64,000 bases of DNA. Source: a virus (lineage: Duplodnaviria > Caudoviricetes). This document shows positions 1-64,000 of this stretch, in pieces. The first letter of the stretch is position 1. Every line of letters begins with the position of its first letter. The stretch lies in the IMG/VR virus record IMGVR_UViG_3300025401_000012. One strand, written 5' to 3'. The position numbers were made by a program, and so were the translations under genes. Below the pieces are notes generated by a model that made no database searches, was not told where the DNA came from, and saw only the letters and a list, made by a program, of their open reading frames with translations.

Positions 1-2486
1 TAATAAACAAACCTACTATTCCTGCAGCATATATTTTACCTGCATCTTCATCCAACACACTCGGTGGAGTTATTATTGCTACAAATGGAGGAATTACAAA
101 TAATACAGGCGGAATTAACGGATCAATTAGTTTAACACAAGCGAGTACTACACAAATTGGCGGAGTATTAGTTGATGGTACTACAATTACTATGAATAGT
201 AGTACTGGAAAAATAAGCGCAGTTCAATACACATTGCCAACAGCAACCGTTGGAACTAGTTTAACTGGAACACTTGGAGGTGTAAAAGTTGACGGATCAA
301 CAATTACAATTGGTGCAGGTGTCATATCTGCAGTAGCTCCGACTAATATTACAGGAAATTCTGGTACAACAACTAAATTAATTGTACCTGTTACAATTAA
401 CGGTGTAAATTTTGATGGTAGTAGCAATATTACTGTACCGGCATCGGCTAGTACACTTACAGGAACAGCATTAAATTCAACAGTTGTTTCTTCAAATTTA
501 ACTAGTGTTGGTACATTATCATCATTAAATGTCACAGGTAATACTGTAATTGGAGGCAATTTAACAGTAACAGGAACAACTACTACTACAAATACTAGTA
601 CACTTACTGTAACAAATAAAACAATTATTGTTAGTAGCGGAAGTGCTAGTAGTGCAACAAGCGATGGTAGTGGTCTAGTAGTAAATGGTCCAACTATTCC
701 GGCAAGTATTTTATATACAGCTGCATCTAGTAGTTTTACTAGTAATATTCCATTTATTGCCAGTACTTTTACAGGAAATTTAGTTGGTAATGTAACTGGT
801 AATGTAACTGGTAATGTAACTGGTAATGTAAGCGGGACCGCAAATACTATTACAGGAATATATAGTGGTGCAATAACTAGTAGTCAAATTACTACAGGTC
901 TTGGATATACTCCATTGCAAGCAACTAGTCTTAGCGTTACAACTAATAGTGCAAGCGGCAACGGAAGTTTAGCATATAGCGGAGGGATATTTACATTTAC
1001 ACCGCCTAATTTAAGCAGTTATCTAACTTCAATCACTAGCAATCAAGTAACAACCGCTCTTGGATATACTCCATTGCAAGCAACTAGTCTTAGTGTTACT
1101 ACAAACACTGCTAGTGGAAACGGAAGTTTGAGTTATAGTGGTGGAGTATTTTCGTTTACTCCGCCTAATTTAAGCGGTTATTTAACTTCAATTAACAGTA
1201 GTCAGATAACAACTGCATTAGGATTCACTCCTTACAATGCAACTAATCCTGCAAATTATATTACAAGTAGCAGTCTTAGCGTAGTTACAGCAAATGCAAG
1301 CGGCAATGGAAATTTAACTTATACTAGCGGAACATTTACATTTACTCCGCCAAATTTAAGTAATTATTTAACAGGTATTACAGGAACGCAAGTAACAACC
1401 GCACTAGGATATACTCCGGTACAGTTAACTCAGTTTAGTGTACAAACAAATAGCGCAAATGGATCAGGAAGTTTAAGTTATAGTAACACTACTGGTGTAT
1501 TCACATTTGTGCCTCCAGTTATTCCAGTTATTCCAACTTACACGGTAACTACAGCAAGTGCAAGTGGTAGTGGTTCATTAAATTTAAATGGAACAACATT
1601 TACATTCACTCCACCAGTAATTCCAACTTACACGGTAACTACAGCAAGTGCAAGTGGTAGTGGTTCATTAAGTTTAAGCGGATCAACATTTACGTTTACT
1701 CCGCCAGTCATTCCAACAATTCCAACATATACAATCACAACTAATAGTGCAAGCGGAAACGGATCTTTAACATTAAATGGAACAGTATTTACATATACAC
1801 CTCCTAGTATTACTCCAACATTTAGTGCTCAGAATGCTAATGTAGTACTAGCAGGTCCGAGTACTGGTGCAAATGCAGTTCCAACATTTAGACAATTAGT
1901 TTCTGCTGATTTGCCTACAGCAACAACTAGTACAGCGGGTGCAGTAATTATACCAGCAGTATCTACAAGTGGTATTAATAATACAAGTGGTACAATTGGA
2001 ATTGCCACAGCCTCAACTACTCAATTGGGTGGTGTTAAAATTGATGGCTCAACAATTACAATTAATGGTAGCGGTCAACTAGTTGCATCAGCAAGTGGAG
2101 GTGCACTGAGTAGTAGAACAACAGTTTCAGTTACTACTAGTTCTTTAGCTTCTGGAGGATACACAACATCAACCGTGACAGCTGCAAAAGGATACGCTCT
2201 GTACAGTATTCAAGTTTCAGCAGGGGCATGGGTAACAGTATATACTAGTTCAACAGCTCAAACAAATGATACTAGTAGAAGTATAACAACCGATCCAACA
2301 CCAGGAAGCGGAGTAATTGCAGAAGCAATAACAACTACCGCTACTACAACTTATTTTACTCCAGCAGTATTTGGTTTTAATACTGATGGCACCATTAGTT
2401 CGAACATGTATTTAAAGATTTATAATAATAGCGGATCAACTACAGCTATTACGGTAACAGTGACGTACTTAAAATTAGAAAATTAA
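1..2486 (+). CDS. Ser/Thr/Gly-rich repetitive tail-fibre-like virion protein, 5'-truncated
   Basis: Frame is open from position 3 (INKPTIPAAY...), so it extends upstream of the track ATG at 192. Contains recurrent GGVKxDGxTITI motifs, xLGYTP repeats and FTFTPP repeats. Lies in the structural module. Confidence 0.7.
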   Translation, partial: INKPTIPAAYILPASSSNTLGGVIIATNGGITNNTGGINGSISLTQASTTQIGGVLVDGTTITMNSSTGKISAVQYTLPTATVGTSLTGTLGGVKVDGSTITIGAGVISAVAPTNITGNSGTTTKLIVPVTINGVNFDGSSNITVPASASTLTGTALNSTVVSSNLTSVGTLSSLNVTGNTVIGGNLTVTGTTTTTNTSTLTVTNKTIIVSSGSASSATSDGSGLVVNGPTIPASILYTAASSSFTSNIPFIASTFTGNLVGNVTGNVTGNVTGNVSGTANTITGIYSGAITSSQITTGLGYTPLQATSLSVTTNSASGNGSLAYSGGIFTFTPPNLSSYLTSITSNQVTTALGYTPLQATSLSVTTNTASGNGSLSYSGGVFSFTPPNLSGYLTSINSSQITTALGFTPYNATNPANYITSSSLSVVTANASGNGNLTYTSGTFTFTPPNLSNYLTGITGTQVTTALGYTPVQLTQFSVQTNSANGSGSLSYSNTTGVFTFVPPVIPVIPTYTVTTASASGSGSLNLNGTTFTFTPPVIPTYTVTTASASGSGSLSLSGSTFTFTPPVIPTIPTYTITTNSASGNGSLTLNGTVFTYTPPSITPTFSAQNANVVLAGPSTGANAVPTFRQLVSADLPTATTSTAGAVIIPAVSTSGINNTSGTIGIATASTTQLGGVKIDGSTITINGSGQLVASASGGALSSRTTVSVTTSSLASGGYTTSTVTAAKGYALYSIQVSAGAWVTVYTSSTAQTNDTSRSITTDPTPGSGVIAEAITTTATTTYFTPAVFGFNTDGTISSNMYLKIYNNSGSTTAITVTVTYLKLEN
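786..831 (+). repeat. 12-bp tandem repeat GGTAATGTAACT, about 3.8 copies (GNVT)
   Basis: Read directly from the sequence. Confidence 0.95.
870..1810 (+). repeat. Internal coding repeats: four ~50-aa xLGYTP/F units then three to four ~30-aa units; exact 52-nt duplicate at 1530-1581 and 1620-1671
   Basis: ITSxQxTTxLGYTP...SLSVxTxxASGNGSL...FTFTPPNLS recurs. ATTCCAACTTACACGG...GGTTCATTAA is identical with a 90-nt period. Confidence 0.9.
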
Positions 2487-2487
2487 T

Positions 2488-4155
2488 ATGGACTATACAC
2501 AAACATTTCAAATTAGCATTTATCTTAACAATGATATCCATGATAATGGAATGACATTAAAAGAGTATGCTGATGCTGTACTAGCCGGGACACATCCGAT
2601 ATTAGGCCATGACGAATTTAATTATCAGTTTGGTACAACTGATGAAAATATGAAACTAGTAAGCGATTGGGCAATTTCAAATAATTTAAATATTATTTCT
2701 GCAGAATCTGCTATAGCAACTATAAAAGTCCAAGGAACATTAGGTCAGCTTTGCAATTTATTTTCTGTAACGGTTGAAGAAATAGTGGACGACGCCAGAA
2801 CTTATATAAAAAATACAACGCCAGTTGTAGTACCGACAACAATCGCATCGGCAGTCAGAGATTTATTTGGTTTTGATCAAAGTTTTATTGCAATAAATCA
2901 TGCTGTACAGCATGATGGATCTGCTCCTGATTTAGGAAGTTCCTATGGAAGCAGTGCGGTCACTCCTATACAAATGTGTACGGCATACGGAGCACCTACC
3001 GGAGACGGGTATGGAGGCTGTATTGGAATATTTGAATTAACATATAGCGGTAGTCCCGAAGGATGGCAGCAACCTGATGTTACAGCAAGTTTTAGTCGTA
3101 TTGGGTTGTCATCTCCTAGCATAACTACAGTACTAGTCGATGGTGTTACTTTAAATTCTACATCAACAGCTGAAAGTATGTTGGATATTTATTGTGCAGG
3201 TGCAGCAGCACCTAAAGCAAAAATAGTTTATTATATTGGACAAAATGGCGGAAGTTTAACAGACGTTATCAATGCAGCAGTAAATGATACAACTAATAAT
3301 CCGGATGTTTTGAGTATCAGTTGGGGGTTAGGAGATGGTACATCTTTAGACACAGCGTTTCAAGCCTGTGTAGCAAAAGGAATAACAGTTTTTGTTAGTT
3401 CAGGAGACAGTGGCGCTGTTAATCTAAATATGGCAGCAACAGTATGCAGTCAGTACGTAGTGTCGGCTGGCGGAACAAATGTGACACTCAACGGGTCAAA
3501 TCAGCTTACAGCTGAAGTAGGATGGGGAAATTCTGCTGGTACAGGCCAAGGCGGAGGTGGTGGATCAGGTGGTGCAAGTGGCGGCGGAATGAGTGCTAGT
3601 ATTGCAGTTCCTAGTTGGCAAACAGGATTAAAATATACAACTACTACAGGTAGTAATACATCAGGTTTAGGCACCGCGACAGCGTTAACTTATCGGGGTG
3701 TACCCGATATAAGTGCTCCAGCAGATCCATCGACGGGGTATCAATTCTATGTTGGCGGCACTAGTAGTGCTCAAGGATCATTTGTTCAATATGGTGGGAC
3801 TAGTGCGGCTGCTCCATTCTTAGCTGGATTATGGGTAAGATTGATTCGATTATTAGGATATAGGATTCCATTTAATATGGCAACATTTTATTCTAATTCA
3901 GTTTCTCAATCAGGAGTGATACCTTCATTAAATCTATGTAATGATGTAACTACTGGTAATAATAGAGACGGTTATACTACAGGTTATGTTAGCACTACAG
4001 GATGGGATGCAGTTACTGGATTAGGAAGTCCGGCAGCTAGCAACATTTATCGTTATTTTCACACAGGTTCAACATTTCCTAAGAAAAATTTTGGATTTAG
4101 ATCTACAACAGGCCCGGCATATCCACGTATAACTACGGGTGTAAGGGTAGATTAA
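2488..4155 (+). CDS. S53 family (sedolisin/kumamolisin-like) serine protease with prodomain
   Basis: ExxxD (ESMLD), oxyanion SSGDSG, nucleophile GGTSAAAP, Ca-site NDVTTGNN...GWDAVTGLGSP, and a kumamolisin-like N-terminal prodomain. No signal peptide. Confidence 0.9.
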   Translation: MDYTQTFQISIYLNNDIHDNGMTLKEYADAVLAGTHPILGHDEFNYQFGTTDENMKLVSDWAISNNLNIISAESAIATIKVQGTLGQLCNLFSVTVEEIVDDARTYIKNTTPVVVPTTIASAVRDLFGFDQSFIAINHAVQHDGSAPDLGSSYGSSAVTPIQMCTAYGAPTGDGYGGCIGIFELTYSGSPEGWQQPDVTASFSRIGLSSPSITTVLVDGVTLNSTSTAESMLDIYCAGAAAPKAKIVYYIGQNGGSLTDVINAAVNDTTNNPDVLSISWGLGDGTSLDTAFQACVAKGITVFVSSGDSGAVNLNMAATVCSQYVVSAGGTNVTLNGSNQLTAEVGWGNSAGTGQGGGGGSGGASGGGMSASIAVPSWQTGLKYTTTTGSNTSGLGTATALTYRGVPDISAPADPSTGYQFYVGGTSSAQGSFVQYGGTSAAAPFLAGLWVRLIRLLGYRIPFNMATFYSNSVSQSGVIPSLNLCNDVTTGNNRDGYTTGYVSTTGWDAVTGLGSPAASNIYRYFHTGSTFPKKNFGFRSTTGPAYPRITTGVRVD

Positions 4156-4177
4156 ACTAGCACATTTTAAACATTGA

Positions 4178-4183
4178 TAAATA
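4178..4183 (+). promoter_or_regulatory. Putative T4-type late promoter TAAATA
   Basis: TAAATA in a short intergenic gap about 20 nt upstream of a structural gene. The same placement recurs at 8943(+), 60292(+) and on the minus strand at 21113, 21882, 44963, 47550, 52336, 57537 and 60239. Confidence 0.55.
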
Positions 4184-4203
4184 TTAGATAAAGAGAGTTA
4201 ATT

Positions 4204-4815
4204 ATGCAGACACAAGATCAAACAGGAATCCATATAGAAGGACATATTAAAATATATGATCCGATTTCTCAAGAAGTTTTTATTAATAAACGTAATGCTA
4301 TTCATTATGAAAATATGAGTATTGCACTTGCACAATCGTTATCTAATAACACAACCGGTGGATATGTTTATCAAATGGCTTTTGGTAATGGTGGTACAGC
4401 TATTGATCCTACTGGAATTATTACATATTTGACTCCAAATAGTACAGGAAGTAATGCAAGTTTATATAATCAAACGTATGCTAAAGTAGTTGACGGAAAT
4501 AGTAGTACTAATACAGATCCAACAAGAAATTTTACAGAAACAAGACATACTACTGGATCAAACTACAGTGATATTTTTGTAACTTGTTTACTAGATTACG
4601 GTGAACCTGCTGGACAAACAGCATTTGATACTACGAATAATAATGCTAGTACATTTACATTTGACGAATTAGGATTAGTAAGTTATAGTACTACTGGCCA
4701 AAGTTTATTATTAACCCATGTAGTATTTCATCCTGTATTAAAAAGTTTGAATCGATTAATTCAAATTGATTATACAGTAAGAATTCAAAGTTTAACTGGC
4801 CTAGTGTCAGTTTAA
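4204..4815 (+). CDS. Putative virion/baseplate structural protein
   Basis: Beta-rich sequence (GHIKIYDP...MAFGNGGT...FDELGL...IDYTVRIQ) within the tail module, preceded by a late-promoter motif. Confidence 0.55.
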   Translation: MQTQDQTGIHIEGHIKIYDPISQEVFINKRNAIHYENMSIALAQSLSNNTTGGYVYQMAFGNGGTAIDPTGIITYLTPNSTGSNASLYNQTYAKVVDGNSSTNTDPTRNFTETRHTTGSNYSDIFVTCLLDYGEPAGQTAFDTTNNNASTFTFDELGLVSYSTTGQSLLLTHVVFHPVLKSLNRLIQIDYTVRIQSLTGLVSV

Positions 4816-4824
4816 GGAGTAATT

Positions 4825-7032
4825 ATGCCATATTCTATTCCTTATACTGATACTACTAATCCAAATAAAGTACCAATTTTAGTTGCTGACGGTACAATTA
4901 ATACTACAACTAGTTTAAAATTTGTAGGGCAAGCATACCCTAGTTACGGTGAACCTATTGCAGAAGATCTACTGCACTTATTAGAAAATTTTGCAGCACC
5001 TACCAGTCCATCGAACCCAGTTCAAGGTCAACTGTGGTACGATACCAGCTCTAATATTTTAAAAGTATATGATGGAGTTAATTGGACAACAGCTGGAAGT
5101 TTAAAGAAAAGTGCTACAGCGCCTGCTGTAGCAAATAGTATTGCCGGCGATTTGTGGGCTAATACTAATACTAATCAATTATTTTTATTCACAGGTAGCA
5201 GTTGGGTTTTAGTTGGTCCTCAATATAGTGCTGGAACACAAACAGGACCGATTGTTGAAACAATAGTTGATACTAGTAATATTACTCATAATGTTGTGTC
5301 AATGTATGCTAATAATTATAGAATAGTTATTATTAGTAAAGAACAATTTATTCCTAAATCTACAATAACAGGATTTAGCACAATCTATCAAGGTATAAAT
5401 TTAAGTACAGTCGATTCTGCAACAACAACAAGTCTTAGTCGCTTTTGGGGAACAGCTAGTTCTGCAGATTCATTATTAATTAGTAATAAATCCATAGCTG
5501 CATCAAACTTCTTGAGATCAGACACGATCAGCACAACTAATTATTCAGTCAATATTAGAACAGATTCTGGTATAAACATTGGTTCTAATTTAGGATTAAC
5601 ATTAGGTATAGCCAGTGGATCTGCTGCATTGTATTCTAGTAATACCGGTGGGAATTTTAATATTAAATTAACTAATCTTGCAGGAGCATTGAATACTATT
5701 ATTCACGTAGATCCGTCAGGATTGGTAGGAATAGGTACTAACAATGTGTCTCCGGCTTCGGAATTAGATGTAGCTGGTACAGTGACAGTAGCAACTGGTA
5801 TTAATATAAAAGGAACAGCAGACGCATCGTATACTGTAGGCACATTATTTACAACATCTTCCGGCAGTATAACAACTCAAGGTGGTGCAGTTATTGCAAT
5901 GAGTGCAATAGTTGGTGATGATTTGACAGTTTATGGACAAGCTATTTTGAATAACCTTGATGGAACTAATACTCCAAGTGCAGGTGCAGTAATTGTTCCA
6001 AATTATTCAACAGATTCTACAGAAGCATCAACATTGAATATTCCACTAGTTACATCTGGACTATATGATATAGGTACAAGCACTAGACCTTTTAGGAATA
6101 TGTATGCTAATAATTTTTCAGGAAATTTTTCAGGAACATTTACTGGAATTTTAGAAGGAAGTGCTAGCGGTTCTGCAGCTTTTTTAACTAGCCCAACAGT
6201 TTTTAGTTTGACGGGAGATGTTTCAAGTAATTCTGTTAGTTTTAATGGACAATCGAGCACAGGAACAGCTGTCTTTACAACAACATTAGATCCTAATTTT
6301 ATTGCTAATAAACCAGCAGCAACTGATTCTTATACAACTGATACACTATTAGTTTATAGACCAGGGGTAGGTCTAGTAAGCATGGCGAAATCTGTATTGC
6401 ATAATCATTTGGCTGTAATTCCAATTGGAACAATACTGCCATTTGCAGGAATTTCTATACCATCTGGATATTTATTATGCGACGGATCGGAGATACTAAT
6501 CTCTACATATTCTCAATTGTACAGTGTTATTGGATATTCTTATAAAAATCCAAGTTATTTGCTAGGACAAGGCACATTTGCATTACCTGACCTACGTGGG
6601 CGTTTTCCGTTAGGTGCAGATAACATGAATAATTATAATACGGTTCCTAGTAAAACTGGAGGAACATCTATTACAACAACAACTGATTTAAATGGAAATC
6701 CTAGTACAGCAGCTCACCGTGTAAATGATGTATCGGCTACTAGCGTTGGTGCGGGAAATACTAGTGCAACTGGGTTTGTAACATTAGCATCTACGAATTT
6801 ACCACAGCATACTCATACTTTACAAAGTAATGCCGGTATTCAATACTATGCATCGAGTCCTCCAGGCAGTGCTGCAGATGGACAAGCTGTTAGTGGTTAT
6901 GGTATTACAGCCGGTAGTACTGGTGAAGGACTTCCTAACAGTGGTGGAGTAACTGGTGCAACCGGTGTAGCTGTTAATGTAATGAATCCTTATCAAACTA
7001 TCAATTACATAATCTTTACTGGTGCTATATAA
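4825..7032 (+). CDS. Tail fibre/baseplate protein with C-terminal phage tail-collar domain
   Basis: IPIGTILPFAG...PSGYLLCDGS...YSQLYSVIG...FALPDLRGRFPLG is the tail-collar signature. The N-terminal domain is shared with the next two ORFs. Confidence 0.8.
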   Translation: MPYSIPYTDTTNPNKVPILVADGTINTTTSLKFVGQAYPSYGEPIAEDLLHLLENFAAPTSPSNPVQGQLWYDTSSNILKVYDGVNWTTAGSLKKSATAPAVANSIAGDLWANTNTNQLFLFTGSSWVLVGPQYSAGTQTGPIVETIVDTSNITHNVVSMYANNYRIVIISKEQFIPKSTITGFSTIYQGINLSTVDSATTTSLSRFWGTASSADSLLISNKSIAASNFLRSDTISTTNYSVNIRTDSGINIGSNLGLTLGIASGSAALYSSNTGGNFNIKLTNLAGALNTIIHVDPSGLVGIGTNNVSPASELDVAGTVTVATGINIKGTADASYTVGTLFTTSSGSITTQGGAVIAMSAIVGDDLTVYGQAILNNLDGTNTPSAGAVIVPNYSTDSTEASTLNIPLVTSGLYDIGTSTRPFRNMYANNFSGNFSGTFTGILEGSASGSAAFLTSPTVFSLTGDVSSNSVSFNGQSSTGTAVFTTTLDPNFIANKPAATDSYTTDTLLVYRPGVGLVSMAKSVLHNHLAVIPIGTILPFAGISIPSGYLLCDGSEILISTYSQLYSVIGYSYKNPSYLLGQGTFALPDLRGRFPLGADNMNNYNTVPSKTGGTSITTTTDLNGNPSTAAHRVNDVSATSVGAGNTSATGFVTLASTNLPQHTHTLQSNAGIQYYASSPPGSAADGQAVSGYGITAGSTGEGLPNSGGVTGATGVAVNVMNPYQTINYIIFTGAI

Positions 7033-8930
7033 TGAGCTATACTATCAAACTTACCAATGGAAATACGTTAACAACTATTAATGATGGAACTGTTAACCAA
7101 ACATCTACTGATTTAACTTTAATCGGTAAAAATACTACTAGTTACGGTGCATTTTTTAATGATAATTTTGTTTGGTTATTAGAAAATTTTGCCAGCACTA
7201 GTCAGCCGAACTATCCATTAATTGGGCAACTATGGTACGACACAAATGAAAATCGTTTAAAAGTATATAACGGAAATAATTTTACTACAACTAGCGGAAC
7301 AATTGTATCATCGGTAGTACCTAGTAGTATCAGCAGTGGTGATTTGTGGATTAATAATTCAACAGGCCAGTTATATTTTAATGACGGATTGAACACTATT
7401 TTAACAGGTCCTGCATATACTACTACTCAAGGAACTAGCGGATTTGTAGTAGAGGATGTTATTGATATTGCCGGTGTAACCCATACAGTTGTAGTTTTAT
7501 ATGTTGCTCGTACTATTATTGGAATTTTTAGTAAAGATACATTTACTCCGGCAACAGCTATTCCAGGATTTACAAGTTCTGCACAAATTACAGCTAGCCA
7601 ATCTGGAAATATTTTAACGGTTACGGCAATATCTAACGGTAGTTTAAGTGTAGGACAGACTATTTCAGGTATTGGAGTAGTTCCAGGAACTACAATTACT
7701 AGTCAGCTTACGGGCAGTACAGGTAGTACAGGTACTTATACACTAAGTAATGCGTCAACTGTAGCATCGACTACAATGACAGCATCTAGTAATACTGTTA
7801 ATATTGGTTTTAATACTGGAACATATCCGGGAGTATTGTTTAATGCTGTGGCAACACAGGCACAATCGCTACTAGCAGCTGATGGAAGTTTAAAAACAGC
7901 TTCTAGTTTCCTATCAACAATATCAAATTCCACTACATCTGGACAAATTAGTATTCAAAATAACACACCTTTGATACTAGGTACCGGATCTAATATTAAA
8001 TTTAATATTGACAATAATAGTAATACTTTCCAGATTAACTCTAATACTACAAATTTAAATTTTGGTATTAATTTACAAACTGGTGGTACATTACAAAATA
8101 GTTTATATATAAATGCACAAAATCAATTTGTGGGAATTTATACATCAAGCCCAACTGCAACATTAGACGTTAATGGAAATACCGTAATTAGAGGTAATTT
8201 AACAGTTCAAGGTAACACTGAAACTATTAATAGTACTACAATTAATATTGCTGATAAAAATATTACACTTGGTGCTACATCGGTACCGACAGATATCACA
8301 GCTAGCGGCGGTGGAATAACATTATCTGGCACAACTACTAAATTTATAGATTGGGCAGCTACTGCTAGTTCAAGTTCTACAGCAAATAGCGGTTATTGGA
8401 ATTTATCGGATTTCGTTAATATTTCTACTTCCAATGGCGGTGCCGGATATTATATTAATGGCACTAGCGTATTGAGTACAACAGCACTGGGCACTGGCAT
8501 TACATCGGCTCCTGGGCTAACTAGTATTGGAGCATTAACAGGACTGCAAGCCGCGTATTTAAATATTGCAAATAGTACAGTATCGTATGTAAACTCTGGA
8601 TCAGCTAATGGTACAATATATTTGGTTGCTAAGGGATCTGGCACTGTCGATGTTGGTAGTACTAGGATTACAAATGTATCAACACCTTCCAACGCCACCG
8701 ATGCATCTAACAAAAGCTATGTAGATACAGCAGTATCTAGTATAAATTTAGGGTTAAGTTTGACTACAACAGGGTTAACTACAGCGCAAATTGCTACAAA
8801 TTTAATTAATAAGATTTTTCCAGTATCAGAGCACCAAAACGGCACAATACTTAGAATACAATGTAGCGATAGTACTATAAAACAGTACCAACTATTGGGC
8901 GGAGTTTGGACTTATCAAACTAATTTATAA
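7032..8930 (+). CDS. Tail fibre/baseplate protein, paralogue of the 4825 and 8971 proteins
   Basis: Shared N-terminal motif DGT..T.L.LIGKN...YG..NDNFVWLLENFA...P..GQLWYD. TAATG translational coupling to the upstream gene. Confidence 0.7.
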   Translation: MSYTIKLTNGNTLTTINDGTVNQTSTDLTLIGKNTTSYGAFFNDNFVWLLENFASTSQPNYPLIGQLWYDTNENRLKVYNGNNFTTTSGTIVSSVVPSSISSGDLWINNSTGQLYFNDGLNTILTGPAYTTTQGTSGFVVEDVIDIAGVTHTVVVLYVARTIIGIFSKDTFTPATAIPGFTSSAQITASQSGNILTVTAISNGSLSVGQTISGIGVVPGTTITSQLTGSTGSTGTYTLSNASTVASTTMTASSNTVNIGFNTGTYPGVLFNAVATQAQSLLAADGSLKTASSFLSTISNSTTSGQISIQNNTPLILGTGSNIKFNIDNNSNTFQINSNTTNLNFGINLQTGGTLQNSLYINAQNQFVGIYTSSPTATLDVNGNTVIRGNLTVQGNTETINSTTINIADKNITLGATSVPTDITASGGGITLSGTTTKFIDWAATASSSSTANSGYWNLSDFVNISTSNGGAGYYINGTSVLSTTALGTGITSAPGLTSIGALTGLQAAYLNIANSTVSYVNSGSANGTIYLVAKGSGTVDVGSTRITNVSTPSNATDASNKSYVDTAVSSINLGLSLTTTGLTTAQIATNLINKIFPVSEHQNGTILRIQCSDSTIKQYQLLGGVWTYQTNL

Positions 8931-8942
8931 GTTAAAATAGCA

Positions 8943-8948
8943 TAAATA
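8943..8948 (+). promoter_or_regulatory. Putative late promoter TAAATA
   Basis: Intergenic, followed by AAGGA RBS and ATG at 8971. Confidence 0.55.
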
Positions 8949-8970
8949 CTAGGAATAAGGAACGAGCGAG

Positions 8971-10473
8971 ATGTCATATACGATTAATCACTACAATGGT
9001 ACACTATTAACTACAGTTGCAGACGGTACTGTTGATACGTCTACGGATCTTACCTTAATTGGTAAGAATTATGCTGGATACGGACAGTCACAAAACGATA
9101 ATTTTGTATGGCTACTAGAAAATTTTGCAAATACAACACAACCGCCTAACCCGCTAAAAGGTCAAATTTGGTTTGATAGTGGAAATAGTAAATTAAAATT
9201 CTGGGATGGCAGTAAATTTAGAACAACCGGCGGTGCCGAAGTAGGATCAGTACAGCCGAGCGGATTAACTCAAGGCGATTTCTGGTTTGATACAGCAACT
9301 AATCAGTTGTTTGCGTATACTGGGTCAACATTCCAACTAATTGGACCACAGGGTGTTGCTGGCCAAGGTTTAACACAGATGCAATCTATCAGTGTTAAAG
9401 ATTTAGAAAACGGAGCAAACCACGCTGTTATACAAGCTGTTAATAATGGAAATGTAGTTTTTATTATTAGTTCAGATGGAGCATTTACATTAGACCCTTC
9501 GGTTAATGCTATTACAGGATTTGATAAGATTCAACAAGGTGTTACACTAGCTTATACAAAAAATGCCGATAACGGTGTTACAGAAAATAATGTTAACTAC
9601 AGATTTTGGGGCACAGCAACAAACTCAGATCGTTTAGGTGGTATACCTGCTTCTAATTTTTTACAAGCTGGTAATGCAACATTTTCACAAACTGTAAATT
9701 TTGCTGATGTAGGATATACAGTAGGTAGTCCAGTTAAATTACAGGTATTTAATAATTCGAATACTAGCTATCCAACTATTCAAAACATTTATAATGATAC
9801 AATTATTTTCCAAACATCTGTATCATCGATTACAAAAACTCCAATGACGTTAAAGGGTACCGATGTACTTCCAGGTGCAACTTTAACTAGTAATTTAGGA
9901 AGTTCTAGCTTGGTATGGAATAATGTTTATGCTACTAATTTTGTAGGTACTGCTACAAATGCAAATTATTTAAATTTAGGCGGACAGTTTGTAAGTGCAA
10001 CTACAGCAAGTTCAGCAACTAGTATTGTTGCTAGAGATAGCAATCAAAATATATATGCTAATACATTCTATGGAACAGCAACAAGTGCCAATTATGCCGA
10101 TTTAGCAGAAAAATATCTTCCTCCTCCAAACACAACTTTAGATGAAGGTACTGTTGTAAAAATAGGCGGTCCTGCAGAAATTTGTACAGCTACATATGGT
10201 GATAAAGCAATTGGTGCAATTAGTACTAACCCTGCTTTTAAAATGAATGAAAGTTTAAAAAATGGCGTGTATGTTGCGTTAAAAGGCCGCGTTCCAGTTA
10301 AAGTAATTGGCGGATGCTCAAAAGGAGATACGATGGCTCCATATGGCGACGGCTTGGCAGCTAGTATAAATGTCATGTTTAGTCCTGACGATAATCAGCC
10401 AATTTGCTTTGCTGTAGCTCTTGCAGATTGCACAAGTACAGATATCACTTTAGTAGAATGTGTAATTTTGTAA
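8971..10473 (+). CDS. Tail fibre protein with C-terminal intramolecular-chaperone-like domain
   Basis: Shared N-terminal domain. C-terminal YADLAEKY...GTVV...IGAISTNPAFKMN...VALKGRVPVKV resembles autocleaving tail-chaperone domains. Confidence 0.65.
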   Translation: MSYTINHYNGTLLTTVADGTVDTSTDLTLIGKNYAGYGQSQNDNFVWLLENFANTTQPPNPLKGQIWFDSGNSKLKFWDGSKFRTTGGAEVGSVQPSGLTQGDFWFDTATNQLFAYTGSTFQLIGPQGVAGQGLTQMQSISVKDLENGANHAVIQAVNNGNVVFIISSDGAFTLDPSVNAITGFDKIQQGVTLAYTKNADNGVTENNVNYRFWGTATNSDRLGGIPASNFLQAGNATFSQTVNFADVGYTVGSPVKLQVFNNSNTSYPTIQNIYNDTIIFQTSVSSITKTPMTLKGTDVLPGATLTSNLGSSSLVWNNVYATNFVGTATNANYLNLGGQFVSATTASSATSIVARDSNQNIYANTFYGTATSANYADLAEKYLPPPNTTLDEGTVVKIGGPAEICTATYGDKAIGAISTNPAFKMNESLKNGVYVALKGRVPVKVIGGCSKGDTMAPYGDGLAASINVMFSPDDNQPICFAVALADCTSTDITLVECVIL

Positions 10474-10511
10474 AACTAAATAAAGTTCAATAAAGTTTAA
10501 AAGGTTAAAAG

Positions 10512-11468
10512 ATGGCAAGTCAGGGATCAAAAATTTATGCAACTGATTATAATATTATTCAATCAGCAATCGCATCTGTGCTAGGTGTTGGTTCTGGCAC
10601 ATCTGGGTATGGGTTAACTAGCTCAACAACACCTGCTCTTAACAGTTCACAAATTATTGGAAATCCTACGATTACTACTACTCAATGGAGTAATTTACGA
10701 CAAGATTTAATTAACGCATATACACATCAAGGATCTCCAGGGTCTTTGACAATACCATCTGTTCCTACTAGATCAAATAAAGTTACAGCTAGCGATTATG
10801 CATTATATCTGGCTCTTAGTAATGCCTGCACATCTAATAAATTGGCAATTCCGCCAAGTCCACAAGCATCGGCAGTTACATTTTCGACTGGTACTAGAAC
10901 TACAGCATGGAATGGAACAATTACTCATACAGTTGTAATGACATTCTCTGATGCAAATCATGCTAGATACTATTTTAATGCCGGCGGATATATCACATTC
11001 CAAGCTAGTTTAATAAATTATCCAGGATATCCAGGATACGGCACTGCAGACGGCAGCTATACAAAAAATAGTGACTGGAACATGTTATTAAGTAACATGG
11101 GAACTACTACGTTTGGCTACAATAGTACTACCAATAGTGGAAACGGAACCGGCCAGACAATTTTGTCTAATGTAGGATATTATCAATTAACTACTAGCAG
11201 TCAAAATATCTATAGAAAAGTTACAAGTAGTTCGACATATACGCCAAACCAATATGACATTTATGCTTATGTCGATGGTACTGGTGCGGTATTGACATTT
11301 AGTATACAATTTCAAGATCTATCAACAGCCCATTCTGGAAATCCTTATTCCACTGATTGGAATGTAGAAGGTACTTTGACTAGCCTTGTCAAAGGATATT
11401 ATGCATCTGGATCATATGTGTCTGTAACTCCTCCTTCAATTAATAGTGCTAATCCTACAATAGGATAA
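10512..11468 (+). CDS. Putative virion structural protein
   Basis: S/T/Y/G-rich beta protein closing the tail block. Confidence 0.5.
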   Translation: MASQGSKIYATDYNIIQSAIASVLGVGSGTSGYGLTSSTTPALNSSQIIGNPTITTTQWSNLRQDLINAYTHQGSPGSLTIPSVPTRSNKVTASDYALYLALSNACTSNKLAIPPSPQASAVTFSTGTRTTAWNGTITHTVVMTFSDANHARYYFNAGGYITFQASLINYPGYPGYGTADGSYTKNSDWNMLLSNMGTTTFGYNSTTNSGNGTGQTILSNVGYYQLTTSSQNIYRKVTSSSTYTPNQYDIYAYVDGTGAVLTFSIQFQDLSTAHSGNPYSTDWNVEGTLTSLVKGYYASGSYVSVTPPSINSANPTIG

Positions 11469-11492
11469 TCAGGTTCTATATAACCTAAATCA

Positions 11493-11521
11493 TTGACAAG
11501 CTAACTACTGTACTGTATTAT
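11493..11521 (+). promoter_or_regulatory. Sigma70-type promoter TTGACA-N17-TATTAT
   Basis: -35 at 11493-11498, -10 at 11516-11521, then a GGAG RBS and ATG at 11542. Drives the glycosyltransferase block. Confidence 0.75.
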
Positions 11522-11541
11522 TGTACACTACGGAGTTTGTT

Positions 11542-11892
11542 ATGGATGAAAGAATAGAAAAAGCATTTGGTGTGGCTAACTTCATGGCCACACTATCAAA
11601 TCAAAAACGCATAATTTTAGAAGAATATAATCAACAATTGATACATTATATTAATGGTGCAACATTTCAAATTAGCACTGATCTTATAAGTTTTATTAAA
11701 ACATTAATCGATTTAGGAAATACAACAGATATTGTCCTAGTAGACAGTAATAATTTTCCTGTGCTAATAGAAGATTTAAATGTTTTTCTAAAAGACATAG
11801 TTGATGTGTACGTTTCAGCTACTAACACTTACGCTATACGTTTTAATGAAATTAAAACTAAGCGAAAAATTGCAGATATTGTTGATCTATGA
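11542..11892 (+). CDS. Hypothetical protein, first gene of the glycosyltransferase operon
   Basis: ATG at 11542 with a GGAG RBS fits better than the track TTG at 11521. Confidence 0.6.
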   Translation: MDERIEKAFGVANFMATLSNQKRIILEEYNQQLIHYINGATFQISTDLISFIKTLIDLGNTTDIVLVDSNNFPVLIEDLNVFLKDIVDVYVSATNTYAIRFNEIKTKRKIADIVDL

Positions 11893-12737
11893 GCTCTGGA
11901 ATTTTAATTTTTGCTCAAAATAATTCAGAAGTTGACTACATTAAACTAGCAGTGTTTTCTGCCAAACAAGCTCAAAAATATTTGAATTTACCTGTAAGTA
12001 TTGTTACAGATGGTCGTACATGGTTAGAAAGTAATTATCCAACACATCCGTTTGATCAAATAATTGAAGTTGACTATACTCCTATAGTACAGCGTAGGCG
12101 ATTTAATGACGGCTCTTTAAGTTCTAAAGATCTTGATTGGAGGAACTATGCTAGAAATCAAGCATATGATCTTACACCGTATGATCGCACATTGGTCATA
12201 GATAGTGATTATATCATAAACAGTAGTGTGTTAGCACCAGCATTTCAATTAGATTATGGTTTACAAATTTACTCATCGAGTATGGATCTAGCTAGTTGGA
12301 GATCGACTACTGAATTTGAAAGAATAAATCCTTATAGTATTCCGTTTTATTGGGCAACTGCATTTATCTTTGAAAAAAATCAATCAATGCAAAGTTTTTT
12401 TGATATAGTGGCTTATATTAAATCTAATTGGAATTATTTTAGAGTGTTATACAATATAGATACTTCTTTATATCGAAACGATTTTGCTTTCAGTATAGCT
12501 ATTCATATAATGAATGGCAACACAGACGGAAAATTTGCTATAGAACTACCGGGAAGTATGATCTATACAAAAGATAAAGATATACTTGTTGACATGCAAG
12601 ATGATGTTATGCATTTTTTATTAGAAAAAAAAGATTATCAAGGCGAATATATAGTTGCTAAGACACAAGGATTGGATGTACATGTTATGAACAAATTTAG
12701 TTTAAGTCGTTTTATCGATGGGGGTTCGGGTGTCTAA
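11889..12737 (+). CDS. GT-A fold glycosyltransferase-like protein
   Basis: GILIFA...DYIKLA...PVSIVTD...YDLTPYDRTLVIDSDY carries a DxD motif. Paralogue of the next ORF. Confidence 0.7.
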   Translation: MSSGILIFAQNNSEVDYIKLAVFSAKQAQKYLNLPVSIVTDGRTWLESNYPTHPFDQIIEVDYTPIVQRRRFNDGSLSSKDLDWRNYARNQAYDLTPYDRTLVIDSDYIINSSVLAPAFQLDYGLQIYSSSMDLASWRSTTEFERINPYSIPFYWATAFIFEKNQSMQSFFDIVAYIKSNWNYFRVLYNIDTSLYRNDFAFSIAIHIMNGNTDGKFAIELPGSMIYTKDKDILVDMQDDVMHFLLEKKDYQGEYIVAKTQGLDVHVMNKFSLSRFIDGGSGV

Positions 12738-13563
12738 AGGATTTCTTTTATTAGCACAAAATACTGACGATGTAGATTATATACGTCAAGCCTATGCATT
12801 AGCACTAAGTATTAAATCAACTCAGCGGATTACAACCAATGTTTCATTAGTTACCGATGACAATGTTCCTAAAGAATATATACATGCATTTGATAAAATT
12901 ATTCCTATACCGTTCGGGTCTGATACAACTTTATCTAAATACAGAACAGAAAATCGCTGGAAGGTATATTATGCAACTCCCTACGATGAAACTATTGTAC
13001 TAGATACCGATATGCTAGTGTTAGAAGACATTACTAGTTGGTGGAACTATTGTAGCAATTATGATATTAAATTTTGTAATAGTATTCAAAATTATAAAAT
13101 GGAAACTGTAGTTGATACAATACATCGTCGAGCATTTATAAGCAATAATCTTACCAGTCCATATTGTGCATTATATTATTTTAAAAAAAGCCAATACACT
13201 TATGAATTCTTTAAAGTATTAGAATTTGTTGTTAAAAATTGGGAATGGTGTTGGACTAAATTTGCCTCTGAAAATTATCAAAATTGGCTCAGCATGGATT
13301 TAGCTGTTGCTGTAACAATTGAAATAATGTGTGCTCAAGAACAAGTATTAGATAGTAATAATCCAATGAAATTTGTGCATATGAAAACACCATTGCAAAA
13401 TTGGAATGTGTCCACAGAAAGCTGGCAATCGAATGTCCTTAGTAATTTCAATGGAATACTTACTGTTGGTAATATTCGTCAACACAAAATATTTCACTAT
13501 ATAGAAAAAGATTTTTTATCTGACTACATAGTTGATAAATTGCAGGAGTTAAGTCGTGGCTAA
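12730..13563 (+). CDS. GT-A fold glycosyltransferase-like protein
   Basis: GFLLLAQN..VDYIRQA...NVSLVTD...YYATPYDETIVLDTDM (DxD). Probable GTG start at 12730. Confidence 0.7.
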   Translation: MSKGFLLLAQNTDDVDYIRQAYALALSIKSTQRITTNVSLVTDDNVPKEYIHAFDKIIPIPFGSDTTLSKYRTENRWKVYYATPYDETIVLDTDMLVLEDITSWWNYCSNYDIKFCNSIQNYKMETVVDTIHRRAFISNNLTSPYCALYYFKKSQYTYEFFKVLEFVVKNWEWCWTKFASENYQNWLSMDLAVAVTIEIMCAQEQVLDSNNPMKFVHMKTPLQNWNVSTESWQSNVLSNFNGILTVGNIRQHKIFHYIEKDFLSDYIVDKLQELSRG

Positions 13564-14170
13564 ACGTCAAAAAAAAATACAAAATAATTCTTTTCCTGAA
13601 CATAAATTTTATGTACACTATAATGATGATGGAACTATACTTTCTGTAAATAATTTTCGAAATGATGCATATAGTCTTGCAATTGAAATTACATTAGAAC
13701 AACATCATAGATTAGTTGCTGGATTAGAACAATTTACAGATTTTAGAGTTGGAACTATTATAGATGATAAAGGTAATCCGTCGATTGGACTTATACCGAC
13801 ACGTATTATAGAAGAACATAATTTTAAAAATCGATTATTAAAATGGATTGATAAAGATTGTCATGACTCAGATATAGATATTCATTGGGATGAGTTTAAT
13901 GATAGATGGATATTTGTAGCATCGGATGTATTTAGACAAAAATATTATGACAATAAATTGCCTATATCCGATTTAACATTGTTTTTAACATTGGGAAAAG
14001 ACCCTAACTTTTTAATTAAAACATTTAGTATAGATTTAAAAAAAATTACCTACGATAAAATTATAGTGCCATTTGAAACAAAATGGGAAAAAAATATAGA
14101 TGAAATTGCTATTACAACTAATCTAGCTAGTATTAATTACGCATTAAAAATTTGGAGAATACATGAGTAA
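13556..14170 (+). CDS. Hypothetical protein in the GT operon
   Basis: Overlap-coupled to both neighbours. No recognised motif. Confidence 0.55.
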   Translation: MAKRQKKIQNNSFPEHKFYVHYNDDGTILSVNNFRNDAYSLAIEITLEQHHRLVAGLEQFTDFRVGTIIDDKGNPSIGLIPTRIIEEHNFKNRLLKWIDKDCHDSDIDIHWDEFNDRWIFVASDVFRQKYYDNKLPISDLTLFLTLGKDPNFLIKTFSIDLKKITYDKIIVPFETKWEKNIDEIAITTNLASINYALKIWRIHE

Positions 14171-15068
14171 AATTAAGGTAATTGAACAGGACATTATATT
14201 TCTCAGTTATGATGAACCTAACGCCGAAAAAAATTATGCAGATCTATTAAGTAAAGTACCATGGGCAAAACGTGTGCATGGTGTTAAAGGCTCAGATGCA
14301 GCACATAAAGCCTGTGCAGCAAAATGCGAAACAGAATATTTTGTTACAGTTGATGGCGATAATATTATCGACCCTGCATTTTTAGAAGTTGAAATTGACT
14401 TAGATGAGCTTGGCTTGACTAAAGATTATGTTTTTAGTTGGTGCGGAAAAGTTCATGTTAATCATTTAATGTACGGTAATGGAGGCCTTAAAATGTGGAC
14501 GCCTGAGTTTGTTAATAACATGCGTACACATGAAAATTCAGATCCTAATGATACTAAGGGGCTTGTTGAATTTTGTTTTGATGAAAAATACTATCAGTTC
14601 AATGAAAATTATAGTGAAAGTTTTACCAACGCTAGTCCATTCCAAGCATGGCGTGCCGGCTTTAGAGAAGGTGTAAAGATGTCATTGGATCAAGGCGCTA
14701 AAGTAAAAGACCTTAAAAAAGTTTGGTGGCAAAATTACCATAGATTATTAGTATGGTGTAATATTGGAGCAGATGTTACAAATGGATTATGGAGTATATA
14801 CGGTGCCAGAGAAGGAGCTTATTTGACCAACTGTACTGATTGGGATTATAGCAATGTGCGCGATTTTGATTGGTTAACTGACCAGTGGGAGAACAAATAC
14901 AGCAAAGTTACAGATGACATGTTAAGACATGAAATATCTGGATTAGGAGAAACACTTAAACATGAATGTGGTTTGGAACTTTTTGATCCATGCAAAGACT
15001 CTAGTAGTTTTTTTAAAACTGTGTTTAACAATAGCCCTAGAATTGTAAGGAAAAAATATAATGTATGA
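14163..15068 (+). CDS. GT-A-like glycosyltransferase, second family
   Basis: DIIFLSYDE...RVHGVKG...AHKACA...YFVTVDGD (DxD)...GNGGLKMW...AWRAGFREGVKM. Confidence 0.65.
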   Translation: MSKIKVIEQDIIFLSYDEPNAEKNYADLLSKVPWAKRVHGVKGSDAAHKACAAKCETEYFVTVDGDNIIDPAFLEVEIDLDELGLTKDYVFSWCGKVHVNHLMYGNGGLKMWTPEFVNNMRTHENSDPNDTKGLVEFCFDEKYYQFNENYSESFTNASPFQAWRAGFREGVKMSLDQGAKVKDLKKVWWQNYHRLLVWCNIGADVTNGLWSIYGAREGAYLTNCTDWDYSNVRDFDWLTDQWENKYSKVTDDMLRHEISGLGETLKHECGLELFDPCKDSSSFFKTVFNNSPRIVRKKYNV

Positions 15069-15774
15069 TATTGCATTTATAAGTTATAATGAATCACACG
15101 CTACTGATAGATATATTGAACTATTAAAAGCCTATCCTTATAATAAATTTTATAGAATTCAAAATATTAAAGGAATACATAATGCACATATTGAAGCTGC
15201 TAAAAAGGCAAACTCTAATATGTTTTATGTTGTTGATGCAGATGCAGAAATATTACCTAGTTTTAAATTTAATATTAAGTTAGATCCAAGCGAAGAAGAT
15301 ATTGTACATGTATGGCGTAGCATAAATCCTATCAATGGATTAGAATATGGGTACGGTGGAGTTAAATTATTACCCAAAAATTTAACCATTAATATGAATA
15401 TTTCTAATCCTGATATGACCACTAGTATCAGTCCTCGATTTAAAATTATAAATGAACTTAGTAATATAACTCGATTTAACACTGATCCATTAAGTACGTG
15501 GCGTAGTAGTTTTAGAGAGTGTGTTAAATTATCTAGTAAAATTATCGTCGGTCAGTTAGACGAAGAAACACAGCATAGATTAGATGTGTGGAGATTTAAT
15601 GGGAGTCAGGCGCCCTTTGCAGAATATTCAAGAGGTGGTGCAAGTGCAGGAGAATGGTACGGAACAACATATAAAGATGATCCAGTATCGCTTGCAAAAA
15701 TTAATGATTTTGATTGGCTAGAGGAACAATTTAATGCACACACTGAATTGTTCCCTCCAGAAACTTTTAAATAA
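15061..15774 (+). CDS. GT-A-like glycosyltransferase, paralogue of the 14163 protein
   Basis: DIAFISYNE...RIQNIKG..NAHIEAA...FYVVDADA...GYGGVKLL...TWRSSFRECVKL...NDFDWL. Confidence 0.65.
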   Translation: MYDIAFISYNESHATDRYIELLKAYPYNKFYRIQNIKGIHNAHIEAAKKANSNMFYVVDADAEILPSFKFNIKLDPSEEDIVHVWRSINPINGLEYGYGGVKLLPKNLTINMNISNPDMTTSISPRFKIINELSNITRFNTDPLSTWRSSFRECVKLSSKIIVGQLDEETQHRLDVWRFNGSQAPFAEYSRGGASAGEWYGTTYKDDPVSLAKINDFDWLEEQFNAHTELFPPETFK

Positions 15775-16447
15775 GATCTGTAGTCATCGGGAAGATTTTA
15801 GCAATAACTTTAGCACAAGCTATTGCAACTTCCTGATGCTCTTTTTGTGTACCATTTGAGCTACGTAATTCAATAAAGTGAATCCAACTACGTAACGTAC
15901 CATTCATATATAACCGACTTTCAATAAGTCCTTCTGGTAATACAGCACGTGCTTGTTCTTTGGCTATTCCTTTACTAATAGCCCATTCGTATGCATCACG
16001 ACTTTGTTTAATAACAAGCTCCTGCATACGCTCCCATTGATACGCTAAAAACCGATCTTCATCATTATTATGAGGATCTAGTTCTATGCTATTTTGTCTA
16101 TTTTTGGTATCTTGCTTGCGAGCATCTCTAAGTACAAAGTTGAGATCCTTTGTTGGGTCAGCATAACGTTGGCTGAACTCTTGAAAACTGAAGCTTCTAT
16201 GTCTAAGGATTTGTCTTGCGATATCTCTTGTAGTAGTAATCTCGATGCAGGCGGACACCATTTCGAGAGGACTCCAGTGTTGGTGCTTAATAAGATATCT
16301 AATGAGCTTTTCTGAGGTTTCTGTATTAAGCTGATTGCTCGGGTTACTGACTCTTGCACAGTAGGCAATGAGTTCTTGTGCATCCGAGATTCCCATGCTA
16401 GCAAATTCTTCAGTTGGCTGGCTGTAACTAAGCAATTTAACATTCAT
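15767..16447 (-). CDS. thyX: Flavin-dependent thymidylate synthase ThyX
   Basis: HWSPLEM and the RHRSFSFQEFSQRY ThyX motif; also KEQARAVLP, NGTLRSWIHFIELR. Confidence 0.95.
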   Translation of the reverse strand: MNVKLLSYSQPTEEFASMGISDAQELIAYCARVSNPSNQLNTETSEKLIRYLIKHQHWSPLEMVSACIEITTTRDIARQILRHRSFSFQEFSQRYADPTKDLNFVLRDARKQDTKNRQNSIELDPHNNDEDRFLAYQWERMQELVIKQSRDAYEWAISKGIAKEQARAVLPEGLIESRLYMNGTLRSWIHFIELRSSNGTQKEHQEVAIACAKVIAKIFPMTTDLI

Positions 16448-16768
16448 TTATAACTTCTTTTTCTTTAAAAATTGTTGAGTAGTTCTTTCGATATCTTTTC
16501 GTACTCGAGCCGAATCCAATTTAAAATCTACGTTATCGATCGAATCTTCATAGTTCTTACATAACTCGCTGAGGCTACTTTCAAACACCGGCCAACCTTC
16601 TCGTTTTGCCTTTGCTGTTACTTTTATTTCCCAAGTTTTGCCGTCTTTAAAATTAATCAAAACTGTACTAAGATACTTAATGGGTAAAACATTAAGTTGA
16701 ACATCTTCGAATACTTCTGGCCAATGTGCTACGACATCTTTGGGAAGGATCTTCCCAGATTTTGTCAC
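16448..16768 (-). CDS. Hypothetical protein
   Basis: Tightly packed ORF in the minus-strand operon. Confidence 0.55.
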   Translation of the reverse strand: MTKSGKILPKDVVAHWPEVFEDVQLNVLPIKYLSTVLINFKDGKTWEIKVTAKAKREGWPVFESSLSELCKNYEDSIDNVDFKLDSARVRKDIERTTQQFLKKKKL

Positions 16769-17364
16769 TGCACTTTCTTCTTGGTCGGAACCAATTCCTC
16801 TGCTTTTCGACGCATCTCAGCTGCTTGTTTAGCTAGTTTATCTGCTTGACTACGATACTCTTTAGCTTGGGCTTCAGGAGTTAATGCTACTGATGAAATT
16901 GGTGCAGGTATTTCGGCAACTTTTTCTTCTGTAACTGTTGCTGTTGCTTTTTCGGTATTAGTTTCTCCAGTAGTCGGTTTAATAGATAATTCGTCTACAG
17001 CAACACCGCGTTGTTCAGCAATAATTTGATTTAATTCAGATAATTGAATACTTACACCGGCTCTCGGAGTCATTTCAATTGCGCTTGTTGGTGCTTTAAT
17101 TAATCTGTTATTGACATGCAACCAAGGCAACATGCGTGAACCGTCTGGAAATTGAGTGCGATCTAATACTTCGGCAAACTCATACGAGTCCTGACCAGCA
17201 CCACTTTCTACTAAATTAATAATAGCATCGTGATAGATATCAGGCATATTCTCGGTTGGAACAATTAAGCAATTATATGCATCACCGGGTAATGTACGAT
17301 ATGCCACTATACATTTTTTGTTAGTGGCAATGACACGCCCTACGTGTTTAAGTTCTTGAGCCAT
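16765..17364 (-). CDS. Hypothetical protein with C-terminal coiled coil
   Basis: Coupled ORF. EYRSQADKLAKQAAEMRRKAEEL forms a helix. Confidence 0.6.
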   Translation of the reverse strand: MAQELKHVGRVIATNKKCIVAYRTLPGDAYNCLIVPTENMPDIYHDAIINLVESGAGQDSYEFAEVLDRTQFPDGSRMLPWLHVNNRLIKAPTSAIEMTPRAGVSIQLSELNQIIAEQRGVAVDELSIKPTTGETNTEKATATVTEEKVAEIPAPISSVALTPEAQAKEYRSQADKLAKQAAEMRRKAEELVPTKKKVQ

Positions 17365-17365
17365 A

Positions 17366-17641
17366 TTAAGCTCCTGCTACAGCTGATGAAAGAGCGTCAG
17401 TTGCTGGTTGTTGTGTTGCAGGTTGAGCAGCATTTGCCTTCTCTGCTGCTGCTTGTTGTGCTGATACAGCATCTAAAAATGTTGTTAATTTTGTATATGT
17501 TTGACCTACAGCTACCATTTCATTTGGTTTAAATGCACCACGTGAACTAGCAATATCAATAATGACTTTCATTGCATTTAGGTCATTAATTGTAAGGTCG
17601 TTTGACGGAGCACCGTCGTTTGTATTTTGTACGTCAGCCAT
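17366..17641 (-). CDS. Hypothetical protein
   Basis: AGGAG RBS; packed ORF. Confidence 0.55.
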   Translation of the reverse strand: MADVQNTNDGAPSNDLTINDLNAMKVIIDIASSRGAFKPNEMVAVGQTYTKLTTFLDAVSAQQAAAEKANAAQPATQQPATDALSSAVAGA

Positions 17642-17669
17642 AATATCTCCTTATTGAGTACGTAATTAG

Positions 17670-17957
17670 TTATCTCGTCTGTAAAAGAGGACAGGCAATT
17701 GTGAAAAAACTTAATTCTTTTTCGCTTTCAAAGCCAATACGTGTATTATAAACAATTGTATTGGTATTATCTAGCGTAATTCCTTGTCCTACATAATACC
17801 TATTATTTAAATTCTTTTTGATCCAAGAGTCTATAGATTTGACTAAACTAGGATTGTATCTATCTATACTAGTATATTTGAAATGTGGACAGGCAAACTC
17901 AACCCTTCTTAAATCATAATAATTTAAAGGATTAGGTTTGCCATTTTTTAATGCCAT
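17670..17957 (-). CDS. Hypothetical protein
   Basis: TAATG coupling to the upstream vWA gene. Confidence 0.55.
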   Translation of the reverse strand: MALKNGKPNPLNYYDLRRVEFACPHFKYTSIDRYNPSLVKSIDSWIKKNLNNRYYVGQGITLDNTNTIVYNTRIGFESEKELSFFTIACPLLQTR

Positions 17958-19141
17958 TATGCTGTTTCCTTAGCAAACTGATAATACGCATATTCTCCAA
18001 AAGGAGGAACAATGGTATCATTACCGTGAATAATGAATACTGTATCGCAGTAATTTTCATCACCCCAACTACCCCAAGGATACCCATCAGTGAACATGAT
18101 AAACTTTTTAGGTTGAATATCATTTTCTTTCATGTAATTCCAGTTGGCATCGAACTCAGTTCCACCACCGCCCATTGGCTCGTAGTAATCAAATTCGTCG
18201 ATATTATATCCGTCAAAGTCTGCTTCGTTATAAACTCGAGTATCAAAACACCATACTTTAATTTTAAAGTCTTTATACTCTTGCATAATACCTTTAATTT
18301 CTGTTAAGAAATCTTTTGCCTGTTCGTCGCCGATCGAACCTGACATATCGATTGCTACACAGATATCAATTGTTTCTTGAAATTGTGTTCCGGGTAGCAC
18401 CGCACTCATGTGCCAACCTTTACGATTAGGACGCATAAACGAATAATCGTTTTTAATAGTGCTTTGAATTTGTTGACGCAGGATTTCACGCCAATTCATT
18501 TTAGGTTCTGTCAATTCCTTAATCATACGCTGTACACTTGCAGGTGTGTTACCAGCACCTGCGGCTTGTGCAGCCTGCATTGTAGCTTCGCGGATCTCAT
18601 CACGAATTTCTTTTAATTGATCTTTAGTATATTTTGGCTGGCCTTCTTTACCGTTTTCACCCCAGTCAATATGTTCATCCAATAATTGACCTAATTGGTT
18701 AAGTTCTTCCTCATCCATTTCGTCAAAGATTTTGTCGTATACTTCTTCTGCACCCATGCCATAGTATTTAGGATCATGGAAAATTTTAATATCACCTACG
18801 TTGTGATCGCCAATACGATCACGAACTAATTGTCCGTTTACACAGTAGTCGGCAGCAATATTAAAAATACGTGCATTGCGATTTTCGCGACGAGCCATGT
18901 GATCAAACACATTATGTAGAATTTCATGTGCAATCACGAATTCGACTTGTTTAACTGTCAACGGTTCAAAAAATTTACGATTAAAAAAGATTGTACGACC
19001 ATCGGTTGCTGCAGTAGGCAACCAATCGTCTGCTTCTTGAATTTTTAAACGTGTTGCCATATTGCCAAAAAACGGATGTTTAAGCAATAAGCTAACTCGA
19101 GCTATAATAATTTTATCAACGATTGGGTCTAAACTAGACAT
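17957..19141 (-). CDS. HExxH metallopeptidase-like + vWA domain protein (DUF2201-type)
   Basis: TAATDG...VIAHEILH...NIAAD in the N-terminus and MIDAS motif IDMSGS plus GGGGTEF in the C-terminus. Start moved to ATG 19141 (TAGGAG RBS). Confidence 0.85.
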   Translation of the reverse strand: MSSLDPIVDKIIIARVSLLLKHPFFGNMATRLKIQEADDWLPTAATDGRTIFFNRKFFEPLTVKQVEFVIAHEILHNVFDHMARRENRNARIFNIAADYCVNGQLVRDRIGDHNVGDIKIFHDPKYYGMGAEEVYDKIFDEMDEEELNQLGQLLDEHIDWGENGKEGQPKYTKDQLKEIRDEIREATMQAAQAAGAGNTPASVQRMIKELTEPKMNWREILRQQIQSTIKNDYSFMRPNRKGWHMSAVLPGTQFQETIDICVAIDMSGSIGDEQAKDFLTEIKGIMQEYKDFKIKVWCFDTRVYNEADFDGYNIDEFDYYEPMGGGGTEFDANWNYMKENDIQPKKFIMFTDGYPWGSWGDENYCDTVFIIHGNDTIVPPFGEYAYYQFAKETA

Positions 19142-19170
19142 CTTTGCTCCTAAGTTTTTACTATGTATAT

Positions 19171-19199
19171 AGTATAACACCTCCCTAAGGAGGTGTCAA
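19171..19199 (-). promoter_or_regulatory. Sigma70 promoter TTGACA-N17-TATACT with an 8-bp inverted repeat filling the spacer
   Basis: ACACCTCC-ctaa-GGAGGTGT at 19177-19196. Confidence 0.8.
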
Positions 19200-19215
19200 C
19201 TGATGCTAAACCAAT

Positions 19216-20304
19216 TTACTTTTCGGTTGCTTGACTAATGTACTTACCAAACTTGGAGTGGAATTCGTCAAAACATTTGATTTCATCTGGATCTAATGGC
19301 AACTTGTAAGTTGACAATGCTAATTTAGTACCCATAATAACCAATTCTGTTTCAAAGTTATTCATAATAAACTCAAAGAAACAGTTAACTTGTTCGTTCC
19401 AGTTTTTAGCTTTCTTGTCACATGCATCTTTCAATTCGTAACACAGTGACACAGTTAATGAGTACATAGCACTAATTTCTTTAGAATCCATTTTCTTAAC
19501 TTTGCCATTCAAAATATCTGTAGGATTAGGCATTTTGCTAGCATGTTTACGGTGAGCCATAAAGCTAATTGCCAAACCTTCTCCTACAGAACCACTCACT
19601 AAGTCAGTAAGTGTTTCAGCATCGGTATCGTCATCGTGCAACAACTCGGAAACAAACGACCAAGAGCGTGGAGTGGCAAACGCACGTGAGCTAGATTTTG
19701 GATCAAAATCATACAGACTCTTTTTACTGAAGCTCAAAAATCCAACTACGTCTTTATGGATCTTATTTTCAACAGCCCATTCAAAATAGTCATCCCAATT
19801 AACTTGCATTTCTAAGTGTACAAAACGGTTGGCCAAAGGAGCAGGCATACGGAATGTAACACCTTTATCTGTTTCACGATTGCCAGCAGCAACTAGCACA
19901 ACATTATCTGGCAATTTATAAGTACCTACACGACGATTCAAAATCAATTGATAAGCAGCAGCTTGTACGCTAGGAGCCGCAGAGTTCATTTCGTCTAAAA
20001 ACAACACAATAGTTTTATGTTGTTTAGCCAATTCAGCACTAGGCAATTCGCTAGGAGGAGCCCAACGCATTGTTCCATCGTTAGAATCAAAATATGGAAT
20101 GCCTTTAATGTCAGTGGGTTCCCACAAGCTCAAACGAACATCGATTACATGAGCATCAAGCTCATCACCGAGTTGTTTAATGATATCCGATTTACCAATT
20201 CCTGGAGGACCCCATAGAAAAATTGGACGTTGATTTTTAAATGCTTTACGCAAGGATTTTTTAGCGCCGCTTGGACCAACGGTGCGACTGACGATTTCTG
20301 CCAT
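19216..20304 (-). CDS. MoxR-type AAA+ ATPase
   Basis: Walker A GPPGIGKS, Walker B LFLDEMN, AAGN and PLANRF; adjacent to the vWA partner. Confidence 0.85.
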   Translation of the reverse strand: MAEIVSRTVGPSGAKKSLRKAFKNQRPIFLWGPPGIGKSDIIKQLGDELDAHVIDVRLSLWEPTDIKGIPYFDSNDGTMRWAPPSELPSAELAKQHKTIVLFLDEMNSAAPSVQAAAYQLILNRRVGTYKLPDNVVLVAAGNRETDKGVTFRMPAPLANRFVHLEMQVNWDDYFEWAVENKIHKDVVGFLSFSKKSLYDFDPKSSSRAFATPRSWSFVSELLHDDDTDAETLTDLVSGSVGEGLAISFMAHRKHASKMPNPTDILNGKVKKMDSKEISAMYSLTVSLCYELKDACDKKAKNWNEQVNCFFEFIMNNFETELVIMGTKLALSTYKLPLDPDEIKCFDEFHSKFGKYISQATEK

Positions 20305-20359
20305 TTTGCTTCCTATCTTAGTTAAAAAAGTGTTGTTGAATAACGCTGTCTATGTGTAT

Positions 20360-20388
20360 ATTATAATGTCATAGACATTCTTAGTCAA
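20360..20388 (-). promoter_or_regulatory. Sigma70 promoter TTGACT-N17-TATAAT overlapped by an inverted repeat
   Basis: TGTCTATG (20347-20354) and CATAGACA (20370-20377) flank the -10 box. Confidence 0.8.
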
Positions 20389-20403
20389 CTGTTTTTTAAT
20401 ATT

Positions 20404-20805
20404 TTAGGATGTTTTGGCTAAATCTTTTTCACGTTCATTCATAGCTTTTATCAAACCAAACTTACGTATATCGTCACTAAACAACATTAGCTCAAAACTC
20501 TTGCGTTCAGAAAATAATGTAATACTATGATTGGTTAAGTAATATGGGCTATCCACATATCTTTCCAAAAAGATAATAGTTTGCGGACTTAATTCAATTG
20601 GTTCGGTAAATGGAACTTCATATTCTTTTAATTCCAATTCTTTAACCAAAAATTCATAACCTTCTTCGGTTAATCTAAATGCACTATCTTTACCTACTCT
20701 TGTACTTTTCCACCATTTACGTGAAAATAGTTGTACATTTGCATCGTCTATACTTTTCCCCCATTGCTCTAAAAATATTTTAGTCAATGTGTTACGACTT
20801 GTCAT
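20404..20805 (-). CDS. Hypothetical protein
   Basis: Coupled ORF (ATGA overlap). Confidence 0.55.
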   Translation of the reverse strand: MTSRNTLTKIFLEQWGKSIDDANVQLFSRKWWKSTRVGKDSAFRLTEEGYEFLVKELELKEYEVPFTEPIELSPQTIIFLERYVDSPYYLTNHSITLFSERKSFELMLFSDDIRKFGLIKAMNEREKDLAKTS

Positions 20806-21086
20806 TTCACAATAGTACCTTGTGTTAACTTGATTACTTGAAAATCTTCACAACCAAATGTAAGATTTAATTTTTTAGCTAAATTATGTGCATGTCCGGG
20901 ATTACTAAAAGATACTTTTTTATACTTCGGTCCAGGGTAAGACGTAAGGCTGTTAAAACTCTTTAAGTTGAAAGGCTCGTTTTTATAGAATACGGCCCAA
21001 ATGGCTTCTGATTCGAGAATTTGTTCAGCTTTGTAATTTTTCTTGTTTATGTATTCAAGTAATATCTTTGGCTTTGGTCTGCTCAT
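20802..21086 (-). CDS. Hypothetical protein (basic)
   Basis: TAGGA RBS; TAAATA motif at 21113-21118. Confidence 0.6.
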   Translation of the reverse strand: MSRPKPKILLEYINKKNYKAEQILESEAIWAVFYKNEPFNLKSFNSLTSYPGPKYKKVSFSNPGHAHNLAKKLNLTFGCEDFQVIKLTQGTIVK

Positions 21087-21124
21087 ATACGTATCCTAAT
21101 AATATACGTATATATTTATCCAAT

Positions 21125-21367
21125 TTAGCTTTTAAAATCACCACCGTCTAACATAACACTAACTACTTCGTTATCTGTACTAGTTTTAAGACTATTATAC
21201 AAATTTTCATAATCTTGTACTAACTTGTCTTGAATTTCGTTTAATGCTAGACTAAGTAGTCGTGCTTGTTGTATTGGTATCTTAACTTCTTTACTTTGGC
21301 TTAATTCAGCAGCACGTAGCTGCTGAATAAATTGAGTAATAGGTGATAAATTAATCTGATTTGACAT
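21125..21367 (-). CDS. Hypothetical protein
   Basis: Packed ORF. Confidence 0.5.
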   Translation of the reverse strand: MSNQINLSPITQFIQQLRAAELSQSKEVKIPIQQARLLSLALNEIQDKLVQDYENLYNSLKTSTDNEVVSVMLDGGDFKS

Positions 21368-21830
21368 TACTTAGTACCTGTTTCATTTCAAATTCTGTTT
21401 TAAACGGACCTTTGTAAGGATTGCGTTCTAGTGTAATTAGTTTAGGACACCAACTTTTAACCCAACCTTTGTTAAATTGAATTGTATAATATCCTGCACA
21501 ATACAAACTTTTACTTTGCAGACTTTTAGTAAACAATGGTAATTTATTTCTTACATCGTACATAGTATTATACGGTGTAACACTAGTAGGAAACCCGTGA
21601 CATTCATTGGGCTCTGCTTGTGTAATTTTAACTTTTGGACTAGTTAGGAAAAATCTTTCTCCAAACTGTTTAGTTAAGTCTTGTTTTTTGTTAAACATAA
21701 CTTCGCCGTTAGTGCTACTTAAGACGAATTTATTATTTTCTTTTTTGTGTAGTGTTGCAATCTTAGTACCGTCCTGTTCTACGATCCAAAACTTACCATC
21801 CACTATAGGCTTGGCGTGTATTTCTGTCAT
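21351..21830 (-). CDS. Hypothetical protein
   Basis: AAGGAG RBS; TAAATA motif at 21882. Confidence 0.6.
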   Translation of the reverse strand: MTEIHAKPIVDGKFWIVEQDGTKIATLHKKENNKFVLSSTNGEVMFNKKQDLTKQFGERFFLTSPKVKITQAEPNECHGFPTSVTPYNTMYDVRNKLPLFTKSLQSKSLYCAGYYTIQFNKGWVKSWCPKLITLERNPYKGPFKTEFEMKQVLSNVKSD

Positions 21831-21891
21831 TTTGTTCTCCTTAGTATTACAAAGGCCCTGACGGCACCCGAGTAATATACGTATTTATCTC

Positions 21892-22395
21892 TCATTCTTC
21901 TTTGAAATCTACAACATTGCCGTCAGCATCTGCGCAGATAATACGGACAGTATCGCCGCCTTCGTTTTTAATTTCAATAGGACCCCAGATCCACCATTCC
22001 GTATCGCCTTGACTCCACGGATCGTCTTCACGTTCTTCCAATTCATATGGGCTGTTATCATCAAGAAATTCTTGAATTTCTTCTTCCTCTTCTTCAGACA
22101 GCCCTTCAAATTCTACATTGTACCAGCATCCGCCGTCGAACATTTCGACAAGATCAACGCTTTCAATATTGTTGACTTCGCAGTCTAGCATATTAATACT
22201 GTCTCGTTTACCATCCCCGCCAGGTACTTCTACAAATTCAAATTCGGGAGGATTATCGTCTGTAGTTTCTACGGTCCATTCGCCATAACGGAAACCGTTA
22301 GTGACAGTAACTTTTCCATCACCGTTACGCTGATGGTATGTTTCGACTTCTTGACAAGATTTTTTATAATATGTGCTAACGGTCCACTGTGTCAT
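21892..22395 (-). CDS. Acidic hypothetical protein
   Basis: Likely start MTQWTV at 22395 (AAGGAAG RBS); E/D-rich. Confidence 0.6.
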   Translation of the reverse strand: MTQWTVSTYYKKSCQEVETYHQRNGDGKVTVTNGFRYGEWTVETTDDNPPEFEFVEVPGGDGKRDSINMLDCEVNNIESVDLVEMFDGGCWYNVEFEGLSEEEEEEIQEFLDDNSPYELEEREDDPWSQGDTEWWIWGPIEIKNEGGDTVRIICADADGNVVDFKEE

Positions 22396-22396
22396 T

Positions 22397-23383
22397 TTAT
22401 TCTTCCTTATATTTTGCTTGAAAAGGCTCTGCGTATTGCTGAATATTTTCAGCAATTTTCTTCATATCCCATGCGTTACAGAATTTAAGCATACGGATAC
22501 CAACTTGGCTAACATCTTTAGGTTTAGCATTAGCTTCGATTGTTTCTTTAATTTTAACCTTAATATCTTCGGGTTGCGCTGTTAAGTCGCATAATTGCAC
22601 GTTACGCTGATAGTCTTCTAAAACTCTGTGTTCGACTCCATTATGGTCAACCCATCTCTGAAGCATGAGATTGTTCCACGCAAATCCTTTGGCTTTACGA
22701 TCTTCGAACGCTTCTGTAAGACCAACTTTGTTTTTAGAACCTTTAGTACGCACACCCGGATACGCCGAGAAGACATTATCACTGGTATCACCACGCATGC
22801 ATTTTTCGAATAGCATCCATTCTGGGTCTTGCGCTGGCTTTGGCTCGCCTGTCTTTTTGTCTTTAACTGGTTTACCTTTTGCATCAAAGATACCTTCGTG
22901 TGTAATATGCAAGTCTCCTACACCGTTATATTGACTTACATTCGGACTGACTAATTGTGCAAAATCTCCGTCTGTTGAGATAATAACATGTTTTGCAGAC
23001 GGATGAGCTTGTATCCAACCTGCAATCAAATCATCAGCTTCTAAATTAGGATGTTGCATTACAGTAGCATTGGTCTTTTCTGTAATAAAATTCTTAAATT
23101 CGTCAAATGCTTCCCAGAACAATTTATCTTCATCTTGTTCTTTTTGTGTCATAGCCGCACGAGTTTCTTGTCTATTAGCTTTGTAAGGCTTGTAATAGTC
23201 CTTACGCCAGCTTCGACCTTCGAGACAGAATACTACATGACCGCCACCGAAATCTTGCCAAGCCTTTTTAATACTGTTAAGCGTGATATGAAACGCCATA
23301 CCAAGTTTAATATCGGCAGAGCCTTGCACTACATGCCGAGCACGAAAAAATGTATTAGCGGTATCAACAATTATATATGTCAT
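22397..23383 (-). CDS. rnh: 5'-3' exonuclease / T4 RNase H-like FEN nuclease
   Basis: IIVDTAN, SWRKDYYKPYKANR, LEADDLI, ISTDGDF and GDTSDNV are the FEN acidic motifs. Confidence 0.9.
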   Translation of the reverse strand: MTYIIVDTANTFFRARHVVQGSADIKLGMAFHITLNSIKKAWQDFGGGHVVFCLEGRSWRKDYYKPYKANRQETRAAMTQKEQDEDKLFWEAFDEFKNFITEKTNATVMQHPNLEADDLIAGWIQAHPSAKHVIISTDGDFAQLVSPNVSQYNGVGDLHITHEGIFDAKGKPVKDKKTGEPKPAQDPEWMLFEKCMRGDTSDNVFSAYPGVRTKGSKNKVGLTEAFEDRKAKGFAWNNLMLQRWVDHNGVEHRVLEDYQRNVQLCDLTAQPEDIKVKIKETIEANAKPKDVSQVGIRMLKFCNAWDMKKIAENIQQYAEPFQAKYKEE

Positions 23384-23814
23384 TCTACGACGGATTTACC
23401 GTTTCCTAGTTTACTCACATTAATAAAACCAGCACTAGATCTACCTGGATCTTGTCCTGCCTCGGCTAGCATATTTGATGCCAAATCTCTAAACCAGCGA
23501 TCTACAATCTCTTCATCAGGATCGCCATCAAATCCATATCCAGCTTGCTTCAATTGTACTATAAATTCCGCATTCCAGTCAAGTTCAAAAAAGCCATTTC
23601 GTATATTATCTTTGTTTACATGTGTATCCAAAACAGCTACATACGGCTCTCCTCTGGCTGTAGCACGAGATTTTGGATCCATTTTTGCTTCTTGTTCGGC
23701 AACTTGAGCTTCGGCAGTTGCAGCAACTGCTTTAGCTTCCATTTCTTTAAGAGTTTTTAAATTTTCTTCCAGTTGATCGATGCCGAACCATTTTTTAATT
23801 AAATTTTTAATCAT
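23380..23814 (-). CDS. Hypothetical protein
   Basis: Coupled ORF. Confidence 0.55.
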   Translation of the reverse strand: MIKNLIKKWFGIDQLEENLKTLKEMEAKAVAATAEAQVAEQEAKMDPKSRATARGEPYVAVLDTHVNKDNIRNGFFELDWNAEFIVQLKQAGYGFDGDPDEEIVDRWFRDLASNMLAEAGQDPGRSSAGFINVSKLGNGKSVVE

Positions 23815-23998
23815 TTTTCTTTTCCATACAATTACAATCTCTGCCTTGTCTACAATTGCCAGTACAAGAACTATTAATATTTTTAGTCCATCTTAATAAT
23901 AAACAAATTATTATTACCCAACCAATTATAAAACAAAACATAAAGAACATATTAAGTACCCCACTCATTTTTAAATAATGGCACTTGTAGTCTATCAC
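23807..23998 (-). CDS. Small membrane protein with Cys-rich tail
   Basis: One hydrophobic helix then CTGNCRQGRDCNC. True start is probably near 23950. Confidence 0.45.
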   Translation of the reverse strand: MIDYKCHYLKMSGVLNMFFMFCFIIGWVIIICLLLRWTKNINSSCTGNCRQGRDCNCMEKKND

Positions 23999-24803
23999 TA
24001 TAACGTAAACCTGCCTTCATAGCTAGTTCTGCTACACGTCGATTATTCAATGCATATACACTTTCTACTCCGCCTACTGGCATAAAATAAACAGCACCTT
24101 CAAATCCTAATGCACGATAAATGTCCATTACTTCTAGTGCTTCGTATGCATCATCTTCTGTGGCAATAACAAATTTTAAATAAGTCGGTCCTACTTCTTG
24201 ATACTCTAAAACAACATCTGGTTTAATAGCATCTTCACGTTTTTCTCCGCTACAGCTTAATTTTGGACTTACACTAAATGTTACAGCACGTGGATAATTA
24301 TTTCTAATAGACCATTCACTTAGATAGTCTTTAAATTCTTGTGTTAAATTTTGAGTACCATTAGTTTCAAATGTAATTTCTTTTAAATTACGCATGTCAG
24401 TATGATCGAGCAAGTCTGGATAGGCTTTCTGCCAACCTAACAAAGGTTCACCGCCTGTAATTACAAGATGCTCATCTAACCATGTTTTGTAAGGAAGAAT
24501 TTCCATAATACGATTTACAATAGCATCACTGGTAAGCATTGGACTGAGATCTTTAAAGCTAGGATGCCAACTAGCATAACTGTCACATCCTGTACTAACT
24601 AAAGGTAGTTCTTCGTACTTATTAAAGTGGAACGCCACTTGTGCAATATCGTCGGCTTCGGTACTAAGTTCGCCTCGAGGCATACCAAAGCCTGCACATT
24701 TAAAGTTACAACCAAATGTGCGCAAGAAAACAGACGGTACTCCCATGTATCGTCCTTCACCTTGAATACTATAAAATAATTCTGCTATTTTTAATTTACT
24801 CAT
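23952..24803 (-). CDS. queE: 7-carboxy-7-deazaguanine synthase (radical SAM)
   Basis: IAELFYSIQGEG, RTFGCNFKC...GCDS (about 30-aa insert before the third Cys), VITGGEPL, FETNGT, SVSPKL, RLQVPLF. Confidence 0.9.
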   Translation of the reverse strand: MSKLKIAELFYSIQGEGRYMGVPSVFLRTFGCNFKCAGFGMPRGELSTEADDIAQVAFHFNKYEELPLVSTGCDSYASWHPSFKDLSPMLTSDAIVNRIMEILPYKTWLDEHLVITGGEPLLGWQKAYPDLLDHTDMRNLKEITFETNGTQNLTQEFKDYLSEWSIRNNYPRAVTFSVSPKLSCSGEKREDAIKPDVVLEYQEVGPTYLKFVIATEDDAYEALEVMDIYRALGFEGAVYFMPVGGVESVYALNNRRVAELAMKAGLRYSDRLQVPLFKNEWGT

Positions 24804-25050
24804 CTTCGTCTCTTTCTAAATATTGACTTACTTGATCTTCTGCATCTTGTATACTTTCGGCCCATACTGTAAATGTAGCAATACCTTTACTAGCACTGAT
24901 ATTAAAAGGAACAGTACCATTGGGCAACCAATTGGGACCAACTTCACGTTTAATCTCAAACTTATTTAGGTCTGTAGTTTTCATACGATAAATTAATTCG
25001 TCGGTTAATTGTTTTGCGTTAGTCATTATTTTTTGTCCTCCCATTTCCAC
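24796..25050 (-). CDS. Hypothetical protein
   Basis: Packed between folE and queE. Confidence 0.5.
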   Translation of the reverse strand: MEMGGQKIMTNAKQLTDELIYRMKTTDLNKFEIKREVGPNWLPNGTVPFNISASKGIATFTVWAESIQDAEDQVSQYLERDEDE

Positions 25051-25217
25051 GGCTTGTCATTTCCTGCCCAATCTTGGACATCACAACTCCAACACATTAA
25101 ACGATTATAGGTTGGATACAACCAACCTAAATCAAACCAGTGCATTGGAAAACTAATCCAATGCCCTAAGTAGTATAACACTTCACTTAGTATTCTTGCA
25201 AATACTTTTTTAATCAT
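25026..25217 (-). CDS. Small Trp-rich hypothetical protein
   Basis: ATGA-coupled to folE. Confidence 0.5.
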   Translation of the reverse strand: MIKKVFARILSEVLYYLGHWISFPMHWFDLGWLYPTYNRLMCWSCDVQDWAGNDKPWKWEDKK

Positions 25218-25984
25218 TTTGAAGCATACTCTTGTTGCATTTTGATATTGTCAAAGAATTCTTTCTTTGTACCCATATCGTCTTTAAACGCACCTTTTAA
25301 TACTGTAGTCTGTGTTAAACTACTCTTAGCCATAATACCACGATTCTCACAGCAACCATGTGTCATTTGAATATAAACACCTAAGTCTGTTGCTCCGGTA
25401 GCTTTACCAATCTCGCGGGCAATGTCATTACAAAGTTCCTCCTGGAGAGTTCCACGTCGGGCACACCACTGTGCAATCCTGGTATACTTGCTAAGTCCGA
25501 TGAGTTTCTGCGCCGCAATAATACCAATATAAGCAACACCAACAACGGGTTGGTGATGATGGCTACACATACTGCGGAGCTCACTACGAACAACCAACAT
25601 ACCTTCGTAACGATCCACCGAATCATTTGGAAATGCTGTTGCGTCTGGTGCTGTGTCATATCTTCCTGCCATTATTTCATTAAAGTACATTTTAGCAAGA
25701 CGCTTTGCTGTACCTTTAGAGTTTGGATCTGTTTCTCGATCAATAAGCAACCGATCTAATACAGTTTCAAATGCCTCAGTTGCTTCTTCAATTAGTTTTG
25801 CTTTGTCTTCTTCGCTAACATAGTCGCTGATATTATCGCCAGCCCAAAAGCGTTTGCCTTCGCGTTTCATTTTAAATCGAAGATGATCTCCAAGATATGC
25901 TTCTTTATATTCTTTATTGTCATCGTCTTGCTGGTTAGCACCAGCTAACACATTTTTTAAATCTTCTGTTGTAAATGTAGTCAA
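25214..25984 (-). CDS. folE: GTP cyclohydrolase I
   Basis: TAKRLAKMY, SMCSHHHQP (Zn CxHH), GLSKYTRIA, QEEL, HGCCENRG. TTG start with AGGAG RBS. Confidence 0.95.
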   Translation of the reverse strand: MTTFTTEDLKNVLAGANQQDDDNKEYKEAYLGDHLRFKMKREGKRFWAGDNISDYVSEEDKAKLIEEATEAFETVLDRLLIDRETDPNSKGTAKRLAKMYFNEIMAGRYDTAPDATAFPNDSVDRYEGMLVVRSELRSMCSHHHQPVVGVAYIGIIAAQKLIGLSKYTRIAQWCARRGTLQEELCNDIAREIGKATGATDLGVYIQMTHGCCENRGIMAKSSLTQTTVLKGAFKDDMGTKKEFFDNIKMQQEYASK

Positions 25985-26004
25985 TTGATTCTCCTATCTG
26001 TTAT

Positions 26005-26033
26005 ATTATATAGGTTTATTTAGGTTTATTCAA
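26005..26033 (-). promoter_or_regulatory. Sigma70 promoter TTGAAT-N17-TATAAT for folE-queE
   Basis: Exact 17-nt spacing, directly upstream of the RBS. Confidence 0.7.
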
Positions 26034-26234
26034 GATATTTTCTGCTCGAAGTTTGCGACAAGCTTCTTTAACTGGTATAGGATAATCTGGACTTATTTCT
26101 GCTATTGAACAATCATACTTAACAACCACATGTGGATGTGTATAATTGTAGTAAACGGCAAATACTACTAGTAGTATTCCTAGTAGTAATACACTATAAA
26201 AGTCTAAATTCTGTCTGAAAGTAGAATCTTGCAT
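26016..26234 (-). CDS. Small single-TM protein
   Basis: Hydrophobic N-terminal helix. Confidence 0.5.
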   Translation of the reverse strand: MQDSTFRQNLDFYSVLLLGILLVVFAVYYNYTHPHVVVKYDCSIAEISPDYPIPVKEACRKLRAENILNKPK

Positions 26235-26407
26235 AATTCATAATCCTTTTTAGAATTAAAATAAAACGCCATATCTTCATATCTTGGATGATATGTATAA
26301 CGTTCTCCGGGTAAACCAAACACTTCTACTACATCAGCACAGGTGTCATTCCACCAATTATTATCTTGATTATGCCATGGTATTGTAATTTTAAAGTTTT
26401 CTTTCAT
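26204..26407 (-). CDS. Hypothetical protein
   Basis: Likely start MKENFKITIPW at 26407. Confidence 0.5.
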   Translation of the reverse strand: MKENFKITIPWHNQDNNWWNDTCADVVEVFGLPGERYTYHPRYEDMAFYFNSKKDYELCKILLSDRI

Positions 26408-26549
26408 TACGTTTGGCTTCTGCAAGTTGCTCTTCTAAATATTCTTTGTAAAAATTTAAAGTATCTATTGCTTTGATATCGTTAATTTTTTTTAAATCCT
26501 CATTAACAGATGCAATTTTTTCTTCTAATTCTTTAACAGATAATGTCAT
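26391..26549 (-). CDS. 52-aa coiled-coil hypothetical protein (not in the ORF track)
   Basis: Hand translation MTLSVKELEEKIASVNEDL...RNERKL fills the gap with overlaps on both sides. Confidence 0.55.
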   Translation of the reverse strand: MTLSVKELEEKIASVNEDLKKINDIKAIDTLNFYKEYLEEQLAEAKRNERKL

Positions 26550-26776
26550 TTTCTAAATTTTCCTGCAACACTACTACCGAATAATATATTAAAGGCCAAC
26601 CAAGTTTGCCAAGTTAACGGAATATTTAAATACTGAGGGAACAGGGTATTCAAACTCCAAATTCCGATAATTGGACCAATAGCAAGAGCAATGATAATAA
26701 ATGCAATGCCAATTAATAATTTTATTAATGCTGAAGTCATAACCAAAAATTCTCCCAAGGATAAACTAACCAACAA
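26546..26776 (-). CDS. Small membrane protein
   Basis: Two hydrophobic segments. Confidence 0.5.
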   Translation of the reverse strand: MLVSLSLGEFLVMTSALIKLLIGIAFIIIALAIGPIIGIWSLNTLFPQYLNIPLTWQTWLAFNILFGSSVAGKFRK

Positions 26777-27231
26777 TCTTCATCTCTTTTGTCTACAGTC
26801 CAAACATAATAGTCTGGATCTTTAAATTCACTGCCTAAGTTATGAGTCAATACTGCAAATCGAACATTGTCGCCCCATACATGATCCCATATACTAGTAT
26901 TGCCGGGCAAGCAACTCGCTTGCCAGTCTTTTTTGATCCAGGCTACTGTAGAGCCTTGATCATTGATATCATCTACTACTAATATCTTAGTACCTTCGTA
27001 AGCATCCTCTGCCATGCTACAATTACTAACGCAATCACCACCGTCACGAAGGCTAACGTCTAGGCTTGACATTTTAATGCCAGTATATTGACTAAGCAAA
27101 TTAGCTGGTACAAGTCCACCACGGGTTATACCCACAATATAGTCAGGCTTCCAATCGTGTGCTGACATTTGGCGAGCAATATCCAATACCGCTCCTTCGA
27201 CTTGTTGCCAGGTATAATATACTTTCTTCAT
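26737..27231 (-). CDS. Type I phosphoribosyltransferase (purine PRTase-like)
   Basis: IVGITRGGLVPA, the PRPP loop ILVVDDINDQGST, and WLVYPWE. Confidence 0.9.
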   Translation of the reverse strand: MKKVYYTWQQVEGAVLDIARQMSAHDWKPDYIVGITRGGLVPANLLSQYTGIKMSSLDVSLRDGGDCVSNCSMAEDAYEGTKILVVDDINDQGSTVAWIKKDWQASCLPGNTSIWDHVWGDNVRFAVLTHNLGSEFKDPDYYVWTVDKRDEDCWLVYPWENFWL

Positions 27232-27506
27232 GCAGTTAACCCGTACGCCAGTGCCTGTAATTCTTCTGTAGTCATGAAATAATTATACGTAGCCGTATCA
27301 GTTATTTCACCATCCTTTAGAGTTTGTTGTTCTAAATTAATACTAAACAACCCTTTTGGGGCAAGTACTTCGTGCTTTTTCAACACAAGACGAAATCCTT
27401 CGTGTTCCTTGATAATCATTTCTTTATAAGTATCTTTAACTGATTCATGTAGTTCCATCGTCATCTCCTTTAATTGCTTCAAATGTTCTGTATTTGCCCA
27501 AAGCAT
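27228..27506 (-). CDS. Hypothetical protein
   Basis: Packed ORF; true start is uncertain. Confidence 0.5.
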   Translation of the reverse strand: MLWANTEHLKQLKEMTMELHESVKDTYKEMIIKEHEGFRLVLKKHEVLAPKGLFSINLEQQTLKDGEITDTATYNYFMTTEELQALAYGLTA

Positions 27507-27801
27507 TTATGTACTGATCGTACAATTCTTTGAGCTTTGGATGTTTATGTTCTAGTTTAACATCTCTTTCAGGGATTTGCAATACTGTTTCGATTGTCTT
27601 TAACCGTTCTTCTAAATCAACTCCGTTAATAACCATGTTACCTTTAACTTCTATGGTAGGCGGATTGGTTTGATTAATTATCATTACTTCACTGTTTGGA
27701 ACACTTGTACCAGTAGTCCAAACAGTATTTGTACCAGTTGATGTTAGGTAAGCACCGTTTGGTATAGCGGTCGTATTAGTTGTGGTTGGGAAGTAGGCCA
27801 T
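27445..27801 (-). CDS. Hypothetical protein with Thr-rich N-terminus
   Basis: Packed ORF. Confidence 0.5.
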   Translation of the reverse strand: MAYFPTTTNTTAIPNGAYLTSTGTNTVWTTGTSVPNSEVMIINQTNPPTIEVKGNMVINGVDLEERLKTIETVLQIPERDVKLEHKHPKLKELYDQYINALGKYRTFEAIKGDDDGTT

Positions 27802-28270
27802 TCTTTCTATCACTTAGATATTTTTCAAAGTGGATCCATTTATTTTCAACAATAAATCCCCACTCACGTTGACGTTTGCCTACAAAGAACAATGTCCAAG
27901 GAGTAACGCCTTCTTTTAATTCAATACGATGGAAGGTATGTGTGTTACCAAAACGGAAACTACCTGGGCCACGCCACACTCTTACTTCGCAATTCTTTGT
28001 ACCGTCTTCGTTAAACTGTGCGATCCACTCATAGTAGCCACCAGCAAGAATAATAGTAAAGTAATTCCATGGATGATCATGAACGTCATCTGGATCTGAC
28101 TTTAAGAACTTGTGTAAAAATACATTATAAGGAAATGTTACACGTTCTTTAAAAAGAACATAGTAACGTTCCAAGTATGGCTCGTTTTCTGTACGATCCA
28201 TAATAATGCGTTTACGGTCATGGCGTTCAAGCCAATTAAGGAATTGGTCTTTGATCTTCTGGAGTATCAT
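27776..28270 (-). CDS. Cupin-fold metal-binding protein
   Basis: LHKFLKSD...HDHPW...GGYYE...HTFHRIEL...WTLFFVG is the cupin HxH..E..H pattern. Confidence 0.7.
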   Translation of the reverse strand: MILQKIKDQFLNWLERHDRKRIIMDRTENEPYLERYYVLFKERVTFPYNVFLHKFLKSDPDDVHDHPWNYFTIILAGGYYEWIAQFNEDGTKNCEVRVWRGPGSFRFGNTHTFHRIELKEGVTPWTLFFVGKRQREWGFIVENKWIHFEKYLSDRKNGLLPNHN

Positions 28271-28652
28271 AGTGGTCTTTCACTAGTTTATATGTTGTCT
28301 TAAATTTTTCAAATGCTATTTTTAATCCGGGATATTCTTCACACATCTTTTGTACTTTATTCCAATCAGGAAATTGATCCTTCCATTCTTCAGGTAACTG
28401 AAAACTATATGCTTTTATGTCGTCTGTCGATAACGAACTAATGCTAATAGTACCGCTACTGGTAAGACCTGAACCGATATTATACCCGCCACCAGCTATT
28501 GTATTATAGTAATAATTAGAACTAGAAGTACCTATTGTTACATTATTGATACCGCCACTTGCTACTGATATATTAGCAAATGTGCTAGTATCGATAGTTA
28601 TTGTATCAGTTGAGGTTATTGAGTAACTCTGTGGCACTGAAGAAGTTGTCAT
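28236..28652 (-). CDS. Hypothetical protein with S/T-rich N-terminus
   Basis: Packed ORF. Confidence 0.5.
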   Translation of the reverse strand: MTTSSVPQSYSITSTDTITIDTSTFANISVASGGINNVTIGTSSSNYYYNTIAGGGYNIGSGLTSSGTISISSLSTDDIKAYSFQLPEEWKDQFPDWNKVQKMCEEYPGLKIAFEKFKTTYKLVKDHYDTPEDQRPIP

Positions 28653-29697
28653 GTAAGTCCTTTGATTGTTTTCGGATCACAGGAATTCTTGTTGCATAAT
28701 TATCCATATGTTCCATTATCTTGCGACACAAATCCGGCCTGTAAACAGTATAAGCATCAAAACTTTCAGTCCATTTACTTGGATATTTAAATGTGTCGTA
28801 ATACATTTCTGTATAACTTAAACGATCCGGAACCATAGGAATAGCATCAACTACTGCACCTTCATAGCAACTAATGCCTAGTGTTTCTTGTAAGTTAGCA
28901 CTAAACACCATCTTCGCTTCGCCTAACAAGTTATGATATTCATTTTTTGTTAGTTGTTGATCCTGACACACTACAAATTCATACTGCGGTAAGTGTGTAG
29001 CTAAGTCTCGAAAAATCTCAACTTGCTTCTCGGGTGCAATACGATGCGGAAAAAGAATTAGGTCACGCTTGGGCATGTTCTTATATACAGTTAATGTATC
29101 TTCCATATACTCCATCGGCCAACCTGTGCGTACATATTTGCCAGACTCTAGCATATCTGCCTTGTCCTCTTCTTCCCATGGATTTTCAACCATTCCATCA
29201 TTTAATAAATTATGATGAAACATGTCAATATGGAATTGAGTAGCAAAGTAATTGTGATCAAATGCCGCAAAGAAACTTTTTTCAGCATGTCTAACCCAAG
29301 GCTTATTGCCAACAAGACGTCCAAGAAAATCTTGAGGATCATAACTGCCAGCATGCCAAAGTCCGTGTGTAACTACTGGAATGTTCAGCAGTTCGCTCAT
29401 GTATTTTAAGTTTATGATACCAGGATGCCAAGCATCAGTAAACAAGAAATGATCGCCAGGCTGAACTGATCCGGAGCAAAATAAACGCCCCATTTGTTCC
29501 ACTTGACTAGACTTATAGATATTGGTACCACCAAAATTAAGGAAAGCACCAGGAGTAGTGGCTGTAGGAATATCCGTAGGGCCAGATAGAATTTGAACAT
29601 TGTGTCCTGCCTTTCGTAAGAGATTAGGTACATGAGTCTTCCATTGACCCGTGTACCTAGTTTCTACCGCTTCTAGATCAATTAGAAAAACGTTCAT
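28606..29697 (-). CDS. GT-B (GT4-like) glycosyltransferase
   Basis: FPHRIAPEKQ and the E-x7-E motif LQETLGISCYEG, followed by VPDRLSYTEM. Confidence 0.8.
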   Translation of the reverse strand: MNVFLIDLEAVETRYTGQWKTHVPNLLRKAGHNVQILSGPTDIPTATTPGAFLNFGGTNIYKSSQVEQMGRLFCSGSVQPGDHFLFTDAWHPGIINLKYMSELLNIPVVTHGLWHAGSYDPQDFLGRLVGNKPWVRHAEKSFFAAFDHNYFATQFHIDMFHHNLLNDGMVENPWEEEDKADMLESGKYVRTGWPMEYMEDTLTVYKNMPKRDLILFPHRIAPEKQVEIFRDLATHLPQYEFVVCQDQQLTKNEYHNLLGEAKMVFSANLQETLGISCYEGAVVDAIPMVPDRLSYTEMYYDTFKYPSKWTESFDAYTVYRPDLCRKIMEHMDNYATRIPVIRKQSKDLHDNFFSATELLNNLN

Positions 29698-29938
29698 TGT
29701 TATTATAACGTGGATTTTTACCTAAATAAGGTTTACGTTCGCCTGTGTAAGGCTTTTTAGGGCGACGTGTTTTATCAAAATTACGCCATTGCCAGCTTTC
29801 TCTGTTATAAAGATGAGCCTCATCGAACGGTGCCCCCTCCATCTTACACCAATCTAAAAATGCTTCGAGATCTTCAAAGATTTTAACGATATCGGGGCGG
29901 GCTTCGAAATAACTAAAGTCCTTGTAGTTTGTAGCCAT
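29678..29938 (-). CDS. Hypothetical protein
   Basis: AGGAAAG RBS; lies between dpdL-like and the GT-B gene. Confidence 0.55.
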   Translation of the reverse strand: MATNYKDFSYFEARPDIVKIFEDLEAFLDWCKMEGAPFDEAHLYNRESWQWRNFDKTRRPKKPYTGERKPYLGKNPRYNNNERFSN

Positions 29939-29949
29939 TATAGCTTTCC

Positions 29950-30339
29950 TTAATATTTAATAAATGAACCATTTTCTCCATCTTCGGAGACCTCAATCCA
30001 AACCTCGCGGTTGGGATACTTTTGTGAAATCATGTCATATAAATCATCTGACATCATCTCGCAACTTTTATAATCTAGTTTTAGTATACTGTCTTTGTAT
30101 AAATTTTCCAACCAGCGTTTAAACTGGATGAATTCGACATCACGGTCGTTGTGGGTAACTGAAAGCCAAACGCGAAAATGGAATATATGACGATGAGGAG
30201 TAGCCAAAAACGATACATCATATTCATCTCCTGTTGCTAGGTTAGGATCTGTTGCGGCTGCTGGATAAGCGTGAATGCCTTCCTTTTGAAAAGTAACCCA
30301 GATCATTTTGTTTGGTCTAATATCTTGTTTAATGTTCAT
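29950..30339 (-). CDS. dpdL: T-fold QueD paralogue, probable DpdL-type CDG decarboxylase
   Basis: FLATPHRHIFHF matches LxxxHRHxF and lacks the CxxxHGH of canonical QueD; also VEFIQFK, SCEM and EVSEDGENG. Family assignment is from recall of the DpdL signature. Confidence 0.65.
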   Translation of the reverse strand: MNIKQDIRPNKMIWVTFQKEGIHAYPAAATDPNLATGDEYDVSFLATPHRHIFHFRVWLSVTHNDRDVEFIQFKRWLENLYKDSILKLDYKSCEMMSDDLYDMISQKYPNREVWIEVSEDGENGSFIKY

Positions 30340-30916
30340 TATAATTCTTTTTTAATTGTTCAAATGTGATATCTGTAATCTTATACATAAGAGTATATCT
30401 TATACCGTTATAAAATCGAGACATCGGCTTAACCATGTGTAATTGATTACTTGGAAATATTAATGTTTTATTATACGCTGGTATAATTGCAGTGTCAATG
30501 GTAATTGGTTTATTAAAATGATTTGGAATATGTTCGTCATTGCCTAAATCATTATAATAAAAATTATAAAGTATTGTTTCACCCCCCCAAGTAATGTTCC
30601 ATGTATCAGTGATAAAATTTATTACAGTAACACCGTCGTCTGTTTCGGTATCAAAATGAGCACCAGGTTCTAGTCCAAATGTTTGTGCATTAATATACGT
30701 GTTGCCACGTTTGCCGGCATACGAAAATTTATTACTAAATTGATCCCACATAGTTTCAATTAATGAATTTAATTGGGTATCTGGATTACTTTGATTCCAA
30801 TAATATGAACCTACAATATCTCTCCAAAAATATTTAAATGGGCTATCTTTAAGAATTTGATAAAATTTCTTATAAGTACTTGCCTCGTAAGTATTTTCTA
30901 AAATAAGATAACTCAT
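30329..30916 (-). CDS. 2OG-Fe(II) oxygenase (prolyl-hydroxylase-like)
   Basis: HFD...WGGET...NKTLIFPSNQLHMV...RYTL gives HxD...H...R. Confidence 0.75.
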   Translation of the reverse strand: MSYLILENTYEASTYKKFYQILKDSPFKYFWRDIVGSYYWNQSNPDTQLNSLIETMWDQFSNKFSYAGKRGNTYINAQTFGLEPGAHFDTETDDGVTVINFITDTWNITWGGETILYNFYYNDLGNDEHIPNHFNKPITIDTAIIPAYNKTLIFPSNQLHMVKPMSRFYNGIRYTLMYKITDITFEQLKKNYNEH

Positions 30917-31563
30917 AATTTTTTTAAACGTTGAATAGGATAATTATTAACTTGGAGTCTATCAATAAAAATTACTAAAGTCAATCTTTCATCAGTTGCA
31001 TCAAAATTATTTGCACCGTGAAACATTTGCGAGTCAAATGCAATAAGCCTGTTGAATTTATTTTTAATTACTATTGATTCTTTAAACTGCGCATTATGCT
31101 CCAACCTAAATTCTTCCATACTTTCTATAAGGTCGGTATTATCGAATGATTCTTTCTTTTTATCGGTATGCATAGCTACTGCAATTTCTGTTTTTTTCTC
31201 GTATAGTGTTGTTCCTGATGTAGGATCAGCATCATCATTTAAAAAAATAATAACTGTTATTAGCTCTGCATCAGTATGAATCCACCCGTCTTTGTATAGT
31301 TTATTAGTTTTTTGAAAACTACCATTAGCATGCCAAACAATATTAGTATTTGAATGATCGTAATATAAACTTAAAAATTTATTTACAATATAACCTAGCA
31401 TATCTTTATTAATTACATCTAATAATTCTGATCTTTCACCGGGCCACTGGTTTTGTGTATCCTTGGCATAAGATAAACTTAGTGCATAATTTTTAACCCA
31501 CAGTGGATCGTCAAAGAAATCGTCTAGTACAGTAATAGTAGGTAAAATATAATGCGAGGTCAT
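30913..31563 (-). CDS. 2OG-Fe(II) oxygenase-like protein
   Basis: VLDDFFDDP..V...WPGERS...WIHTD...GTTLY...NKFNRLIAFD..FHGA...RLT. Confidence 0.75.
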   Translation of the reverse strand: MTSHYILPTITVLDDFFDDPLWVKNYALSLSYAKDTQNQWPGERSELLDVINKDMLGYIVNKFLSLYYDHSNTNIVWHANGSFQKTNKLYKDGWIHTDAELITVIIFLNDDADPTSGTTLYEKKTEIAVAMHTDKKKESFDNTDLIESMEEFRLEHNAQFKESIVIKNKFNRLIAFDSQMFHGANNFDATDERLTLVIFIDRLQVNNYPIQRLKKL

Positions 31564-32096
31564 ACTTCTTTGTCTTGAGTATATTGATCCCAATACGTGT
31601 ACTTGTCCATCTTTAATAAATCATTTAACTGATGTGTCCATACACCGGGATTAGTAGCGCCCCAAGTTCTGTCATCTAATTTAACTGTTGTATTGTAGTT
31701 GAATTGATTAATATAAGGCAATTTAACACTGATCATGCTTACAAATTTTGGGTTTTCATTATAACCTGATTCAAGAACTCCTTCAGCATGAGCAACATCA
31801 AAATCTAAGGTAACCCAGTAACCTGCTTCTAAACATCCGTTAATAACAATATCCCAAGGTTTATATTCTGACACGCTAATGCTTTTAGGGTTAAAACTTT
31901 GACTAGTGCCAAAATATATATGTTTAATACGTTTTGTTTCGTCAATCATTGCTTGGCTATCGTTTGCAATACGTAGAATATCTTCAAGCGGAGGAGTACC
32001 TACTACAAATAATGTAAACATACCATGGCAAATGGTATGCTCAACTTCGTAGCCTGTAAAAAATGTAATGTCTTGTCTTTTATTTGTGTCTAGCAT
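31560..32096 (-). CDS. Hypothetical protein heading the dpdL/GT operon
   Basis: Directly behind a consensus promoter; no RBS visible. Confidence 0.6.
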   Translation of the reverse strand: MLDTNKRQDITFFTGYEVEHTICHGMFTLFVVGTPPLEDILRIANDSQAMIDETKRIKHIYFGTSQSFNPKSISVSEYKPWDIVINGCLEAGYWVTLDFDVAHAEGVLESGYNENPKFVSMISVKLPYINQFNYNTTVKLDDRTWGATNPGVWTHQLNDLLKMDKYTYWDQYTQDKEV

Positions 32097-32102
32097 AATG
32101 AT

Positions 32103-32131
32103 ATTGTATAGGGTTAAATGGTTAAAGTCAA
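32103..32131 (-). promoter_or_regulatory. Sigma70 promoter TTGACT-N17-TACAAT, probably leaderless
   Basis: The -10 box ends 7 nt before the ATG at 32096. Confidence 0.7.
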
Positions 32132-33669
32132 TGATTTTTATAAATTTTCTTTTTCAAAAATTCCAAATTAGATGGAAGTGTTTTGGTATAATTGTCAATT
32201 ATGGTTTTTCTCTTTTTCCATTCTTGGACAATATGTTTTAAAAATTCATAATTGATTTGATTTCGATCTTTTAATTGTTGTATCTTTAGATCAGATAACG
32301 GGTTATATCCCATGCCAGATAAAATTCTAATATTAAAACTAAGCTGATTTGAATGTAAATCTAAATCAGTTGATAAATTTTTAAATTCGGTAGAATCTTC
32401 TAAGTAGTCGATTTCTTCTGTCACATATTTCCAATAGTCGCTATCTTTTCTTTTGGAAAATGCATAATGTGCCGAAACAAAATCTCTCCAGCTATATAAT
32501 TCTTGTTTCGATTGATTATTGAATATATCCTTGTCTATAGTATTGATAAAACAATCTTTTACTGACAATAAAGATATTGCTCTCATAATGTTGTTATGAG
32601 TTACCATTAAACCTGTAGATCTTAATGGTTCTAAAAAACCAGAAGTTAGTCCTATAGCAAGCACATTCTTATACCATGATTTTTTTCTTACTCCGGGTTT
32701 AAAACTAATAAATCTTGGTTCGATATTATCGGCTCGGTCCCCATATGTGATGCGTAATCCTTCTTTGAATTCTTGTAATGCTGTTTCGTCGTCGACAAAT
32801 TTGCTAGAAAAAACATAACCAGCCCCAATTCTATCCCATACTGGGATATTCCATAACCAGCCATTTTTTAATGTTGTACAATCTGTCCACGAGTTTAATT
32901 CTGTTTCTTTATCAACATACGGAATATTAGTAGCTATAGCTCTATCATTTATTAATTTGTTAGAAAAACTTTCAAAAGGAACTTCTAGTGTTTTTTCTAT
33001 TAAAGTAGCTTCAAACCCAGTGCAGTCAATGTATAAGTCGGACTTTAATGTACCATTATTTTTTGTAATAATACAATCTATTTCTCCTATACCATTTGTA
33101 CGACATTCTATTACATCGTCTTCTAAATGAATAACTCCGTTTGGTAATGCTACTTTTTCTTTTAATGTTAAACCAAATTTATAAGCATCCATATGATAGG
33201 CTTTATCGTATTTGAAATTCCAATTAAGGACATCGTTACGATCGGTTAGTTTATTCTGCACAATCATTTCGTGGGTATCGTCGAAATATTTAGAAAATTC
33301 AGTAATATCTATATCGGGATATATCTTTGATACTAAAAAGAAATCTACAGGGCTAAAGTTTTCTACTGAAGATGCTTCTGGTTTTAATACATCGTAATAA
33401 GATGATGATTCGCTTAAAAAATTTGTAAATTTAATAGATGTTTTGTAAGTAGCATTAGCCTGAGGCATCCAGTCTTCGTCTTCTATATCAAGCATTTCTA
33501 AATAATGATTAATTGTTGCTAGTGACGACTCGCCTACACCCATGATAGAAACATTTTTAGATTCTACTAATGTAATTTTTAACTGAGGAAATATTTTTGA
33601 AAACGCAGCTGCTGTCATCCATCCCGATGACCCGCCACCGACTATAGTAACTGAATTAATTTTTGACAT
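32128..33669 (-). CDS. Tryptophan-halogenase-like flavoprotein
   Basis: IVGGGSSGWMTA, GVGESS, YIDCTGF, GWLWNIP (WxWxIP), GFLEPLRSTG. Confidence 0.85.
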   Translation of the reverse strand: MSKINSVTIVGGGSSGWMTAAAFSKIFPQLKITLVESKNVSIMGVGESSLATINHYLEMLDIEDEDWMPQANATYKTSIKFTNFLSESSSYYDVLKPEASSVENFSPVDFFLVSKIYPDIDITEFSKYFDDTHEMIVQNKLTDRNDVLNWNFKYDKAYHMDAYKFGLTLKEKVALPNGVIHLEDDVIECRTNGIGEIDCIITKNNGTLKSDLYIDCTGFEATLIEKTLEVPFESFSNKLINDRAIATNIPYVDKETELNSWTDCTTLKNGWLWNIPVWDRIGAGYVFSSKFVDDETALQEFKEGLRITYGDRADNIEPRFISFKPGVRKKSWYKNVLAIGLTSGFLEPLRSTGLMVTHNNIMRAISLLSVKDCFINTIDKDIFNNQSKQELYSWRDFVSAHYAFSKRKDSDYWKYVTEEIDYLEDSTEFKNLSTDLDLHSNQLSFNIRILSGMGYNPLSDLKIQQLKDRNQINYEFLKHIVQEWKKRKTIIDNYTKTLPSNLEFLKKKIYKNH

Positions 33670-33672
33670 AGG

Positions 33673-34602
33673 TCACCATTTAATATACCCTCTGCTATAA
33701 CCATTTGGGCGATTAGCTCCGTCTACAAATGCTTGTTCCCATTCATTGGTTCGATCATAACTTTTAGTCCAGAAATTATCGACTTCTAAGTAACCGTTTT
33801 CAATAAAATACTTGGCCATTTGCATACAATCAATAAATTTTGGATTACGAGGACTAGGTTTAACAGTAGTAACAGCTTTCCAAAGTTGAGATTGTGCTTC
33901 TTGTTTACTAACAGCTTTACCTACACCGTCGATGATTAATGCATTGTTATTTAGGTTAATCTGTGTGCCTAATTCATAATTTCCACTAAGATCCACAACA
34001 ACATCATAATTTTCAATAGTACTAGATTGTAACCTACTACCCCATAGTTCTTTATTGCTATGTCCTAACACATCTACATGAAATATATAACCATTTAGTC
34101 GCATAGCATGATAAGCAACCCATGCAAGGAATCCGCTGCCGATGATCAACATACGTGTATTTTCACTACGACCTTGCCTGTCTAATAATTGTTCTTTAGC
34201 TTGATTAATAAGATTAAGCCCACATGCAACTGGTTCTAAGATATATTTAGGTTCAGCTTCTGGAACTATTACAAATTCTTCAATACGTACATTATAATAA
34301 TCGGCATACGCAGGTTCTCCGCGTGTTGCTACAATATCACCTACATTAGTTTTAGCAACCCCTATTCCTACTTTAGTTACTATACCTAGCCCTTCGTGAC
34401 CTTGCATGTGTAAGGGCAAAGGACCAAAATCTCCCATCATCATGTCAATATCACTACGACAAACGCCAGTCATTAGAGCTTTAACTTCAATCTCATATTG
34501 CCCAGGCTCTGGTTTATCGTATTCAACTTCTTCAAACCAACCTTGACCTGTTGTTTGTAAACATTTTATTTTCATAAATTTTCTATTTGTTCGTGAATCC
34601 AT
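33673..34602 (-). CDS. MDR-family Zn-binding alcohol/polyol dehydrogenase
   Basis: GVCRSDID, GHEGLG, LEPVAC, IGSGFLA. Lacks the four-Cys structural Zn lobe. Confidence 0.85.
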   Translation of the reverse strand: MDSRTNRKFMKIKCLQTTGQGWFEEVEYDKPEPGQYEIEVKALMTGVCRSDIDMMMGDFGPLPLHMQGHEGLGIVTKVGIGVAKTNVGDIVATRGEPAYADYYNVRIEEFVIVPEAEPKYILEPVACGLNLINQAKEQLLDRQGRSENTRMLIIGSGFLAWVAYHAMRLNGYIFHVDVLGHSNKELWGSRLQSSTIENYDVVVDLSGNYELGTQINLNNNALIIDGVGKAVSKQEAQSQLWKAVTTVKPSPRNPKFIDCMQMAKYFIENGYLEVDNFWTKSYDRTNEWEQAFVDGANRPNGYSRGYIKW

Positions 34603-35453
34603 GTGTCGATGTCGACTTGTTTAAGCCAAAACTCGTAATCGTCTATTCGATTAACAGCTTCTGCAATCATAGCTTGATATGCGTCTTCTGGACATAAACC
34701 TAGTTCAAATGATTCTAACGAACCATCTGGCATAGTAAACATGATAACTCTGCTATCAAAATCATTAGTACGCCAGTTTGCTAATAAATTCCATTTGTCA
34801 GTAAATGTCATATAACATTCATCATCCACATCATATGTACCGTTAGGGTTAACAATACCGTAATCTGTTTGAGTTAATTGTTCTAGTTTCCAATTTGTCT
34901 TTGTACCGCTACTAATGCGTATGTCTTTACGCCATGCAGGATTTAATGCAATATATAAACTTAACAAATGTGGCATTAAATCTCGACTAACTCCTCCAAA
35001 CGCATATTTTTTAGTAGTAAACCAAGTACCAGGGTTAGGAACACGATCCTTATTAAGCCATAATAGATCTACACTAGCTGATTTTGTAGCTAATTTTTTT
35101 AAATCGTCAATATTACTCCGCCACATATTGTTTTTAACCATCATAAATCGTGTTTGCGGAAACGCTTCAAGCAGTCTTTTCCATGTAGTACTATTTGCAA
35201 CTCCGGGTTTTTCGATAAAAACAATTTTGCTATAGGGCGCTAGTTTGGCTGCTAATTCAAAATGTGTAAAATTAGGTGTGCAAATATGTACAGTATCGAA
35301 CATACGGCATGCTACAATAGCAGAGTCAACAGTTTGAAAATCTGCATTTTTGCTAGGGTCTGTATCAACAGTAATAACACTGTGCCCGAGATTATGTAGT
35401 ACATCTACATATAATTGTCCAATGCCCATGCCAACAACAAGACTAGTTTTCAT
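34572..35453 (-). CDS. Gfo/Idh/MocA family oxidoreductase
   Basis: VVGMGIG, HICTPNFTH, FIEKPG, GGVSRDLMPH. Confidence 0.85.
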   Translation of the reverse strand: MKTSLVVGMGIGQLYVDVLHNLGHSVITVDTDPSKNADFQTVDSAIVACRMFDTVHICTPNFTHFELAAKLAPYSKIVFIEKPGVANSTTWKRLLEAFPQTRFMMVKNNMWRSNIDDLKKLATKSASVDLLWLNKDRVPNPGTWFTTKKYAFGGVSRDLMPHLLSLYIALNPAWRKDIRISSGTKTNWKLEQLTQTDYGIVNPNGTYDVDDECYMTFTDKWNLLANWRTNDFDSRVIMFTMPDGSLESFELGLCPEDAYQAMIAEAVNRIDDYEFWLKQVDIDTWIHEQIENL

Positions 35454-35703
35454 TGTTAAATTCCTTTCCTTCTTCCCAGTATTTGATCATACGATGTACA
35501 TCTTCCATACGTTCTTGAACAACTTCTGGAGCTGCATGCTCTAATTGCTTCATAGTATGATACGATGGGAAATGTCGTAAGCACCAACGAGCTTGCTCAC
35601 GTATTTCTTTTGGTATACGTGGAGTTTTTTGAGGATTAGTTAAATCCTGTAAAAATTCCTCCGTAAGAAGTACAGATCGAAATCTTTCGTCAGGTAATGT
35701 CAT
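35443..35703 (-). CDS. Hypothetical protein
   Basis: Coupled between dpdA and the oxidoreductase. Confidence 0.55.
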   Translation of the reverse strand: MTLPDERFRSVLLTEEFLQDLTNPQKTPRIPKEIREQARWCLRHFPSYHTMKQLEHAAPEVVQERMEDVHRMIKYWEEGKEFNNEN

Positions 35704-37393
35704 GTATACTAGCCTCTAATTCATCTAGTTTATCGGAAACTTCGTCAGAAAATTCTTCTTGCTCTTCGGATTGTACACTATCTTCTCCTACTACTACAAA
35801 TAATTCGGAAAACTTACCACTTGAATTAACGGTTTTCTTTCCTGTGGCACCACGTGTTCCGGGAATAGCTTGCCAAAATTTATCATATTTGTCGATGATA
35901 GCAATAGCAGATGCACGATCAGGAGCACTAAAAATGTCATCTACTACATCTCTAAAATAAACTCGATTAAATTTTTCATCAACTAACATAGCTGGGCAAA
36001 GACCTGCATCATATTGACGATTAGCTTCTTGTACACTATTCAAATGTAACCAAACATTATGCCCCATCATAATAGCATAGGTAAAACTATCCCATGATGT
36101 CTTACCTACTTTGCCTATTTTATTTAGATCATTAGGGCCATATATGCAAATTTCATTAACTTTAACTCCGTCCATTAATGGACTAGTTGTGAAACTGTCA
36201 AAATGTTTATCTTGTACTACCACATCTTTGAAGAGACGAGTATCCTTGGAATATTTTTTGTTGTCGAGACTTGGGAGCATACGATAGAGCCATTTGCCCC
36301 TGTCTTTAATTTCTGTTTGGACATAGATTTGTCCGTTTGCTGTTGCGAGGAACGGTGAGGCGCAATCAAAAGAGATGGTAAAGTTTTCATTATGGTATTT
36401 CCTTACAGCACGTTGTATATCAGTTAATAATAATGCCCACTCTAATTTAGAGGTGCCCAAGAAGTGCATCCAATCCTGATGACCCTTTTCAAGAAGGCCA
36501 TCAAATTTCAATGCCACTAATCTACGTAGTACTAGGTCGACATCGCACATGTTTTGTCCGCCCATACCCCAACCATTAAACGGTTTATCGTATTTTTTAG
36601 GATCGCAAAAATCCTTCATTTGTTGATACCAATCTTCCGCCTGGTCGTGATTTTCACCTTGTAATACATTTAGGAATTTACAAGCACCTGTGCGATGCTT
36701 AATAAAATATTCGTTGTTGTATTTGGTAGCTGCAACAGCTTGTGGATAATTAGCAATACCACTATTTTTAGCACCAACTGGACTTCGTCCAACCCATGCT
36801 GGTACATCAAGCACCATACCGTAATCCATAAGAGCATCCATCCATGCTAGTACTTGTTCACGCTTTTTCTGTGCAGCATCTAGTTTTGCTTGATAAATTT
36901 TAACATGATCAATTTTAGTATACTTAGGATTACCATTTTTATCTGTCTTAGGATGTCCTGTTGGATGTAATTGCGGAACTAACTCAACACCTTTCGCAAT
37001 GGCTTCGGCCATTCGTTGTGCAACTACAGGTCCGTTAGGATCATTCCATTCACCTTCCCATACACCTTTACCAATTTGGAAACCTCCAGAGTCGCCTAAC
37101 ACCCAACTAGTACTACGATCTCTATTACGGAACATATCTTCGCTTGGATCTGGTTTAGATAAATCTAAATTAGCATGACCAGCCGAATACAAGCAATGAT
37201 CGTAGTAAAAAGCTGCGTTAGGATCTAAATAGTTCATAGCTTCAATACCCATGTGCCCAAAGCTAGCTGGGATACGAGCAGGATCTACATAATTACCAAA
37301 ACGTTGTTTACCGATATACGTGCTATAGAATCCAGAAGTAGCCGGCAAAAAATATGCGTAATCGTTTTGTGTTGCTGTTAAATTTTTATTCAA
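35690..37393 (-). CDS. dpdA: TGT-fold DNA 7-deazaguanine transglycosylase (DpdA/DpdA2-like)
   Basis: VLGDSGGFQIG, NVLQG, WMHFLGT and SFDCASP (nucleophile Asp position); co-located with folE and queE. Confidence 0.8.
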   Translation of the reverse strand: MNKNLTATQNDYAYFLPATSGFYSTYIGKQRFGNYVDPARIPASFGHMGIEAMNYLDPNAAFYYDHCLYSAGHANLDLSKPDPSEDMFRNRDRSTSWVLGDSGGFQIGKGVWEGEWNDPNGPVVAQRMAEAIAKGVELVPQLHPTGHPKTDKNGNPKYTKIDHVKIYQAKLDAAQKKREQVLAWMDALMDYGMVLDVPAWVGRSPVGAKNSGIANYPQAVAATKYNNEYFIKHRTGACKFLNVLQGENHDQAEDWYQQMKDFCDPKKYDKPFNGWGMGGQNMCDVDLVLRRLVALKFDGLLEKGHQDWMHFLGTSKLEWALLLTDIQRAVRKYHNENFTISFDCASPFLATANGQIYVQTEIKDRGKWLYRMLPSLDNKKYSKDTRLFKDVVVQDKHFDSFTTSPLMDGVKVNEICIYGPNDLNKIGKVGKTSWDSFTYAIMMGHNVWLHLNSVQEANRQYDAGLCPAMLVDEKFNRVYFRDVVDDIFSAPDRASAIAIIDKYDKFWQAIPGTRGATGKKTVNSSGKFSELFVVVGEDSVQSEEQEEFSDEVSDKLDELEASIHDIT

Positions 37394-37565
37394 TTTTACC
37401 CCACTTAATCTTTAACCATATACGTTCGTGACCGTAATGGATTGCAGTCAATATTAAATGAATTAATATTGCATCACTTAATCCGGTCCATATCGCCGTA
37501 ATCATTAGAGCAATGACCCTGTAAGTAATTGCTCTAACGATAGTTCTTTTATGGAGTTCGACCAT
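37386..37565 (-). CDS. 59-aa membrane protein, DUF2061-like (not in the ORF track)
   Basis: Hand translation MVELHKRTIVRAITYRVIAL...IHYGHERIWLKIKWGKIE; TAATG-coupled to the clamp gene. Confidence 0.65.
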   Translation of the reverse strand: MVELHKRTIVRAITYRVIALMITAIWTGLSDAILIHLILTAIHYGHERIWLKIKWGKIE

Positions 37566-38296
37566 TACTTGCTTTGTGCTGGAAGAATATATTCGTACAC
37601 TGCAATACCGCTATCAACAGTGATATTCAATGCACCTGCATCTGCAATACGCATAGTAATATCGCCAGACAAATTCAAAATACTCTGAACAGCAGTAACT
37701 GGCCAAGACCATGTTGATTTTAATTTTCCATCGATTCCTGCCTGGAATACAAAATTACCAGCATGTGTAGTCGCATCTCCAAAACTAAAAATTAAATTAT
37801 TGTCTTTGGTAGTTACTTGGAATGTTGGTTCTTCACTGTGCGAAGCTGATTGAAATTTAAAACGTTGTACACTAGCCATAGCTGGCTTAAATTCAATATC
37901 CCAACTAGTGCCTTTAAACTTAACAGTTTTAAGTTTTTCGTTAATAATATCTTGATTCATAAAACGATAATCGTTTTCAAAATCACCAGCACCATTTTGA
38001 AAGTGTAATCCTGTTGGAATTTCTTCACCGTTGCGTTGTTGTTTTACAACATCAATTGTGAAATTTTCTTTGTACTCTGGGCATTTCAACAGAATGTCTA
38101 ACTTGTTTAAGTTAGGCATACCAAACGTGCCTTCAAGTGAGTCTACAGTTTCTTTAGTTTTAGCGTTAAGAATAACACTACGATCTTCTGCCATTGATTC
38201 AATTACCGCTCCTTTTTCATTAGCTGTAATTTTTACAATTGGTAAAAATCCTAAACTGTGTGTATGTGCTACTAGGTCTTGTAAAAAGTCTTTCAT
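37565..38296 (-). CDS. DNA sliding clamp (gp45/PCNA-like)
   Basis: About 243 aa, alternating beta/alpha pattern, ends YEYILPAQSK like clamp C-termini. PolB and the clamp loader are in the same window. Confidence 0.6.
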   Translation of the reverse strand: MKDFLQDLVAHTHSLGFLPIVKITANEKGAVIESMAEDRSVILNAKTKETVDSLEGTFGMPNLNKLDILLKCPEYKENFTIDVVKQQRNGEEIPTGLHFQNGAGDFENDYRFMNQDIINEKLKTVKFKGTSWDIEFKPAMASVQRFKFQSASHSEEPTFQVTTKDNNLIFSFGDATTHAGNFVFQAGIDGKLKSTWSWPVTAVQSILNLSGDITMRIADAGALNITVDSGIAVYEYILPAQSK

Positions 38297-38314
38297 AATA
38301 TTCTCCATGTTTTT

Positions 38315-38343
38315 ATTATATAGGTTCTGCGTGACTATGTCAA
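38315..38343 (-). promoter_or_regulatory. Perfect sigma70 promoter TTGACA-N17-TATAAT
   Basis: Upstream of the clamp-dpdA-oxidoreductase run, with a GGAG RBS. Confidence 0.85.
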
Positions 38344-39111
38344 TGTTTTTCTAATTTTCTTATTATATTTTATTGCCGATTCTACAAGTGTATGTGAAAT
38401 CTGCAAACTATCTGCATAGTGTACAAATGCATTTGTATCTTTAGGGAAACATGCTCCACCAAAACCACGACTACCGTCTGGACCGGGAACTTGCATATGA
38501 CTGTTACCTATGCGTTCGTCTAATTGTAATAATTCAACAATCTTGTTATAGTCTGCGCCATTCATTTGGCACATGTCATATAACTGATTGAAGAACGCTA
38601 CTTTGACACTTAGGAAACAATTGGTAGCATATTTGACCATACTTGCTTCTGTTAGTGTACAATGCTCGATCTTATTTAGGTTTTTAAGCGAGACAATGAA
38701 TAATTCTCTCCAAATATTTCCGGGATTACTTCCGCCTAAAATCATATACTCCTGATTAGCAAAATCTTCGTTGGCACTAACCGCACGTAAAAATTCTGGG
38801 CTATAGGCAATACTATGATTGGGGTAGTTTACAAGTAATCTTTCTAGATAGTTTGGCGGCACTGTTGATTTAAGTAATACCGGTATATGCACAGGAACAG
38901 TATCCATTACTTGATATATTTGATTTACATCGCAATCCCCTGTTTCAGTGCTCGGTGTTCCTACACAAATAATTACTCCTTCAGCATCCGGATAATCTTT
39001 TACTGTTTGTTCGCTTATCTTTGGATCAACAATATATACTATGTTATTTTTATCTATGGCATTAGCAACAGCCTTGCCTACAAATCCATATCCTGCAATT
39101 ATAATTTTCAT
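38335..39111 (-). CDS. ugd: UDP-glucose/GDP-mannose 6-dehydrogenase family protein lacking the C-terminal domain
   Basis: IAGYGFVG, CVGTP, KSTVPP, PEFLR, VKYATN, GFGGACFPKD. Only about 258 aa. Confidence 0.85.
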   Translation of the reverse strand: MKIIIAGYGFVGKAVANAIDKNNIVYIVDPKISEQTVKDYPDAEGVIICVGTPSTETGDCDVNQIYQVMDTVPVHIPVLLKSTVPPNYLERLLVNYPNHSIAYSPEFLRAVSANEDFANQEYMILGGSNPGNIWRELFIVSLKNLNKIEHCTLTEASMVKYATNCFLSVKVAFFNQLYDMCQMNGADYNKIVELLQLDERIGNSHMQVPGPDGSRGFGGACFPKDTNAFVHYADSLQISHTLVESAIKYNKKIRKTLT

Positions 39112-39112
39112 A

Positions 39113-41782
39113 TTAAAACTCAAATAAACTGTTAAATGTATTTTTTTCTTCTGTACTATTGATGTCCCAATTTAATACACCAATTAAGTTATCTAACTTA
39201 TTATCGATAATAGTTTGTTCCATCTCAGCGTGATCAAATGCTAAGTCTTTGAACCACTGTGGTAACCTCAGTTCATCCACTGGATATGCAACTGATGTAA
39301 AACCTAACGGATTAGGTTTGAGTTTACAAACAATAACTTTTGCACCGTCTGTAATACCCATAGAATATTTGTCGTTATACATTCGTTTAAGAGTATTCCA
39401 ATTGATACTAGCACGAACGTGACCGGGCATATTAGCTTTACCTGCTTTGGCTTCTTTAGCTTGATAGTCGGTGATATTGTTAGCACGTTTAGGTGAACCT
39501 TTTTCCCAACCAGGTCTCCCTTTGAATTTAATTCTAAATTCACTAATCATATCTAACACTTCTTTTTCACCTTTGCCTAGTAATACCATTTCAAGAACAT
39601 CACTTAAAAAGTTTTGAATAAATTCTGGAGTATCACTACGCTTAAGATCTAAGCCCATGGCCTTAATTTTACCAGGTTTACCATCCACATCTGTACGTTT
39701 GCCTTCTTTATCATAATAAAGCACTGCATAGCGTTTCTTGGTAATAAACAATGCTTTACTTCCTACAATTTCTCTGCCTGCTCGTATAACTTCTCCTCGA
39801 GTTTTTGGACAATGAAATTGATCTAGCATAAATTGTGGGAATGTAGTATTAACTTCTTCACCAATTTGGTCGTATAAAGCAACAACTGTTTCTTTTGTCC
39901 ATGGAATCTTCCCAGCATCGATGTCTTTTTGAAGTGTTTTATATGCACTAAAATAGCACGAGTCAGTGTCTCCGTAGATGACAGCTTTGCCTTTGTGATC
40001 ATACTCACCGGCAATGATTTCATTTACTTTACTTGCCATATGTCGGACGATCTGGCGTCCTGTAAGTGTAGTTGATTGTCCAATACGTTTATCGAAGAAT
40101 CTGCACCCGCTATTAAGAATAGCACCATACAAACTGTTAAGATTAATCTTTTTAACAAGTTGTCGTTTGTCCCAATATTCTTCTTCAACTTTGTTTCCAG
40201 CTTTAATTGCATCTTTTAATTTGGCCTGCATTTCCTTACGTTCTGCATACCAACGCTTTAACAGCCCAGGAATAATACCTTCTTTTTCATAAGTGAAAAT
40301 AGTACCGTTTGCTGAAAGCATCCAAGGCTGATTGCTTTCGTAAATAAGTCTATAAACTTCTGCAGCACTTAAGATATCAGTTTCGCCATTTTCCCAATCG
40401 ATAGTTATATCAGTTCCAATCTCTTGATTCATTACAGCTTCATATTCTAAACTACCAAAGACACCTTCCCAAGATGCTGCAAAACTCTTGCCTTTCGCCA
40501 TTTGTAATTCGATAAATTCTTCTGTTTTTGTTTGTCGTAATTGTCCAATAATAGTCTCTGGACCCATATTTAATGCACGAATAGCTGACGGATACAGACT
40601 GTTAATATCTAAAGATCCAACCCAGTCTACAATGCCTTCTTTAGGAACTGCCACATACGCACCAGCCGCAGCCGTATTTTCTTCTCGGTCGTCTTTCTTA
40701 ATACGATTAGGAACTTGAAAACCTCTGCGGTGTGCTTCGTTAATAATAGCTTGTTCAGTGACGGCCACAGCGCCCATTGTAGTTTGCAACAATACTGTAT
40801 TTTCATGTGCTAGTGTGTTAGCAAGATCCATGAACTTTAATTTTTTATCTAAATCGTCAAGAAGTTTACAGTCATTAATATTATATTCAACAAATGTTTT
40901 AAAATCATTATTGTATAGTTGATCAAGTGTACCTTCGTATTGTGTTTTACGTTGACCCAATTCATATTCTGCAATAGCATCTAGTCTATAACTATGTCGT
41001 TCTTCGTATGTATACTTGCGATATAATTCGAGATAATCTAAATGTACACGACCGACATAATCGTAAGTTGTACTAGTACGACCGTATTTTTCGTATTCGC
41101 GTTTTTTAGGTAATTGATCAAATAAACAAAATCGTCTAGTATCTTCTTTACTCAATGCCTTGATGACACGATTAGTAGTATAAGGCACGTCAAATCCTTC
41201 GCTATTCCAACCACTAATAACATCAGCATCTTGTATAAGATCTAAGAACATGCTTAATAAATCTGCTTCGTTATCGAACAAATAAGTATTGGGAAAGTCC
41301 TTAACCATTTCCTTAGCTTCTTCCATCTTAAGACCTTTAGGCGGAATAGCTAAACATACCATAGTTTCCAACCATTGTAAGTAGACAGCAATCGCAGTGA
41401 TTGGCATAAATGCATCGTCTGGACTAGCATAGCCACGCTCCGGATCAAAGTCTACCTCAATATCAAAGAACGCTGTGTGTAATTTAGGAGGATCTTGGTT
41501 AAGATAATGTTCGCTTAGTGTTACAAAGATTGGATTAATATCAGACTCATATAAAGTCTTGCCGCTATTAATGGCTTGTTCTTTGCGTAGTTCTTTTGTA
41601 TTTTTACAAACAATACGTGTAAGTGTATCACCGTAGATTGATTGAAATTTGCCCTTAGGGTCTTTGACGTAAAATGTGTGCTTGACAGGAATGTCTCGAA
41701 ATTCACGTTCACCTTTTTTGTTACGTTCAACAACTCGAATGATATCATTCTCGCGGTCAAACCATGCGTCTACATACGACAT
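39113..41782 (-). CDS. polB: Family B DNA polymerase with 3'-5' exonuclease
   Basis: FDIEVD, GWNSEGFD, YNINDC, DINSLYPS, KINLNSLYG, YGDTDS, KKRYA. The C-terminal NSLFEF resembles a clamp-binding motif. Confidence 0.97.
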   Translation of the reverse strand: MSYVDAWFDRENDIIRVVERNKKGEREFRDIPVKHTFYVKDPKGKFQSIYGDTLTRIVCKNTKELRKEQAINSGKTLYESDINPIFVTLSEHYLNQDPPKLHTAFFDIEVDFDPERGYASPDDAFMPITAIAVYLQWLETMVCLAIPPKGLKMEEAKEMVKDFPNTYLFDNEADLLSMFLDLIQDADVISGWNSEGFDVPYTTNRVIKALSKEDTRRFCLFDQLPKKREYEKYGRTSTTYDYVGRVHLDYLELYRKYTYEERHSYRLDAIAEYELGQRKTQYEGTLDQLYNNDFKTFVEYNINDCKLLDDLDKKLKFMDLANTLAHENTVLLQTTMGAVAVTEQAIINEAHRRGFQVPNRIKKDDREENTAAAGAYVAVPKEGIVDWVGSLDINSLYPSAIRALNMGPETIIGQLRQTKTEEFIELQMAKGKSFAASWEGVFGSLEYEAVMNQEIGTDITIDWENGETDILSAAEVYRLIYESNQPWMLSANGTIFTYEKEGIIPGLLKRWYAERKEMQAKLKDAIKAGNKVEEEYWDKRQLVKKINLNSLYGAILNSGCRFFDKRIGQSTTLTGRQIVRHMASKVNEIIAGEYDHKGKAVIYGDTDSCYFSAYKTLQKDIDAGKIPWTKETVVALYDQIGEEVNTTFPQFMLDQFHCPKTRGEVIRAGREIVGSKALFITKKRYAVLYYDKEGKRTDVDGKPGKIKAMGLDLKRSDTPEFIQNFLSDVLEMVLLGKGEKEVLDMISEFRIKFKGRPGWEKGSPKRANNITDYQAKEAKAGKANMPGHVRASINWNTLKRMYNDKYSMGITDGAKVIVCKLKPNPLGFTSVAYPVDELRLPQWFKDLAFDHAEMEQTIIDNKLDNLIGVLNWDINSTEEKNTFNSLFEF

Positions 41783-41792
41783 AAATTTTCTT

Positions 41793-41815
41793 CTCCATGC
41801 AATTTGAGGCTTGCA
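41793..41815 (-). promoter_or_regulatory. 5-bp stem/8-nt loop hairpin abutting the polB Shine-Dalgarno (candidate translational operator)
   Basis: UGCAA-GCCUCAAA-UUGCA-U-GGAG on the minus strand. Confidence 0.5.
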
Positions 41816-41864
41816 AACACCTTCATGCGGTTTATGGCCCGCCGACCTTTCCTAGTATACTTAG

Positions 41865-42122
41865 TTAGATACGTTTTGTAATATCTAAAATAGCTTCAAT
41901 TTCTTCCCAATCTGCATTATAAGCCTGCCAATCGCCTTTATGTGCAATTTTAATTGCACGATTGATAACACTTGGTTTTACTTGTAATTCTTCTGCTACA
42001 GCCTTAACTGTTTCTTTTAAACCTTCTTGTAAATCTTCAACTTCACGCAGAACAGTTGAACCTTCTGCAATCAAACGTTCTAATTTTGCCTTTTCTTCGG
42101 GACCATAACTACGACCTGACAT
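41865..42122 (-). CDS. Small dsDNA-binding protein (T4 DsbA-like)
   Basis: Helical pattern LKETVKAVAEELQVKPSVINRAIKIAHKGD...EEIEAILD resembles DsbA by recall. Confidence 0.5.
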   Translation of the reverse strand: MSGRSYGPEEKAKLERLIAEGSTVLREVEDLQEGLKETVKAVAEELQVKPSVINRAIKIAHKGDWQAYNADWEEIEAILDITKRI

Positions 42123-42187
42123 ATTATCTCCTTAACTATATTGCCTATTATATACTAATTATCTTGTAAACACAACCTTTAGAGGTG

Positions 42188-42215
42188 AAAATGGCAGAAA
42201 TTAATCTGCCATTTT
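42188..42215. terminator. Intrinsic terminator (11-bp stem, potentially bidirectional)
   Basis: AAAATGGCAGA-aattaa-TCTGCCATTTT just downstream of the 906-aa gene. Confidence 0.8.
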
Positions 42216-42221
42216 ACTTGA

Positions 42222-44942
42222 TTAACCTCGAGCAATCTTTAACCAACGAGCTAGTTCATCATGGTATGATTCTTTAACACCGTTTGTATTTGGCATAGAT
42301 GTACCATCTTTTCCAATAGTTGTTCCACTAGGTATCAATTTACTACCAAATAAATCTTTACCATCTGGGCCTGTAACTGGTGATGGAGATGTTTTAAATT
42401 TACCAGAATTATCTGTAGTAGTTCCTGCAGGGCTTGATGCTGTTCCAGATTTGTCAGCAGCCTTTTTCTCTCCAGCAACTGAAGTTGCAGCTGCTTCAGC
42501 TGCTTTCTTTTTATCAGCATCTGACACTGGACCTGCTGCGGTTCCTGGACCACTAGGAATAGTAGTTGCAGCGTTACCGCCTTTGTTTGGATCTAGATTA
42601 GAACTGTTAGAATGATCAACTTTGGCGATAACTTGATCACCGTGCGCTACAGCTTTGGTCCAGGCTGGATCTACATCTTTAGGATCGTGTGCTTTTTCTA
42701 ATGCACGAATCTTGTCAATGATTGCTTGCTGTTCTGGAGTTACTTTACTAGCCGATGCATCTGGAGTAGTTGTAGGAGTATCTCCTGTTGTTGTACCAGT
42801 ATCAGCAGATCCTATTCCACTATTATCACCGCCACCACCTGTTGTTGTAGGTTCTGGAGTATCATCTCCGCTTAATGCTGCCGCACCACCGATACCTAGT
42901 GCTGTAGCACCTAACCCAGCTTTAATTGGATTCTTAGCAATTGCAGCTCCGGTCTTAAGCCCAGCTTTTTCAGCACTAGATAATGCTTTGCCTCCGGATC
43001 CGCCCATCTTAGCTAGTCGTTCTGCAGCTGCTGGACTTGCACCACCCTTAACAGTAGATCCTATAAATTTACCAGCACCTTTAACAGCATCTTTACCCAT
43101 GTTCCACAATGCACTTCCTAGTCCTTCTACAATTTCAACTTCGCCTTTTTCATAAGCATCGTTAATAACTGATATAGTAGTTAAGTCTGTTACTTGTTCA
43201 CCGATACCATTATACATATAATAGTATTCGTCTAGATAATATCTTTGTTCTAGTGTTTCTCTAATTGCAGCTTTAGTTTCAATTAATTGTAAACGTTCTT
43301 GTAAACTACGAATACCTTCGGCAACTGTTTGCTGGGATTCTTTGATTCCAGCTTTGCCATATGTTGCTGGGCCTGGTAATCCGTCCGGAGTAAGACCTTG
43401 CGATTGTTGCCATGCTACTAATTTTTGTTTTGTTTCTGGACCCATCATACCATCTGGTTTTGCACCAATTATTTTTTGTAATTGCATTAGTTTTGCATCA
43501 CCGCCAGTTGTTCCTGTCGGAGATGCAGCATCTCCAAATTTACCAGCTTTATAATCACGTGCTAGATTAGCAGCATCTAACCCCATTGATACTGCACCAC
43601 CTACTCCAGGCACTAGACTTAATGCGGCACTAACACCTGCAATTCCTGCGCCAGTCCAATCACCTTCTTGGGCACGTTTGATAGCATCTACAGTACCAAC
43701 AACTAATCCAACACCTGGAATTAATTTGCTTAACATTTTACCACCAGCTTTTGCACCTGCCTTAGCAGCCACTTGTGCAGCCGCTTCTTCAGCACTCTTT
43801 GCAATAGGAACGCCAGCTTTTTGTAAACCAGCGGCAATCTTTGGTGCTTCGGCAGCTGCTGCTGGCGCTGTTTTTGCTATATCTGCAACTCCGGTAGATG
43901 CAGCTTTCATCTCAGGTGCTGCATACTTTACATTACTCACATTACCTTGCATTTGTCCGCCACTAAAATTAGGAGCGGCTTTTGGAACTTCTGCTTTCGG
44001 AACTTCTGCAGCAGGTAATTCTGGTGCTTTATATGAAGCACGGCCAGCTTCAACATTTGCGCCAGCTGAACCTCTAGCGGTCAACGGCTTATCCAATGGA
44101 TCAGCAACATTATATTTTGTTCGCATAAATCCAGGAAGATTTGGATTATCTGCGAGTTCATCTAACTGATAGCCAAAACTTTCAACAAGGCTTTGTGCAA
44201 TACCTGAATTAAATTCTGTACCTTCTCTGTATAGTTGATGATACAAATCAGTTCCTCCACCGGCTAAACCAGTAACAGCAGCACCCGGTAACCCTCCTAC
44301 TACAGCACCAGGGATTGCGCTAGCACCTGTTGCCAGTGCAAGTTCTTTCCAATTAAGTGATTTATTTTTAGGTTTAGGAGTTGGTCCAGGAGTTGGTCCA
44401 GGAGTTGGTCCAGGAGTTGGCATTGGCGCAATATCGCCTTTTATTGTTGCTTCTAGTTGTGCAATTAGTTCTTCTAATTTTTTAGCATCATCATTTGCAA
44501 CAGGAGTTGGTCCAGGCGCTGGGGCCGGAGCAGGAGTTGGTTTGTCTATATCTACCAATGCTTTAGGATCGACATAGGCATACCCTCCTTTGTCAATAAT
44601 TTGTAAACCGGCTGCACGAATACGTGCTGCATCCTTTTGACTTTCTCCAGGACCGCCTGATTGCATCCACTTAAATGGATATCCTTTAGGTTGGGGAGTA
44701 CCGATCTCACCGCCATCGTCTCCGTAAAAAATTTGTCCAGTTTTTGGATTAATAGCTATTCCAAAACGCGGAATTTGATTCATTGGTGTATTTGCTATTT
44801 TTTTAACATCGGCAATCGCAGCTGATTTAGCATCATCTGATTTAAATTTATCGTATGCAGCACGTTGCAGATCTGTATCAGAAGGAGGTTTGCTTTCTTC
44901 TGCAATGTGATCCAACCTTGTCATTAAATCTCTTAAGTTCAT
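42222..44942 (-). CDS. Large putative internal/ejection protein with peptidoglycan-binding domain
   Basis: Start MNLRDLMTRLDHIAEE (GGGG RBS). PG-binding-like LQKIIGAKPDGMMGPETKQKLVAWQQSQGLTPDGLPGPAT, Gly/Ala hydrophobic hairpins and many (I/V/L)xE sites. Confidence 0.65.
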   Translation of the reverse strand: MNLRDLMTRLDHIAEESKPPSDTDLQRAAYDKFKSDDAKSAAIADVKKIANTPMNQIPRFGIAINPKTGQIFYGDDGGEIGTPQPKGYPFKWMQSGGPGESQKDAARIRAAGLQIIDKGGYAYVDPKALVDIDKPTPAPAPAPGPTPVANDDAKKLEELIAQLEATIKGDIAPMPTPGPTPGPTPGPTPKPKNKSLNWKELALATGASAIPGAVVGGLPGAAVTGLAGGGTDLYHQLYREGTEFNSGIAQSLVESFGYQLDELADNPNLPGFMRTKYNVADPLDKPLTARGSAGANVEAGRASYKAPELPAAEVPKAEVPKAAPNFSGGQMQGNVSNVKYAAPEMKAASTGVADIAKTAPAAAAEAPKIAAGLQKAGVPIAKSAEEAAAQVAAKAGAKAGGKMLSKLIPGVGLVVGTVDAIKRAQEGDWTGAGIAGVSAALSLVPGVGGAVSMGLDAANLARDYKAGKFGDAASPTGTTGGDAKLMQLQKIIGAKPDGMMGPETKQKLVAWQQSQGLTPDGLPGPATYGKAGIKESQQTVAEGIRSLQERLQLIETKAAIRETLEQRYYLDEYYYMYNGIGEQVTDLTTISVINDAYEKGEVEIVEGLGSALWNMGKDAVKGAGKFIGSTVKGGASPAAAERLAKMGGSGGKALSSAEKAGLKTGAAIAKNPIKAGLGATALGIGGAAALSGDDTPEPTTTGGGGDNSGIGSADTGTTTGDTPTTTPDASASKVTPEQQAIIDKIRALEKAHDPKDVDPAWTKAVAHGDQVIAKVDHSNSSNLDPNKGGNAATTIPSGPGTAAGPVSDADKKKAAEAAATSVAGEKKAADKSGTASSPAGTTTDNSGKFKTSPSPVTGPDGKDLFGSKLIPSGTTIGKDGTSMPNTNGVKESYHDELARWLKIARG
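44377..44420 (+). repeat. 12-bp tandem repeat GGAGTTGGTCCA, about 3.7 copies (PTPG linker)
   Basis: Read directly; a related PAPAPGPTP linker lies at about 44505-44540. Confidence 0.9.
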
Positions 44943-44965
44943 TATTTTTCCCCGACTTGATATAT

Positions 44966-45817
44966 TTATTTTACTGAGCATTTAGGCACTAGTTTACCGT
45001 TTTTAGTTTGCATGCCTGTTTGAACTTGTCCTGCACGACACACACTAGTTTTCTTTTTTGGCTTAATTGTTTTAGGTGCTGGTAACACATCTTCACCGAT
45101 ATTTTTATCTATTCCTCGACTAGCAACTCCGCCTTGCTTACGTTTTTTAGCAAGTTCGCTAATACCGTGGCGAATTTGTTCCAAATTTTGTTCTAGCCCC
45201 ATGAACATACCACCCTTGGCTTTTGCACAAATTTGTTCCCAAGCAAGTAAATCGTTTGACTCTGCTAATTCAGCAAGCTCTTTTAGTTGAGCACGAGTGC
45301 GCATGATACGATCTTTAAGTGTTGCTGGATTAGCTTTTTCGTGACTATGAATTAATGGATTATTTGGATCTTCAGAATCCATAGCAATTGGAGCTTCGTC
45401 TACTACATAATTACCCATACCAGGACCAACAGTAGGTGCCTTAATTGCACCGTGTGTGCTCATTGGTATATCAAAATTTTCTTTCATTAATACACGTTTA
45501 GCAATAACACCAGCGTACTGATTAATCAATTGCTGTTTTCGTGTGCTTTCTTCTACTTGTTCTTGTTCAACTTCGTGAAAAAATTTATTAAGTAAACTTG
45601 GTTTACGTTCCGTAACGGGAGCAGATTCTTGCTTTTGATAATGTTGCATTGCCATTTGTACAGGTAATGCAACTTTATGTGGATCTTTACCTTCGTGCAA
45701 ATTTTGCACAGTGGCATTTTTATCTACAATAGATAAAAACTTAGCCATGTCATTAGCACCAGCTACAGGCTTTGTAGCAACACTATCCATAGCCTGTAGT
45801 ATGCGCTTCATGTCCAT
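44966..45817 (-). CDS. Putative internal head protein
   Basis: MDMKRILQAMD N-terminus; LHE, VEE, MKE, VDE and IGE sites. Confidence 0.55.
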   Translation of the reverse strand: MDMKRILQAMDSVATKPVAGANDMAKFLSIVDKNATVQNLHEGKDPHKVALPVQMAMQHYQKQESAPVTERKPSLLNKFFHEVEQEQVEESTRKQQLINQYAGVIAKRVLMKENFDIPMSTHGAIKAPTVGPGMGNYVVDEAPIAMDSEDPNNPLIHSHEKANPATLKDRIMRTRAQLKELAELAESNDLLAWEQICAKAKGGMFMGLEQNLEQIRHGISELAKKRKQGGVASRGIDKNIGEDVLPAPKTIKPKKKTSVCRAGQVQTGMQTKNGKLVPKCSVK

Positions 45818-45821
45818 CGGA

Positions 45822-47525
45822 TTATCCCAATAGACGCTTTGTCAATGCACGGATTTGATCAACTTCACGATTTTCAACTAACGCTGGTTTTTCAGCACGA
45901 TTTAAACGAGCTAGTTGTTCTTGCATACGTGTAAAATCTGTAGATTCTTTTACGGTTTCTTTTGCTTTTTTACCAGAACGTAATGCAGCTAAGTCTGATT
46001 TCTCAATCTTGCCATCATGATCAGCATCGATCTTTTCTTGATTGCCTGGCAAATCTTTAACAGCTTTTTTCTCTGCCATATAAGCAGTAGTTTCTTTGAT
46101 GTTCTTCCACATAGCGGCTGCAGCAATTTTCTTACCTTTCTCACCGCCACCAGCTTTCTTAGCAACATCTTTAAAACTCTTGCCTGGCTTACCGATATCT
46201 TTGCCTGCTTTAGCTTTTTTAACTGTAGCAGACTTTTCAGCCTTGCTTAGACCTGCACTTGGTTTAGCTTCGGAAACTTTCTTTGCTCTACCTGTAGGAG
46301 TAGTAGTCGTTGCATATTGATGTATTTGATCAATCTTTTTATGATTGCCTTTTTCAAGAGCGTCCTCTGCTCCTTGTTTTAAGTTTGCACCAGGGCTTTT
46401 GCTTTTGCCAATCTGAGCTACTTTTATAGCAGAGTCTTGACTTCTTTGACCACGAGGTGCGGCTTCTTTAACAGCCTTGCCACCCTTTTCGTCTTTACCA
46501 AGACGTCCGGCGATAACATCACCGCGTGTAATTTTGTCATATGGTTTAGCATTGTTGGCTAGGTTACCGTCGCCTTTCTTAGACGTTTTAGATTTAGCTT
46601 CCATTACAACACCTGGACACTCGTAAATGCCACCACCGTTTAGGTGCGGATGTTGATGGTAGCATTCTCCCATTGCACCATGTGTAATAGTACCGCCACA
46701 TGATTCACATGCTTCTTTGTGATGCATTGCTAATTCTAAATTGCCTGATTTGTGATGTTTTGCATATTCGCAAGCATGGTGATGTGCCATGTTACCAGGA
46801 GCCATTTTGGCTTCATTGGTTGTTGTTTTACCATCTTTGTGAATAGTTTGTTTACCAGGATTTGACTTGCCCCATGCTTTAGATTCTTTTTCTGCAGCTT
46901 TATCCATTGCACGATCACCTGCTTTATCAGCACTACTACGTGCTTTGGCATGTGATTTTGTACGATCATTATCACTGTGTGGCTCATCTGTGAAACGATC
47001 TGGATTATGTTTGTGAGTAATTGTACTACCTTTTTTAGTAGTCGTGCCACCTGTGCTACTACGCTTTTCATAGTCGCCGTTATCATCTGATTTTTTGTTC
47101 TTCCAATCAAATGCGTTTTCTGCCATTTTAGCAGCATCTGCTTTTTTAAGAGCTTTAAGTTTTTCTTTAGCCTCGTTTAAACGGAATTTAAGAACACGTT
47201 TTTGACTTTCACTAATTGGTGCATGATCAACAGCTTCGCCGTACTCACCAATTTTCTTTTCATAAGCTAGATAATGGTAAACACTAGCAATATTAGTAGC
47301 AGCAATAGTAATTTTGCTTTGTACCCATGCTTCTAATTGTTCGTCATCATCGATATGTTCTTGTAAATTGGTAGCATAGTTAGCTAACTTAATTAGCTCT
47401 TGCTTGGCCATTGCGCCTTCTTGGTCGCCGTTACCTTCAGCTGGCCCTTCTAGGCTAGGGTCTGCACCCATATCTGGCATGTCTTGATCCATTTCTGGTG
47501 CTTCTTGATCTAATTCTGGTGGCAT
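45822..47525 (-). CDS. Putative prohead core/internal polyprotein, Lys/His-rich
   Basis: About 11 (hydrophobic)-x-E sites separating short modules, a His/Cys patch and an EF-hand-like DADHDGKIEKSD. TAAATA at 47550. Confidence 0.6.
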   Translation of the reverse strand: MPPELDQEAPEMDQDMPDMGADPSLEGPAEGNGDQEGAMAKQELIKLANYATNLQEHIDDDEQLEAWVQSKITIAATNIASVYHYLAYEKKIGEYGEAVDHAPISESQKRVLKFRLNEAKEKLKALKKADAAKMAENAFDWKNKKSDDNGDYEKRSSTGGTTTKKGSTITHKHNPDRFTDEPHSDNDRTKSHAKARSSADKAGDRAMDKAAEKESKAWGKSNPGKQTIHKDGKTTTNEAKMAPGNMAHHHACEYAKHHKSGNLELAMHHKEACESCGGTITHGAMGECYHQHPHLNGGGIYECPGVVMEAKSKTSKKGDGNLANNAKPYDKITRGDVIAGRLGKDEKGGKAVKEAAPRGQRSQDSAIKVAQIGKSKSPGANLKQGAEDALEKGNHKKIDQIHQYATTTTPTGRAKKVSEAKPSAGLSKAEKSATVKKAKAGKDIGKPGKSFKDVAKKAGGGEKGKKIAAAAMWKNIKETTAYMAEKKAVKDLPGNQEKIDADHDGKIEKSDLAALRSGKKAKETVKESTDFTRMQEQLARLNRAEKPALVENREVDQIRALTKRLLG

Positions 47526-47552
47526 GAGTATACTCCGTTTATCTTTATATAT

Positions 47553-48188
47553 TTAGCCTCTTTTAACGGCGGGCCCACCAAATAAGCTGGTACCTTTAAT
47601 ATCTAAACCGTTTTTGGCTGTTCCATCTGAGTTTTTAGGTTGGTTAACTTTGGGTTGCGGCGGTGCTTTAGTACCTGACCCAGTTGCTACACTACCTGTA
47701 TAACTTTTTTTACCACGTGCCTTACCAGGACTAATGTGTGGATTTACTACTGTTCCAATATTAGCAGCACTAGTAGCACCTACTGTAGCCGATTCTGTTA
47801 CACCATGTTTTTTAGCGGCAGCAATACGTGCATGAAGATGATGCAATCCATGTTCCATACTTCGCGCTTCGCGTTCAGCACTAGTAAGATTTTGTTCGCG
47901 GTCTGCGTATTGCCAACCATTGCCGCCTAATGATTTATATTTTGCTAGCATTCTAGCATATTCGGCTTCTAGTTCTGGAAGATTAGCATGATCTTTTGCT
48001 GTAGCATCTTGGGCACGTTGATGTGTAGCCTGACGGTCTGCATCACGTTTTTCTTGATCTTGACGACGTAATTCATCATGTTCCGGATCGCCGTGTACAC
48101 GTAAGTTTTTAAATTTAGGATTATTCTTTTGTAAATCTTTAAAAAATGACATCATATCATTTTCGTTCATTAGCTCTCGCATTTTCAT
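47553..48188 (-). CDS. Putative internal head protein
   Basis: MKMRELMNE N-terminus; internal VTE|S site. Confidence 0.55.
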   Translation of the reverse strand: MKMRELMNENDMMSFFKDLQKNNPKFKNLRVHGDPEHDELRRQDQEKRDADRQATHQRAQDATAKDHANLPELEAEYARMLAKYKSLGGNGWQYADREQNLTSAEREARSMEHGLHHLHARIAAAKKHGVTESATVGATSAANIGTVVNPHISPGKARGKKSYTGSVATGSGTKAPPQPKVNQPKNSDGTAKNGLDIKGTSLFGGPAVKRG

Positions 48189-48415
48189 TTCTTAATTCCT
48201 CTGTATCCAGTGCCGACAGCACGTTCGCCATTCATAAACTTAGGTAAACTAAACCACAACTTGAACCATTCTTCAGTTCCCGGTTGTATATTTTGTTCAC
48301 GCATGATTTTTGCTTTTTCTGTACCAGTTATACTGATATTACTTCCGCCGTAAGGTTGCAGGCCTTTAAATTCATTAACGCCAGCTAACTTCTTAAGACG
48401 TGCTAATTCATCCAT
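48185..48415 (-). CDS. Putative internal head protein
   Basis: MDELARLKKLAGVNE N-terminus. Confidence 0.55.
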   Translation of the reverse strand: MDELARLKKLAGVNEFKGLQPYGGSNISITGTEKAKIMREQNIQPGTEEWFKLWFSLPKFMNGERAVGTGYRGIKK

Positions 48416-48789
48416 TATACACCGTACTTGTTCTTTTTAGTTTTAGCCACAGGACTTGCGGTATGGGTGTCATCGGGTTCACGGCTAGGTGTACGCGGGC
48501 GTACTTGATGATATTCTGTAGGAATAGCACTATGCACTTGTTGAATCATTTCGTGCTCTTTATCTGTATATGGATGTAAAGTCCACATAGTCCCCATCCA
48601 GCTTTCGTGATCGAGGTCTAATTTTTCTTTACTACCATCAGCCATAGCTAGTGCCATGCCAGTTCTTAATTGATGATAGCTAGGAAACCAACCTCCGGGA
48701 TCACGTTGACGACTAAACCCCTGATGAACAGCATCGTGATGTTCGTGTGGTTTGCCAGATCGCTCAACAATAAATTCTTTAGCTCTCAT
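48415..48789 (-). CDS. Putative internal head protein, paralogue of the C-terminal domain of the upstream gene
   Basis: MRAKEFIVE N-terminus; ends SPVAKTKKNKYGV. Confidence 0.6.
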   Translation of the reverse strand: MRAKEFIVERSGKPHEHHDAVHQGFSRQRDPGGWFPSYHQLRTGMALAMADGSKEKLDLDHESWMGTMWTLHPYTDKEHEMIQQVHSAIPTEYHQVRPRTPSREPDDTHTASPVAKTKKNKYGV

Positions 48790-50063
48790 TATATTCCGTA
48801 TTTGTTCTTTTTAGGTTTAGCTACAGGGCTAGTAACATTACCGCCGTCTGCTTCATTACTAACGCTATCGCTTATATGTGTAATAGCTCCTGCCCCCATT
48901 GTTTTAGCAGCGTCTTTTACCTTTTGCATTTCTGCATCAGTGTATGCTGTAATTAATGGATCACCGCTCATAGCACCTGCGCGAGGCATGTCTGGATTAG
49001 CCATAGCAAGACCAAATCTATATTGCATGTATGGACTACCGTTGGCTTTGTTCATGCTGATGTTAGGAATACTCATGGCATTTTTTAATGCTTGAATATG
49101 TACATGGTGTAATTCTTCCGAACCTCTGCCAGCATATGGTACATCGCCTTCTGCTAGTTTTTTACGCATAAATTCTTGTGCTCTCATTTCTCGTATTACC
49201 TTATTAGCATATTTAACTGAATTTTCAGAAGTCTTAGTATATACTTGTTTAACTTGTTTAGAGCCTTCACCTCTTTCAATTTTTTCAGGATCTTTAGCTT
49301 TTTCTTTTTCAAAATACTTACGCATTTCTTCAGTACTTGCTGAAGATTTTTTAACAACAGGTTTATTAGATTTTGCTAAAAATCCCATCAGGCTTTCATC
49401 AGCTACTTTTTCTTTTTTAGGCTTTTTACCAAAAGTAGGATCAGCCATGCGCACTCCTGCTTTGTGCATTAAGTCTCTAACCTCATTATCATCGAGTTCA
49501 GGACTCATAGCATCACGCCACGCACTGAATTTTTCATCATCTGTTGCGTTAGGATTTTTAAGAATATCACGCATTGGTGTAGCACGTGGGCCTTCTTCTT
49601 CTCTACTAGGATCGTTAGTTTCCTGACGACTAATAACGTTTAAATTATCAAAATTAAATGGAATATTTCCTTGTTTATCGGGCACACCATTATATTGTTT
49701 AACATAACTTAAACTATTAACTTGATCGGCACCGACAACAACAGTACAATCACTATAGCCCATTTCATTTAACTTACGCAGTACACGAGTTAAATCAGGC
49801 ATTTCTTCTGTTGCTGTATGAAATATGTGTCCGTGTTTAGGAAACACTTTTTTGTATATATGCAACTTTTCTTCTGGAGTTATTGGATCATCTTTTCCTA
49901 CGGTACGACTAACAACAAAATAAGGATCTGCGCCCGATTCATTAGCTTGCGTAATAACACTGCTAGCTAGGTACATATGGCCTTTATGACCCATACCGCG
50001 CCCCCATCCTACTACGCAGGATTTGCCTTCTCCGGTGCGATTAAGAAATTCACGTAACAGCAT
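48789..50063 (-). CDS. HxGH (cytidylyl/NMN-adenylyltransferase-like) nucleotidyltransferase with fused C-terminal module
   Basis: Start MLLREFLN at 50063; VVGWGRGMGHKGH, VVGADQV, RATPMR; ends SPVAKPKKNKYGI. Confidence 0.75.
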   Translation of the reverse strand: MLLREFLNRTGEGKSCVVGWGRGMGHKGHMYLASSVITQANESGADPYFVVSRTVGKDDPITPEEKLHIYKKVFPKHGHIFHTATEEMPDLTRVLRKLNEMGYSDCTVVVGADQVNSLSYVKQYNGVPDKQGNIPFNFDNLNVISRQETNDPSREEEGPRATPMRDILKNPNATDDEKFSAWRDAMSPELDDNEVRDLMHKAGVRMADPTFGKKPKKEKVADESLMGFLAKSNKPVVKKSSASTEEMRKYFEKEKAKDPEKIERGEGSKQVKQVYTKTSENSVKYANKVIREMRAQEFMRKKLAEGDVPYAGRGSEELHHVHIQALKNAMSIPNISMNKANGSPYMQYRFGLAMANPDMPRAGAMSGDPLITAYTDAEMQKVKDAAKTMGAGAITHISDSVSNEADGGNVTSPVAKPKKNKYGI

Positions 50064-51915
50064 TGTCTTTCCTTGGCGCCCAATTAGCTTGATCGATTGT
50101 TTTGACAAACTGTCCTGGCAAATCGTGTTTAAATTTACCTCCAGGATGTGCTTGTACATATCCCTCTGGTTTAGTTTGTCGTATCCCACCATGTGTTCCG
50201 GAACTTAATGAATTAATAACTTTCATTTTTTCGTGTGTTAGTAATTCTACAGCACTTAATACTGCATCTAATCCTGGATGTGTTAATACTTTTTCAGCTT
50301 GGCTGTTGCTTAACTTAGTTTGCGCCCATTGAGCAAATTGTTGTTTAACTCCAGCAACACGTAAATTTTGATTATAGAATGAATACAACACATCACCTGG
50401 TTTACTTAAACCTGGCTGCCCAGCAATAAAACTATCAATTAACGATTTATTTTTCTTAATATAATCTTCTGCATGTTTTAATCCAGTATCATCTACTTTA
50501 GGTGGATGTTCGACATACGTTGTACCTTGCACAATAACATCTGGTGTTGATAGTTTTTCTGCATCAGGATACCGTGTTTCATCTGACCCGATATGTGTGT
50601 AATAACCGGTTGCAGCTACCATAACTTTAGCGTTGGCAATACGTTTGCCTAATGCACTGCCTACTGGAATATGAAAACTAGTAATGTTAGGTCTAAAATC
50701 ATATTCGTTAGTCGATTGATTTAGTTGTGCTGGTTGTAACGGACTAAACAATATTCCGCCTTCGATGTATCCTTTTTTAGGACTGATCTTTTCAAAGTAC
50801 GGCCATAGATCTGCAAGGCCTTGCGCAAATGCACGACGTTGTTCTTCTTGTCCAGGTTGTGTGTTACCTGTACCTAGTACAAACATGGCAACGTCATCTG
50901 GATCATTCATCATAGTAGTTACACCACTCTTGGTATGGGTAGTACCACGCTTCATATAATCCCAAGCGTTCTTGGGGAACATATGGAACTTGCCGTCTTC
51001 ATCCCTGCCCCAATAAATGACAGGACTACCATCCCACTTTAATTCTATTGTGCCACCTTTGCTAGTCATATGACGCAGACGTTCAACCGCATGTAATCCA
51101 CCAGTACTACCATTTGTAAATACTAGATCTTCAATGTGCTGATACTTCCGACCTACAGCAGGAGCTGCTGCTTCATTAATTTGTTTAGGACTAACAGCTT
51201 GCCAACTTGCTCCACTGCTTGCAGATTGAAATATTTCATTTCTGCGAGTTTCATCGGGGATTGCGTTCATAATACTTTCAACACTACCCAAATCTTTAGC
51301 ATTTGCATGTGGCCCAATTAAACGTTTAGCAATTTCATCTAAATCGTCACTAATAAATTCTGATTTCTTCCCCATAGCATCTCGGGCATAAAGTCCTTCG
51401 TCCGGAGACCATAACATACCTTGACTACTTGCTAGTGCGTTCATCATCATTTGTTTGTGAACGCCTTTATAAGGACTGCCTTGTGGAATGGAATGATGGT
51501 GAAATTTATGAACCCTTTCGGCATTACCAACAGCTTTAATATCGACTTGATAGAATTTACCTTTATATGGTAAAAGAATATGTACAGTTACTCCGGTTTT
51601 TTTAGTTTGTAAACCTTTGCCTTGCAAATAGTGTTCTAATTCAGCTCTAGTAGTTTTACCATCTTTAGTGCCAAACTGTTTCATCAGTTGACCTAAGTCA
51701 ACCATAACATCTAAATCGCCGCTCATTTTACCAGGAGTCGGTGTCGCTGCGCTTCCAATTAAGTGTACGCTACTTTGTATTCCGTGCAAATATTTGTTTG
51801 TTTCTTGGGCAAGATGCGCAGCAATTGCTTGATCGAATTCTTCGGATTCCGGCCAAATATTTCCACCTTCTAGAATAGGTTTCCTAACATCGAGGAACAA
51901 TTCACGTAATAACAT
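50050..51915 (-). CDS. Pol-beta-type nucleotidyltransferase fused to an ATP-dependent RNA-ligase-like domain
   Basis: N-terminal IGS...GDLD...QVD. C-terminal motifs I (KWDG), III (YIEGGILF), IV (EGYV) and V (FVK). The domains are joined by an INE|A site. Confidence 0.7.
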   Translation of the reverse strand: MLLRELFLDVRKPILEGGNIWPESEEFDQAIAAHLAQETNKYLHGIQSSVHLIGSAATPTPGKMSGDLDVMVDLGQLMKQFGTKDGKTTRAELEHYLQGKGLQTKKTGVTVHILLPYKGKFYQVDIKAVGNAERVHKFHHHSIPQGSPYKGVHKQMMMNALASSQGMLWSPDEGLYARDAMGKKSEFISDDLDEIAKRLIGPHANAKDLGSVESIMNAIPDETRRNEIFQSASSGASWQAVSPKQINEAAAPAVGRKYQHIEDLVFTNGSTGGLHAVERLRHMTSKGGTIELKWDGSPVIYWGRDEDGKFHMFPKNAWDYMKRGTTHTKSGVTTMMNDPDDVAMFVLGTGNTQPGQEEQRRAFAQGLADLWPYFEKISPKKGYIEGGILFSPLQPAQLNQSTNEYDFRPNITSFHIPVGSALGKRIANAKVMVAATGYYTHIGSDETRYPDAEKLSTPDVIVQGTTYVEHPPKVDDTGLKHAEDYIKKNKSLIDSFIAGQPGLSKPGDVLYSFYNQNLRVAGVKQQFAQWAQTKLSNSQAEKVLTHPGLDAVLSAVELLTHEKMKVINSLSSGTHGGIRQTKPEGYVQAHPGGKFKHDLPGQFVKTIDQANWAPRKDNAVT

Positions 51916-51917
51916 TA

Positions 51918-52289
51918 TTAATCCTTGTACTTGCCAGTTTGTATGTGTTCACGTGTTTCTTCGTGTAGTTTTTTACATGCATCTTCACATGTTTTATCTT
52001 CTAAAATATCGGGCAATTCACGGATAGGAAATTTTTTCTTATATAATTTATAACATTCGTGCATTGTTTCTGCAAACATTTTAGCATCTGTAGGTTTTTT
52101 ATCTTTAATACGATCTATGCACTTCATTAAAACAGGAAACACATAACGACGATAAACATGGTCATCATTGTGCATAAAATGCAATAGATCTTCTACTAGA
52201 TCGTAGTCGATTTCACGCTTGTCACCTTGTTTTTTAACAAAATCTAACTCTTTAAAGTGAGCGTTTTCTAATAACTCTTGTATACGCAT
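51918..52289 (-). CDS. Putative internal head protein
   Basis: MRIQELLE N-terminus; TAAATA at 52336. Confidence 0.55.
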   Translation of the reverse strand: MRIQELLENAHFKELDFVKKQGDKREIDYDLVEDLLHFMHNDDHVYRRYVFPVLMKCIDRIKDKKPTDAKMFAETMHECYKLYKKKFPIRELPDILEDKTCEDACKKLHEETREHIQTGKYKD

Positions 52290-52361
52290 ATTGGCCTCAG
52301 TTTTACATACCCAATAGAATGCTATGGATTTAGAGTATTTATCGCTTTTAGGATCAACGGG

Positions 52362-52976
52362 CTAGGCTTTAAGTATGCGTTCAATCTTGCTTATACTACT
52401 ACCCAAGTGCATTTTTGCCAATAATAAGTTGTTATCGCCTGTAATATAAAAGTGTGTACCACCCCAACTGCGCGGCTTTTGTAAATCTCTGATACAACTT
52501 TTAGTTAGCTTGCATTTTGTACTTTTATCAGCCCATTCGATAAATGCAGGGTTAGGTTGTGTAGTCTTACCCAATGTAACTCTAAAATCATAATTTATTT
52601 TAGGCATTATGATTGTATCGGATGTTAAATTATTACCTGCTGGTTCGCAAATATACTTTACCCTGCTGGCATCTAATTTAGCTAGTTTTTCTACGTCTTT
52701 TTTATTGTTAGAATACACACTTATCCACGGACTTTCTACTCGCAAATCTATATCTGCCATTTTAGATAATTCGCTAGCTAATGAAATAGCATATATTTTA
52801 TCGGCTAACGTCTTAATAGAGCTAGATCGGTGAGGGATTGTGTTAGATGAATTTAATTCATCTATAATAGCACTAAATTCTTTATTTCGAAAGAACCCTG
52901 AACCACTGCATACCAGTACAATTTTGTACTGGTATACTCCTCTAAACAATTTTGTAGTAAGTTTTTTACGTAACAT
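52362..52976 (-). CDS. Hypothetical protein
   Basis: Overlaps the clpA 3' end. Confidence 0.55.
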   Translation of the reverse strand: MLRKKLTTKLFRGVYQYKIVLVCSGSGFFRNKEFSAIIDELNSSNTIPHRSSSIKTLADKIYAISLASELSKMADIDLRVESPWISVYSNNKKDVEKLAKLDASRVKYICEPAGNNLTSDTIIMPKINYDFRVTLGKTTQPNPAFIEWADKSTKCKLTKSCIRDLQKPRSWGGTHFYITGDNNLLLAKMHLGSSISKIERILKA

Positions 52977-55245
52977 TTAAATCTACTAATGATGGTGCAT
53001 TATCTACAGTTAAAAGTTGTACTTTTGATTCCTTAGGAGTAGATACTAACAATAACTTATTGTCGGTTACAGTAATACTTAACAAACCGCCGTTCTTAAG
53101 TTCACCAAACAACATTAATTTAGCCAACGGACGTTTGATTTCTTTATCAATAACACGTTGTAACGGACGAGCACCCATTTTAGGATCAAATCCGTTAGTA
53201 ATAAGCCAGTTAGTACTTTCCTTATCTAGTTTAATCTTGATACCCTTTTCTTTAACTTGAGCACGAAGTTCGTCCATGAATTTAACAATAACTTTAGTCA
53301 TTGATTCTTTGCCCAATCTGTTAAATGTCATGATACCGTCTAAACGATTACGGAATTCTGGTGTAAAGAATTTCTTTAAATCTTTATCACTGTATTCTCT
53401 ATCCTGTGTACCAAACCCAATTGTATTCTTTTCAGCATCTTGTGCACCAGCGTTGGTAGTAAGAATAAGAATTAAGTTACGGCAATCTGCTCGTTTACCG
53501 TTTGAACCAGTAATAAAACCATTATCCATCATTTGTAATAATACTGTTGTAACATCTGGGTGAGATTTTTCAACTTCATCAAACAACAGAACAGCATTTG
53601 GATTTTCTTGTATTTGTGTAATTAGTAATCCGGCATTTTCTTCAAATCCAACATAACCCGGAGGGCTACCGATTAGCTTAGAGATGCTATGCTTCTCTTG
53701 GTATTCTGACATATCAAACCGTAATAGTTTAACACCTAGATGCTTGGCAAGCGACTTGGCAGTTTCAGTCTTACCGCAACCGGTTGGCCCCATGAACACA
53801 AACGATCCAATTGGTTTATTTTCTGATTTTAATCCTGCTTGTGCAACCATAATTTTATCTACAACTTCTGTAATAGCAAGATTTTGCCCGTACACTTCTG
53901 CTTGTAAATTAGTTTCTAAAGTAGCAAGATTGCTAGATTCAGTTTCCATAATTTTTTCTTCAGGCATTTGAATCATTTTAGCAAGCTCAAATTGAATCTC
54001 GTGCTCACCGATTACACGTTCTTCTGCAATTTTAAGATTAAAACGCGAGCATGCTACATCAATTAAATCAATAGCTTTGTCTGGAAGTTTTTTATCTGTT
54101 TGATATTTGACAGATAATTTAACAGCTGCCTGCAATGCATCATTACGAATTTTAACATTGTGGAATGTTTCGTAATACTTTTTAATACCCTGTAATATGC
54201 TTAAAGTCATTTCTTGTGTAGGTTCATCGACTGTTATGCGTTGGAAACGACGCATTAATGCACGATCCTTTTCAAAATGCTTACGATATTCTTCCCATGT
54301 TGTGCTAGCAATGACTTTAATATTGCCTTTACTTAGTGCAGGCTTCATCATATTAGCAAGATCGTTAGAACTATTTCCGGCACTGCCTGCACCAGAGATC
54401 ATGTGTGCCTCGTCAATGAATAATACAGTCTTACCTTTCTTTTGTAGAGCTTTGATAACATGTTTAAAACGTTCTTCAAAGTCTCCGCGATATTTAGATC
54501 CAGCTAACATAGCTGAAATATCTAAACTATATACTTTGTAATCTTTTAGGAAATCAGGAACATGCCCTTTGACAATATTATAAGCAAGTCCTTCTGCTAT
54601 AGCAGTTTTTCCTACGCCAGGATCGCCTACTAAGATTACATTGTTTTTGCTACGACGACCTAATGCTAACGCAATGTTTTCTAATTCATCAATACGCCCG
54701 ATAACCGGATCAACTTTTTGTTTTTCTACTAGATCATTTAAGTTACTAGTAAATGCTTTCAACGCTCGATCACTTTGTGAATCTTGTGGACCTTCTTCAT
54801 CTTCGGAAGTATCATTTACATTGTTTAGGTAATCTGCAAACTTATCTTTATCTATTTTGGCTTTATTAATATAGTAATAAGACCAGCTACGTTTTTCACC
54901 GATCATTGCTAAAAATACATCGGTAGGTTCGATTTTCTGTCTGCCATTAAACAGTACTTGTGTAAATGCACGATTAAGCACACGTTCAACACTTTGTGTT
55001 TTTTTAGGTTTAACAACAACATCTTCAATAGTAATTTCTTGGCACTTGTGGTGTAGATAATTGGCCAAATCATCTTTTAATTCTGCAAGATTTGCACCGA
55101 ATCCTTCTATAGTATTACTAAAAGTTTCATCTGCTAACATAGAAAATAACAAATGTTCAATTGTTAGATATTCGTGATGTAATTTTTTAGCTGTATCTAT
55201 TGCACGTTCAAATACAGCTTGTAAGTTATCACTTGGTTCAACCAT
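52966..55245 (-). CDS. clpA: ClpA-type AAA+ unfoldase
   Basis: Clp N-domain HEYLTIEHLL, GDPGVGKT, FIDEAH, GPTGCGKT, LIGSPPGYVG, FDEVEK, IGF loop (TIGFG). No long M-domain. Confidence 0.92.
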   Translation of the reverse strand: MVEPSDNLQAVFERAIDTAKKLHHEYLTIEHLLFSMLADETFSNTIEGFGANLAELKDDLANYLHHKCQEITIEDVVVKPKKTQSVERVLNRAFTQVLFNGRQKIEPTDVFLAMIGEKRSWSYYYINKAKIDKDKFADYLNNVNDTSEDEEGPQDSQSDRALKAFTSNLNDLVEKQKVDPVIGRIDELENIALALGRRSKNNVILVGDPGVGKTAIAEGLAYNIVKGHVPDFLKDYKVYSLDISAMLAGSKYRGDFEERFKHVIKALQKKGKTVLFIDEAHMISGAGSAGNSSNDLANMMKPALSKGNIKVIASTTWEEYRKHFEKDRALMRRFQRITVDEPTQEMTLSILQGIKKYYETFHNVKIRNDALQAAVKLSVKYQTDKKLPDKAIDLIDVACSRFNLKIAEERVIGEHEIQFELAKMIQMPEEKIMETESSNLATLETNLQAEVYGQNLAITEVVDKIMVAQAGLKSENKPIGSFVFMGPTGCGKTETAKSLAKHLGVKLLRFDMSEYQEKHSISKLIGSPPGYVGFEENAGLLITQIQENPNAVLLFDEVEKSHPDVTTVLLQMMDNGFITGSNGKRADCRNLILILTTNAGAQDAEKNTIGFGTQDREYSDKDLKKFFTPEFRNRLDGIMTFNRLGKESMTKVIVKFMDELRAQVKEKGIKIKLDKESTNWLITNGFDPKMGARPLQRVIDKEIKRPLAKLMLFGELKNGGLLSITVTDNKLLLVSTPKESKVQLLTVDNAPSLVDLNVT

Positions 55246-55247
55246 TA

Positions 55248-55742
55248 TTATTTCTTCCTTTGTTGTTTTCTTAATTTTTTAATTGCCAATGCTAGCTTTA
55301 ATGGACTTAGTTTACTAGTAAAACAAATTCCATTTAAATGATCTAACTCATGTTGGAAACATCTAGCATCCCACCCGGTTAATTCTATTATACATTCTTT
55401 TCCATTTCTGTCAAAGTATTTGGCCGTTAATTGTTTGTATCTTTTTACTGATAACCATAGGTTGGGGAAACTTAAACAACCTTCATTACCATCGACTAAT
55501 TCGGTATCTGTTATTAGTATACTAGGATTAAACATACAAAATGGAACTTGATTATCCAATGCAATAGCAAAAACACGTTTAAGTATTCCCACTTGATTAG
55601 CCGCTAACCCGCGACCATTATTAGTAATCATGGCTTGTACCATATCGATTTCTAATTCTTTTGCATTTAGGTCTTTTTCAAAATTCCACTCTGCAGATTG
55701 TTGTTTTAAAACAGGGTCTGTATCTTTAACTAATTTGAGCAT
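55248..55742 (-). CDS. def: Peptide deformylase
   Basis: GLAANQVG, EGCLS, QHELDH. Confidence 0.95.
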   Translation of the reverse strand: MLKLVKDTDPVLKQQSAEWNFEKDLNAKELEIDMVQAMITNNGRGLAANQVGILKRVFAIALDNQVPFCMFNPSILITDTELVDGNEGCLSFPNLWLSVKRYKQLTAKYFDRNGKECIIELTGWDARCFQHELDHLNGICFTSKLSPLKLALAIKKLRKQQRKK

Positions 55743-56589
55743 TTAGTTCTTTTAATTTTGTTACTAACACAGGATCTGTGACTGCAGGAGTTTTAATTTT
55801 AATAACGCTTACAAATCTTCCTCTGTGTCCATTATTTACATTAGTAAATCCGTTTCCATTACTGGCAAATTCTACACCTGATTCTATACCAGGTCTAAGA
55901 TCCAAATCCATTGTATCGCCGGTAATTGTTCTGACTGTTTTTTTACAACCAATCATAGCTTCGATAGGAGTAATATTTACTGTAGCATATAAATCATCTC
56001 CACGTCTTTCAAAATTAGGATCTGACTGAACTATAATAGTTACATTGAGATTGCCACGTGGCGCATTTTGTACACTATCATCACCTAAGCCGTTATATCT
56101 AATAGTATCACCGTTGGCAATGCCAGCAGGCACATTAATTTTTACTGTTTGATTGCGTCCACTAGGTAATTGAAAATTAGCTTCTAATGATTTTCCAAGA
56201 TAAGAATCTATAAAACTTACAGTACATTGTATATTCAAATCTCTATTTCGACGCATATGACCACCGCGCATATGACCAAATATATCGCCAAACGGGCTAC
56301 CTTGCCCAAACGGATCAAATGCTCCGCCAAAAGGATTTCCTGTATTAAAGTGGAATTGAGTCCCACCAAATCCGCCACCAGGCATTCCGCCGTACATCCG
56401 TTGTTGATCGTATTCAGCTTTCTTCTGCGGATCGCTTAGATTTTCATATGCAACAGAAATATCTTTAAACTTGGCCTGATCACCGCCTTTGTCGGGATGA
56501 TGTTTATTAGCCAAGCTTCGGTACGCTTTTTTAATTTCATCTGGGCTAGCATTTTCGCTAACACCTAGTGTTTGGTAATAATCGCTCAT
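55726..56589 (-). CDS. dnaJ: DnaJ/CbpA-class J-domain chaperone without Zn finger
   Basis: DYYQTLGV...HHPDKGG J-domain, G/F-rich linker and C-terminal substrate-binding domain. Confidence 0.9.
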   Translation of the reverse strand: MSDYYQTLGVSENASPDEIKKAYRSLANKHHPDKGGDQAKFKDISVAYENLSDPQKKAEYDQQRMYGGMPGGGFGGTQFHFNTGNPFGGAFDPFGQGSPFGDIFGHMRGGHMRRNRDLNIQCTVSFIDSYLGKSLEANFQLPSGRNQTVKINVPAGIANGDTIRYNGLGDDSVQNAPRGNLNVTIIVQSDPNFERRGDDLYATVNITPIEAMIGCKKTVRTITGDTMDLDLRPGIESGVEFASNGNGFTNVNNGHRGRFVSVIKIKTPAVTDPVLVTKLKELNAQIS

Positions 56590-56601
56590 AGTCGTAAAAA
56601 A

Positions 56602-56649
56602 ACTCCAATTAATAATAGTAATTATACTATCTTAATTGGAGTATGTCAA
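56602..56649 (-). promoter_or_regulatory. Perfect sigma70 promoter (TTGACA-N17-TATAAT) embedded in a long hairpin that also covers the dnaJ RBS
   Basis: 11-bp inverted repeat at 56602-56612/56632-56642 plus an inner 6-bp repeat; -10 box in the loop; U-run follows. Confidence 0.8.
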
Positions 56650-56658
56650 ACTTTTGGC

Positions 56659-56835
56659 TTATTTTTTCTTAGCTGATGTATCTGGTTTTGTTCCAGCTAT
56701 TTCTGTACCTTCGGCTTTTTTGTGATGTTTAACTTCTTTTTTTGCAGGTGCTTTGGCAGGTGCTTTAGTTTTTTCTGCAGCCATTGCAGAACTAGCAAAC
56801 ACAGCTACGATAAGTAGTGCTAATAATTTTTTCAT
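56659..56835 (-). CDS. Small secreted Lys/Ala/His-rich protein (Asr-like)
   Basis: Signal peptide MKKLLALLIVAVFASSAMA, then AEKTKAPAKAPAKKEVKHHKK. Confidence 0.6.
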   Translation of the reverse strand: MKKLLALLIVAVFASSAMAAEKTKAPAKAPAKKEVKHHKKAEGTEIAGTKPDTSAKKK

Positions 56836-56845
56836 TTTATTTTCC

Positions 56846-57508
56846 TTATAATGGTGGTTGATCAAATGATGGAACAACTTTTTTACCAGATGATGTTAGC
56901 GCTGGTGTAGTTGCGGGTGTTGTTCCTGACCCGCTATTAAAACCCGATCCAAAACCTCCTGGTGTCGTTGCGGATGTTGTTGTTGCAGGTGTGCTTCCAA
57001 AGCCGCCTGTAGATGTTGGTGTTGAACCAAAACCGCCGGTTGAGGAACCGAATCCTCCTGCCGCAGGTGCGCCAAATGCTGGAGCCCCGCCAAATGATGA
57101 GTTGTTTCCACCGCCGAATCCTCCTGTTGAACCTCCAAATCCTCCGCCCATACCGCCTTGACCACTACCAAAGCCGCCAGCTACATTGCCTGACATATTT
57201 TGATTGTTAGTAATTGTTTGGTTTGTAGAAGTTGGATTGGCTGCTGTACCTGCTAGTTTTTCTTGTGTACGACCAAATGCGCTAATACCTAATACCGCAC
57301 CCATAGCAATATGAAACAGACCAGCACCTTGAAGTGTCAGTGGATTCCATTGTGTAATAGGTACATGATTAATGCCTTGCCATAATGCCCATAGTACTGG
57401 GAATACTATCATGTCGGCCATACAGATTAACATGTACATCCAACCCATTGCTGGACGCCATAGTTTTTGCATCCATTCTGCTCCACCGCCGTCTTTTTCT
57501 TCTGCCAT
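56846..57508 (-). CDS. Holin-like membrane protein with FG-repeat tail
   Basis: WRPAMGW followed by two TM helices, as in GTA-type holins; next to spanins and endolysin. Confidence 0.7.
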   Translation of the reverse strand: MAEEKDGGGAEWMQKLWRPAMGWMYMLICMADMIVFPVLWALWQGINHVPITQWNPLTLQGAGLFHIAMGAVLGISAFGRTQEKLAGTAANPTSTNQTITNNQNMSGNVAGGFGSGQGGMGGGFGGSTGGFGGGNNSSFGGAPAFGAPAAGGFGSSTGGFGSTPTSTGGFGSTPATTTSATTPGGFGSGFNSGSGTTPATTPALTSSGKKVVPSFDQPPL

Positions 57509-57539
57509 AGTTCGCTCCTTTTGGCTGTTATATACGTAT

Positions 57540-57815
57540 TTATTTCACGCTGTTAAATATTTTTTGTTGAGTATTATACCAATCTAACCAGTTATCTACA
57601 CGGTCTTTGCAAAGATAATATTGACTGTAATTGACTGTAATAACATTCAACGCATCGCTTAGTTTTGTTGTAGAAGCATCTACTTGATTTAGATCTGGAC
57701 AAGCCGTTTTAAGATCTGGCGGAGTATCCGGCCATGACATAGTCATTTTAGGTCCAGTAACACTAGAACACCCGTTCAGAAATACAATTAATGAGGCGAC
57801 TAATATTTTTTTCAT
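57540..57815 (-). CDS. o-spanin lipoprotein (Rz1-like)
   Basis: Lipobox FLNG-C and Pro-rich WPDTPPDLKTACP. Confidence 0.75.
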   Translation of the reverse strand: MKKILVASLIVFLNGCSSVTGPKMTMSWPDTPPDLKTACPDLNQVDASTTKLSDALNVITVNYSQYYLCKDRVDNWLDWYNTQQKIFNSVK

Positions 57816-58270
57816 TTAGTCGCTCCTAGAGGATTCTTAGCCGCACCATTTAAAATAGTAATGGCCTCTGGATCAATTTTACAGTCTGCGTCGATGCGTT
57901 TTTCAACTTCTTTAATTTTTTCTTGGTATACTATTTGTGTGTCGTGTATAACTTTTGTATGAGTGACTATTTTTGTTTGTACAGCAGTATTAGCATCTGA
58001 ACTAGCTTGTTGTGCTACAGCAATTTTAGCTTGTTGTTCTTTAATTTGTGCTTGCAATATTTCGGTAACACCTGCACCACCGTACATAAACACACTTGCT
58101 ATAATTATAACAAAACTAACTGGTTTAATAAACAATGCATATGGTTTAAAATTAGGAAAATTTCCTAATATATTTGCAGTAAAGTAAACAGTTGCACCTG
58201 CACCCGCTATTGCTGGCCATAACCATGAAGGTAAATTTCCTAATATTTGCTCTAATAACCAACTAAACAT
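57812..58270 (-). CDS. i-spanin (Rz-like)
   Basis: N-terminal TM helices, coiled coil and periplasmic Cys; ATGA overlap with the o-spanin. Confidence 0.7.
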   Translation of the reverse strand: MFSWLLEQILGNLPSWLWPAIAGAGATVYFTANILGNFPNFKPYALFIKPVSFVIIIASVFMYGGAGVTEILQAQIKEQQAKIAVAQQASSDANTAVQTKIVTHTKVIHDTQIVYQEKIKEVEKRIDADCKIDPEAITILNGAAKNPLGATK

Positions 58271-58274
58271 TTTT

Positions 58275-58904
58275 TTAACCCATTAACACTGAATGTGCAT
58301 TACTTGTATGTTGCTGACGTTCGTTGAGACCCAATGTTCCGCCGTTAATCTTTTTAGTTAACCCAAGAACATCGCCTTTGTCTGCCAGGTCATTCAAATT
58401 GTTAGCTTCCCAAAACCAGCAAGCACTTTGTACACATCCTTCGAATGTTGTTAAAAATTCAGGAATATCTTCTAACGGTGTATCAATACTTTCAGCAAAT
58501 TTTTGATAATTGCTTTTGCCAGTAAGCTGAATTAATCCACGTCCGCAAAACTTCCAGCCGTCGCCTGATTCTTCTGGCCCATTTCCCATACGATTAGCAT
58601 ACGCACGGTTAGCAATTTGCTCAGGATGATGGCCATATTGATTAGCAATATCCATTGTTGGAAAATAGTGCGGCCAAACTTTCATCAATGTTTCTGGTTT
58701 GTAATTTAAATTTTCGATAATAGCTCTGTAGCCGGCACTTTCAACCATTGTTTGCCCCATGAAACATGCTACACGTTCTAAAGTATTAATATCGTAATCA
58801 GGCAAAATTTTGCATAATGCTTCATGCCAATGTTCGCTATATGGGTTATTTTGTAGAATCGCTGTACACTTTTCTAAACTAAAATCAAATGTAAAATCTG
58901 CCAT
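58275..58904 (-). CDS. GH19-family endolysin
   Basis: RVACFMGQTMVES, ENLNY, YANRMGNG, FCGRGLIQLTGKSNY, TKKINGG. Confidence 0.9.
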   Translation of the reverse strand: MADFTFDFSLEKCTAILQNNPYSEHWHEALCKILPDYDINTLERVACFMGQTMVESAGYRAIIENLNYKPETLMKVWPHYFPTMDIANQYGHHPEQIANRAYANRMGNGPEESGDGWKFCGRGLIQLTGKSNYQKFAESIDTPLEDIPEFLTTFEGCVQSACWFWEANNLNDLADKGDVLGLTKKINGGTLGLNERQQHTSNAHSVLMG

Positions 58905-59638
58905 TATTGTATCCTTTTAAGTGCAACAGCCCAGTTAGTATTTTCAAATATAAATGTATCGCTAATTTTAGTAATATTATAATTACCGATTACTTTAGTT
59001 AAAAACATAACTTCTGCCATATCCTTACCTTCTAGTACGATAGGACCTTTAATGCTGTCGTAAATTTCTTTTTTGTTACCACTATTTAATATTTTAAATG
59101 TTACAGTTCCGCTATATGGTCTGGTAAAACTAATACTTTCGTCAATGACACTTAATGTATCGGCATAACTATTTTTAAAAAAATTGCTAAAATTATTTAA
59201 ATTAGTTTCTTTAGTAGCTGCTTTATAACTATTTTTGTCTTTAGGAACAATTTCTTCTAATTTTTCTAATGTAGCAGGTTCGCTTTTAAAATTTTTAAAA
59301 TATCTAAAACGCATCTCTTCCAAGCCTGTGATTTTCATTACACCTTCGACTATTTCTGAAATTTGTTCAGCTACTCTTCTTGATCTTTCTAACTCTACAA
59401 ATACACGATACTTACCGTCATCCATTTCGCCAGGTGTACAATCTGCATCTAAAATAAAGTTATAACCCATTTCAAAGAAATTTTCAAGATCTTTAGCTGG
59501 ATCTTGATGATCAACAGTAAAACTCAATACTACAACATCTTCATCATTGCCAATTTTGCTTTTATAACTGTCGATATCAAAGACTTTTTTTACTAAATCT
59601 CTAAGATCATCTTTGCGTAATGCTTCAGTTAGGCTCAT
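58904..59638 (-). CDS. Hypothetical protein
   Basis: Coupled ORF. Confidence 0.6.
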   Translation of the reverse strand: MSLTEALRKDDLRDLVKKVFDIDSYKSKIGNDEDVVVLSFTVDHQDPAKDLENFFEMGYNFILDADCTPGEMDDGKYRVFVELERSRRVAEQISEIVEGVMKITGLEEMRFRYFKNFKSEPATLEKLEEIVPKDKNSYKAATKETNLNNFSNFFKNSYADTLSVIDESISFTRPYSGTVTFKILNSGNKKEIYDSIKGPIVLEGKDMAEVMFLTKVIGNYNITKISDTFIFENTNWAVALKRIQ

Positions 59639-59640
59639 GC

Positions 59641-60210
59641 TTATGCTCCTCCTGCTGGAGCTGCTGGAGCTGCTGGAGCTGCTGCTGGAGCTGCTGGCGC
59701 CGCCGGCGCTTGTGGTTGTGCTGGTCCTCCAGGAGGTGTAGCTGAGTCAGTTAGTGTAGCTGATTGATCTTTATAATCGTGCTTCATTTTTTCCATATAG
59801 CCTTTGTAGATATCAAAAGCTACTTTCTTTGGCATTGTAATTTCTACAATCCAAATAGGCTTGCGATCTAATTTTCCTTTTTTAGTATTAGGACGAATAT
59901 CCTCGGGAGTACGTATTTTACGTGGTTCTATTAAATGGCTTTTCTGGTAGGTAACTTTGCAACCTAATTCTGTTAGTCTTTTTCCAGCTATCGGGTTAGG
60001 CATTTTACTAGCTTCCCACATGAATCCTGCTGTAATCCAATGACGATCTACTTTAGGACCATACGCTAATTCGCCTTCTTCCCAATTTTCGTATACATAA
60101 ACATCGGTCTCTTCTAGAACTCTTTCAAAATCTTTTAAAACAGCGAGACTGCTGTTATTTTCATATAACTCTTCTATGTTTTTAATAACATCTAAAATAT
60201 CGTGGTACAT
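59641..60210 (-). CDS. Hypothetical protein with Pro/Ala-rich tail
   Basis: TAAATA at 60239; APAA repeats at the C-terminus. Confidence 0.6.
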   Translation of the reverse strand: MYHDILDVIKNIEELYENNSSLAVLKDFERVLEETDVYVYENWEEGELAYGPKVDRHWITAGFMWEASKMPNPIAGKRLTELGCKVTYQKSHLIEPRKIRTPEDIRPNTKKGKLDRKPIWIVEITMPKKVAFDIYKGYMEKMKHDYKDQSATLTDSATPPGGPAQPQAPAAPAAPAAAPAAPAAPAGGA

Positions 60211-60291
60211 AATTGTGGTTTCCAGAAGCTTCTGTACTTATTTAGCTGGTTTGAAATCATAACATATCACTTTATTATTCTATATATTCGT

Positions 60292-60365
60292 TAAATAATA
60301 GTGTAGGACCTCTGTAGTTATCATAGGCGGTCACTACAAGTCTTACTTTTTCATAAAAGTAGGAG
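60292..60365 (+). promoter_or_regulatory. Late-promoter motif and structured phoH leader with RBS-sequestering hairpin
   Basis: TAAATA at 60292; GTAGGACC/GGTCACTAC stem; TCTTACTTTT-tcat-AAAAGTAGGA stem covering AGGAG. Confidence 0.5.
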
Positions 60366-60373
60366 CAACTTTA

Positions 60374-61093
60374 ATGAGTAAACAACGAGTGAAAAAGCGT
60401 TTTACATCAGAAGTTAACATAATTGATTTCCAGCCGTATCTTCCGGCAAAAAAGCAACGTGTGAGTATTAATGCACGTAATGCTAATCAGAAACTCTACC
60501 TCTCAAAATTGTATGCGGAGCACACTAGCATAGTACTTGCTATTGGTCCTGCTGGCACGGGTAAAACCATGTTGGCTGTACAATACGGAATTAAATTGTT
60601 TCAGGAAGGTCTAGTTGAAAAAATCGTTGTGACAAGACCCGCCGTCTCAGTCGACGAAGATTTAGGATTTTTACCAGGTACATTAAACGAAAAAATGGCA
60701 CCATGGACTCGTCCTATATTTGACGTCTTATCCGAGTATTATCAAAAAAAGGATATTGAAAAAATGTTAGAGGAAGGTGTTATCGAAATAAGCCCATTAG
60801 CGTATATGCGTGGACGCACATTTAAGAACGCATACATTATAGCAGATGAAATGCAAAATGCCACAGTAAATCAAATGAAAATGCTACTGACCCGTTTAGG
60901 AGAAGGGTCTAAGATGGTAGTGACAGGAGACTTGGCACAAGCAGACCGATTGAGCGATAATGGTCTGATTGATTTTTGTAATCTGTTAGAATCAAAAGAA
61001 TATTTAGAGCACATCGATATCGTTCGATTCGATGCTCGTGACATCGAACGCCATAATGCCGTGAAGGAGGTGTTAGCGGTTTATGGAGAATAA
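60374..61093 (+). CDS. phoH: PhoH-family ATPase
   Basis: GPAGTGKT, TRPAV, LGFLPG, PLAYMRGRTF, IADEMQN, MLLTRLG, VTGD..QAD. Confidence 0.95.
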   Translation: MSKQRVKKRFTSEVNIIDFQPYLPAKKQRVSINARNANQKLYLSKLYAEHTSIVLAIGPAGTGKTMLAVQYGIKLFQEGLVEKIVVTRPAVSVDEDLGFLPGTLNEKMAPWTRPIFDVLSEYYQKKDIEKMLEEGVIEISPLAYMRGRTFKNAYIIADEMQNATVNQMKMLLTRLGEGSKMVVTGDLAQADRLSDNGLIDFCNLLESKEYLEHIDIVRFDARDIERHNAVKEVLAVYGE

Positions 61094-61118
61094 AGTAGCA
61101 ATACTTTAGATAGTCATT

Positions 61119-61145
61119 AAAAAAGGCCCTGCAGGGCCTTTTTTT
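61119..61145. terminator. Bidirectional intrinsic terminator
   Basis: Palindrome AAAAAAGGCCCTGCAGGGCCTTTTTTT between convergent phoH and clamp-loader genes. Confidence 0.9.
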
Positions 61146-62058
61146 ATAAGTTTCCTAATCTAATCAATGTTGCAGACAAATTAATTTCTGGATCAATAAC
61201 TAGTGTATGATCTACTAACCCTTGTTTGATGATTAAAATAGCTTTATTTTGATTTGCTTCGTCGCCAAAAATTTCAACATTGTCGTATAACCAGCGGTAT
61301 ATTTCGTCCATTTCTTCTGGACGAGCTTGACTGCATAGTAGTTTACGTGCATCACTGATCTTACCAGCTTTAAACAATTCAACCATTTTAAATTTATAAT
61401 CGGCTTCATTGGTATCACCTACTTGCGGAGCATTCAGAATACCTTCGCTGGAATTCATTTGTATAGTGTTGATACATTTTCTTAGATCTGGGTATGTTGC
61501 TTTGACAAAACTATCTAATGTATCGATTTCAAATTGAATATTTTCTGAAATAAGAATCTCGGCTGCTCTTGCAGTAAACTCAGTTTGATCAGTTTTAGCT
61601 ACATGAAATCCTTGACATCTACTATGGATAGCAGGAATAATTTTATTAGGATAGTTACAAGTTAGCACAAACCTTGCTGTAGTATGATATTCCTCCATAA
61701 CTCCGCGAAGTGCGCCTTGTGCATTAGGACTCAAATAATCTGCCTCATCTAACAAAACTACTTTGAAATCGCCAAACGGAATCATTTGTACAAAATTTAC
61801 AATTTTATCTCTAACATCATCTACACTATTTGTACGACTTGCGTTAATTTCTAATATATCTAAATCATTTACTTCTAGTTCATGAAACAGCACTTTAGCT
61901 AAAGTAGTTTTTCCGATGCCAGCACTACCGCTGAATAGTAAATGCGGAATTGATTTTTCTTTAATCCATGTTTGTACTTGTGCCCGTTGATGAGCATCGC
62001 GAAATACATAACCATCCACTGTCTTAGGACGATATTTTTCTACCCACAGTTCTTTCAT
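61144..62058 (-). CDS. Clamp loader small subunit (gp44/RFC-like)
   Basis: LWVEKYRPKT, GSAGIGKT, EINAS, LDEAD, SRC. Confidence 0.92.
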   Translation of the reverse strand: MKELWVEKYRPKTVDGYVFRDAHQRAQVQTWIKEKSIPHLLFSGSAGIGKTTLAKVLFHELEVNDLDILEINASRTNSVDDVRDKIVNFVQMIPFGDFKVVLLDEADYLSPNAQGALRGVMEEYHTTARFVLTCNYPNKIIPAIHSRCQGFHVAKTDQTEFTARAAEILISENIQFEIDTLDSFVKATYPDLRKCINTIQMNSSEGILNAPQVGDTNEADYKFKMVELFKAGKISDARKLLCSQARPEEMDEIYRWLYDNVEIFGDEANQNKAILIIKQGLVDHTLVIDPEINLSATLIRLGNL

Positions 62059-62078
62059 AGAATTCCTTAGTTTTCTTT

Positions 62079-62116
62079 ATTATACAGATAAAAACAGGAC
62101 TAGTCAATAGTCCTGT
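62079..62116 (-). promoter_or_regulatory. Sigma70 promoter TTGACT-N17-TATAAT with the -35 box in the loop of a terminator-like hairpin
   Basis: ACAGGACTA-ttgac-TAGTCCTGT-TTTT on the minus strand. Confidence 0.8.
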
Positions 62117-62137
62117 AATTGTTTGGTAAAATTAATT

Positions 62138-62575
62138 TTAAAATTGCGGCCCGGCAAATTGCGCAGGATCCCATTCTTGATGCTGTATTTTTGAATGTCC
62201 GCCATAGGTATTCATATATTTTTCATCTGGTTTGTCATCGCTAACCATCAAAATTGCTTTAATATCTGCTCGACGGATCGTAATTTCATTGCCATCATCT
62301 TCTACCACCGTGACACCACGAGTCCATCGGCCGTGCTCTAACAGAATCCATTCACCGACTTTAACATCTTTTTGTTTTGGACCAACAGCCCAAACTCGTG
62401 CCCACCGATGGCGAACTCCTTCGCTTTTACCATCATCACTTGGTAGTACAAACATACCAAGTTTTCGTTCGCCAAATTCCATATCAGTAACAAGAACGTT
62501 GTCGCGTATAGGGATAAGTTTTCCGTATACTTTAGGTTTAATACCCTCGTGTCCTATACCTTTTGATTCTGCCAT
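62138..62575 (-). CDS. GroES/Cpn10-like co-chaperonin
   Basis: LIPIRDNVLV...GMFVLP...VWAVGP...VKVGEWIL. Confidence 0.75.
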   Translation of the reverse strand: MAESKGIGHEGIKPKVYGKLIPIRDNVLVTDMEFGERKLGMFVLPSDDGKSEGVRHRWARVWAVGPKQKDVKVGEWILLEHGRWTRGVTVVEDDGNEITIRRADIKAILMVSDDKPDEKYMNTYGGHSKIQHQEWDPAQFAGPQF

Positions 62576-62853
62576 TACTCGTTTCCTTCCGGATCCATTG
62601 ATGCAATATCTTTTTTAACAGACACCGATACGGGTGCAGGCTGTGCAGCAGGAACATTATTTTGATTAGGAATCGGACTAATATTTTGTGAAACGATTTC
62701 CTCTCTACGTTGAATAATTTTACCACCTGGCCCTAGTTTATCACCACGAGCATTAACTTTAGCGTTACCTACAGCTGGGGTTAATTCATTTTGATTAACC
62801 ATTTTGCCCATGTCAATTACTTTGCCACGAGCTGTTTTGTAAGTTTGTCCCAT
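62575..62853 (-). CDS. Hypothetical protein
   Basis: AAGGAG RBS; TAATG coupling to the GroES-like gene. Confidence 0.55.
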   Translation of the reverse strand: MGQTYKTARGKVIDMGKMVNQNELTPAVGNAKVNARGDKLGPGGKIIQRREEIVSQNISPIPNQNNVPAAQPAPVSVSVKKDIASMDPEGNE

Positions 62854-62880
62854 TTAATTCTCCTTGAATTATACTACTAC

Positions 62881-63390
62881 TTATCTCAAAAATTCCTGCC
62901 AGTCTAAATTATATTTGACCGAATCTATTTGATGTACGCCTAACAAATATAGTACAAAGCTAGCTACGCTCGATCCACGACCGACTCCCCAAACAATACC
63001 ATTTTCATTGCAAGTATCTACAAAATGTTTAGTCCATTGCAATAATGGAATCATTCCGCGATCTTTATAAGCAGCCATTTCAGCTGTTACTCTGGCAATT
63101 TGTTCTTTGGTTGTACATTTTTTAATACACCAATCTTCTACATCAAAATCTCTGTATTCGTTAGGCATAAACCAATCGCTTTGCAATGCACTATCGAAAT
63201 CTGTGATGTCAATTGATTCTAATTGTTCGTTGAATCTTCGAAATGTAAAACCCGCAACTTGCTCCAACTCATTAATCTCTTCGGTATAATCTACCGTAAG
63301 ATCCTTGAGGTTGGTTAGCTTTCCTTGATACAGGAATTTAAATATATCTTGTGTATTAAAAATAGGATTACCGAATTTATCTAGGCGCAT
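62881..63390 (-). CDS. Stand-alone fragment homologous to DNA polymerase III alpha (DnaE)
   Basis: GIVWGVGRGSSVASFVLYLLGVHQIDSVKYNLDWQEFL parallels the DnaE GPGRGS...ERFL segment and stops before the catalytic DxD. Confidence 0.75.
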   Translation of the reverse strand: MRLDKFGNPIFNTQDIFKFLYQGKLTNLKDLTVDYTEEINELEQVAGFTFRRFNEQLESIDITDFDSALQSDWFMPNEYRDFDVEDWCIKKCTTKEQIARVTAEMAAYKDRGMIPLLQWTKHFVDTCNENGIVWGVGRGSSVASFVLYLLGVHQIDSVKYNLDWQEFLR

Positions 63391-63397
63391 AGCCTAT

Positions 63398-63427
63398 ATT
63401 TTAATTGACTTTAATTAATTTGTCAAT
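63398..63427 (-). promoter_or_regulatory. Sigma70 promoter TTGACA-N17-TAAAAT with inverted repeat, probably leaderless
   Basis: ATTGAC/GTCAAT inverted repeat; ATG 8 nt after the -10 box. Confidence 0.7.
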
Positions 63428-63631
63428 GTTTTTCTCACTCGATTTCATTAATTTTTCCAATGCCAATCTGCGACGGGTACTAAGTTCTTCTTTGTACGAC
63501 TCTAACAACATGCCAATTTGAGTTTTGACATCGGTATTATAAGTCATAAAATATTTGTTAGTGAGATCTGCAACCTTAGCTTCGATTTCACTATCTTTAA
63601 GTTCTGCAAAACTGCCGGCTAATGGATGCAT
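63401..63631 (-). CDS. Hypothetical protein
   Basis: TAATG-coupled. Confidence 0.5.
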   Translation of the reverse strand: MHPLAGSFAELKDSEIEAKVADLTNKYFMTYNTDVKTQIGMLLESYKEELSTRRRLALEKLMKSSEKNIDKLIKVN

Positions 63632-64000
63632 TATATACTACTCGAATAAGTTCCAGATACTTTTAAATATACGTGGCTACCTGCATCATAACTAAATGCA
63701 TCAATTACATACATATTATTAGTACCTGGATAAGGATACACAATTTGTACATTTGAACCAACACCACCCGATTGGGTAAACACACTGCCGGACCATGAAC
63801 TATCTACTACTAGTTTTCCTGAATTAGTAGTACTAAGTGTAGTTGTTGTTGTCGCAGCTTGTGTAAATTTAAGAATAAGTTTTATAGTACCAAACCCAGT
63901 TGTTGGCCAATTTGCAAAAGTTAGCGTAAGTCCAGATGTATTGATAGTTCCGTATTGAACTGACCCGTTATTTAAATCGATAGTAGTTGAAGTGCCGATA
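63631..64000 (-). CDS. 3' end of a S/T-rich virion-like protein, 5'-truncated (not in the ORF track)
   Basis: Open frame from 63999 (IGTSTTIDLNNGSVQ...YLKVSGTYSSSI*) to the stop at 63631. Confidence 0.65.
   Translation of the reverse strand, partial: IGTSTTIDLNNGSVQYGTINTSGLTLTFANWPTTGFGTIKLILKFTQAATTTTTLSTTNSGKLVVDSSWSGSVFTQSGGVGSNVQIVYPYPGTNNMYVIDAFSYDAGSHVYLKVSGTYSSSI

Follow-up and report, generated by a model that had tools for sequence, protein, structure and literature searches.

The window, a stretch of 64,000 nucleotides, stems from an uncultured aquatic jumbo phage and carries a 7-deazaguanine DNA modification module which is linked to replisome genes. The module contains the gene for a GT4-like glycosyltransferase with GT-B fold (hereafter GT). 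Because the GT4-like fold is confidently predicted, the EX7E motif is intact, and the gene is linked to dpdA and dpdL, we consider it a serious hypothesis, drawn from sequence and structure modelling, that the DNA of this phage may contain a sugar-bearing 7-deazaguanine.

A FolE/QueE/DpdL/DpdA module next to replication genes

An earlier note on the window had described a 7-deazaguanine DNA modification region interleaved with sugar-handling enzymes. All genes named there were located by profile searches and motif inspection, and all are on the minus strand (Table 1): QueE, FolE, a PRTase, a cupin, the GT-B enzyme, DpdL (the T-fold QueD paralogue of the note), an MDR and a Gfo/Idh/MocA oxidoreductase, a long TGT-like DpdA, and a short UDP-glucose dehydrogenase-like (UGDH-like) protein. 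No QueC was found among the 49 window ORFs which were scanned against Pfam, in agreement with the note. The assignment of the locus to a FolE/QueE/DpdL/DpdA module for 7-deazaguanine modification of DNA is supported.

Table 1. Genes of the module and its surroundings, with positions in the window
Feature	Position	Strand	Evidence
QueE-like radical SAM enzyme (CDG synthase)	23952..24803	-	phrog_2076 7.8e-54
FolE, GTP cyclohydrolase I	25214..25984	-	PF01227 1.6e-36
PRTase, xanthine/guanine-type (XPRT-like)	26737..27231	-	PF00156 7.6e-13, NF006613 XPRT 1e-11
Cupin, HxH...H metal motif	27776..28270	-	phrog_4786 7.9e-36
GT4-like GT-B glycosyltransferase, key gene	28606..29697	-	AF2 model, Foldseek, conserved motifs
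Conserved 86-aa protein between dpdL and GT	29678..29938	-	conservation across loci
DpdL, QueD-like, proposed CDG decarboxylase	29950..30339	-	LxxxHRHxF signature
Two 2OG-Fe(II) oxygenases	30329..30916 and 30913..31593 (with DUF6445)	-	Pfam matches
u178, 178-aa alpha/beta protein, core member	31560..32096	-	present in 63/63 relatives
Flavin-dependent 'tryptophan' halogenase, 513 aa	32128..33669	-	PF04820 8.1e-99
MDR (zinc alcohol dehydrogenase-like) oxidoreductase	33673..34602	-	ADH_N 1e-9
Gfo/Idh/MocA oxidoreductase, paired with MDR	34572..35453	-	PF01408 8.4e-8
Conserved 86-aa protein after dpdA	35443..35703	-	in 50/63 relatives
Long-form DpdA, TGT-like DNA guanine transglycosylase, 567 aa	35690..37393	-	motifs and protein-atlas neighbours
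Sliding clamp, probable (context gene)	37565..38308	-	phrog_12062 9.4e-39; 30% identity to Phosso gene annotated sliding clamp
Short UDP-glucose-dehydrogenase-like protein, 262 aa	38335..39123	-	PF00984 1.9e-24; PF03721 partial
Family B DNA polymerase (context gene)	39113..41782	-	PF00136 2.1e-38, PF03104 1.8e-19

The gene order is repeated across 80 related viral contigs, so the arrangement is not due to chance. GT, DpdL, u178, and DpdA occur together in all 63 close relatives; some other counts refer to the 50 relatives which span GT to QueE or to the 30 which span DNA polymerase to QueE. A true QueD is encoded in relatives but is about 50 kb distant from the module. One close relative, which is 94% complete, has a genome of 345 kb. 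No ThyA-family hydroxymethylase was found in this relative, so that the GT would have neither hmC nor hmU to act on.

FolE is present in 49 of the 50 relatives. The NCBIfam matches of QueE are weak (1e-14, under the cut-off), its cysteine spacing is unusual (C32-x3-C36-x36-C73), and it shares 33% identity with QueE from phage X1. The DpdL residues L45-ATP-H49-R50-H51-I-F53 are an exact match to the published signature LxxxHRHxF (Cui, Hutinet et al., NAR 2023, PMC10516641), and the protein is 65%, 56%, 54%, and 33% identical to DpdL from Phosso, PA5oct, ACP17, and phiST, respectively. DpdA has the motifs GDSGGFQ (D101), HFLGTS, and SFDCASP (D343), with D-SGGFQ, LGTS, and F-D-C-A-S-P being invariant family-wide; its protein-atlas neighbours bear PF01702 or PF23859 (TGT/DpdA). 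It is 30% identical to the PA5oct protein which adjoins the GT of that phage. BLAST revealed no link between the 567-aa DpdA and DpdA3, and hhalign gave a weak match to DpdA3 from ACP17 (E 0.0014, probability 17.5%).

The glycosyltransferase and its linkage to dpdA and dpdL

The GT sequence alone has no Pfam match, and 32 of 44 family members match PF00534. Its AF2 model (pLDDT 95.1, pTM 0.91) was compared to the PDB by Foldseek, which returned glycogen synthase, BshA, MshA, and PglA (probability 1.0, E 3e-10); the best matches are retaining glycosyltransferases of families GT4/GT5. The donor-site motifs E271-x7-E279 (EX7E) and PHRxAPEKQ are conserved, and the E-x7-E and R/K motifs are nearly invariant across 44 diverse homologues. 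Judged by the modelled fold and the intact EX7E, we are confident that the protein is a genuine glycosyltransferase.

The GT gene is found two genes after dpdL, the position given in the earlier note, which had also proposed to examine its co-occurrence with dpdA/dpdL. This co-occurrence proved to be strong and far beyond chance in phages, metagenomes, and bacteria including MAGs. When 50,697 phage records were searched, 17 of 17 strong GT matches were in DpdL-positive phages, all within 3 kb of dpdL and most adjoining dpdA or dpdL. In cultured phages, the order is DpdA-GT-DpdL in PA5oct, DpdA3-GT-DpdL-QueE in ACP17, GT-DpdA-DpdL-QueE in X1, and DpdL-GT in Phosso; in BCSR5, GT is followed by a 446-aa protein at the DpdA position, and DpdL is about 2.7 kb upstream. 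For distant metagenomic GT representatives with available DNA, DpdL is adjacent or two genes off in seven of seven cases, with FolE, QueE, and DpdA nearby as far as the contig permits.

A DpdA-like gene is located within 8 kb of the GT at 30 of 35 bacterial or MAG loci, the other five ending at contig edges. A Magnetospirillum island has the order GT-DpdL-DpdA-QueD, while a Pelagibacterium island carries DpdA, a Vut_1/YhhQ-type transporter (weak match, E 1.7e-4), and GT. On one GT-DpdA island, a CoiA-like nuclease gene adjoins the GT and an integrase gene is about 6 kb off. On some bacterial islands with the GT-DpdA pair, no DpdL was found within 8 kb, which suggests that the acceptor is a feature shared by several deazaguanines or is not the base.

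Accessory genes and strain-specific inserts

The PRTase (45 of 50 relatives) has homologues in the PA5oct module and at locus L102, and a further PRTase is encoded near the GT on contig P0324; for the PRTase of the module, salvage of guanine or the formation of a deazapurine nucleotide is a better explanation than sugar handling. The cupin is kept in 48 of 50 relatives. The 86-aa protein preceding the GT was found in 74 of 84 loci (the 80 related viral contigs and four regions from cultured phages), in each case between DpdL and GT. Homologues of u178 adjoin dpdA in ACP17 and at locus L095, and the PA5oct homologue lies elsewhere, about 27 kb away; the AF2 model of u178 (pLDDT 82) has no clear fold match.

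MDR and Gfo/Idh/MocA, each present in 31 of 63 relatives, are recurrent accessory genes. The distant locus L104 keeps the order DpdA-Gfo-MDR (36% identity for MDR; 37%, E 6e-54, for Gfo/Idh/MocA). Neither gene was found in the examined regions of PA5oct, ACP17, X1, and BCSR5, all of which retain the GT. The UGDH-like gene occurs at variable positions in 27 of the 30 relatives spanning DNA polymerase to QueE. Its naming as UDP-glucose dehydrogenase in the earlier note holds for the PF00984 match and the catalytic-Cys motif (GGACFPKD) but not for the full enzyme: the protein of only 262 aa covers positions 70-298 of 413 of TIGR03026, lacks the UDP-binding domain at the C-terminus, and thus does not qualify as a canonical nucleotide-sugar enzyme. 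Given this, and the presence of Gfo/MDR in only about half of the relatives, the proposal of an unusual sugar donor is weakened.

The halogenase and the two 2OG-Fe(II) oxygenases had been overlooked in the earlier note. The halogenase (0 of 63 relatives) is about 40% identical to cyanophage genes, for example from Syn9 and S-CREM1, and the oxygenases occur in 0 and 3 of 63 relatives. These genes are unrelated strain-specific cargo.

Proposed pathway

In the pathway that we infer, FolE and QueE, together with a QueD from another part of the genome, would generate 7-carboxy-7-deazaguanine (CDG), which DpdL would decarboxylate to 7-deazaguanine. The long TGT-like DpdA would then swap guanine in phage DNA for 7-deazaguanine, and the GT would glycosylate the deazaguanine with a nucleotide sugar as donor, most likely after the base sits in DNA, resulting in a sugar-bearing purine. 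The PRTase would probably recycle the released guanine to GMP, and the Gfo/Idh/MocA-MDR pair and the UGDH-like protein, where present, would probably tailor the sugar. We give an even chance to this pathway, with the GT acting on deazaguanine in phage DNA. Points against it are the plain dDG of phiST, the islands with GT and DpdA but no DpdL found within 8 kb, the conceivable pterin acceptor (see below), and the lack of a hydroxyl in 7-deazaguanine: attachment would have to be C-glycosidic or through N2 or O6, unless the base is something other than plain DG. The earlier note knew of no description of such a derivative, and we found no account of deazaguanine glycosylation in DNA in the literature.

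Comparison with known systems

Cellulophaga phage phiST has a DpdL-type dDG system (Cui, Hutinet et al., 2023, PMC10516641) which resembles our system in having FolE, QueD (here encoded at a distance from the module), QueE, DpdL with the LxxxHRHxF signature, a divergent DpdA-family transglycosylase, no QueC, and adjoining replication genes. In phiST, the transglycosylase is DpdA3 instead of the long form; a small P-loop protein is encoded between DpdL and DpdA3; and GT, u178, PRTase, and Gfo/MDR are absent from the region examined. As phiST has DpdL but lacks the GT and still produces plain dDG, the GT is dispensable for insertion in that phage.

In PA5oct, a Pseudomonas jumbo phage (Wroclawvirus), DNA polymerase, a clamp-like protein, long DpdA, GT (44% identity), and DpdL are followed by PRTase and QueE. 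The restriction-enzyme resistance pattern of its DNA points to a modified G. Gfo/MDR, the UGDH-like gene, cupin, halogenase, and 2OG oxygenases, all present in the window, are absent from the PA5oct region examined.

The alpha- and beta-glucosyltransferases from T4 are, like the window GT, soluble phage GT-B enzymes (about 350-400 aa). They glucosylate 5-hydroxymethylcytosine, whereas the target proposed here would be a purine analogue in DNA, after replication; the close relative has no hydroxymethylase. They have no sequence match to the window GT and are absent from its best 50 structural matches (GT4/GT5).

A chemical precedent is HuiG from the huimycin pathway, which uses UDP-GlcNAc as donor and a preQ0-derived 7-deazapurine as acceptor; members of the huimycin BGC family carry PF13439-type GTs. 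Like the proposed GT, HuiG places a sugar on a 7-deazaguanine-type base from FolE, QueD, and QueE, a likeness by described chemistry, but it is a secondary-metabolite enzyme of actinomycetes which acts on the free base, with no DpdA. The bacterial Dpd system (dpdA-K; preQ0/ADG in DNA) also uses a DpdA-family enzyme for deazaguanine insertion, and mobile islands of bacteria likewise carry GT together with DpdA. The window differs by its DpdA subfamily and by the presence of GT and DpdL, and no DpdB or DpdC was identified in it.

Alternative explanations

Phage DNA might contain plain dDG, a sufficient end product in phiST (PMC10516641), with the GT acting on a small molecule of the pathway for detoxification, export, or regulation. 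Candidates are free deazaguanine, in analogy to HuiG, and a pterin by-product of FolE/QueD, in analogy to cyanobacterial BGluT: the pathway fills the cell with large amounts of both pterins and deazapurines, Foldseek also matched the GT to BGluT structures (5zer, 9v0l; E about 4e-8), and the presence of tetrahydrobiopterin glucosyltransferases among the structural neighbours makes a pterin acceptor conceivable. We nevertheless consider this unlikely, as BGluT does not stand out from dozens of other GT4 enzymes in the structural ranking, the GT is most tightly linked to the DNA-acting DpdA, also on bacterial islands with no synthesis gene found within 8 kb, and strict adjacency despite shuffled gene orders is unexpected for a side-product enzyme. 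The recurrent direct GT-dpdA adjacency in phages and bacteria would also fit a DpdB-like accessory factor of DpdA (DNA loading, base flipping, exchange) for which sugar transfer is optional. DpdA and DpdL from ACP17, without the GT, yielded no dDG in E. coli, and a missing factor was proposed by the authors (PMC10516641). Yet the 44 diverse homologues retain EX7E and the R/K motif, as expected for an active transferase, and DpdA3 from phiST functions in its phage without any GT, which makes such a role distinctly unlikely.

A function of the GT and the sugar-type dehydrogenases unrelated to DNA, for example in virion or host-envelope glycans, the region being an early, replication-linked hot spot for auxiliary genes, would agree with the cargo taken up by the same interval, with Gfo and MDR being optional, and with the shifting UGDH-like gene. 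It is very unlikely because the GT, in contrast to the cargo, is invariant and tracks dpdL/dpdA into unrelated phages and into bacterial islands with other neighbours, with every strong match among the phage records in a DpdL-positive phage. We see only a very slight chance that the modified base enters before replication, the PRTase making a CDG or DG nucleotide to be reduced, phosphorylated, and polymerised, and the GT acting on a nucleotide or nucleoside intermediate. The purine-type PRTase is conserved and recurrent, and TubE of tubercidin biosynthesis is a precedent for a PRTase which converts a deazapurine to a nucleotide. However, DpdA is always present, salvage of exchanged-out guanine is a simpler account of the PRTase, and all known deazaguanines in DNA have been argued to be inserted post-replication (PMC10516641).

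The GT accompanies deazaguanine genes across numerous phages and in certain bacteria. If it glycosylates the inserted deazaguanine, the phage DNA would carry a sugar-bearing purine of which we found no published description.

Gene content of the region

When 50,697 phage records were searched with the region by megablast, no match was obtained at the DNA level, so that protein searches were required. Gene calls between 23952 and 39111 are based on Pfam, PHROGs, and NCBIfam, together with the translations, and are listed in the table. Nearly all genes of the window are on the minus strand from ca. 16.4 kb to its end. The genes named in the earlier note proved to be right, but its list had omitted the halogenase and the second of the two 2OG-Fe(II) oxygenases. 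Statements on the whole genome are based on a 94%-complete relative of 345 kb. Because of the size of this relative, the window, 64 kb of a genome of about 345 kb, is attributed to a jumbo phage.

Genes of the region and its surroundings by descending coordinates, and their occurrence in close relatives
Gene	Position	Strand	Match or remark	Relatives with the gene
PhoH	60374-61093
DnaJ, full (J domain and C-terminal domain)	55726-56589
919-aa protein	42222-44981		peptidoglycan-binding domain PF01471
Family B DNA polymerase	39113-41782	-	first in the transcription direction of the region
Short UDP-glucose-dehydrogenase-like (UGDH-like)	38335-39123	-		27/30, positions vary
Clamp-like	37565-38308	-
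DpdA-like, 567 aa	35690-37393	-
86-aa gene after dpdA				50/63
Gfo/Idh/MocA oxidoreductase (Gfo)	34572-35453	-		31/63, together with MDR
MDR dehydrogenase	33673-34602	-		31/63, together with Gfo
Flavin-dependent halogenase	32128-33669	-	PF04820, 8e-99	0/63
u178, 178 aa	31560-32096	-		63/63
Two 2OG-Fe(II) oxygenases	30329-31593	-	second is DUF6445	first 0/63, second 3/63
DpdL, 129 aa	29950-30339	-
86-aa gene between DpdL and GT
Glycosyltransferase (GT)	28606-29697	-
Cupin	27776-28270	-		48/50
Purine-type phosphoribosyltransferase (PRTase)	26737-27231	-		45/50
FolE	25214-25984	-	PF01227, 1.6e-36	49/50
QueE	23952-24803	-	phrog_2076, 7.8e-54; QueE NCBIfam models match below cut-offs
HNH endonuclease	17957-19180		phrog_1314, 1e-110
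ThyX	15767-16447		PF02511, 5e-46
Note: Relatives are viral contigs with a close GT. Of their loci, 63 span DpdA to DpdL, 50 span GT to QueE, and 30 span the polymerase to QueE.

Two surrounding segments gave little. The 919-aa protein had no tblastn match in 84 loci, most of the related contigs stopping short of that distance past the polymerase, and none of the five ORFs scanned at 11889-15774 had a Pfam match at E 0.001 or better.

A variant deazaguanine module

The DpdL protein carries L45-x3-H49-R50-H51-x-F53, an exact copy of the LxxxHRHxF signature, instead of the QueD motif CxxxHGH. This signature was used by Cui, Hutinet and colleagues to set DpdL, a proposed decarboxylase of 7-carboxy-7-deazaguanine (CDG), apart from QueD (PMC10516641). 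Sequence identity is 54% to DpdL from Acidovorax phage ACP17 and 33% to that from phage phiST.

The DpdA protein has the TGT-type motifs GDSGGFQ, HFLGTS, and SFDCASP in the correct order, invariant in homologues down to 30% identity, and the closest named protein-atlas clusters carry PF01702 (TGT) or PF23859 (DpdA). The 567-aa protein itself had no match in Pfam, NCBIfam, or the PDB sequences, and nothing meaningful was obtained when sequences of solved structures were searched with DpdA, GT, DpdL, and a DpdA family profile. Since the profile comparison (hhalign) with DpdA3 from ACP17 was weak (probability 17.5%), we treat the protein as a putative separate long-form DpdA subfamily.

No QueD was found within the 64 kb by tblastn with the ACP17 protein. 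A PF01242-type QueD is encoded elsewhere in two related phage records (1e-14), in the 345-kb relative ca. 50 kb from the module. For QueC, no PF06508 match was obtained among the 49 window ORFs scanned, and the 345-kb relative gave only partial matches, which cover ca. 60 of the 210 model positions and lie in proteins 390-409 aa long. The cluster cysteines in QueE of the window are unusually spaced (C32-x3-C36-x36-C73, then D-S), and an insert separates the second from the third. Homology shows the presence of a predicted TGT-like DpdA and of FolE and QueE, which would make CDG together with a QueD encoded elsewhere. The module is a variant form of the known DpdL-type deazaguanine system.

Core and strain-specific genes

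The gene order of the window was compared with that of 80 viral contigs which encode a GT 80-94% identical to that of the window and share a common order. The interval from DpdA to DpdL is longest in the window (7,054 bp compared to at most 5,462 bp in the relatives) because it has received an insert of cyanophage-like genes. This strain-specific insert (30329-33669) brought the halogenase and the two oxygenases. The halogenase, of the flavin-dependent "tryptophan" type with a GWLWNIP motif, is about 40% identical to genes from cyanophages Syn9, S-CREM1, and P-RSM6; matches in Pelagibacter phage HTVC008M and Campylobacter phage CP21 are weaker or partial, and a scan of viral contigs yielded no close relative. 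A halogenated deazaguanine, formed by action on the electron-rich pyrrole ring, is unlikely given this distribution. That the cyanophages and pelagiphages with halogenase homologues are absent among the DpdA or DpdL matches argues against the halogenase being a member of the module.

The protein u178 had been a candidate ADP-ribosyltransferase (Arr-ms/PARP; atlas score 0.92 with few shared features), which was not borne out by structure searches. Its AlphaFold2 model (pLDDT 82) reached VIA Z scores of 6.7 at most, tied between STAS, QueE, and other partial barrels; Foldseek gave no PDB match at E 0.001 or better, and the sole match in AFDB is an unnamed homologue.

The Gfo-MDR pair is optional in the relatives, yet is also found directly after DpdA in a metagenomic locus from a distant T4-like lineage (L104; identities to the window ca. 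40% for GT, 37% for Gfo, and 36% for MDR). Because it occupies the same place there, we take the pair to be a true accessory of this module. A PRTase recurs in Pseudomonas phage PA5oct and in a further locus (L102). The UGDH-like protein has 262 aa as compared to ca. 413 model positions; it matches in the central and, partly, the N-terminal domain and keeps the catalytic-cysteine motif GGACFPKD. It is devoid of the C-terminal UDP-binding domain and so does not have the three domains of a UDP-glucose 6-dehydrogenase. This short form is conserved in the relatives while its location shifts, so that the enzyme may act on something other than a UDP-sugar.

The glycosyltransferase

Taken by itself, the 363-aa GT of the window had no sequence match in Pfam, NCBIfam, or the PDB sequences, while a library of 50%-identity representatives contains 1,107 of its relatives (E up to 0.001). 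An AlphaFold2 model built on an alignment of 44 homologues (pLDDT 95.1, pTM 0.91) has the two Rossmann domains of the GT-B fold and was grouped by Foldseek with GT4/GT5-type retaining GT-B enzymes (glycogen synthase, BshA, MshA, PglA, PimA; probability 1.0, TM ca. 0.6). Thirty-two of the 44 family members match PF00534 (Glycos_transf_1; best 3e-8) and three match PF13439. Across this alignment E279 of the EX7E motif (E271-x7-E279) is invariant, the stretch PHRxAPEKQ is invariant or nearly so, and the basic diphosphate-binding residues K210, R219, and K224 are conserved at 90% or more. The GT appears to be a functional nucleotide-sugar transferase, with an N-terminal acceptor domain peculiar to its family. 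An origin from a tRNA-queuosine mannosyltransferase (QTMAN), which may hold as a distant link, found no support in these searches, PF12038 (QTMAN_N) being absent from the 25 listed of the 30 Pfam families matched by the 44 members, and QTMAN/GTDC1 from the 30 best Swiss-Prot model matches.

Linkage of the glycosyltransferase to dpdA and dpdL

The earlier note had proposed co-occurrence of this GT with dpdA and dpdL across genomes as a test of its reading. Phage records, metagenomic contigs, and species genomes all agree that the families co-occur. Among the 50,697 phage records, strong tblastn matches to GT are found in 17, all of them within the 28 that hold DpdL: 11 PA5oct-like Pseudomonas jumbo phages, Sinorhizobium phage Phosso, two records of Acidovorax phage ACP17, Xanthomonas phages X1 and BUDD, and Burkholderia phage BCSR5. 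Five cultured phage lineages have the GT module. The gene order is polymerase, clamp-like, DpdA, GT, DpdL, and, further on, PRTase and QueE in PA5oct; FolE, u178-like, DpdA3, GT, DpdL, and QueE in ACP17; FolE followed at some distance by GT, DpdA, DpdL, and QueE in X1; and DpdL, GT, one other gene, and FolE in Phosso. In BCSR5, the GT is followed by a 446-aa protein in the position of DpdA, for which BLAST gave no link to other DpdA proteins, and DpdL is ca. 2.7 kb upstream.

Eight representatives of distant metagenomic GTs (28-40% identity) were looked up. In all seven with available DNA, DpdL either adjoins the GT or is its second neighbour, and as far as the contigs extend, FolE, QueE, QueD, and DpdA are close by; the eighth, a 7-kb contig without DNA, is left out of this count.

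A scan of species genomes with an alignment of eight closer sequences returned 35 loci, eight of which are phage contigs of the same family as the window that were binned into MAGs. The rest come mostly from Alphaproteobacteria such as Magnetospirillum, Pelagibacterium, Devosia, Sulfitobacter, and Shimia. A DpdA-like gene is located within 8 kb of the GT in 30 of the 35 loci; the other five end at contig edges. In Magnetospirillum aberrantis (L126, 6324-13365 and 14916-15488), a CoiA-like nuclease, GT, DpdL, a long DpdA, QueD, two unknown ORFs, and a phage-type integrase occur together, and the order is nearly identical in seven Magnetospirillum-type loci (L123-L129). The GT may here be part of an island for modification and restriction based on deazaguanine. 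The Pelagibacterium mangrovi island (L115, 3042-9035) consists of a resolvase, two unknown ORFs, a DpdA-like gene, a weak match (E 1.7e-4) to Vut_1/YhhQ, which we take to be a family of queuosine-precursor transporters, and the GT. DpdL, QueE, and FolE had no BLAST match within 8 kb, and the island suggests that GT and DpdA as a pair can act on deazaguanine precursors obtained by salvage.

There are also DpdL-positive phages that have no GT: phiST, phi13:1, phi19:2, and six others. In the three named phages, plain 2'-deoxy-7-deazaguanosine (dDG) has been measured (PMC10516641). The GT is thus a frequent add-on to the DpdL pathway and not a requirement. On the basis of genomics, its predicted membership of the deazaguanine pathway is well supported.

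Two further loci differ in gene content. The DpdL-positive Rhizobium phage RHph_I1_18 (L093, 7971-9232), with no GT match, carries a gene for a macrodomain (Appr-1-p processing) that immediately follows dpdL. A metagenomic phage contig (L096, 2328-11040) encodes four DpdA3-like paralogues, three in tandem (515, 445, and 523 aa) and one more of 499 aa, which surround a radical SAM gene, DpdL, and GT; NADAR and nucleoside deoxyribosyltransferase genes are also present.

Proposed pathway and alternatives

In the pathway which we propose, DpdL, for which the literature gives this as a putative activity, would decarboxylate CDG to 7-deazaguanine, and DpdA would exchange guanine in DNA for it. The PRTase could return the released guanine to GMP and thus to GTP, the substrate of FolE. 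The deazaguanine, most likely already within DNA, would then be glycosylated by the GT, and the sugar would be modified by Gfo/MDR and the UGDH-like enzyme in strains carrying them. Candidate attachment points on plain deazaguanine are N2, O6, or an electron-rich pyrrole carbon. In the huimycin pathway, the glycosyltransferase HuiG acts on a 7-deazapurine base derived from preQ0, which shows that such a base can be glycosylated. For PA5oct, a modified G has been inferred from restriction digests. Full-text literature searches retrieved no report of a glycosylated deazaguanine in DNA.

Other roles of the GT have to be weighed. It could act on a free base or a pterin; its structural neighbours include tetrahydrobiopterin glucosyltransferases, but these are no closer than many other GT4 enzymes. 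It could also be an accessory factor of DpdA, as no dDG was formed when E. coli received DpdA and DpdL from ACP17 but not the GT (PMC10516641). The modified base could instead enter DNA as a nucleotide, by way of the PRTase. That the GT is unrelated cargo is unlikely, being contradicted by its linkage to dpdA and dpdL. A target as in T4-type DNA glucosyltransferase systems is also unlikely: these depend on a hydroxymethylpyrimidine handle made by a ThyA-family hydroxymethylase, for which there was no PF00303 match in the 94%-complete 345-kb relative, and the window encodes ThyX, which argues against hmC or hmU.

The earlier note had read the region as making an unusual sugar donor and attaching it to the inserted deazaguanine. 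This reading is supported in part: the place of the GT in the pathway is backed by genomic linkage, while the sugar-bearing product stays putative. Our own proposal, which we consider possible but hold as somewhat short of probable, is that glycosylated 7-deazaguanine replaces G in the DNA of aquatic jumbo phages that form a globally abundant group, of cultured phages like PA5oct, ACP17, and X1, and of some alphaproteobacterial mobile islands. The sugar would be oxidised or epimerised in some strains by the Gfo/MDR/UGDH-like enzymes, and a dedicated GT4-like DNA glycosyltransferase working with DpdA would produce the first sugar-modified purine in any DNA.

Significance

To our knowledge, sugar-bearing DNA bases are all pyrimidines (glucosyl- and arabinosyl-hmC, base J, and glycosylated 5-hydroxycytosine), and the deazaguanines reported in DNA all carry small substituents. 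A glycosylated deazapurine, if true, would be a new class of DNA base. The role of the GT might also explain why DpdA and DpdL from ACP17 failed in E. coli. In public metagenomes, GT and DpdA each account for over 7,500 clusters (90% identity), these counts being lower bounds, so that the modification could be common in lakes and oceans. If so, sequencing and PCR of such phages would be biased, a new enzyme for DNA labelling would be available, and the modification would influence which restriction, CRISPR, END-nuclease, and DNA-glycosylase defences work on them.

Follow-up and report, generated by a model that had tools for sequence, protein, structure and literature searches.

The closest described system is the capsid-targeting sequence (CTS) of phage T4, which is carried by IPI, IPII, IPIII and Alt and removed by the gp21 prohead protease (PMC3012670, PMC9026906, PMC5694885), its origin being credited in these three papers to Mullaney and Black 1996. 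Targeting is driven by residues 4 and 7 of this peptide and processing by residues 8 and 10 (PMC9026906), and activity of the gp21-type protease is confined to the prohead interior (PMC5694885; PMC9026906). The propeptides of T4 (NC_000866) read MKTYQEFIAE in IPII and IPIII, MELITELFDE in Alt, MAKINELLRE in gp24 and MLKEQLIAE in gp22. A second precedent is found in the giant phages phiKZ and SPN3US, where a gp21-related protease cuts many proteins of the head interior after Glu, and the propeptides of ejection proteins are cut at (S/A/G)-x-E (PMC5694885, PMC7411985). Paralogues in these two phages share conserved N-termini, some with a membrane segment following the propeptide.

We analysed a 64-kb stretch of DNA (hereafter the window) from a giant, T4-like and probably freshwater phage of an uncultivated lineage, in which nine genes, all on the minus strand, form a cassette at 42222-52289 (Table 1). 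A ClpA-like gene flanks the cassette on one side, and dsbA and a T4-type DNA polymerase on the other. Our main reading, to which we assign a probability of roughly 0.6, is that this is a hypervariable internal-protein locus of a divergent T4-related giant phage, with T4-style capsid-targeting propeptides on its products. Since these unrelated proteins begin with a T4-like loading tag, they would probably be packed and injected with the DNA. An earlier note on this DNA had proposed such a payload locus with T4-type propeptides, and all comparative tests fit that proposal (non-homologous carriers, selection at the peptide level, and a head-module ORF with the same start). The underlying observation is borne out, and more strongly than the note had put it: the N-termini it quoted were all recovered at the given places on the minus strand, in A, B, C, D, E, F and I.

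Table 1. Coordinates of the cassette genes and associated features in the 64-kb window (a slash marks a predicted cut).
Feature	Position	Strand	Length	Remarks
ClpA/B-like ATPase gene	52966-55245		759 aa	PHROG ATP-dependent protease, 1e-248
TAAATA	52336-52341	-		47 nt upstream of A; candidate late-promoter core
A	51918-52289	-	123 aa	first cassette gene; leader MRIQELLE at 52266-52289, ending L-L-E
B	50050-51915	-	621 aa	leader MLLRELF.. at about 51868-51915 (start MLLRELFL)
B linker site	51172-51180			INE/AAAP
C	48789-50063	-	424 aa	true start 50063; leader MLLREFLN.. at 50028-50063
TAAATA	49210-49215	-		within C, 23 nt before internal ATG
C internal junction	49187 (internal ATG)			VIRE/MRAQEF
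D	48415-48789	-	124 aa	leader MRAKEFIVE at 48763-48789
E	48185-48415	-	76 aa	second-type leader MDELARLKKLAGVNE (MDELARL..) at 48371-48415, ending V-N-E
F	47553-48188	-	211 aa	basic, pI 9.7; leader MKMRELMNE at 48162-48188
TAAATA	47550-47555	-		before G; overlaps F stop codon
G	45822-47525	-	567 aa	pI 9.2, Lys-rich (14.5%)
G internal start	47411 (ATG)			MAKQELIKL
H	44966-45817	-	283 aa	basic, pI 9.3
TAAATA	44963-44968	-		before I; overlaps H stop codon
I	42222-44942	-	906 aa	true start 44942; 15-residue leader MNLRDLMTRLDHIAE (MNLRDLM..IAEE) at 44898-44942
I C-terminal peptide	42225-42269			VKE/SYHDELARWLKIARG

Six of the nine cassette genes begin M-x-x-[QRK]-[ED]-[LF]-h, against none of the 67 other genes in the window (Fisher p 4e-7, a post-hoc value). 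When the regular expression M..[QRK][ED][LF][LFIMV] was tried on every ATG with at least 50 codons remaining, in all six frames of the 64 kb, eight of nine matches fell within the cassette. An a-priori comparison, in which the window N-termini were scored against T4's own propeptides taken from NC_000866, placed the cassette proteins at ranks 1, 2, 3, 4, 7, 11, 12, 21 and 55 of 76 (Mann-Whitney p 1.2e-4). The N-terminus of F obtained the best score of all 76, and the D leader is the closest match to that of IPII and IPIII. The conserved leader positions are hydrophobic and Glu positions that match the key residues of the T4 CTS.

Most cassette products carry a short leader, which may be 8-9 residues long (M-x-x-[RKQ]-E-[LF]-h-x-E) or 15 (M-N-L-R-D-L-M-x-K-L-D-x-I-A-E). 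Exceptions to the short motif are E, with its second leader type; H, whose start MDMKRILQAMD.. is a relaxed version of the I-type leader; and G, where the motif is internal, lying between an acidic N-terminal stretch and a His/Cys-rich segment. Short amphipathic starts of the Met-Lys/Arg-x-x-Glu-Leu type are fairly common in AT-rich phages. Relative to the T4 CTS, the core motif of the cassette is shorter by one residue, with Arg or Lys before the Glu; at least two leader types occur, and one peptide type, that of E, is seen again at a C-terminus, that of I. Unlike the propeptides of phiKZ and SPN3US, which mostly exceed 100 residues and have a small P3, these leaders span 8-15 residues with a hydrophobic P3 as in T4.

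As with the T4 CTS (10-19 residues), we find a short N-terminal peptide, with hydrophobic positions around a Glu and, in several of them, a candidate (L/I)-x-E end, on proteins that are otherwise unrelated. The carriers are mutually non-homologous and have unlike predicted folds (PolX, ligase-like, HxGH, peptidoglycan-binding); the one exception is D, which is paralogous to the C-terminal module of C (E 2e-6). Pfam and PHROG searches detected no homology of the cassette proteins to IPI-III or Alt, which does not exclude membership because the T4 family is defined by its tag and not by cargo homology. In the I family (38 distinct homologues), conservation within the leader amounts to 2.1-4.3 bits per position, whereas residues from 16 onwards have only about 1.2. 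Together with the B model (pLDDT 78), in which residues 1-17 fall below 50 (about 44), this drop after residue 15 indicates that the leader lies outside the folded domains.

The leader is optional within the DUF6267 family. Among 76 representatives of stand-alone DUF6267 proteins, 60 bear a leader of at least nine residues before the domain and 16 begin at the domain itself; the leader end, h-x-E/AA.P.VGR, equals the inter-domain linker sequence of B. Cyanophage P-HM1 encodes a homologous enzyme pair that lacks the leader, so such enzymes also work as ordinary, presumably unpackaged, proteins. These leaderless enzymes would suit an explanation that we consider improbable yet better placed than the other alternatives, namely that the starts are generic amphipathic N-terminal helices (perhaps favouring translation initiation, folding or self-association) that play no part in head targeting and sit on ordinary intracellular phage enzymes and DNA-binding proteins. 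Similar starts (MQVKELI, MKINELI, MEIKELF) on scattered genes of a 345-kb relative, G001, would also agree with it. However, a generic helix leaves unexplained the concentration of the motif at cassette starts, the abrupt end of conservation at residue 15 and the h-x-E that follows the leader. Nor does it account for locus L016, where an in-frame fusion places C after B and the leader of C is gone, or for a G001 head-module ORF with an identical start. I, moreover, has a peptidoglycan-binding domain and no signal peptide, and such a domain would be hard to use from the cytoplasm.

Because no head module lies within the 64-kb window, the link to a protease rests on this relative, which shares 86% identity with the window in B. 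Its head genes follow the T4 order (portal, small ORF, acidic ORF, Peptidase_S77, scaffold-like, Gp23), so that a scaffold, an S77 protease, a portal and a Gp23 capsid protein of T4 type are all represented. The predicted gp21-type protease matches PF03420 at 5.6e-27 (PF07068 and PF07230 were also matched) and is accompanied by a putative gp22-like scaffold. The small ORF at the gp67/68 position begins MILRELF, linking the tag to a T4-type head module. Across G001, the tag DNA pattern was matched 19 times against 12 in the control, with six matches in the cassette and one in the head module; among 11 of the other matches that were inspected, about six lay at plausible gene starts.

In A, D, E, F and I, and in their orthologues, the leader is followed by an h-x-E (P3 = L, I, V or M), at which cleavage after the Glu is predicted. 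The C leader has no clear h-x-E after it, G and H offer only loose fits, and B is ambiguous: leaderless relatives have a PolX domain that begins with the h-x-E-G-G found after the B leader, which is thus not necessarily a cut site. The conservation of h-x-E sites, both behind the leader and within linkers, would also suit a propeptide whose removal by a protease ends zymogen control, the enzymes being kept inactive up to head maturation or late infection, or one that directs proteins to another part of the virion, such as the tail or baseplate, instead of the capsid interior. Tape-measure and tail-tip proteins also bear peptidoglycan-binding domains, and I resembles virion proteins that act on the envelope. 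We nevertheless judge this explanation quite unlikely: the gp21-type protease works only within the prohead in T4, so cleavage by it already implies entry into the head, and the leader, disordered in the B model, is too short and too far from the active sites to block an enzyme.

Short N-terminal tags are also recognised by AAA+ unfoldases, and the ClpA-like gene is encoded nearby, two genes before A; in the 57 loci long enough to include it, this gene lies one gene upstream of the cassette. The leader could be a recognition tag for the phage's own unfoldase, marking proteins to be degraded at a set time or unfolded ahead of transfer, and an I-G-F tripeptide in the ClpA-like protein may correspond to the ClpP-docking loop of ClpA. 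We hold this for very unlikely, since nothing but adjacency connects the two, and the cassette has an equally constant neighbour in the DNA polymerase at its opposite end. Furthermore, the leader resembles T4 protease propeptides and not any defined ClpA signal, and it is found both in the head module and at DUF6267 genes of contigs that show no Clp gene.

Across 59 syntenic IMG/VR loci, the flanking genes are 80-98% identical while the cassette genes range from 30 to 90% and vary in content. All but one of the 59 loci have an orthologue of A (58; the exception, L048, begins inside B), and every member of the A cluster (59/59, window copy counted) shows the relaxed leader motif. One gene confined to the cassettes of relatives is tagged as well (MRVKDIVSKFIAE). 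Leader residues are kept across orthologues despite many synonymous codon changes (Arg as CGT, CGA, CGC or AGA; Leu as TTA, CTA, CTG or TTG), a mark of selection on the peptide and not on the DNA. That the conserved 5′ ends serve as DNA-level recombination sites for gene swapping, with the peptide a by-product, would match the hypervariable gene content between near-identical flanks and the likeness of the B and C starts at the DNA level in the window, but is hardly credible given that leader codons change freely while residues persist.

Such a pattern recalls the variable internal-protein genes of T-even phages, which Comeau and Krisch reportedly described in 2005. There too, close relatives retain the targeting peptide and the flanking core genes but differ in gene content, and the presumed role is in an arms race with host defences; as in T4, carriers differ between related phages and enzymes would be among the cargo (Alt in T4). 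The cassette departs from the T-even genes in its position between the Clp-like gene and dsbA/gp43, in its much larger proteins and in its phage lineage, which is uncultivated, probably freshwater and giant, as the 345-kb relative illustrates. It also comprises nine clustered genes over 10 kb, compared with three small scattered genes in T4, and its cargo would consist of large multi-domain enzymes with apparent additional internal cut sites.

The predicted cargo includes a PolX and ligase-like fusion (B), an HxGH transferase (C) and a peptidoglycan-binding protein (I). In the structural model, residues 20-240 of B show the palm and thumb fold and the G-S and D-x-D motifs of family X/Pol-beta nucleotidyltransferases, whose activity is predicted; the domain matches Pol beta at Z 11.6 (187 aa aligned) and African swine fever virus (ASFV) PolX at Z 11.1 (rmsd 3.3, 161/176 PolX residues aligned). 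G54, S55, D67 and D69 do not vary, and D125 hardly does. Residues 255-621 form a DUF6267 ligase-like domain (Pfam 7e-17) modelled at pLDDT 94, and RNA or DNA ligases fill the first 23 places among its structural matches, with Z of only 5.0-6.9 and Foldseek E of at least 0.03. Candidates for ligase motifs I (K-x-D-G, with the catalytic Lys), IV (E-G-x-V) and V (Lys) are its K-W-D-G, an E-G-Y-V and a Lys further on, none of which varies among 49 diverse DUF6267 sequences. By joining polymerase and ligase-like domains in one product, B resembles the minimal gap-filling and nick-sealing repair of ASFV (PolX plus ligase) and of bacterial LigD. Sequence similarity of B to ASFV PolX or LigD was not detectable, and its ligase-like domain, unlike theirs, belongs to a distinct family with middling fold scores and a predicted activity.

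The start of C is set by a TAATG stop/start coupling seen in relatives. Its N-terminal domain is HxGH nucleotidylyltransferase-like, with a GHKGH motif and matches to PHROG 'cytidyltransferase' (4.3e-22 and 2.8e-8); in Pfam, C has no match above the cut-off. After the internal junction follows a D-like module ending ..KKNKYGI. For I, domain searches placed a PG_binding_1 domain at about residues 506-541 (PF01471, 33 bits vs a cut-off of 23, E 6.7e-8), and comparison with the PDB yielded weak matches to peptidoglycan-binding domains. I also has Pro-rich linkers and, by hydropathy, three hydrophobic Gly/Ala-rich segments (201-229, 403-421 and 432-455). The C-terminus of G is conserved (ALVE/NREVDQIRALTKRLLG), and the C-terminal motif of H contains a Cys.

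Under the T4-style propeptide reading, we infer core binding, cleavage, packaging, ejection and the enzyme activities as follows. The leader would bind each cargo protein to the scaffolding core during prohead assembly, and the gp21-type prohead protease would then remove it after the Glu of the h-x-E site, leaving mature proteins that remain in the head and exit with the DNA at infection. Cleavage of B at [ILV]-N-E/AAAP would release a PolX-like and a ligase-like enzyme, and cleavage of C at [ILV]-R-E/M-R-A-x-E-F an HxGH transferase and a small D-type module, so that B and C may supply a nucleic-acid end-repair or nucleotide-transfer kit. The basic, Lys-rich F, G and H may sit on the DNA, and I, a large protein combining a peptidoglycan-binding domain with membrane-like hairpins, could have its role at the cell envelope as the phage enters. 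Tentatively, and with considerably less confidence than in the propeptides themselves, we propose a polyprotein-like injected kit. Leaders, plus the related C-terminal peptide, would load precursors, from which the head protease would free a minimal PolX, the DUF6267 ligase and the HxGH transferase; having entered with the DNA, these would act on the incoming genome or on host RNA, by repair or modification, ahead of all phage gene expression, and I, binding peptidoglycan and inserting into membranes, would aid envelope crossing. If this is true, the optional DUF6267 leader in many other lineages would imply that aquatic T4-like phages commonly carry repair enzymes loaded in advance.

Two further claims of the earlier note stood in part. 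It had seen TAAATA motifs in the region, and four coding-strand copies are present; two of them overlap stop codons, and the motif, which also lies 21-30 nt before three tail-fibre-like genes, precedes non-structural genes in the window as well, making it weak evidence for late transcription. It had also described dense internal h-x-E sites that cut the products into modules. Density is indeed higher in the cassette (1.83 vs 1.29 per 100 aa elsewhere), with an excess over shuffles in A, G, H and I (z 2.4-3.5) and none in B, C and D, the enzymes; in G, the pattern hxE[ASG] is enriched (z 3.3). Modular cleavage is suggested at two junctions, the B linker and the C internal junction, the latter conserved in 39 sequences, while the enzymes have no general excess of sites. 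S-x-E sites precede the C-termini of C and D and may be an exception to the hydrophobic P3, akin to those of phiKZ and SPN3US.

The earlier note's central observation, that the proteins of a 10-kb cassette share N-termini like the T4 capsid targeting sequence, was confirmed. Genes A, B, C, D, F and I all open with M-x-x-[QRK]-[ED]-[LF]-[LFIMV] in exact register, and this pattern stands at 6/9 called gene starts in the cassette versus 0/67 elsewhere. A six-frame scan of the 64 kb, covering all ATGs followed by at least 50 codons, returned nine matches, eight of them within the cassette, including two internal ones (the start of the D-like module in C, and 38 codons into G). Because the pattern was devised post hoc from the data, all 76 N-termini were also scored against T4's own propeptides (IPII/III, IPI, Alt, gp24 and gp22, from the T4 record); the enrichment over other N-termini was again present, with the cassette proteins ranking 1, 2, 3, 4, 7, 11, 12, 21 and 55 of 76 (p = 1.2e-4). 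Among the nine proteins, the only similarity is that of D to C's C-terminal module, so the shared start does not reflect paralogy. A second peptide type, DELARLKKLAG followed by V-N-E, opens E, and a close version ends I after a conserved V-x-E. This placement at an N-terminus and a C-terminus recalls T4 Alt, both ends of which are processed (PMC9026906).

The nine genes are closely packed on the minus strand (42222-52289), flanked at one end by a ClpA-like ATPase gene and a 204-aa ORF, and at the other by dsbA and a T4-type DNA polymerase gene. The longest-ORF calls for the C and I starts were wrong and were corrected from relatives: the B stop and C start form TAATG immediately ahead of MLLREF in most relatives, and MNLRDL opens the I family in dozens of homologues. 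No phage in the collection has a DNA polymerase more than 49% identical to the window's, the best matches being the giant Sinorhizobium phage Phosso and then Agrobacterium phage Atu_ph07, and a near-identity DNA search of the collection with the region gave no match; the window thus derives from an uncultivated, distant T4 relative. The 64 kb contain no head genes. The ClpA/B-like protein carries an I-G-F tripeptide resembling a ClpP-docking loop, and each of the 57 loci extending that far has its gene at a position one gene upstream of the cassette. Elsewhere, a tryptophan halogenase-type gene, unusual for a T4-like phage, sits beside a dehydrogenase-like gene.

Features of the window and of related sequences (window coordinates unless another sequence is named)
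Feature	Coordinates	Strand	Size	Remark
Gene A	51918-52289	-	123 aa	
Gene B	50050-51915	-	621 aa	
Gene C	48789-50063	-	424 aa	
Gene D	48415-48789	-	124 aa	
Gene E	48185-48415	-	76 aa	
Gene F	47553-48188	-	211 aa	
Gene G	45822-47525	-	567 aa	
Gene H	44966-45817	-	283 aa	
Gene I	42222-44942	-	906 aa	
Basic tail of C	48789-48850	-		
Basic tail of D	48415-48480	-		
Nested start in C	49187-49215	-		TAAATA 23 nt upstream of internal ATG (MRAQEF), AAGG between
His/Cys-rich stretch of G	about 46550-46730	-		
C-terminal motif of H	44966-45060	-		
ClpA/B-like AAA+ protein	52966-55245	-	759 aa	PHROG "ATP-dependent protease", 1e-248
Halogenase-type protein	32128-33669	-	513 aa	PHROG "tryptophan halogenase", 3e-130
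B-C frame	L016:3414-6365	+	984 aa	
G001 head module: portal				T4-type
G001 head module: small ORF (L060)	G001 92877-93120		79 aa	
G001 head module: acidic ORF			294 aa	
G001 head module: protease				Peptidase_S77 (gp21 family)
G001 head module: scaffold-like ORF				start resembles T4 gp22
G001 head module: capsid protein				Gp23 family; start resembles T4 gp23
Distant gene with leader (L065)	G001 about 31743	-		opens MNFKDLMTRLQAIEE
Pol-beta-type transferase gene (L072)	G001 about 322571			
Unannotated gaps (L081)	Atu_ph07 313.5-317 kb			three MEL[RKQ][DE][LF] starts

One IMG/VR scan recovered 59 syntenic loci, in which identity to the window is 80-98% for the flanking genes and only 30-90% for the cassette genes, with the number and kind of cassette genes varying between loci. 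In the A cluster, every one of the 59 sequences, counting that of the window, nevertheless carries a relaxed leader motif, as do 126 of 138 in the merged B/C/D cluster, and the motif also occurs on families missing from the window, such as a 675-aa protein opening MRVKDIVSKFIAE. Among 38 distinct metagenomic homologues of I, positions 1-15 hold 2.1-4.3 bits each, and from position 16 the value is about 1.2. The leader codons show synonymous changes among relatives while the residues stay constant, which argues for selection on the peptide and led us to reject DNA-level recombination as the source of the shared starts.

The leader behaves as a separable element. AlphaFold models the first 17 residues of B without structure (pLDDT ~44), and the domain that follows them with confidence. 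When 1.8 billion representative proteins were scanned in full with B's DUF6267 domain, 403 relatives emerged. Among the 76 that stand alone, 60 have at least 9 leader residues ahead of the conserved start of the domain, and the other 16 start at the domain itself. Both the motif and h-x-E (h, hydrophobic), the putative gp21-type cut site, are found in 40 of these 60, a typical leader reading M-R-A-x-E-F-L-x-E and then A-A-x-P-K-V-G-R. Cyanophage P-HM1 has a homologous adjacent gene pair without the leader, and Methylophilales phage Melnitz a homologous pair with T4-like starts such as MKKFSEIIE. At one of the loci, L016, a single reading frame runs from B into C, the B stop and C's MLLREF having been lost at the junction; this may be either a genuine fusion or an artefact of assembly. 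Literature searches found no paper mentioning DUF6267 and nothing relevant on cyanophage virion data for the homologous enzymes, and a protein atlas search with A and D gave no usable match.

After the leader comes a conserved h-x-E: L-L-E in A, I-V-E in D, V-N-E in E, I-A-E in I and, in F orthologues, mostly L-x-E; C has none there. The h-x-E-G-G after the B leader was weakened as a cut site and is now ambiguous, because these residues also open the PolX domain of leaderless relatives. Within B, the disordered linker reads [ILV]-N-E/A-A-A-P-x-V-G-R in nearly all relatives (slash, proposed cut), the same sequence as the leader end of stand-alone DUF6267 proteins, and in 39 sequences of C the stretch [ILV]-R-E/M-[RK]-A-x-[EQ]-F precedes the D-like module. 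To judge from their sequences, both of these internal junctions are candidate cut sites. The dense internal xxE sites previously proposed for the cassette held up in part: an excess exists in A, G, H and I but not in B, C or D. C and D also share a basic tail, S-P-V-A-K-x-K-K-N-K-Y-G-[IV], with a conserved S-x-E about 20 residues before it.

A link to head assembly comes from a 345-kb relative (G001), which is 86% identical to the window in B and retains a head module in T4 order. Its 79-aa ORF occupies the position of the T4 gp67/gp68 core proteins, and its start, MILRELF, is the leader of B. Every internal head protein of T4 is targeted to the core by such a sequence, and the protease acts within the prohead, removing the targeting sequence after Glu (PMC5694885, PMC9026906, PMC3012670). 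The leader DNA pattern matched G001 19 times versus 12 with a reversed control; six matches lie in the cassette and one in the head module, and of the other 11 that were read, about six fall at plausible gene starts, among them a further I-type leader and a further nucleotidyltransferase of Pol-beta type. The start MNFKDLMTRLQAIEE, an I-type leader on a gene distant from the cassette, indicates that tagged genes are not restricted to it. Complex prediction with the relative's scaffold-like protein and an A orthologue scored 0.00, which speaks neither for nor against binding. Unannotated gaps of Atu_ph07 hold three starts like that of T4 Alt (MELITELF).

The tagged proteins include probable enzymes. 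Domain 1 of B matches Pol beta (Z 11.6) and ASFV PolX (Z 11.1 over 161 residues) with invariant G-S and D-x-D motifs, and it is predicted to be a minimal family-X polymerase. For domain 2 (DUF6267; pLDDT 94), 23/23 top structural matches are ATP-dependent RNA or DNA ligases at middling Z (5.0-6.9), and no variation is seen in K-W-D-G, in E-G-Y-V or in a Lys further along; the domain is predicted to be ligase-like, which falls short of a proven ligase. C has an HxGH transferase-like domain (PHROG 4.3e-22), and the three enzyme types co-occur in other lineages as well. PDB sequence searches with B, C, I and a B profile were uninformative. F, G and H are all Lys-rich, basic proteins. I combines a PG_binding_1 domain with three Gly/Ala-rich hydrophobic segments and no signal peptide, features that would suit virion-to-envelope delivery. 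H ends in a conserved Cys..G..K.GK.VP.C (P-C-W..G.K.K.G...V-P-N-C in relatives); this motif and the His/Cys-rich stretch of G may be metal-binding modules.

We infer that T4-style capsid targeting is the best available reading, with a probability of roughly 0.6: the tagged proteins would be loaded into the head, trimmed by the prohead protease and ejected with the DNA. The T4 capsid targeting sequence is the textbook route by which proteins are loaded into a phage head for delivery, and the mechanism proposed here would be T4's own. To our knowledge, that sequence is known only for a few small T-even phage proteins, and we know of no phage that injects a polymerase-ligase fusion. The elements that appear new are the scale, a cargo of multi-domain enzymes that seem to hold internal cut sites, the second peptide type, also found C-terminally, and a leader that is optional across the DUF6267 family. 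If this reading is correct, uncultivated giant T4-like phages apply the T4 device to a large and fast-changing range of cargo that includes a polymerase-ligase fusion. It would then be possible to predict "first-strike" proteins (for anti-defence, repair or entry) in metagenomic phages from sequence alone by means of the leader, which would also give a function-linked handle on DUF6267, and the new targeting peptides and cut sites could serve engineered protein delivery by phage heads.

Neither strand of the whole window contains an exact copy of the T4 late promoter, TATAAATA. TAAATA, listed by the earlier note, was dropped as a sign of late timing because it is not enriched overall (65 copies versus about 138 expected from composition) and precedes structural and non-structural genes alike: it lies ahead of A, G, I, three tail-fibre-like genes and also non-structural genes, and two copies overlap stop codons. 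One copy precedes the nested start in C, from which the D-like module might also be made separately. TAAATA stands 4 nt before the ATG of both the 79-aa head ORF of G001 and the Pol-beta-type transferase gene at L072, possibly giving leaderless late transcripts. Several small window genes have TAAATA and then CGTATAT upstream, perhaps a different promoter class.

Follow-up and report, generated by a model that had tools for sequence, protein, structure and literature searches.

Bacterial LigD unites ligase, polymerase and phosphoesterase in one protein that functions in end joining; the polymerase module adopts the primase-polymerase fold and the ligase module is of the classical ATP-dependent DNA type, complete with an OB domain. 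The locus described here presumably resembles LigD in fusing a polymerase to a ligase so that breaks can be mended, and in that some members add a module for cleaning ends. African swine fever virus (ASFV) has a base-excision-repair set of Pol X, DNA ligase and AP endonuclease, and the polymerase of the present locus likewise consists of palm and thumb only; here, however, polymerase and ligase-like enzyme are joined in one polypeptide, the latter belongs to the uncharacterised family DUF6267 and lacks an OB domain, the third partner is an HxGH adenylyltransferase and no AP endonuclease was observed, the phage infects a bacterium, and packaging is suggested by a T4-type leader. With the T4 tRNA-repair enzymes Pnkp and Rnl1, and with the nick-sealing RNA ligases Rnl2/Rnl5, the locus has the motifs K-x-D-G and E-G-Y-V in common, as well as a HAD phosphatase in one relative, but there is no kinase here and the partner has a DNA-polymerase fold.

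Phage T4 loads its internal proteins IPI-III and Alt into the head by a capsid-targeting sequence (CTS) that the gp21 prohead protease cuts. Any protein to which the T4 CTS, MKTYQEFIAE, is fused will be loaded too (PMC8442874). In the present lineage, which has an S77 protease, a similar short leader stands on unrelated, clustered proteins with [LI]-x-E sites; whereas T4 packages small basic proteins and an ADP-ribosyltransferase, the putatively packaged proteins here are nucleic-acid enzymes, partly polyproteins with internal sites. Homologous NMNAT-like HxGH enzymes with the same kind of leader are encoded by the T4-like cyanophages S-SCSM1 (ORF91), S-CBWM1 and S-CREM2 (ORF154), where their neighbours are Lys-rich proteins with a virion-protein annotation. 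Mass spectrometry detected them in virions purified on CsCl from at least three phages, and the authors caution that late proteins made in abundance can accompany virions through purification (PMC9602691; PMC10665884). In those papers they figure as individual auxiliary metabolic enzymes, and neither the leader nor the fusions nor the connection with DUF6267 and family-X polymerase is mentioned. An earlier note on this DNA had assigned Pol-beta nucleotidyltransferase, RNA-ligase-like and HxGH folds, all three of which hold (the ligase likeness being weak), and had not known such a system to be described. That is correct for the trio of family-X polymerase, DUF6267 and HxGH domains; the virion association of NMNAT-like proteins was known from the cyanophage papers.

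Leaders and probable virion loading

The 64,000-nucleotide window, by which we mean the whole stretch of DNA analysed, belongs to a jumbo phage related to T4, with a genome of about 345 kb, and a close relative of 345 kb is 86% identical to it. All features located below lie on the minus strand. The two genes of interest, G1 (50050..51915, 621 aa) and G2, belong to a ten-kb block of nine genes (42222-52289) that we read as a late operon; it lies outside the head module, with a DNA polymerase gene on one side and ClpA-like, deformylase and DnaJ-like genes on the other. The first gene (51918..52289) encodes a 123-aa leader-bearing protein (MRIQELLE...) that gave no match in a family search. Beyond G1 and G2 come a 124-aa leader-bearing protein (48415..48789, MRAKEFIVE...) and, in 42222..48415, proteins of 906, 283, 567, 211 and 76 aa, mostly low-complexity and Lys/Glu-rich; the 906-aa protein (start 44942, MNLRDLM...) has a peptidoglycan-binding domain, and the 211-aa protein begins MKMRELM.... 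A late-promoter-like motif, ATAAATAC (52335..52342), stands 46 nt before the first leader-bearing gene. It has four matches in the whole window, all of them intergenic, on the coding strand and 28-51 nt upstream of a start codon, and one of the four precedes a tail-fibre gene. Relative G001, which encodes a gp55-like late sigma factor, has 51 matches to ATAAATA[CT], mostly 4-60 nt upstream of genes, including large structural genes and the head of the homologous block.

The longest open reading frame of G2 starts at 50192; the ATG at 50063 is the start used by more than 100 homologues, and we therefore place G2 at 48789..50063 (424 aa, MLLREFLNRTG...). Its start and leader, MLLREFLNRTGE (50028..50063), thus overlap the end of G1 by 14 nt rather than 143 nt. 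The note's CTS-like starts are borne out: both N-termini read MLLRE[LF][FL] and resemble the T4 CTS and the leader of T4 Alt (MELITELFDE). The leader in general has 7-16 residues of the form M-[RKL]-x-x-[ED]-[FL]-hydrophobic and often ends in [LI]-x-E. This pattern occurs at seven of the 63 gene starts in the window, six of which fall among the nine genes of the block (hypergeometric P 8e-6), and the same leaders are found on stand-alone DUF6267 proteins. In G1 the candidate capsid-targeting propeptide comprises residues 1-16 (51868..51915), which end in I-L-E|G and are disordered in the model; stand-alone homologues of the polymerase domain often begin right at ..L-x-E-G-G-N. A candidate prohead-protease site, I246-N247-E248|A249 (51169-51180), lies in a linker (residues 242-250, 51166..51192) that is the sole disordered internal stretch of G1 (pLDDT below 50). 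This I-N-E|A site, which the earlier note had placed between the nucleotidyltransferase and ligase-like domains, is kept as [ILF]-x-E-A-A in fused homologues and, in alignments, falls where the N-terminal leader of stand-alone DUF6267 proteins ends. The G2 leader is without a clean [LI]-x-E|small site, L-R-E excepted, and in fused relatives the corresponding stretch reads ..N-I-A-E-N-I-N-R-T-G...

The relative encodes a T4-type prohead protease (Peptidase_S77, E 5.6e-27) in T4 head gene order and, beside it, in the position of gp67, a leader-bearing 79-aa protein. The NMNAT of S-SCSM1, a direct tblastn match of G2, begins MKSFLQFLKE|AA. Loading into the virion, as the earlier note had proposed, is made plausible by the leaders, the late motif, the relative's prohead protease and the virion-detected G2 homologues, and it gains indirect support from the same leader on the gp67-position protein and from relatives that carry all three domains in one polypeptide. 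On these grounds we consider it rather more probable than its opposite that the products of G1 and G2 are virion cargo. The same enzymes might instead work unpackaged in the cytoplasm at a late stage of infection, for instance by closing the gaps and nicks of replicated concatemers before these are packaged, with the leader having another role such as complex assembly, localisation or turnover. The setting of the block amid replication and chaperone genes agrees with such a role, as does the place of the Syn1 and HTVC008M homologues after gp43-uvsX-gp41, and the cyanophage authors' caution about co-purification applies here as well. We nonetheless think it unlikely, given how closely the leader matches those of T4 and its presence on a head-core protein of the relative, the separate canonical DNA ligase already available to replication, the recovery of G2 homologues from CsCl-purified virions, and the peptidoglycan-binding domain of the adjoining 906-aa protein, which is typical of ejected proteins.

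Catalytic domains of G1 and G2

Residues 17-241 of G1 (51193..51867), a Pol-beta-type nucleotidyltransferase, are with high confidence a minimal family-X DNA polymerase. G54-S55 and the catalytic residues D67 and D69 (51709-51717) and D125 (51541-51543) are invariant among 61-63 homologues, and the structure matches the palm and thumb of family-X polymerases. These polymerases score above CCA-adding, TUTase and CD-NTase enzymes, which match the palm only (about 100 aligned residues versus about 170). The modelled polymerase fold points to fill-and-seal repair of nucleic-acid breaks and makes tRNA 3'-end addition the less favoured activity.

The remainder of G1 (residues 251-621, 50053..51165) matches Pfam DUF6267 (E 7e-17). 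H260-x-E-D (H-I-E-D, 51127-51138), K293-W-D-G (51028-51039), E584-G-Y-V (50155-50166) and K605 (50101-50103) are invariant among 77-79 homologues; 48 diverse members of the family have eleven invariant residues, and K-x-D-G, E-G and the later K among these come in the same sequence as ligase motifs I, IV and V. The nearest solved folds of residues 257-616 are the nick-sealing RNA ligases NgrRnl (Rnl5-type) and TbREL1 (Rnl2-type), to which the likeness is weak; the domain also matches an AFDB 'RNA ligase domain' cluster (E 8.7e-6), and the Atu_ph07 RNA ligase counts among the likenesses too. A sequence search against known ligases detected no relation, nor did a sequence-profile comparison with T4 Rnl1 and Rnl2, and the invariant H-x-E-D box and a helical insert of about 95 residues fall outside the classical ligase motif set. 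A ligase-like fold is probable, and we read DUF6267 as a candidate covalent nucleotidyltransferase, specifically a divergent lysine-adenylating nucleic-acid ligase. Its substrate could be RNA, since the nearest folds are RNA ligases and not DNA ligases, and it is not the replicative ligase, since the relative carries the separate canonical ATP-dependent enzyme.

Residues 13-215 of G2 (49419..50027) match PHROG 3041 and 395 'cytidyltransferase' (E 4e-22 and 3e-8), are modelled with pLDDT 83-94 and take the fold of NadD, PPAT and NMNAT with structural-match probabilities of 0.98-0.99, PPAT matching as well as NadD or NMNAT. With H26-K-G-H29 (49977-49988), R-A-T-P-M-R (49569-49586) and residues invariant among homologues, this is very likely an HxGH Rossmann nucleotidyltransferase of that type, if less surely so than the polymerase assignment.

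Proposed repair pathway and its alternatives

The three modules occur alone, in pairs, all fused or permuted in other phages, as proteins of 984-1003 aa that fuse all three, DUF6267+HxGH proteins of 795-860 aa (a DUF6267-cytidyltransferase fusion is found in S-PM2), adjacent DUF6267 and cytidyltransferase genes in Syn1 and HTVC008M, and permuted proteins in the order HxGH, polymerase, DUF6267, one of which has a HAD-type phosphatase-like insert. These combinations indicate that the catalytic modules act together in one pathway. Since leaders of the capsid-loading type stand on all of them, the phage probably injects with its DNA a break-mending kit that would, if loading is real, arrive ready-made. 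The course that we infer, rather than observe, for packaging, cleavage, substrates and biological role is as follows. The G1 and G2 proteins would enter the prohead core by means of their leaders, be trimmed by the S77 prohead protease behind the leader and at the I-N-E|A linker, and be ejected together with the phage DNA. In the cell, the polymerase would fill short gaps and the ligase-like domain would seal the remaining nick, the likeliest target being the phage genome as it enters; the HxGH enzyme would supply or regenerate an adenylyl cofactor, our leading guess being NAD+ from NMN + ATP. We give this loaded and injected fill-and-seal kit, taken as a whole, an even chance of being right, and hold somewhat more tentatively that what it fills and seals is DNA.

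The RNA-ligase likenesses of DUF6267 (NgrRnl, REL1, the AFDB cluster and Atu_ph07) would also suit the earlier note's reading of an injected counter-defence kit, in which the ligase-like domain would mend tRNAs after attack by anticodon nucleases, RNA 3' ends would be rebuilt by the Pol-beta-type domain and the HxGH enzyme would remake NAD+ against NAD-depleting defences; the HAD-type insert shares its fold with the phosphatase domain of T4 Pnkp, and the HxGH domains of distant relatives share G-R-F-(Q/N)-P-x..H motifs with NMNATs. This is about as doubtful as cytoplasmic action of unpackaged enzymes, because the family-X match spans both palm and thumb, the window shows no healing domain of the kinase or cyclic phosphodiesterase kind, and the HxGH fold fits PPAT equally well. 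Considerably less credible is a DUF6267 domain that joins no strands, being instead an enzyme of the capping or protein-nucleotidylating type, or else a partner without catalytic activity, in a trio that makes or transfers a nucleotide-linked product (a cap, primer or modified end) and repairs no breaks. The missing sequence relation to known ligases, the extra box and insert and the lack of an OB domain speak for it; the invariant K-x-D-G, E-G-Y-V and K-x-V in ligase order, the ligases as best solved neighbours and the persistent fusion to a gap-filling polymerase speak against it. Synthesis of a nucleotide second messenger or AMPylation of protein, the alternatives that the earlier note had named, is hardly to be expected of a Pol-beta-type domain that scores higher with family-X enzymes, over palm and thumb, and is fused to a ligase-like domain.

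Beyond its HxGH domain, G2 continues with a low-confidence Lys/Glu-rich linker (residues 216-292, 49188..49418), whose length varies among homologues, and a C-terminal module (residues 293-424, 48792..49187) that opens with an internal leader-like M-R-A-Q-E-F, closes with S-P-V-A-K-P-K-K-N-K-Y-G-I and is paralogous to the 124-aa product of 48415-48789 (BLASTP E 5e-9).

Gene setting and the two domains of G1

The gene content of the window identifies it as phage DNA. Tail-fibre genes occupy 1-15.8 kb. A long minus-strand run follows, with genes for an HNH endonuclease, an exonuclease and a family-B DNA polymerase (39113-41782, minus strand), then the locus under study, and after it ClpA-like, peptide deformylase and DnaJ-like genes. 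Identity of the DNA polymerase to its counterparts in jumbo phages of 350-490 kb is 43-49%, and at the DNA level the locus matched none of 50,697 phage records. As a stand-in genome we used G001, an IMG/VR contig (345,369 bp, 94% complete) whose G1 is 86% identical to the window's. The stretch directly upstream of the block (52966-56589) encodes a ClpA-like AAA+ protein (759 aa; PHROG 4871, E 1e-248), a peptide deformylase and a J-domain protein, a protein-handling trio that is unusual for a phage.

G1 (50050..51915, minus strand, 621 aa) overlaps G2 (48789..50063, minus strand, 424 aa) by 14 nt. The longest possible G2 ORF starts at 50192, and more than 100 homologues instead open at the ATG at 50063 (MLLREFLNRTG); we therefore take G2 to be the 424-aa product of 48789..50063. 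An earlier note on this DNA had described two overlapping genes; the overlap is present, and its extent is 14 nt once the start of G2 is placed where its homologues begin.

The AlphaFold2 model of G1 (104 sequences, mean pLDDT 92.7) is disordered at residues 1-16, 242-250 and the last five only. Residues G54-S55, D67, D69 and D125 in its first domain are invariant across 61-63 homologues and supply the G-S loop and the three catalytic carboxylates of a Pol-beta palm, which aligns structurally to Pol beta, Pol lambda and TdT. The thumb subdomain comes directly after the palm, as in family X DNA polymerases, a placement that sets family X apart from TUTases, CCA-adding enzymes and CD-NTases. In the model the domain has about 225 residues and opens at the palm, so that the 8-kDa lyase and fingers subdomains of canonical family X are absent; since African swine fever virus (ASFV) Pol X shares the same reduction, the G1 domain fits only the minimal subtype of the family. 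Pfam gave no hit to G1 residues 1-250 at E values up to 1 and phmmer found no match for this domain among PDB sequences, and the relation to family X is visible at the level of modelled structure only. Thus the Pol-beta-type nucleotidyltransferase of the earlier note is confirmed by its invariant residues and by the Foldseek matches of palm and thumb, and as modelled it belongs with the minimal, ASFV-type Pol X enzymes and not with CCA-adding or signalling nucleotidyltransferases. Its predicted activity is template-directed, gap-filling DNA synthesis.

The second part of G1 (residues 259-621) matches Pfam DUF6267 (E 7e-17), a family that no paper found in our literature search mentions. Eleven residues (H260, E262, D263, K293, D295, G296, G303, K563, E584, G585 and K605) are invariant in 48 diverse members, and most of them are kept in a larger alignment of 77-79 sequences. 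K293, D295 and G296, the K-x-D-G of ligase motif I, are invariant in 77/77 homologues; the motif IV-like E584-G-Y-V and the motif V-like K605-x-V/I are likewise invariant, F407-x-P-N is nearly so, and K-W-D-G, E-G-Y-V and K-x-V are arranged as motifs I, IV and V are in ligases. The acidic residue of motif III is not conserved (E in 30/78), a helical insert of ~95 residues lies between motif IIIa and motif IV, and G1 ends 16 residues past the motif V-like lysine, with no OB-fold or other C-terminal substrate-binding domain.

G1 was folded as a whole protein, and the fold matches of DUF6267 come from this model. They include, in AFDB, a cluster named 'RNA ligase domain' (E 8.7e-6, low TM) and, weakly, the RNA ligase of Atu_ph07. 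When the whole model was run through Foldseek against the PDB, entries for Pol lambda and Pol beta filled the results, and so that search says nothing on the second domain. A shape search of the Atlas returned mainly DUF6267-family clusters, plus one PF01909 NTP_transf_2 and one PDDEXK_1 cluster, and none that is annotated as a ligase family. With the DUF6267 profile, hmmsearch found nothing among PDB sequences, and hhalign showed no relation (probability <1%) to T4 Rnl2, Rnl1 or the DNA ligase gp30. Because the profiles match no known ligase and the fold matches are weak, we regard DUF6267 as probably, and not provenly, ligase-like: the RNA-ligase-like domain proposed in the earlier note keeps its motif order and its links to RNA ligase folds, and has no profile relation to go with them. 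Covalent lysyl-NMP formation and strand joining are its predicted activities. G001 has no PF09414 match at this locus, and neither an NAD-dependent ligase nor a PF09414 RNA ligase was found in that genome. It encodes a canonical ATP-dependent DNA ligase elsewhere, which rules out DUF6267 as a 'missing' replicative ligase.

The HxGH enzyme and its fusions

G2 matches PHROG 'cytidyltransferase' families (E 4e-22). The motif H26-K-G-H29 follows strand 15-19 of a Rossmann-like fold, and H26, G28 and H29 do not vary among 30 homologues. R160-A-T-P-M-R165 is invariant among close homologues; cyanophage relatives have M-S-A-S-K-M-R in its place, and its equivalence to the I-S-x-T-x-x-R signature was judged by eye. 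The model is confident for residues 6-210 only, and this part resembles NadD (8aii) and PPAT (6b7d) with a probability of 0.98 (TM by target 0.5-0.6) and Swiss-Prot models of PPAT and NadD with probabilities of 0.96-0.99, all at E values of only ~1e-2. This agrees with the HxGH transferase that had been read from the DNA; since PPAT fits as well as NadD/NMNAT, the fold match does not single out a substrate among NMN or NaMN (for NAD+ synthesis), phosphopantetheine, sugar or polyol phosphates and the 5'-phosphate of a nucleic acid. Pfam CTP_transf_like (PF01467) does not match G2 itself, and its cut-off of 21 bits is passed by the relatives P0301 (23.4) and S-CREM2 ORF154 (22.3). A phmmer search of G2 against PDB sequences gave nothing meaningful, and a literature search under 'cytitidyltransferase' found no papers.

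Residues 293-424 of G2 and the product of the adjacent gene, 48415-48789, are paralogous (E 5e-9). Window segments 48415-48789 and 48792-49187 both open with M-R-A-[KQ]-E-F and end with ..S-P-V-A-K-x-K-K-N-K-Y-G-[IV]; among homologues the module occurs in several swapped variants that retain both ends. The 596-aa 'cytidyltransferase' gp130 of HTVC008M (L001 7362-9152) has the plan of G2 (leader MKTLKELL, HxGH enzyme, long charged linker, C-terminal module) with a different end module, DUF5824 (E 1e-18).

In some relatives G1 and G2 form one ORF of 984-1003 aa, joined at N-I-A-E-N-I-N-R-T-G. Among representatives at 50% identity we found the polymerase domain alone, DUF6267 alone, polymerase plus DUF6267, DUF6267 plus HxGH (795-860 aa), and a permuted arrangement with HxGH first, polymerase next and DUF6267 last, one such protein, the distant relative P0276 (1144 aa), having a HAD-type hydrolase (DUF2608) inserted between HxGH and polymerase. 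Phage S-PM2 has a 591-aa DUF6267-cytidyltransferase fusion, and the Atlas holds a 65-member cluster in which DUF6267 is joined to a Cu/Zn superoxide dismutase; the HAD-type and dismutase fusions point tentatively to end cleaning and oxidative damage as themes. In Syn1 and HTVC008M the DUF6267 and cytidyltransferase genes are adjacent and follow gp43-uvsX-gp41; the gene upstream of DUF6267 in these phages, considered as a counterpart of the polymerase domain, shows no similarity to it.

Because the fusions recur and are permuted, these gene architectures are strong evidence that the polymerase, DUF6267 and HxGH enzymes work together. A complex prediction for DUF6267 (251-621) with the HxGH domain scored 0.00, which speaks neither for nor against binding. 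In NARP-type NAD+ reconstitution NMNAT acts with NadV, or Adps with Namat; the partners seen to be conserved here are instead the polymerase and DUF6267.

Leaders, probable late expression and virion detection of homologues

Six of the nine genes of the minus-strand block that contains G1 and G2 (42222-52289) start with M-x-x-x-[ED]-[FL]-hydrophobic (MNLRDLM, MKMRELM, MRAKEFI, MLLREFL, MLLRELF and MRIQELL); the rest of the window has one such gene start, a doubtful one (hypergeometric P 8e-6). The T4 capsid-targeting sequence (CTS), MKTYQEFIAE, loads any protein fused to it (PMC8442874) and is cut off once (PMC8442874, PMC3012670). The starts of G1 and G2, MLLRELF and MLLREFL, resemble both this CTS, as the earlier note had held, and the leader of Alt, an injected T4 protein that starts MELITELFDE. 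The leader also occurs in other phages, on stand-alone homologues of each domain. Stand-alone DUF6267 proteins have starts such as MRAREFLLKE/AAP.., MRAFEFLVE/AAKP.. and MKPSDFLTE/AAAP.., in which the slash shows where they align with I-N-E/AAAP of the G1 linker. Many stand-alone polymerase-domain proteins omit the leader and open at ..L-x-E-G-G-N, so the leader is not part of the fold, in agreement with its disorder in the model. Candidate cleavage sites of the [LI]-x-E type occur in G1 at I14-L15-E16/G and I246-N247-E248/A, both in disordered stretches, and the second is the INE/A site between nucleotidyltransferase and ligase-like domains that had been picked out before. L3-R4-E5/F is the sole such site in G2, and the fused relatives have I-A-E/N at their junction.

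Elsewhere in the block, the 567-aa ORF at 45822-47525 has a leader-like M-A-K-Q-E-L-I-K-L at residue 39 (M-A-K-A-D-L-F-K-L in its G001 homologue), so that its true start may be 47411; it also has a His/Cys-rich cluster. Several block proteins are Lys/Glu-rich and of low complexity. The 906-aa product that starts at 44942 has Gly/Ala-rich hydrophobic stretches, Pro/Thr linkers and a peptidoglycan-binding domain, the sole Pfam match among the other block proteins, and by these sequence features it looks like a protein that is ejected and spans the envelope.

The 64-kb window contains no copy of the canonical T4 late promoter TATAAATA (0 found, 12.2 +/- 3.1 expected), which was dropped as its late promoter. 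The variant ATAAATAC was found instead at four places (8942, 21881, 52335 and 57536), each of them between genes, on the coding strand and 28-51 nt upstream of a start codon; a tail-fibre gene follows one, and another, at 52335, heads the block. ATAAATAC is probably the late-promoter core of this lineage and appears strongly avoided elsewhere. G001 has 51 ATAAATA[CT] sites, mostly just upstream of genes; they precede, among others, its largest structural genes, the start of the homologous block and a small gene next to that for the protease. G001 also encodes a gp55-like late sigma factor. These motifs suggest that the block would be expressed late, with the head genes. The S77 (gp21-type) prohead protease lies outside the window; it is present in G001 (Peptidase_S77, E 5.6e-27), as is the portal, and head gene order there is that of T4 genes 20-67-68-21-22. 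The protein at the gp67 position (79 aa) starts MILRELFY and contains K-Q-I-N-E; because the N-termini of T4 gp67 and gp68 do not have this leader, the argument from its position is one of gene order only.

Homologues of G2 have been reported from cyanophage virions; these reports concern neither the window phage nor any polymerase-DUF6267 protein. The NMNAT of S-SCSM1 (ORF91), a direct tblastn match of G2, starts MKSFLQFLKE/AA, sits among four Lys-rich genes annotated 'virion protein', and was detected in CsCl-purified virions by authors who refer to like detections in S-CBWM1 and a further phage (PMC9602691). S-CREM2 ORF154 (E 5e-10 to G2) starts MKNFSSFLTE/A and was detected in virions by three peptides (PMC10665884). 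The authors of both proteomes note that co-purification cannot be excluded (PMC9602691, PMC10665884).

A candidate head-loaded repair unit

We take G1 and G2 as members of a late, leader-tagged cargo block; their packaging and cleavage, the DNA or RNA nature of their substrates and any biological role are inferred. Most likely, the Pol X and ligase-like domains form a fill-and-seal unit for break repair, with the HxGH adenylyltransferase as a partner that would supply a cofactor or work on nucleic-acid ends, and the whole unit would be packed into the head and reach the cell along with the DNA. The tRNA repair and NAD rebuilding favoured by the earlier note is a live rival to this break-repair unit, mainly because the nearest folds to DUF6267 are RNA ligases; the polymerase fold speaks against it. 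The other main rival is a purely intracellular role in repair late in infection.

A broader version of head-loaded break repair, which we consider improbable as a whole, is that T4-superfamily phages (jumbo phages, marine cyanophages and pelagiphages) use a portable capsid-loading leader to inject a complete single-strand-break repair machine, made up of minimal Pol X, DUF6267 as a new family of ligases, and an NMNAT-like enzyme. Damage that a genome had suffered outside the cell, or nicks made by host defences, would in this way be repaired ahead of all phage gene expression; the NMNAT-like enzyme might either restore NAD+ locally for the DUF6267 ligase or adenylylate 5' ends in advance, and in some lineages a 3'-phosphatase or a superoxide dismutase would join the set. 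If head-loaded repair were real, this would be the first bacteriophage whose head contains enzymes of DNA repair; so far, a repair set of this kind encoded by a virus is known from ASFV. It would give a function to DUF6267, a family with hundreds of metagenomic members, explain why a marine T4-like phage 'cytidyltransferase' gene recurs in virion proteomes, and suggest how aquatic phages, within the first minutes of an infection, handle nicking defences or genomes that are nicked or oxidised. The T4 capsid-targeting code would extend to jumbo and marine phages, and injected proteins, including those of uncultured phages, would be predictable from sequence alone by their leader.

The set of candidate cargo exceeds this block, since G001 (L083) has further leader-bearing enzymes. 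A second Pol-beta-type nucleotidyltransferase at 321876-322571 starts MNFQEFID.. and has G-S...D-x-D, and a 136-aa protein at 336904-337314 starts MKIKELLTE.. and carries the zincin motif H-E-L-V-H.
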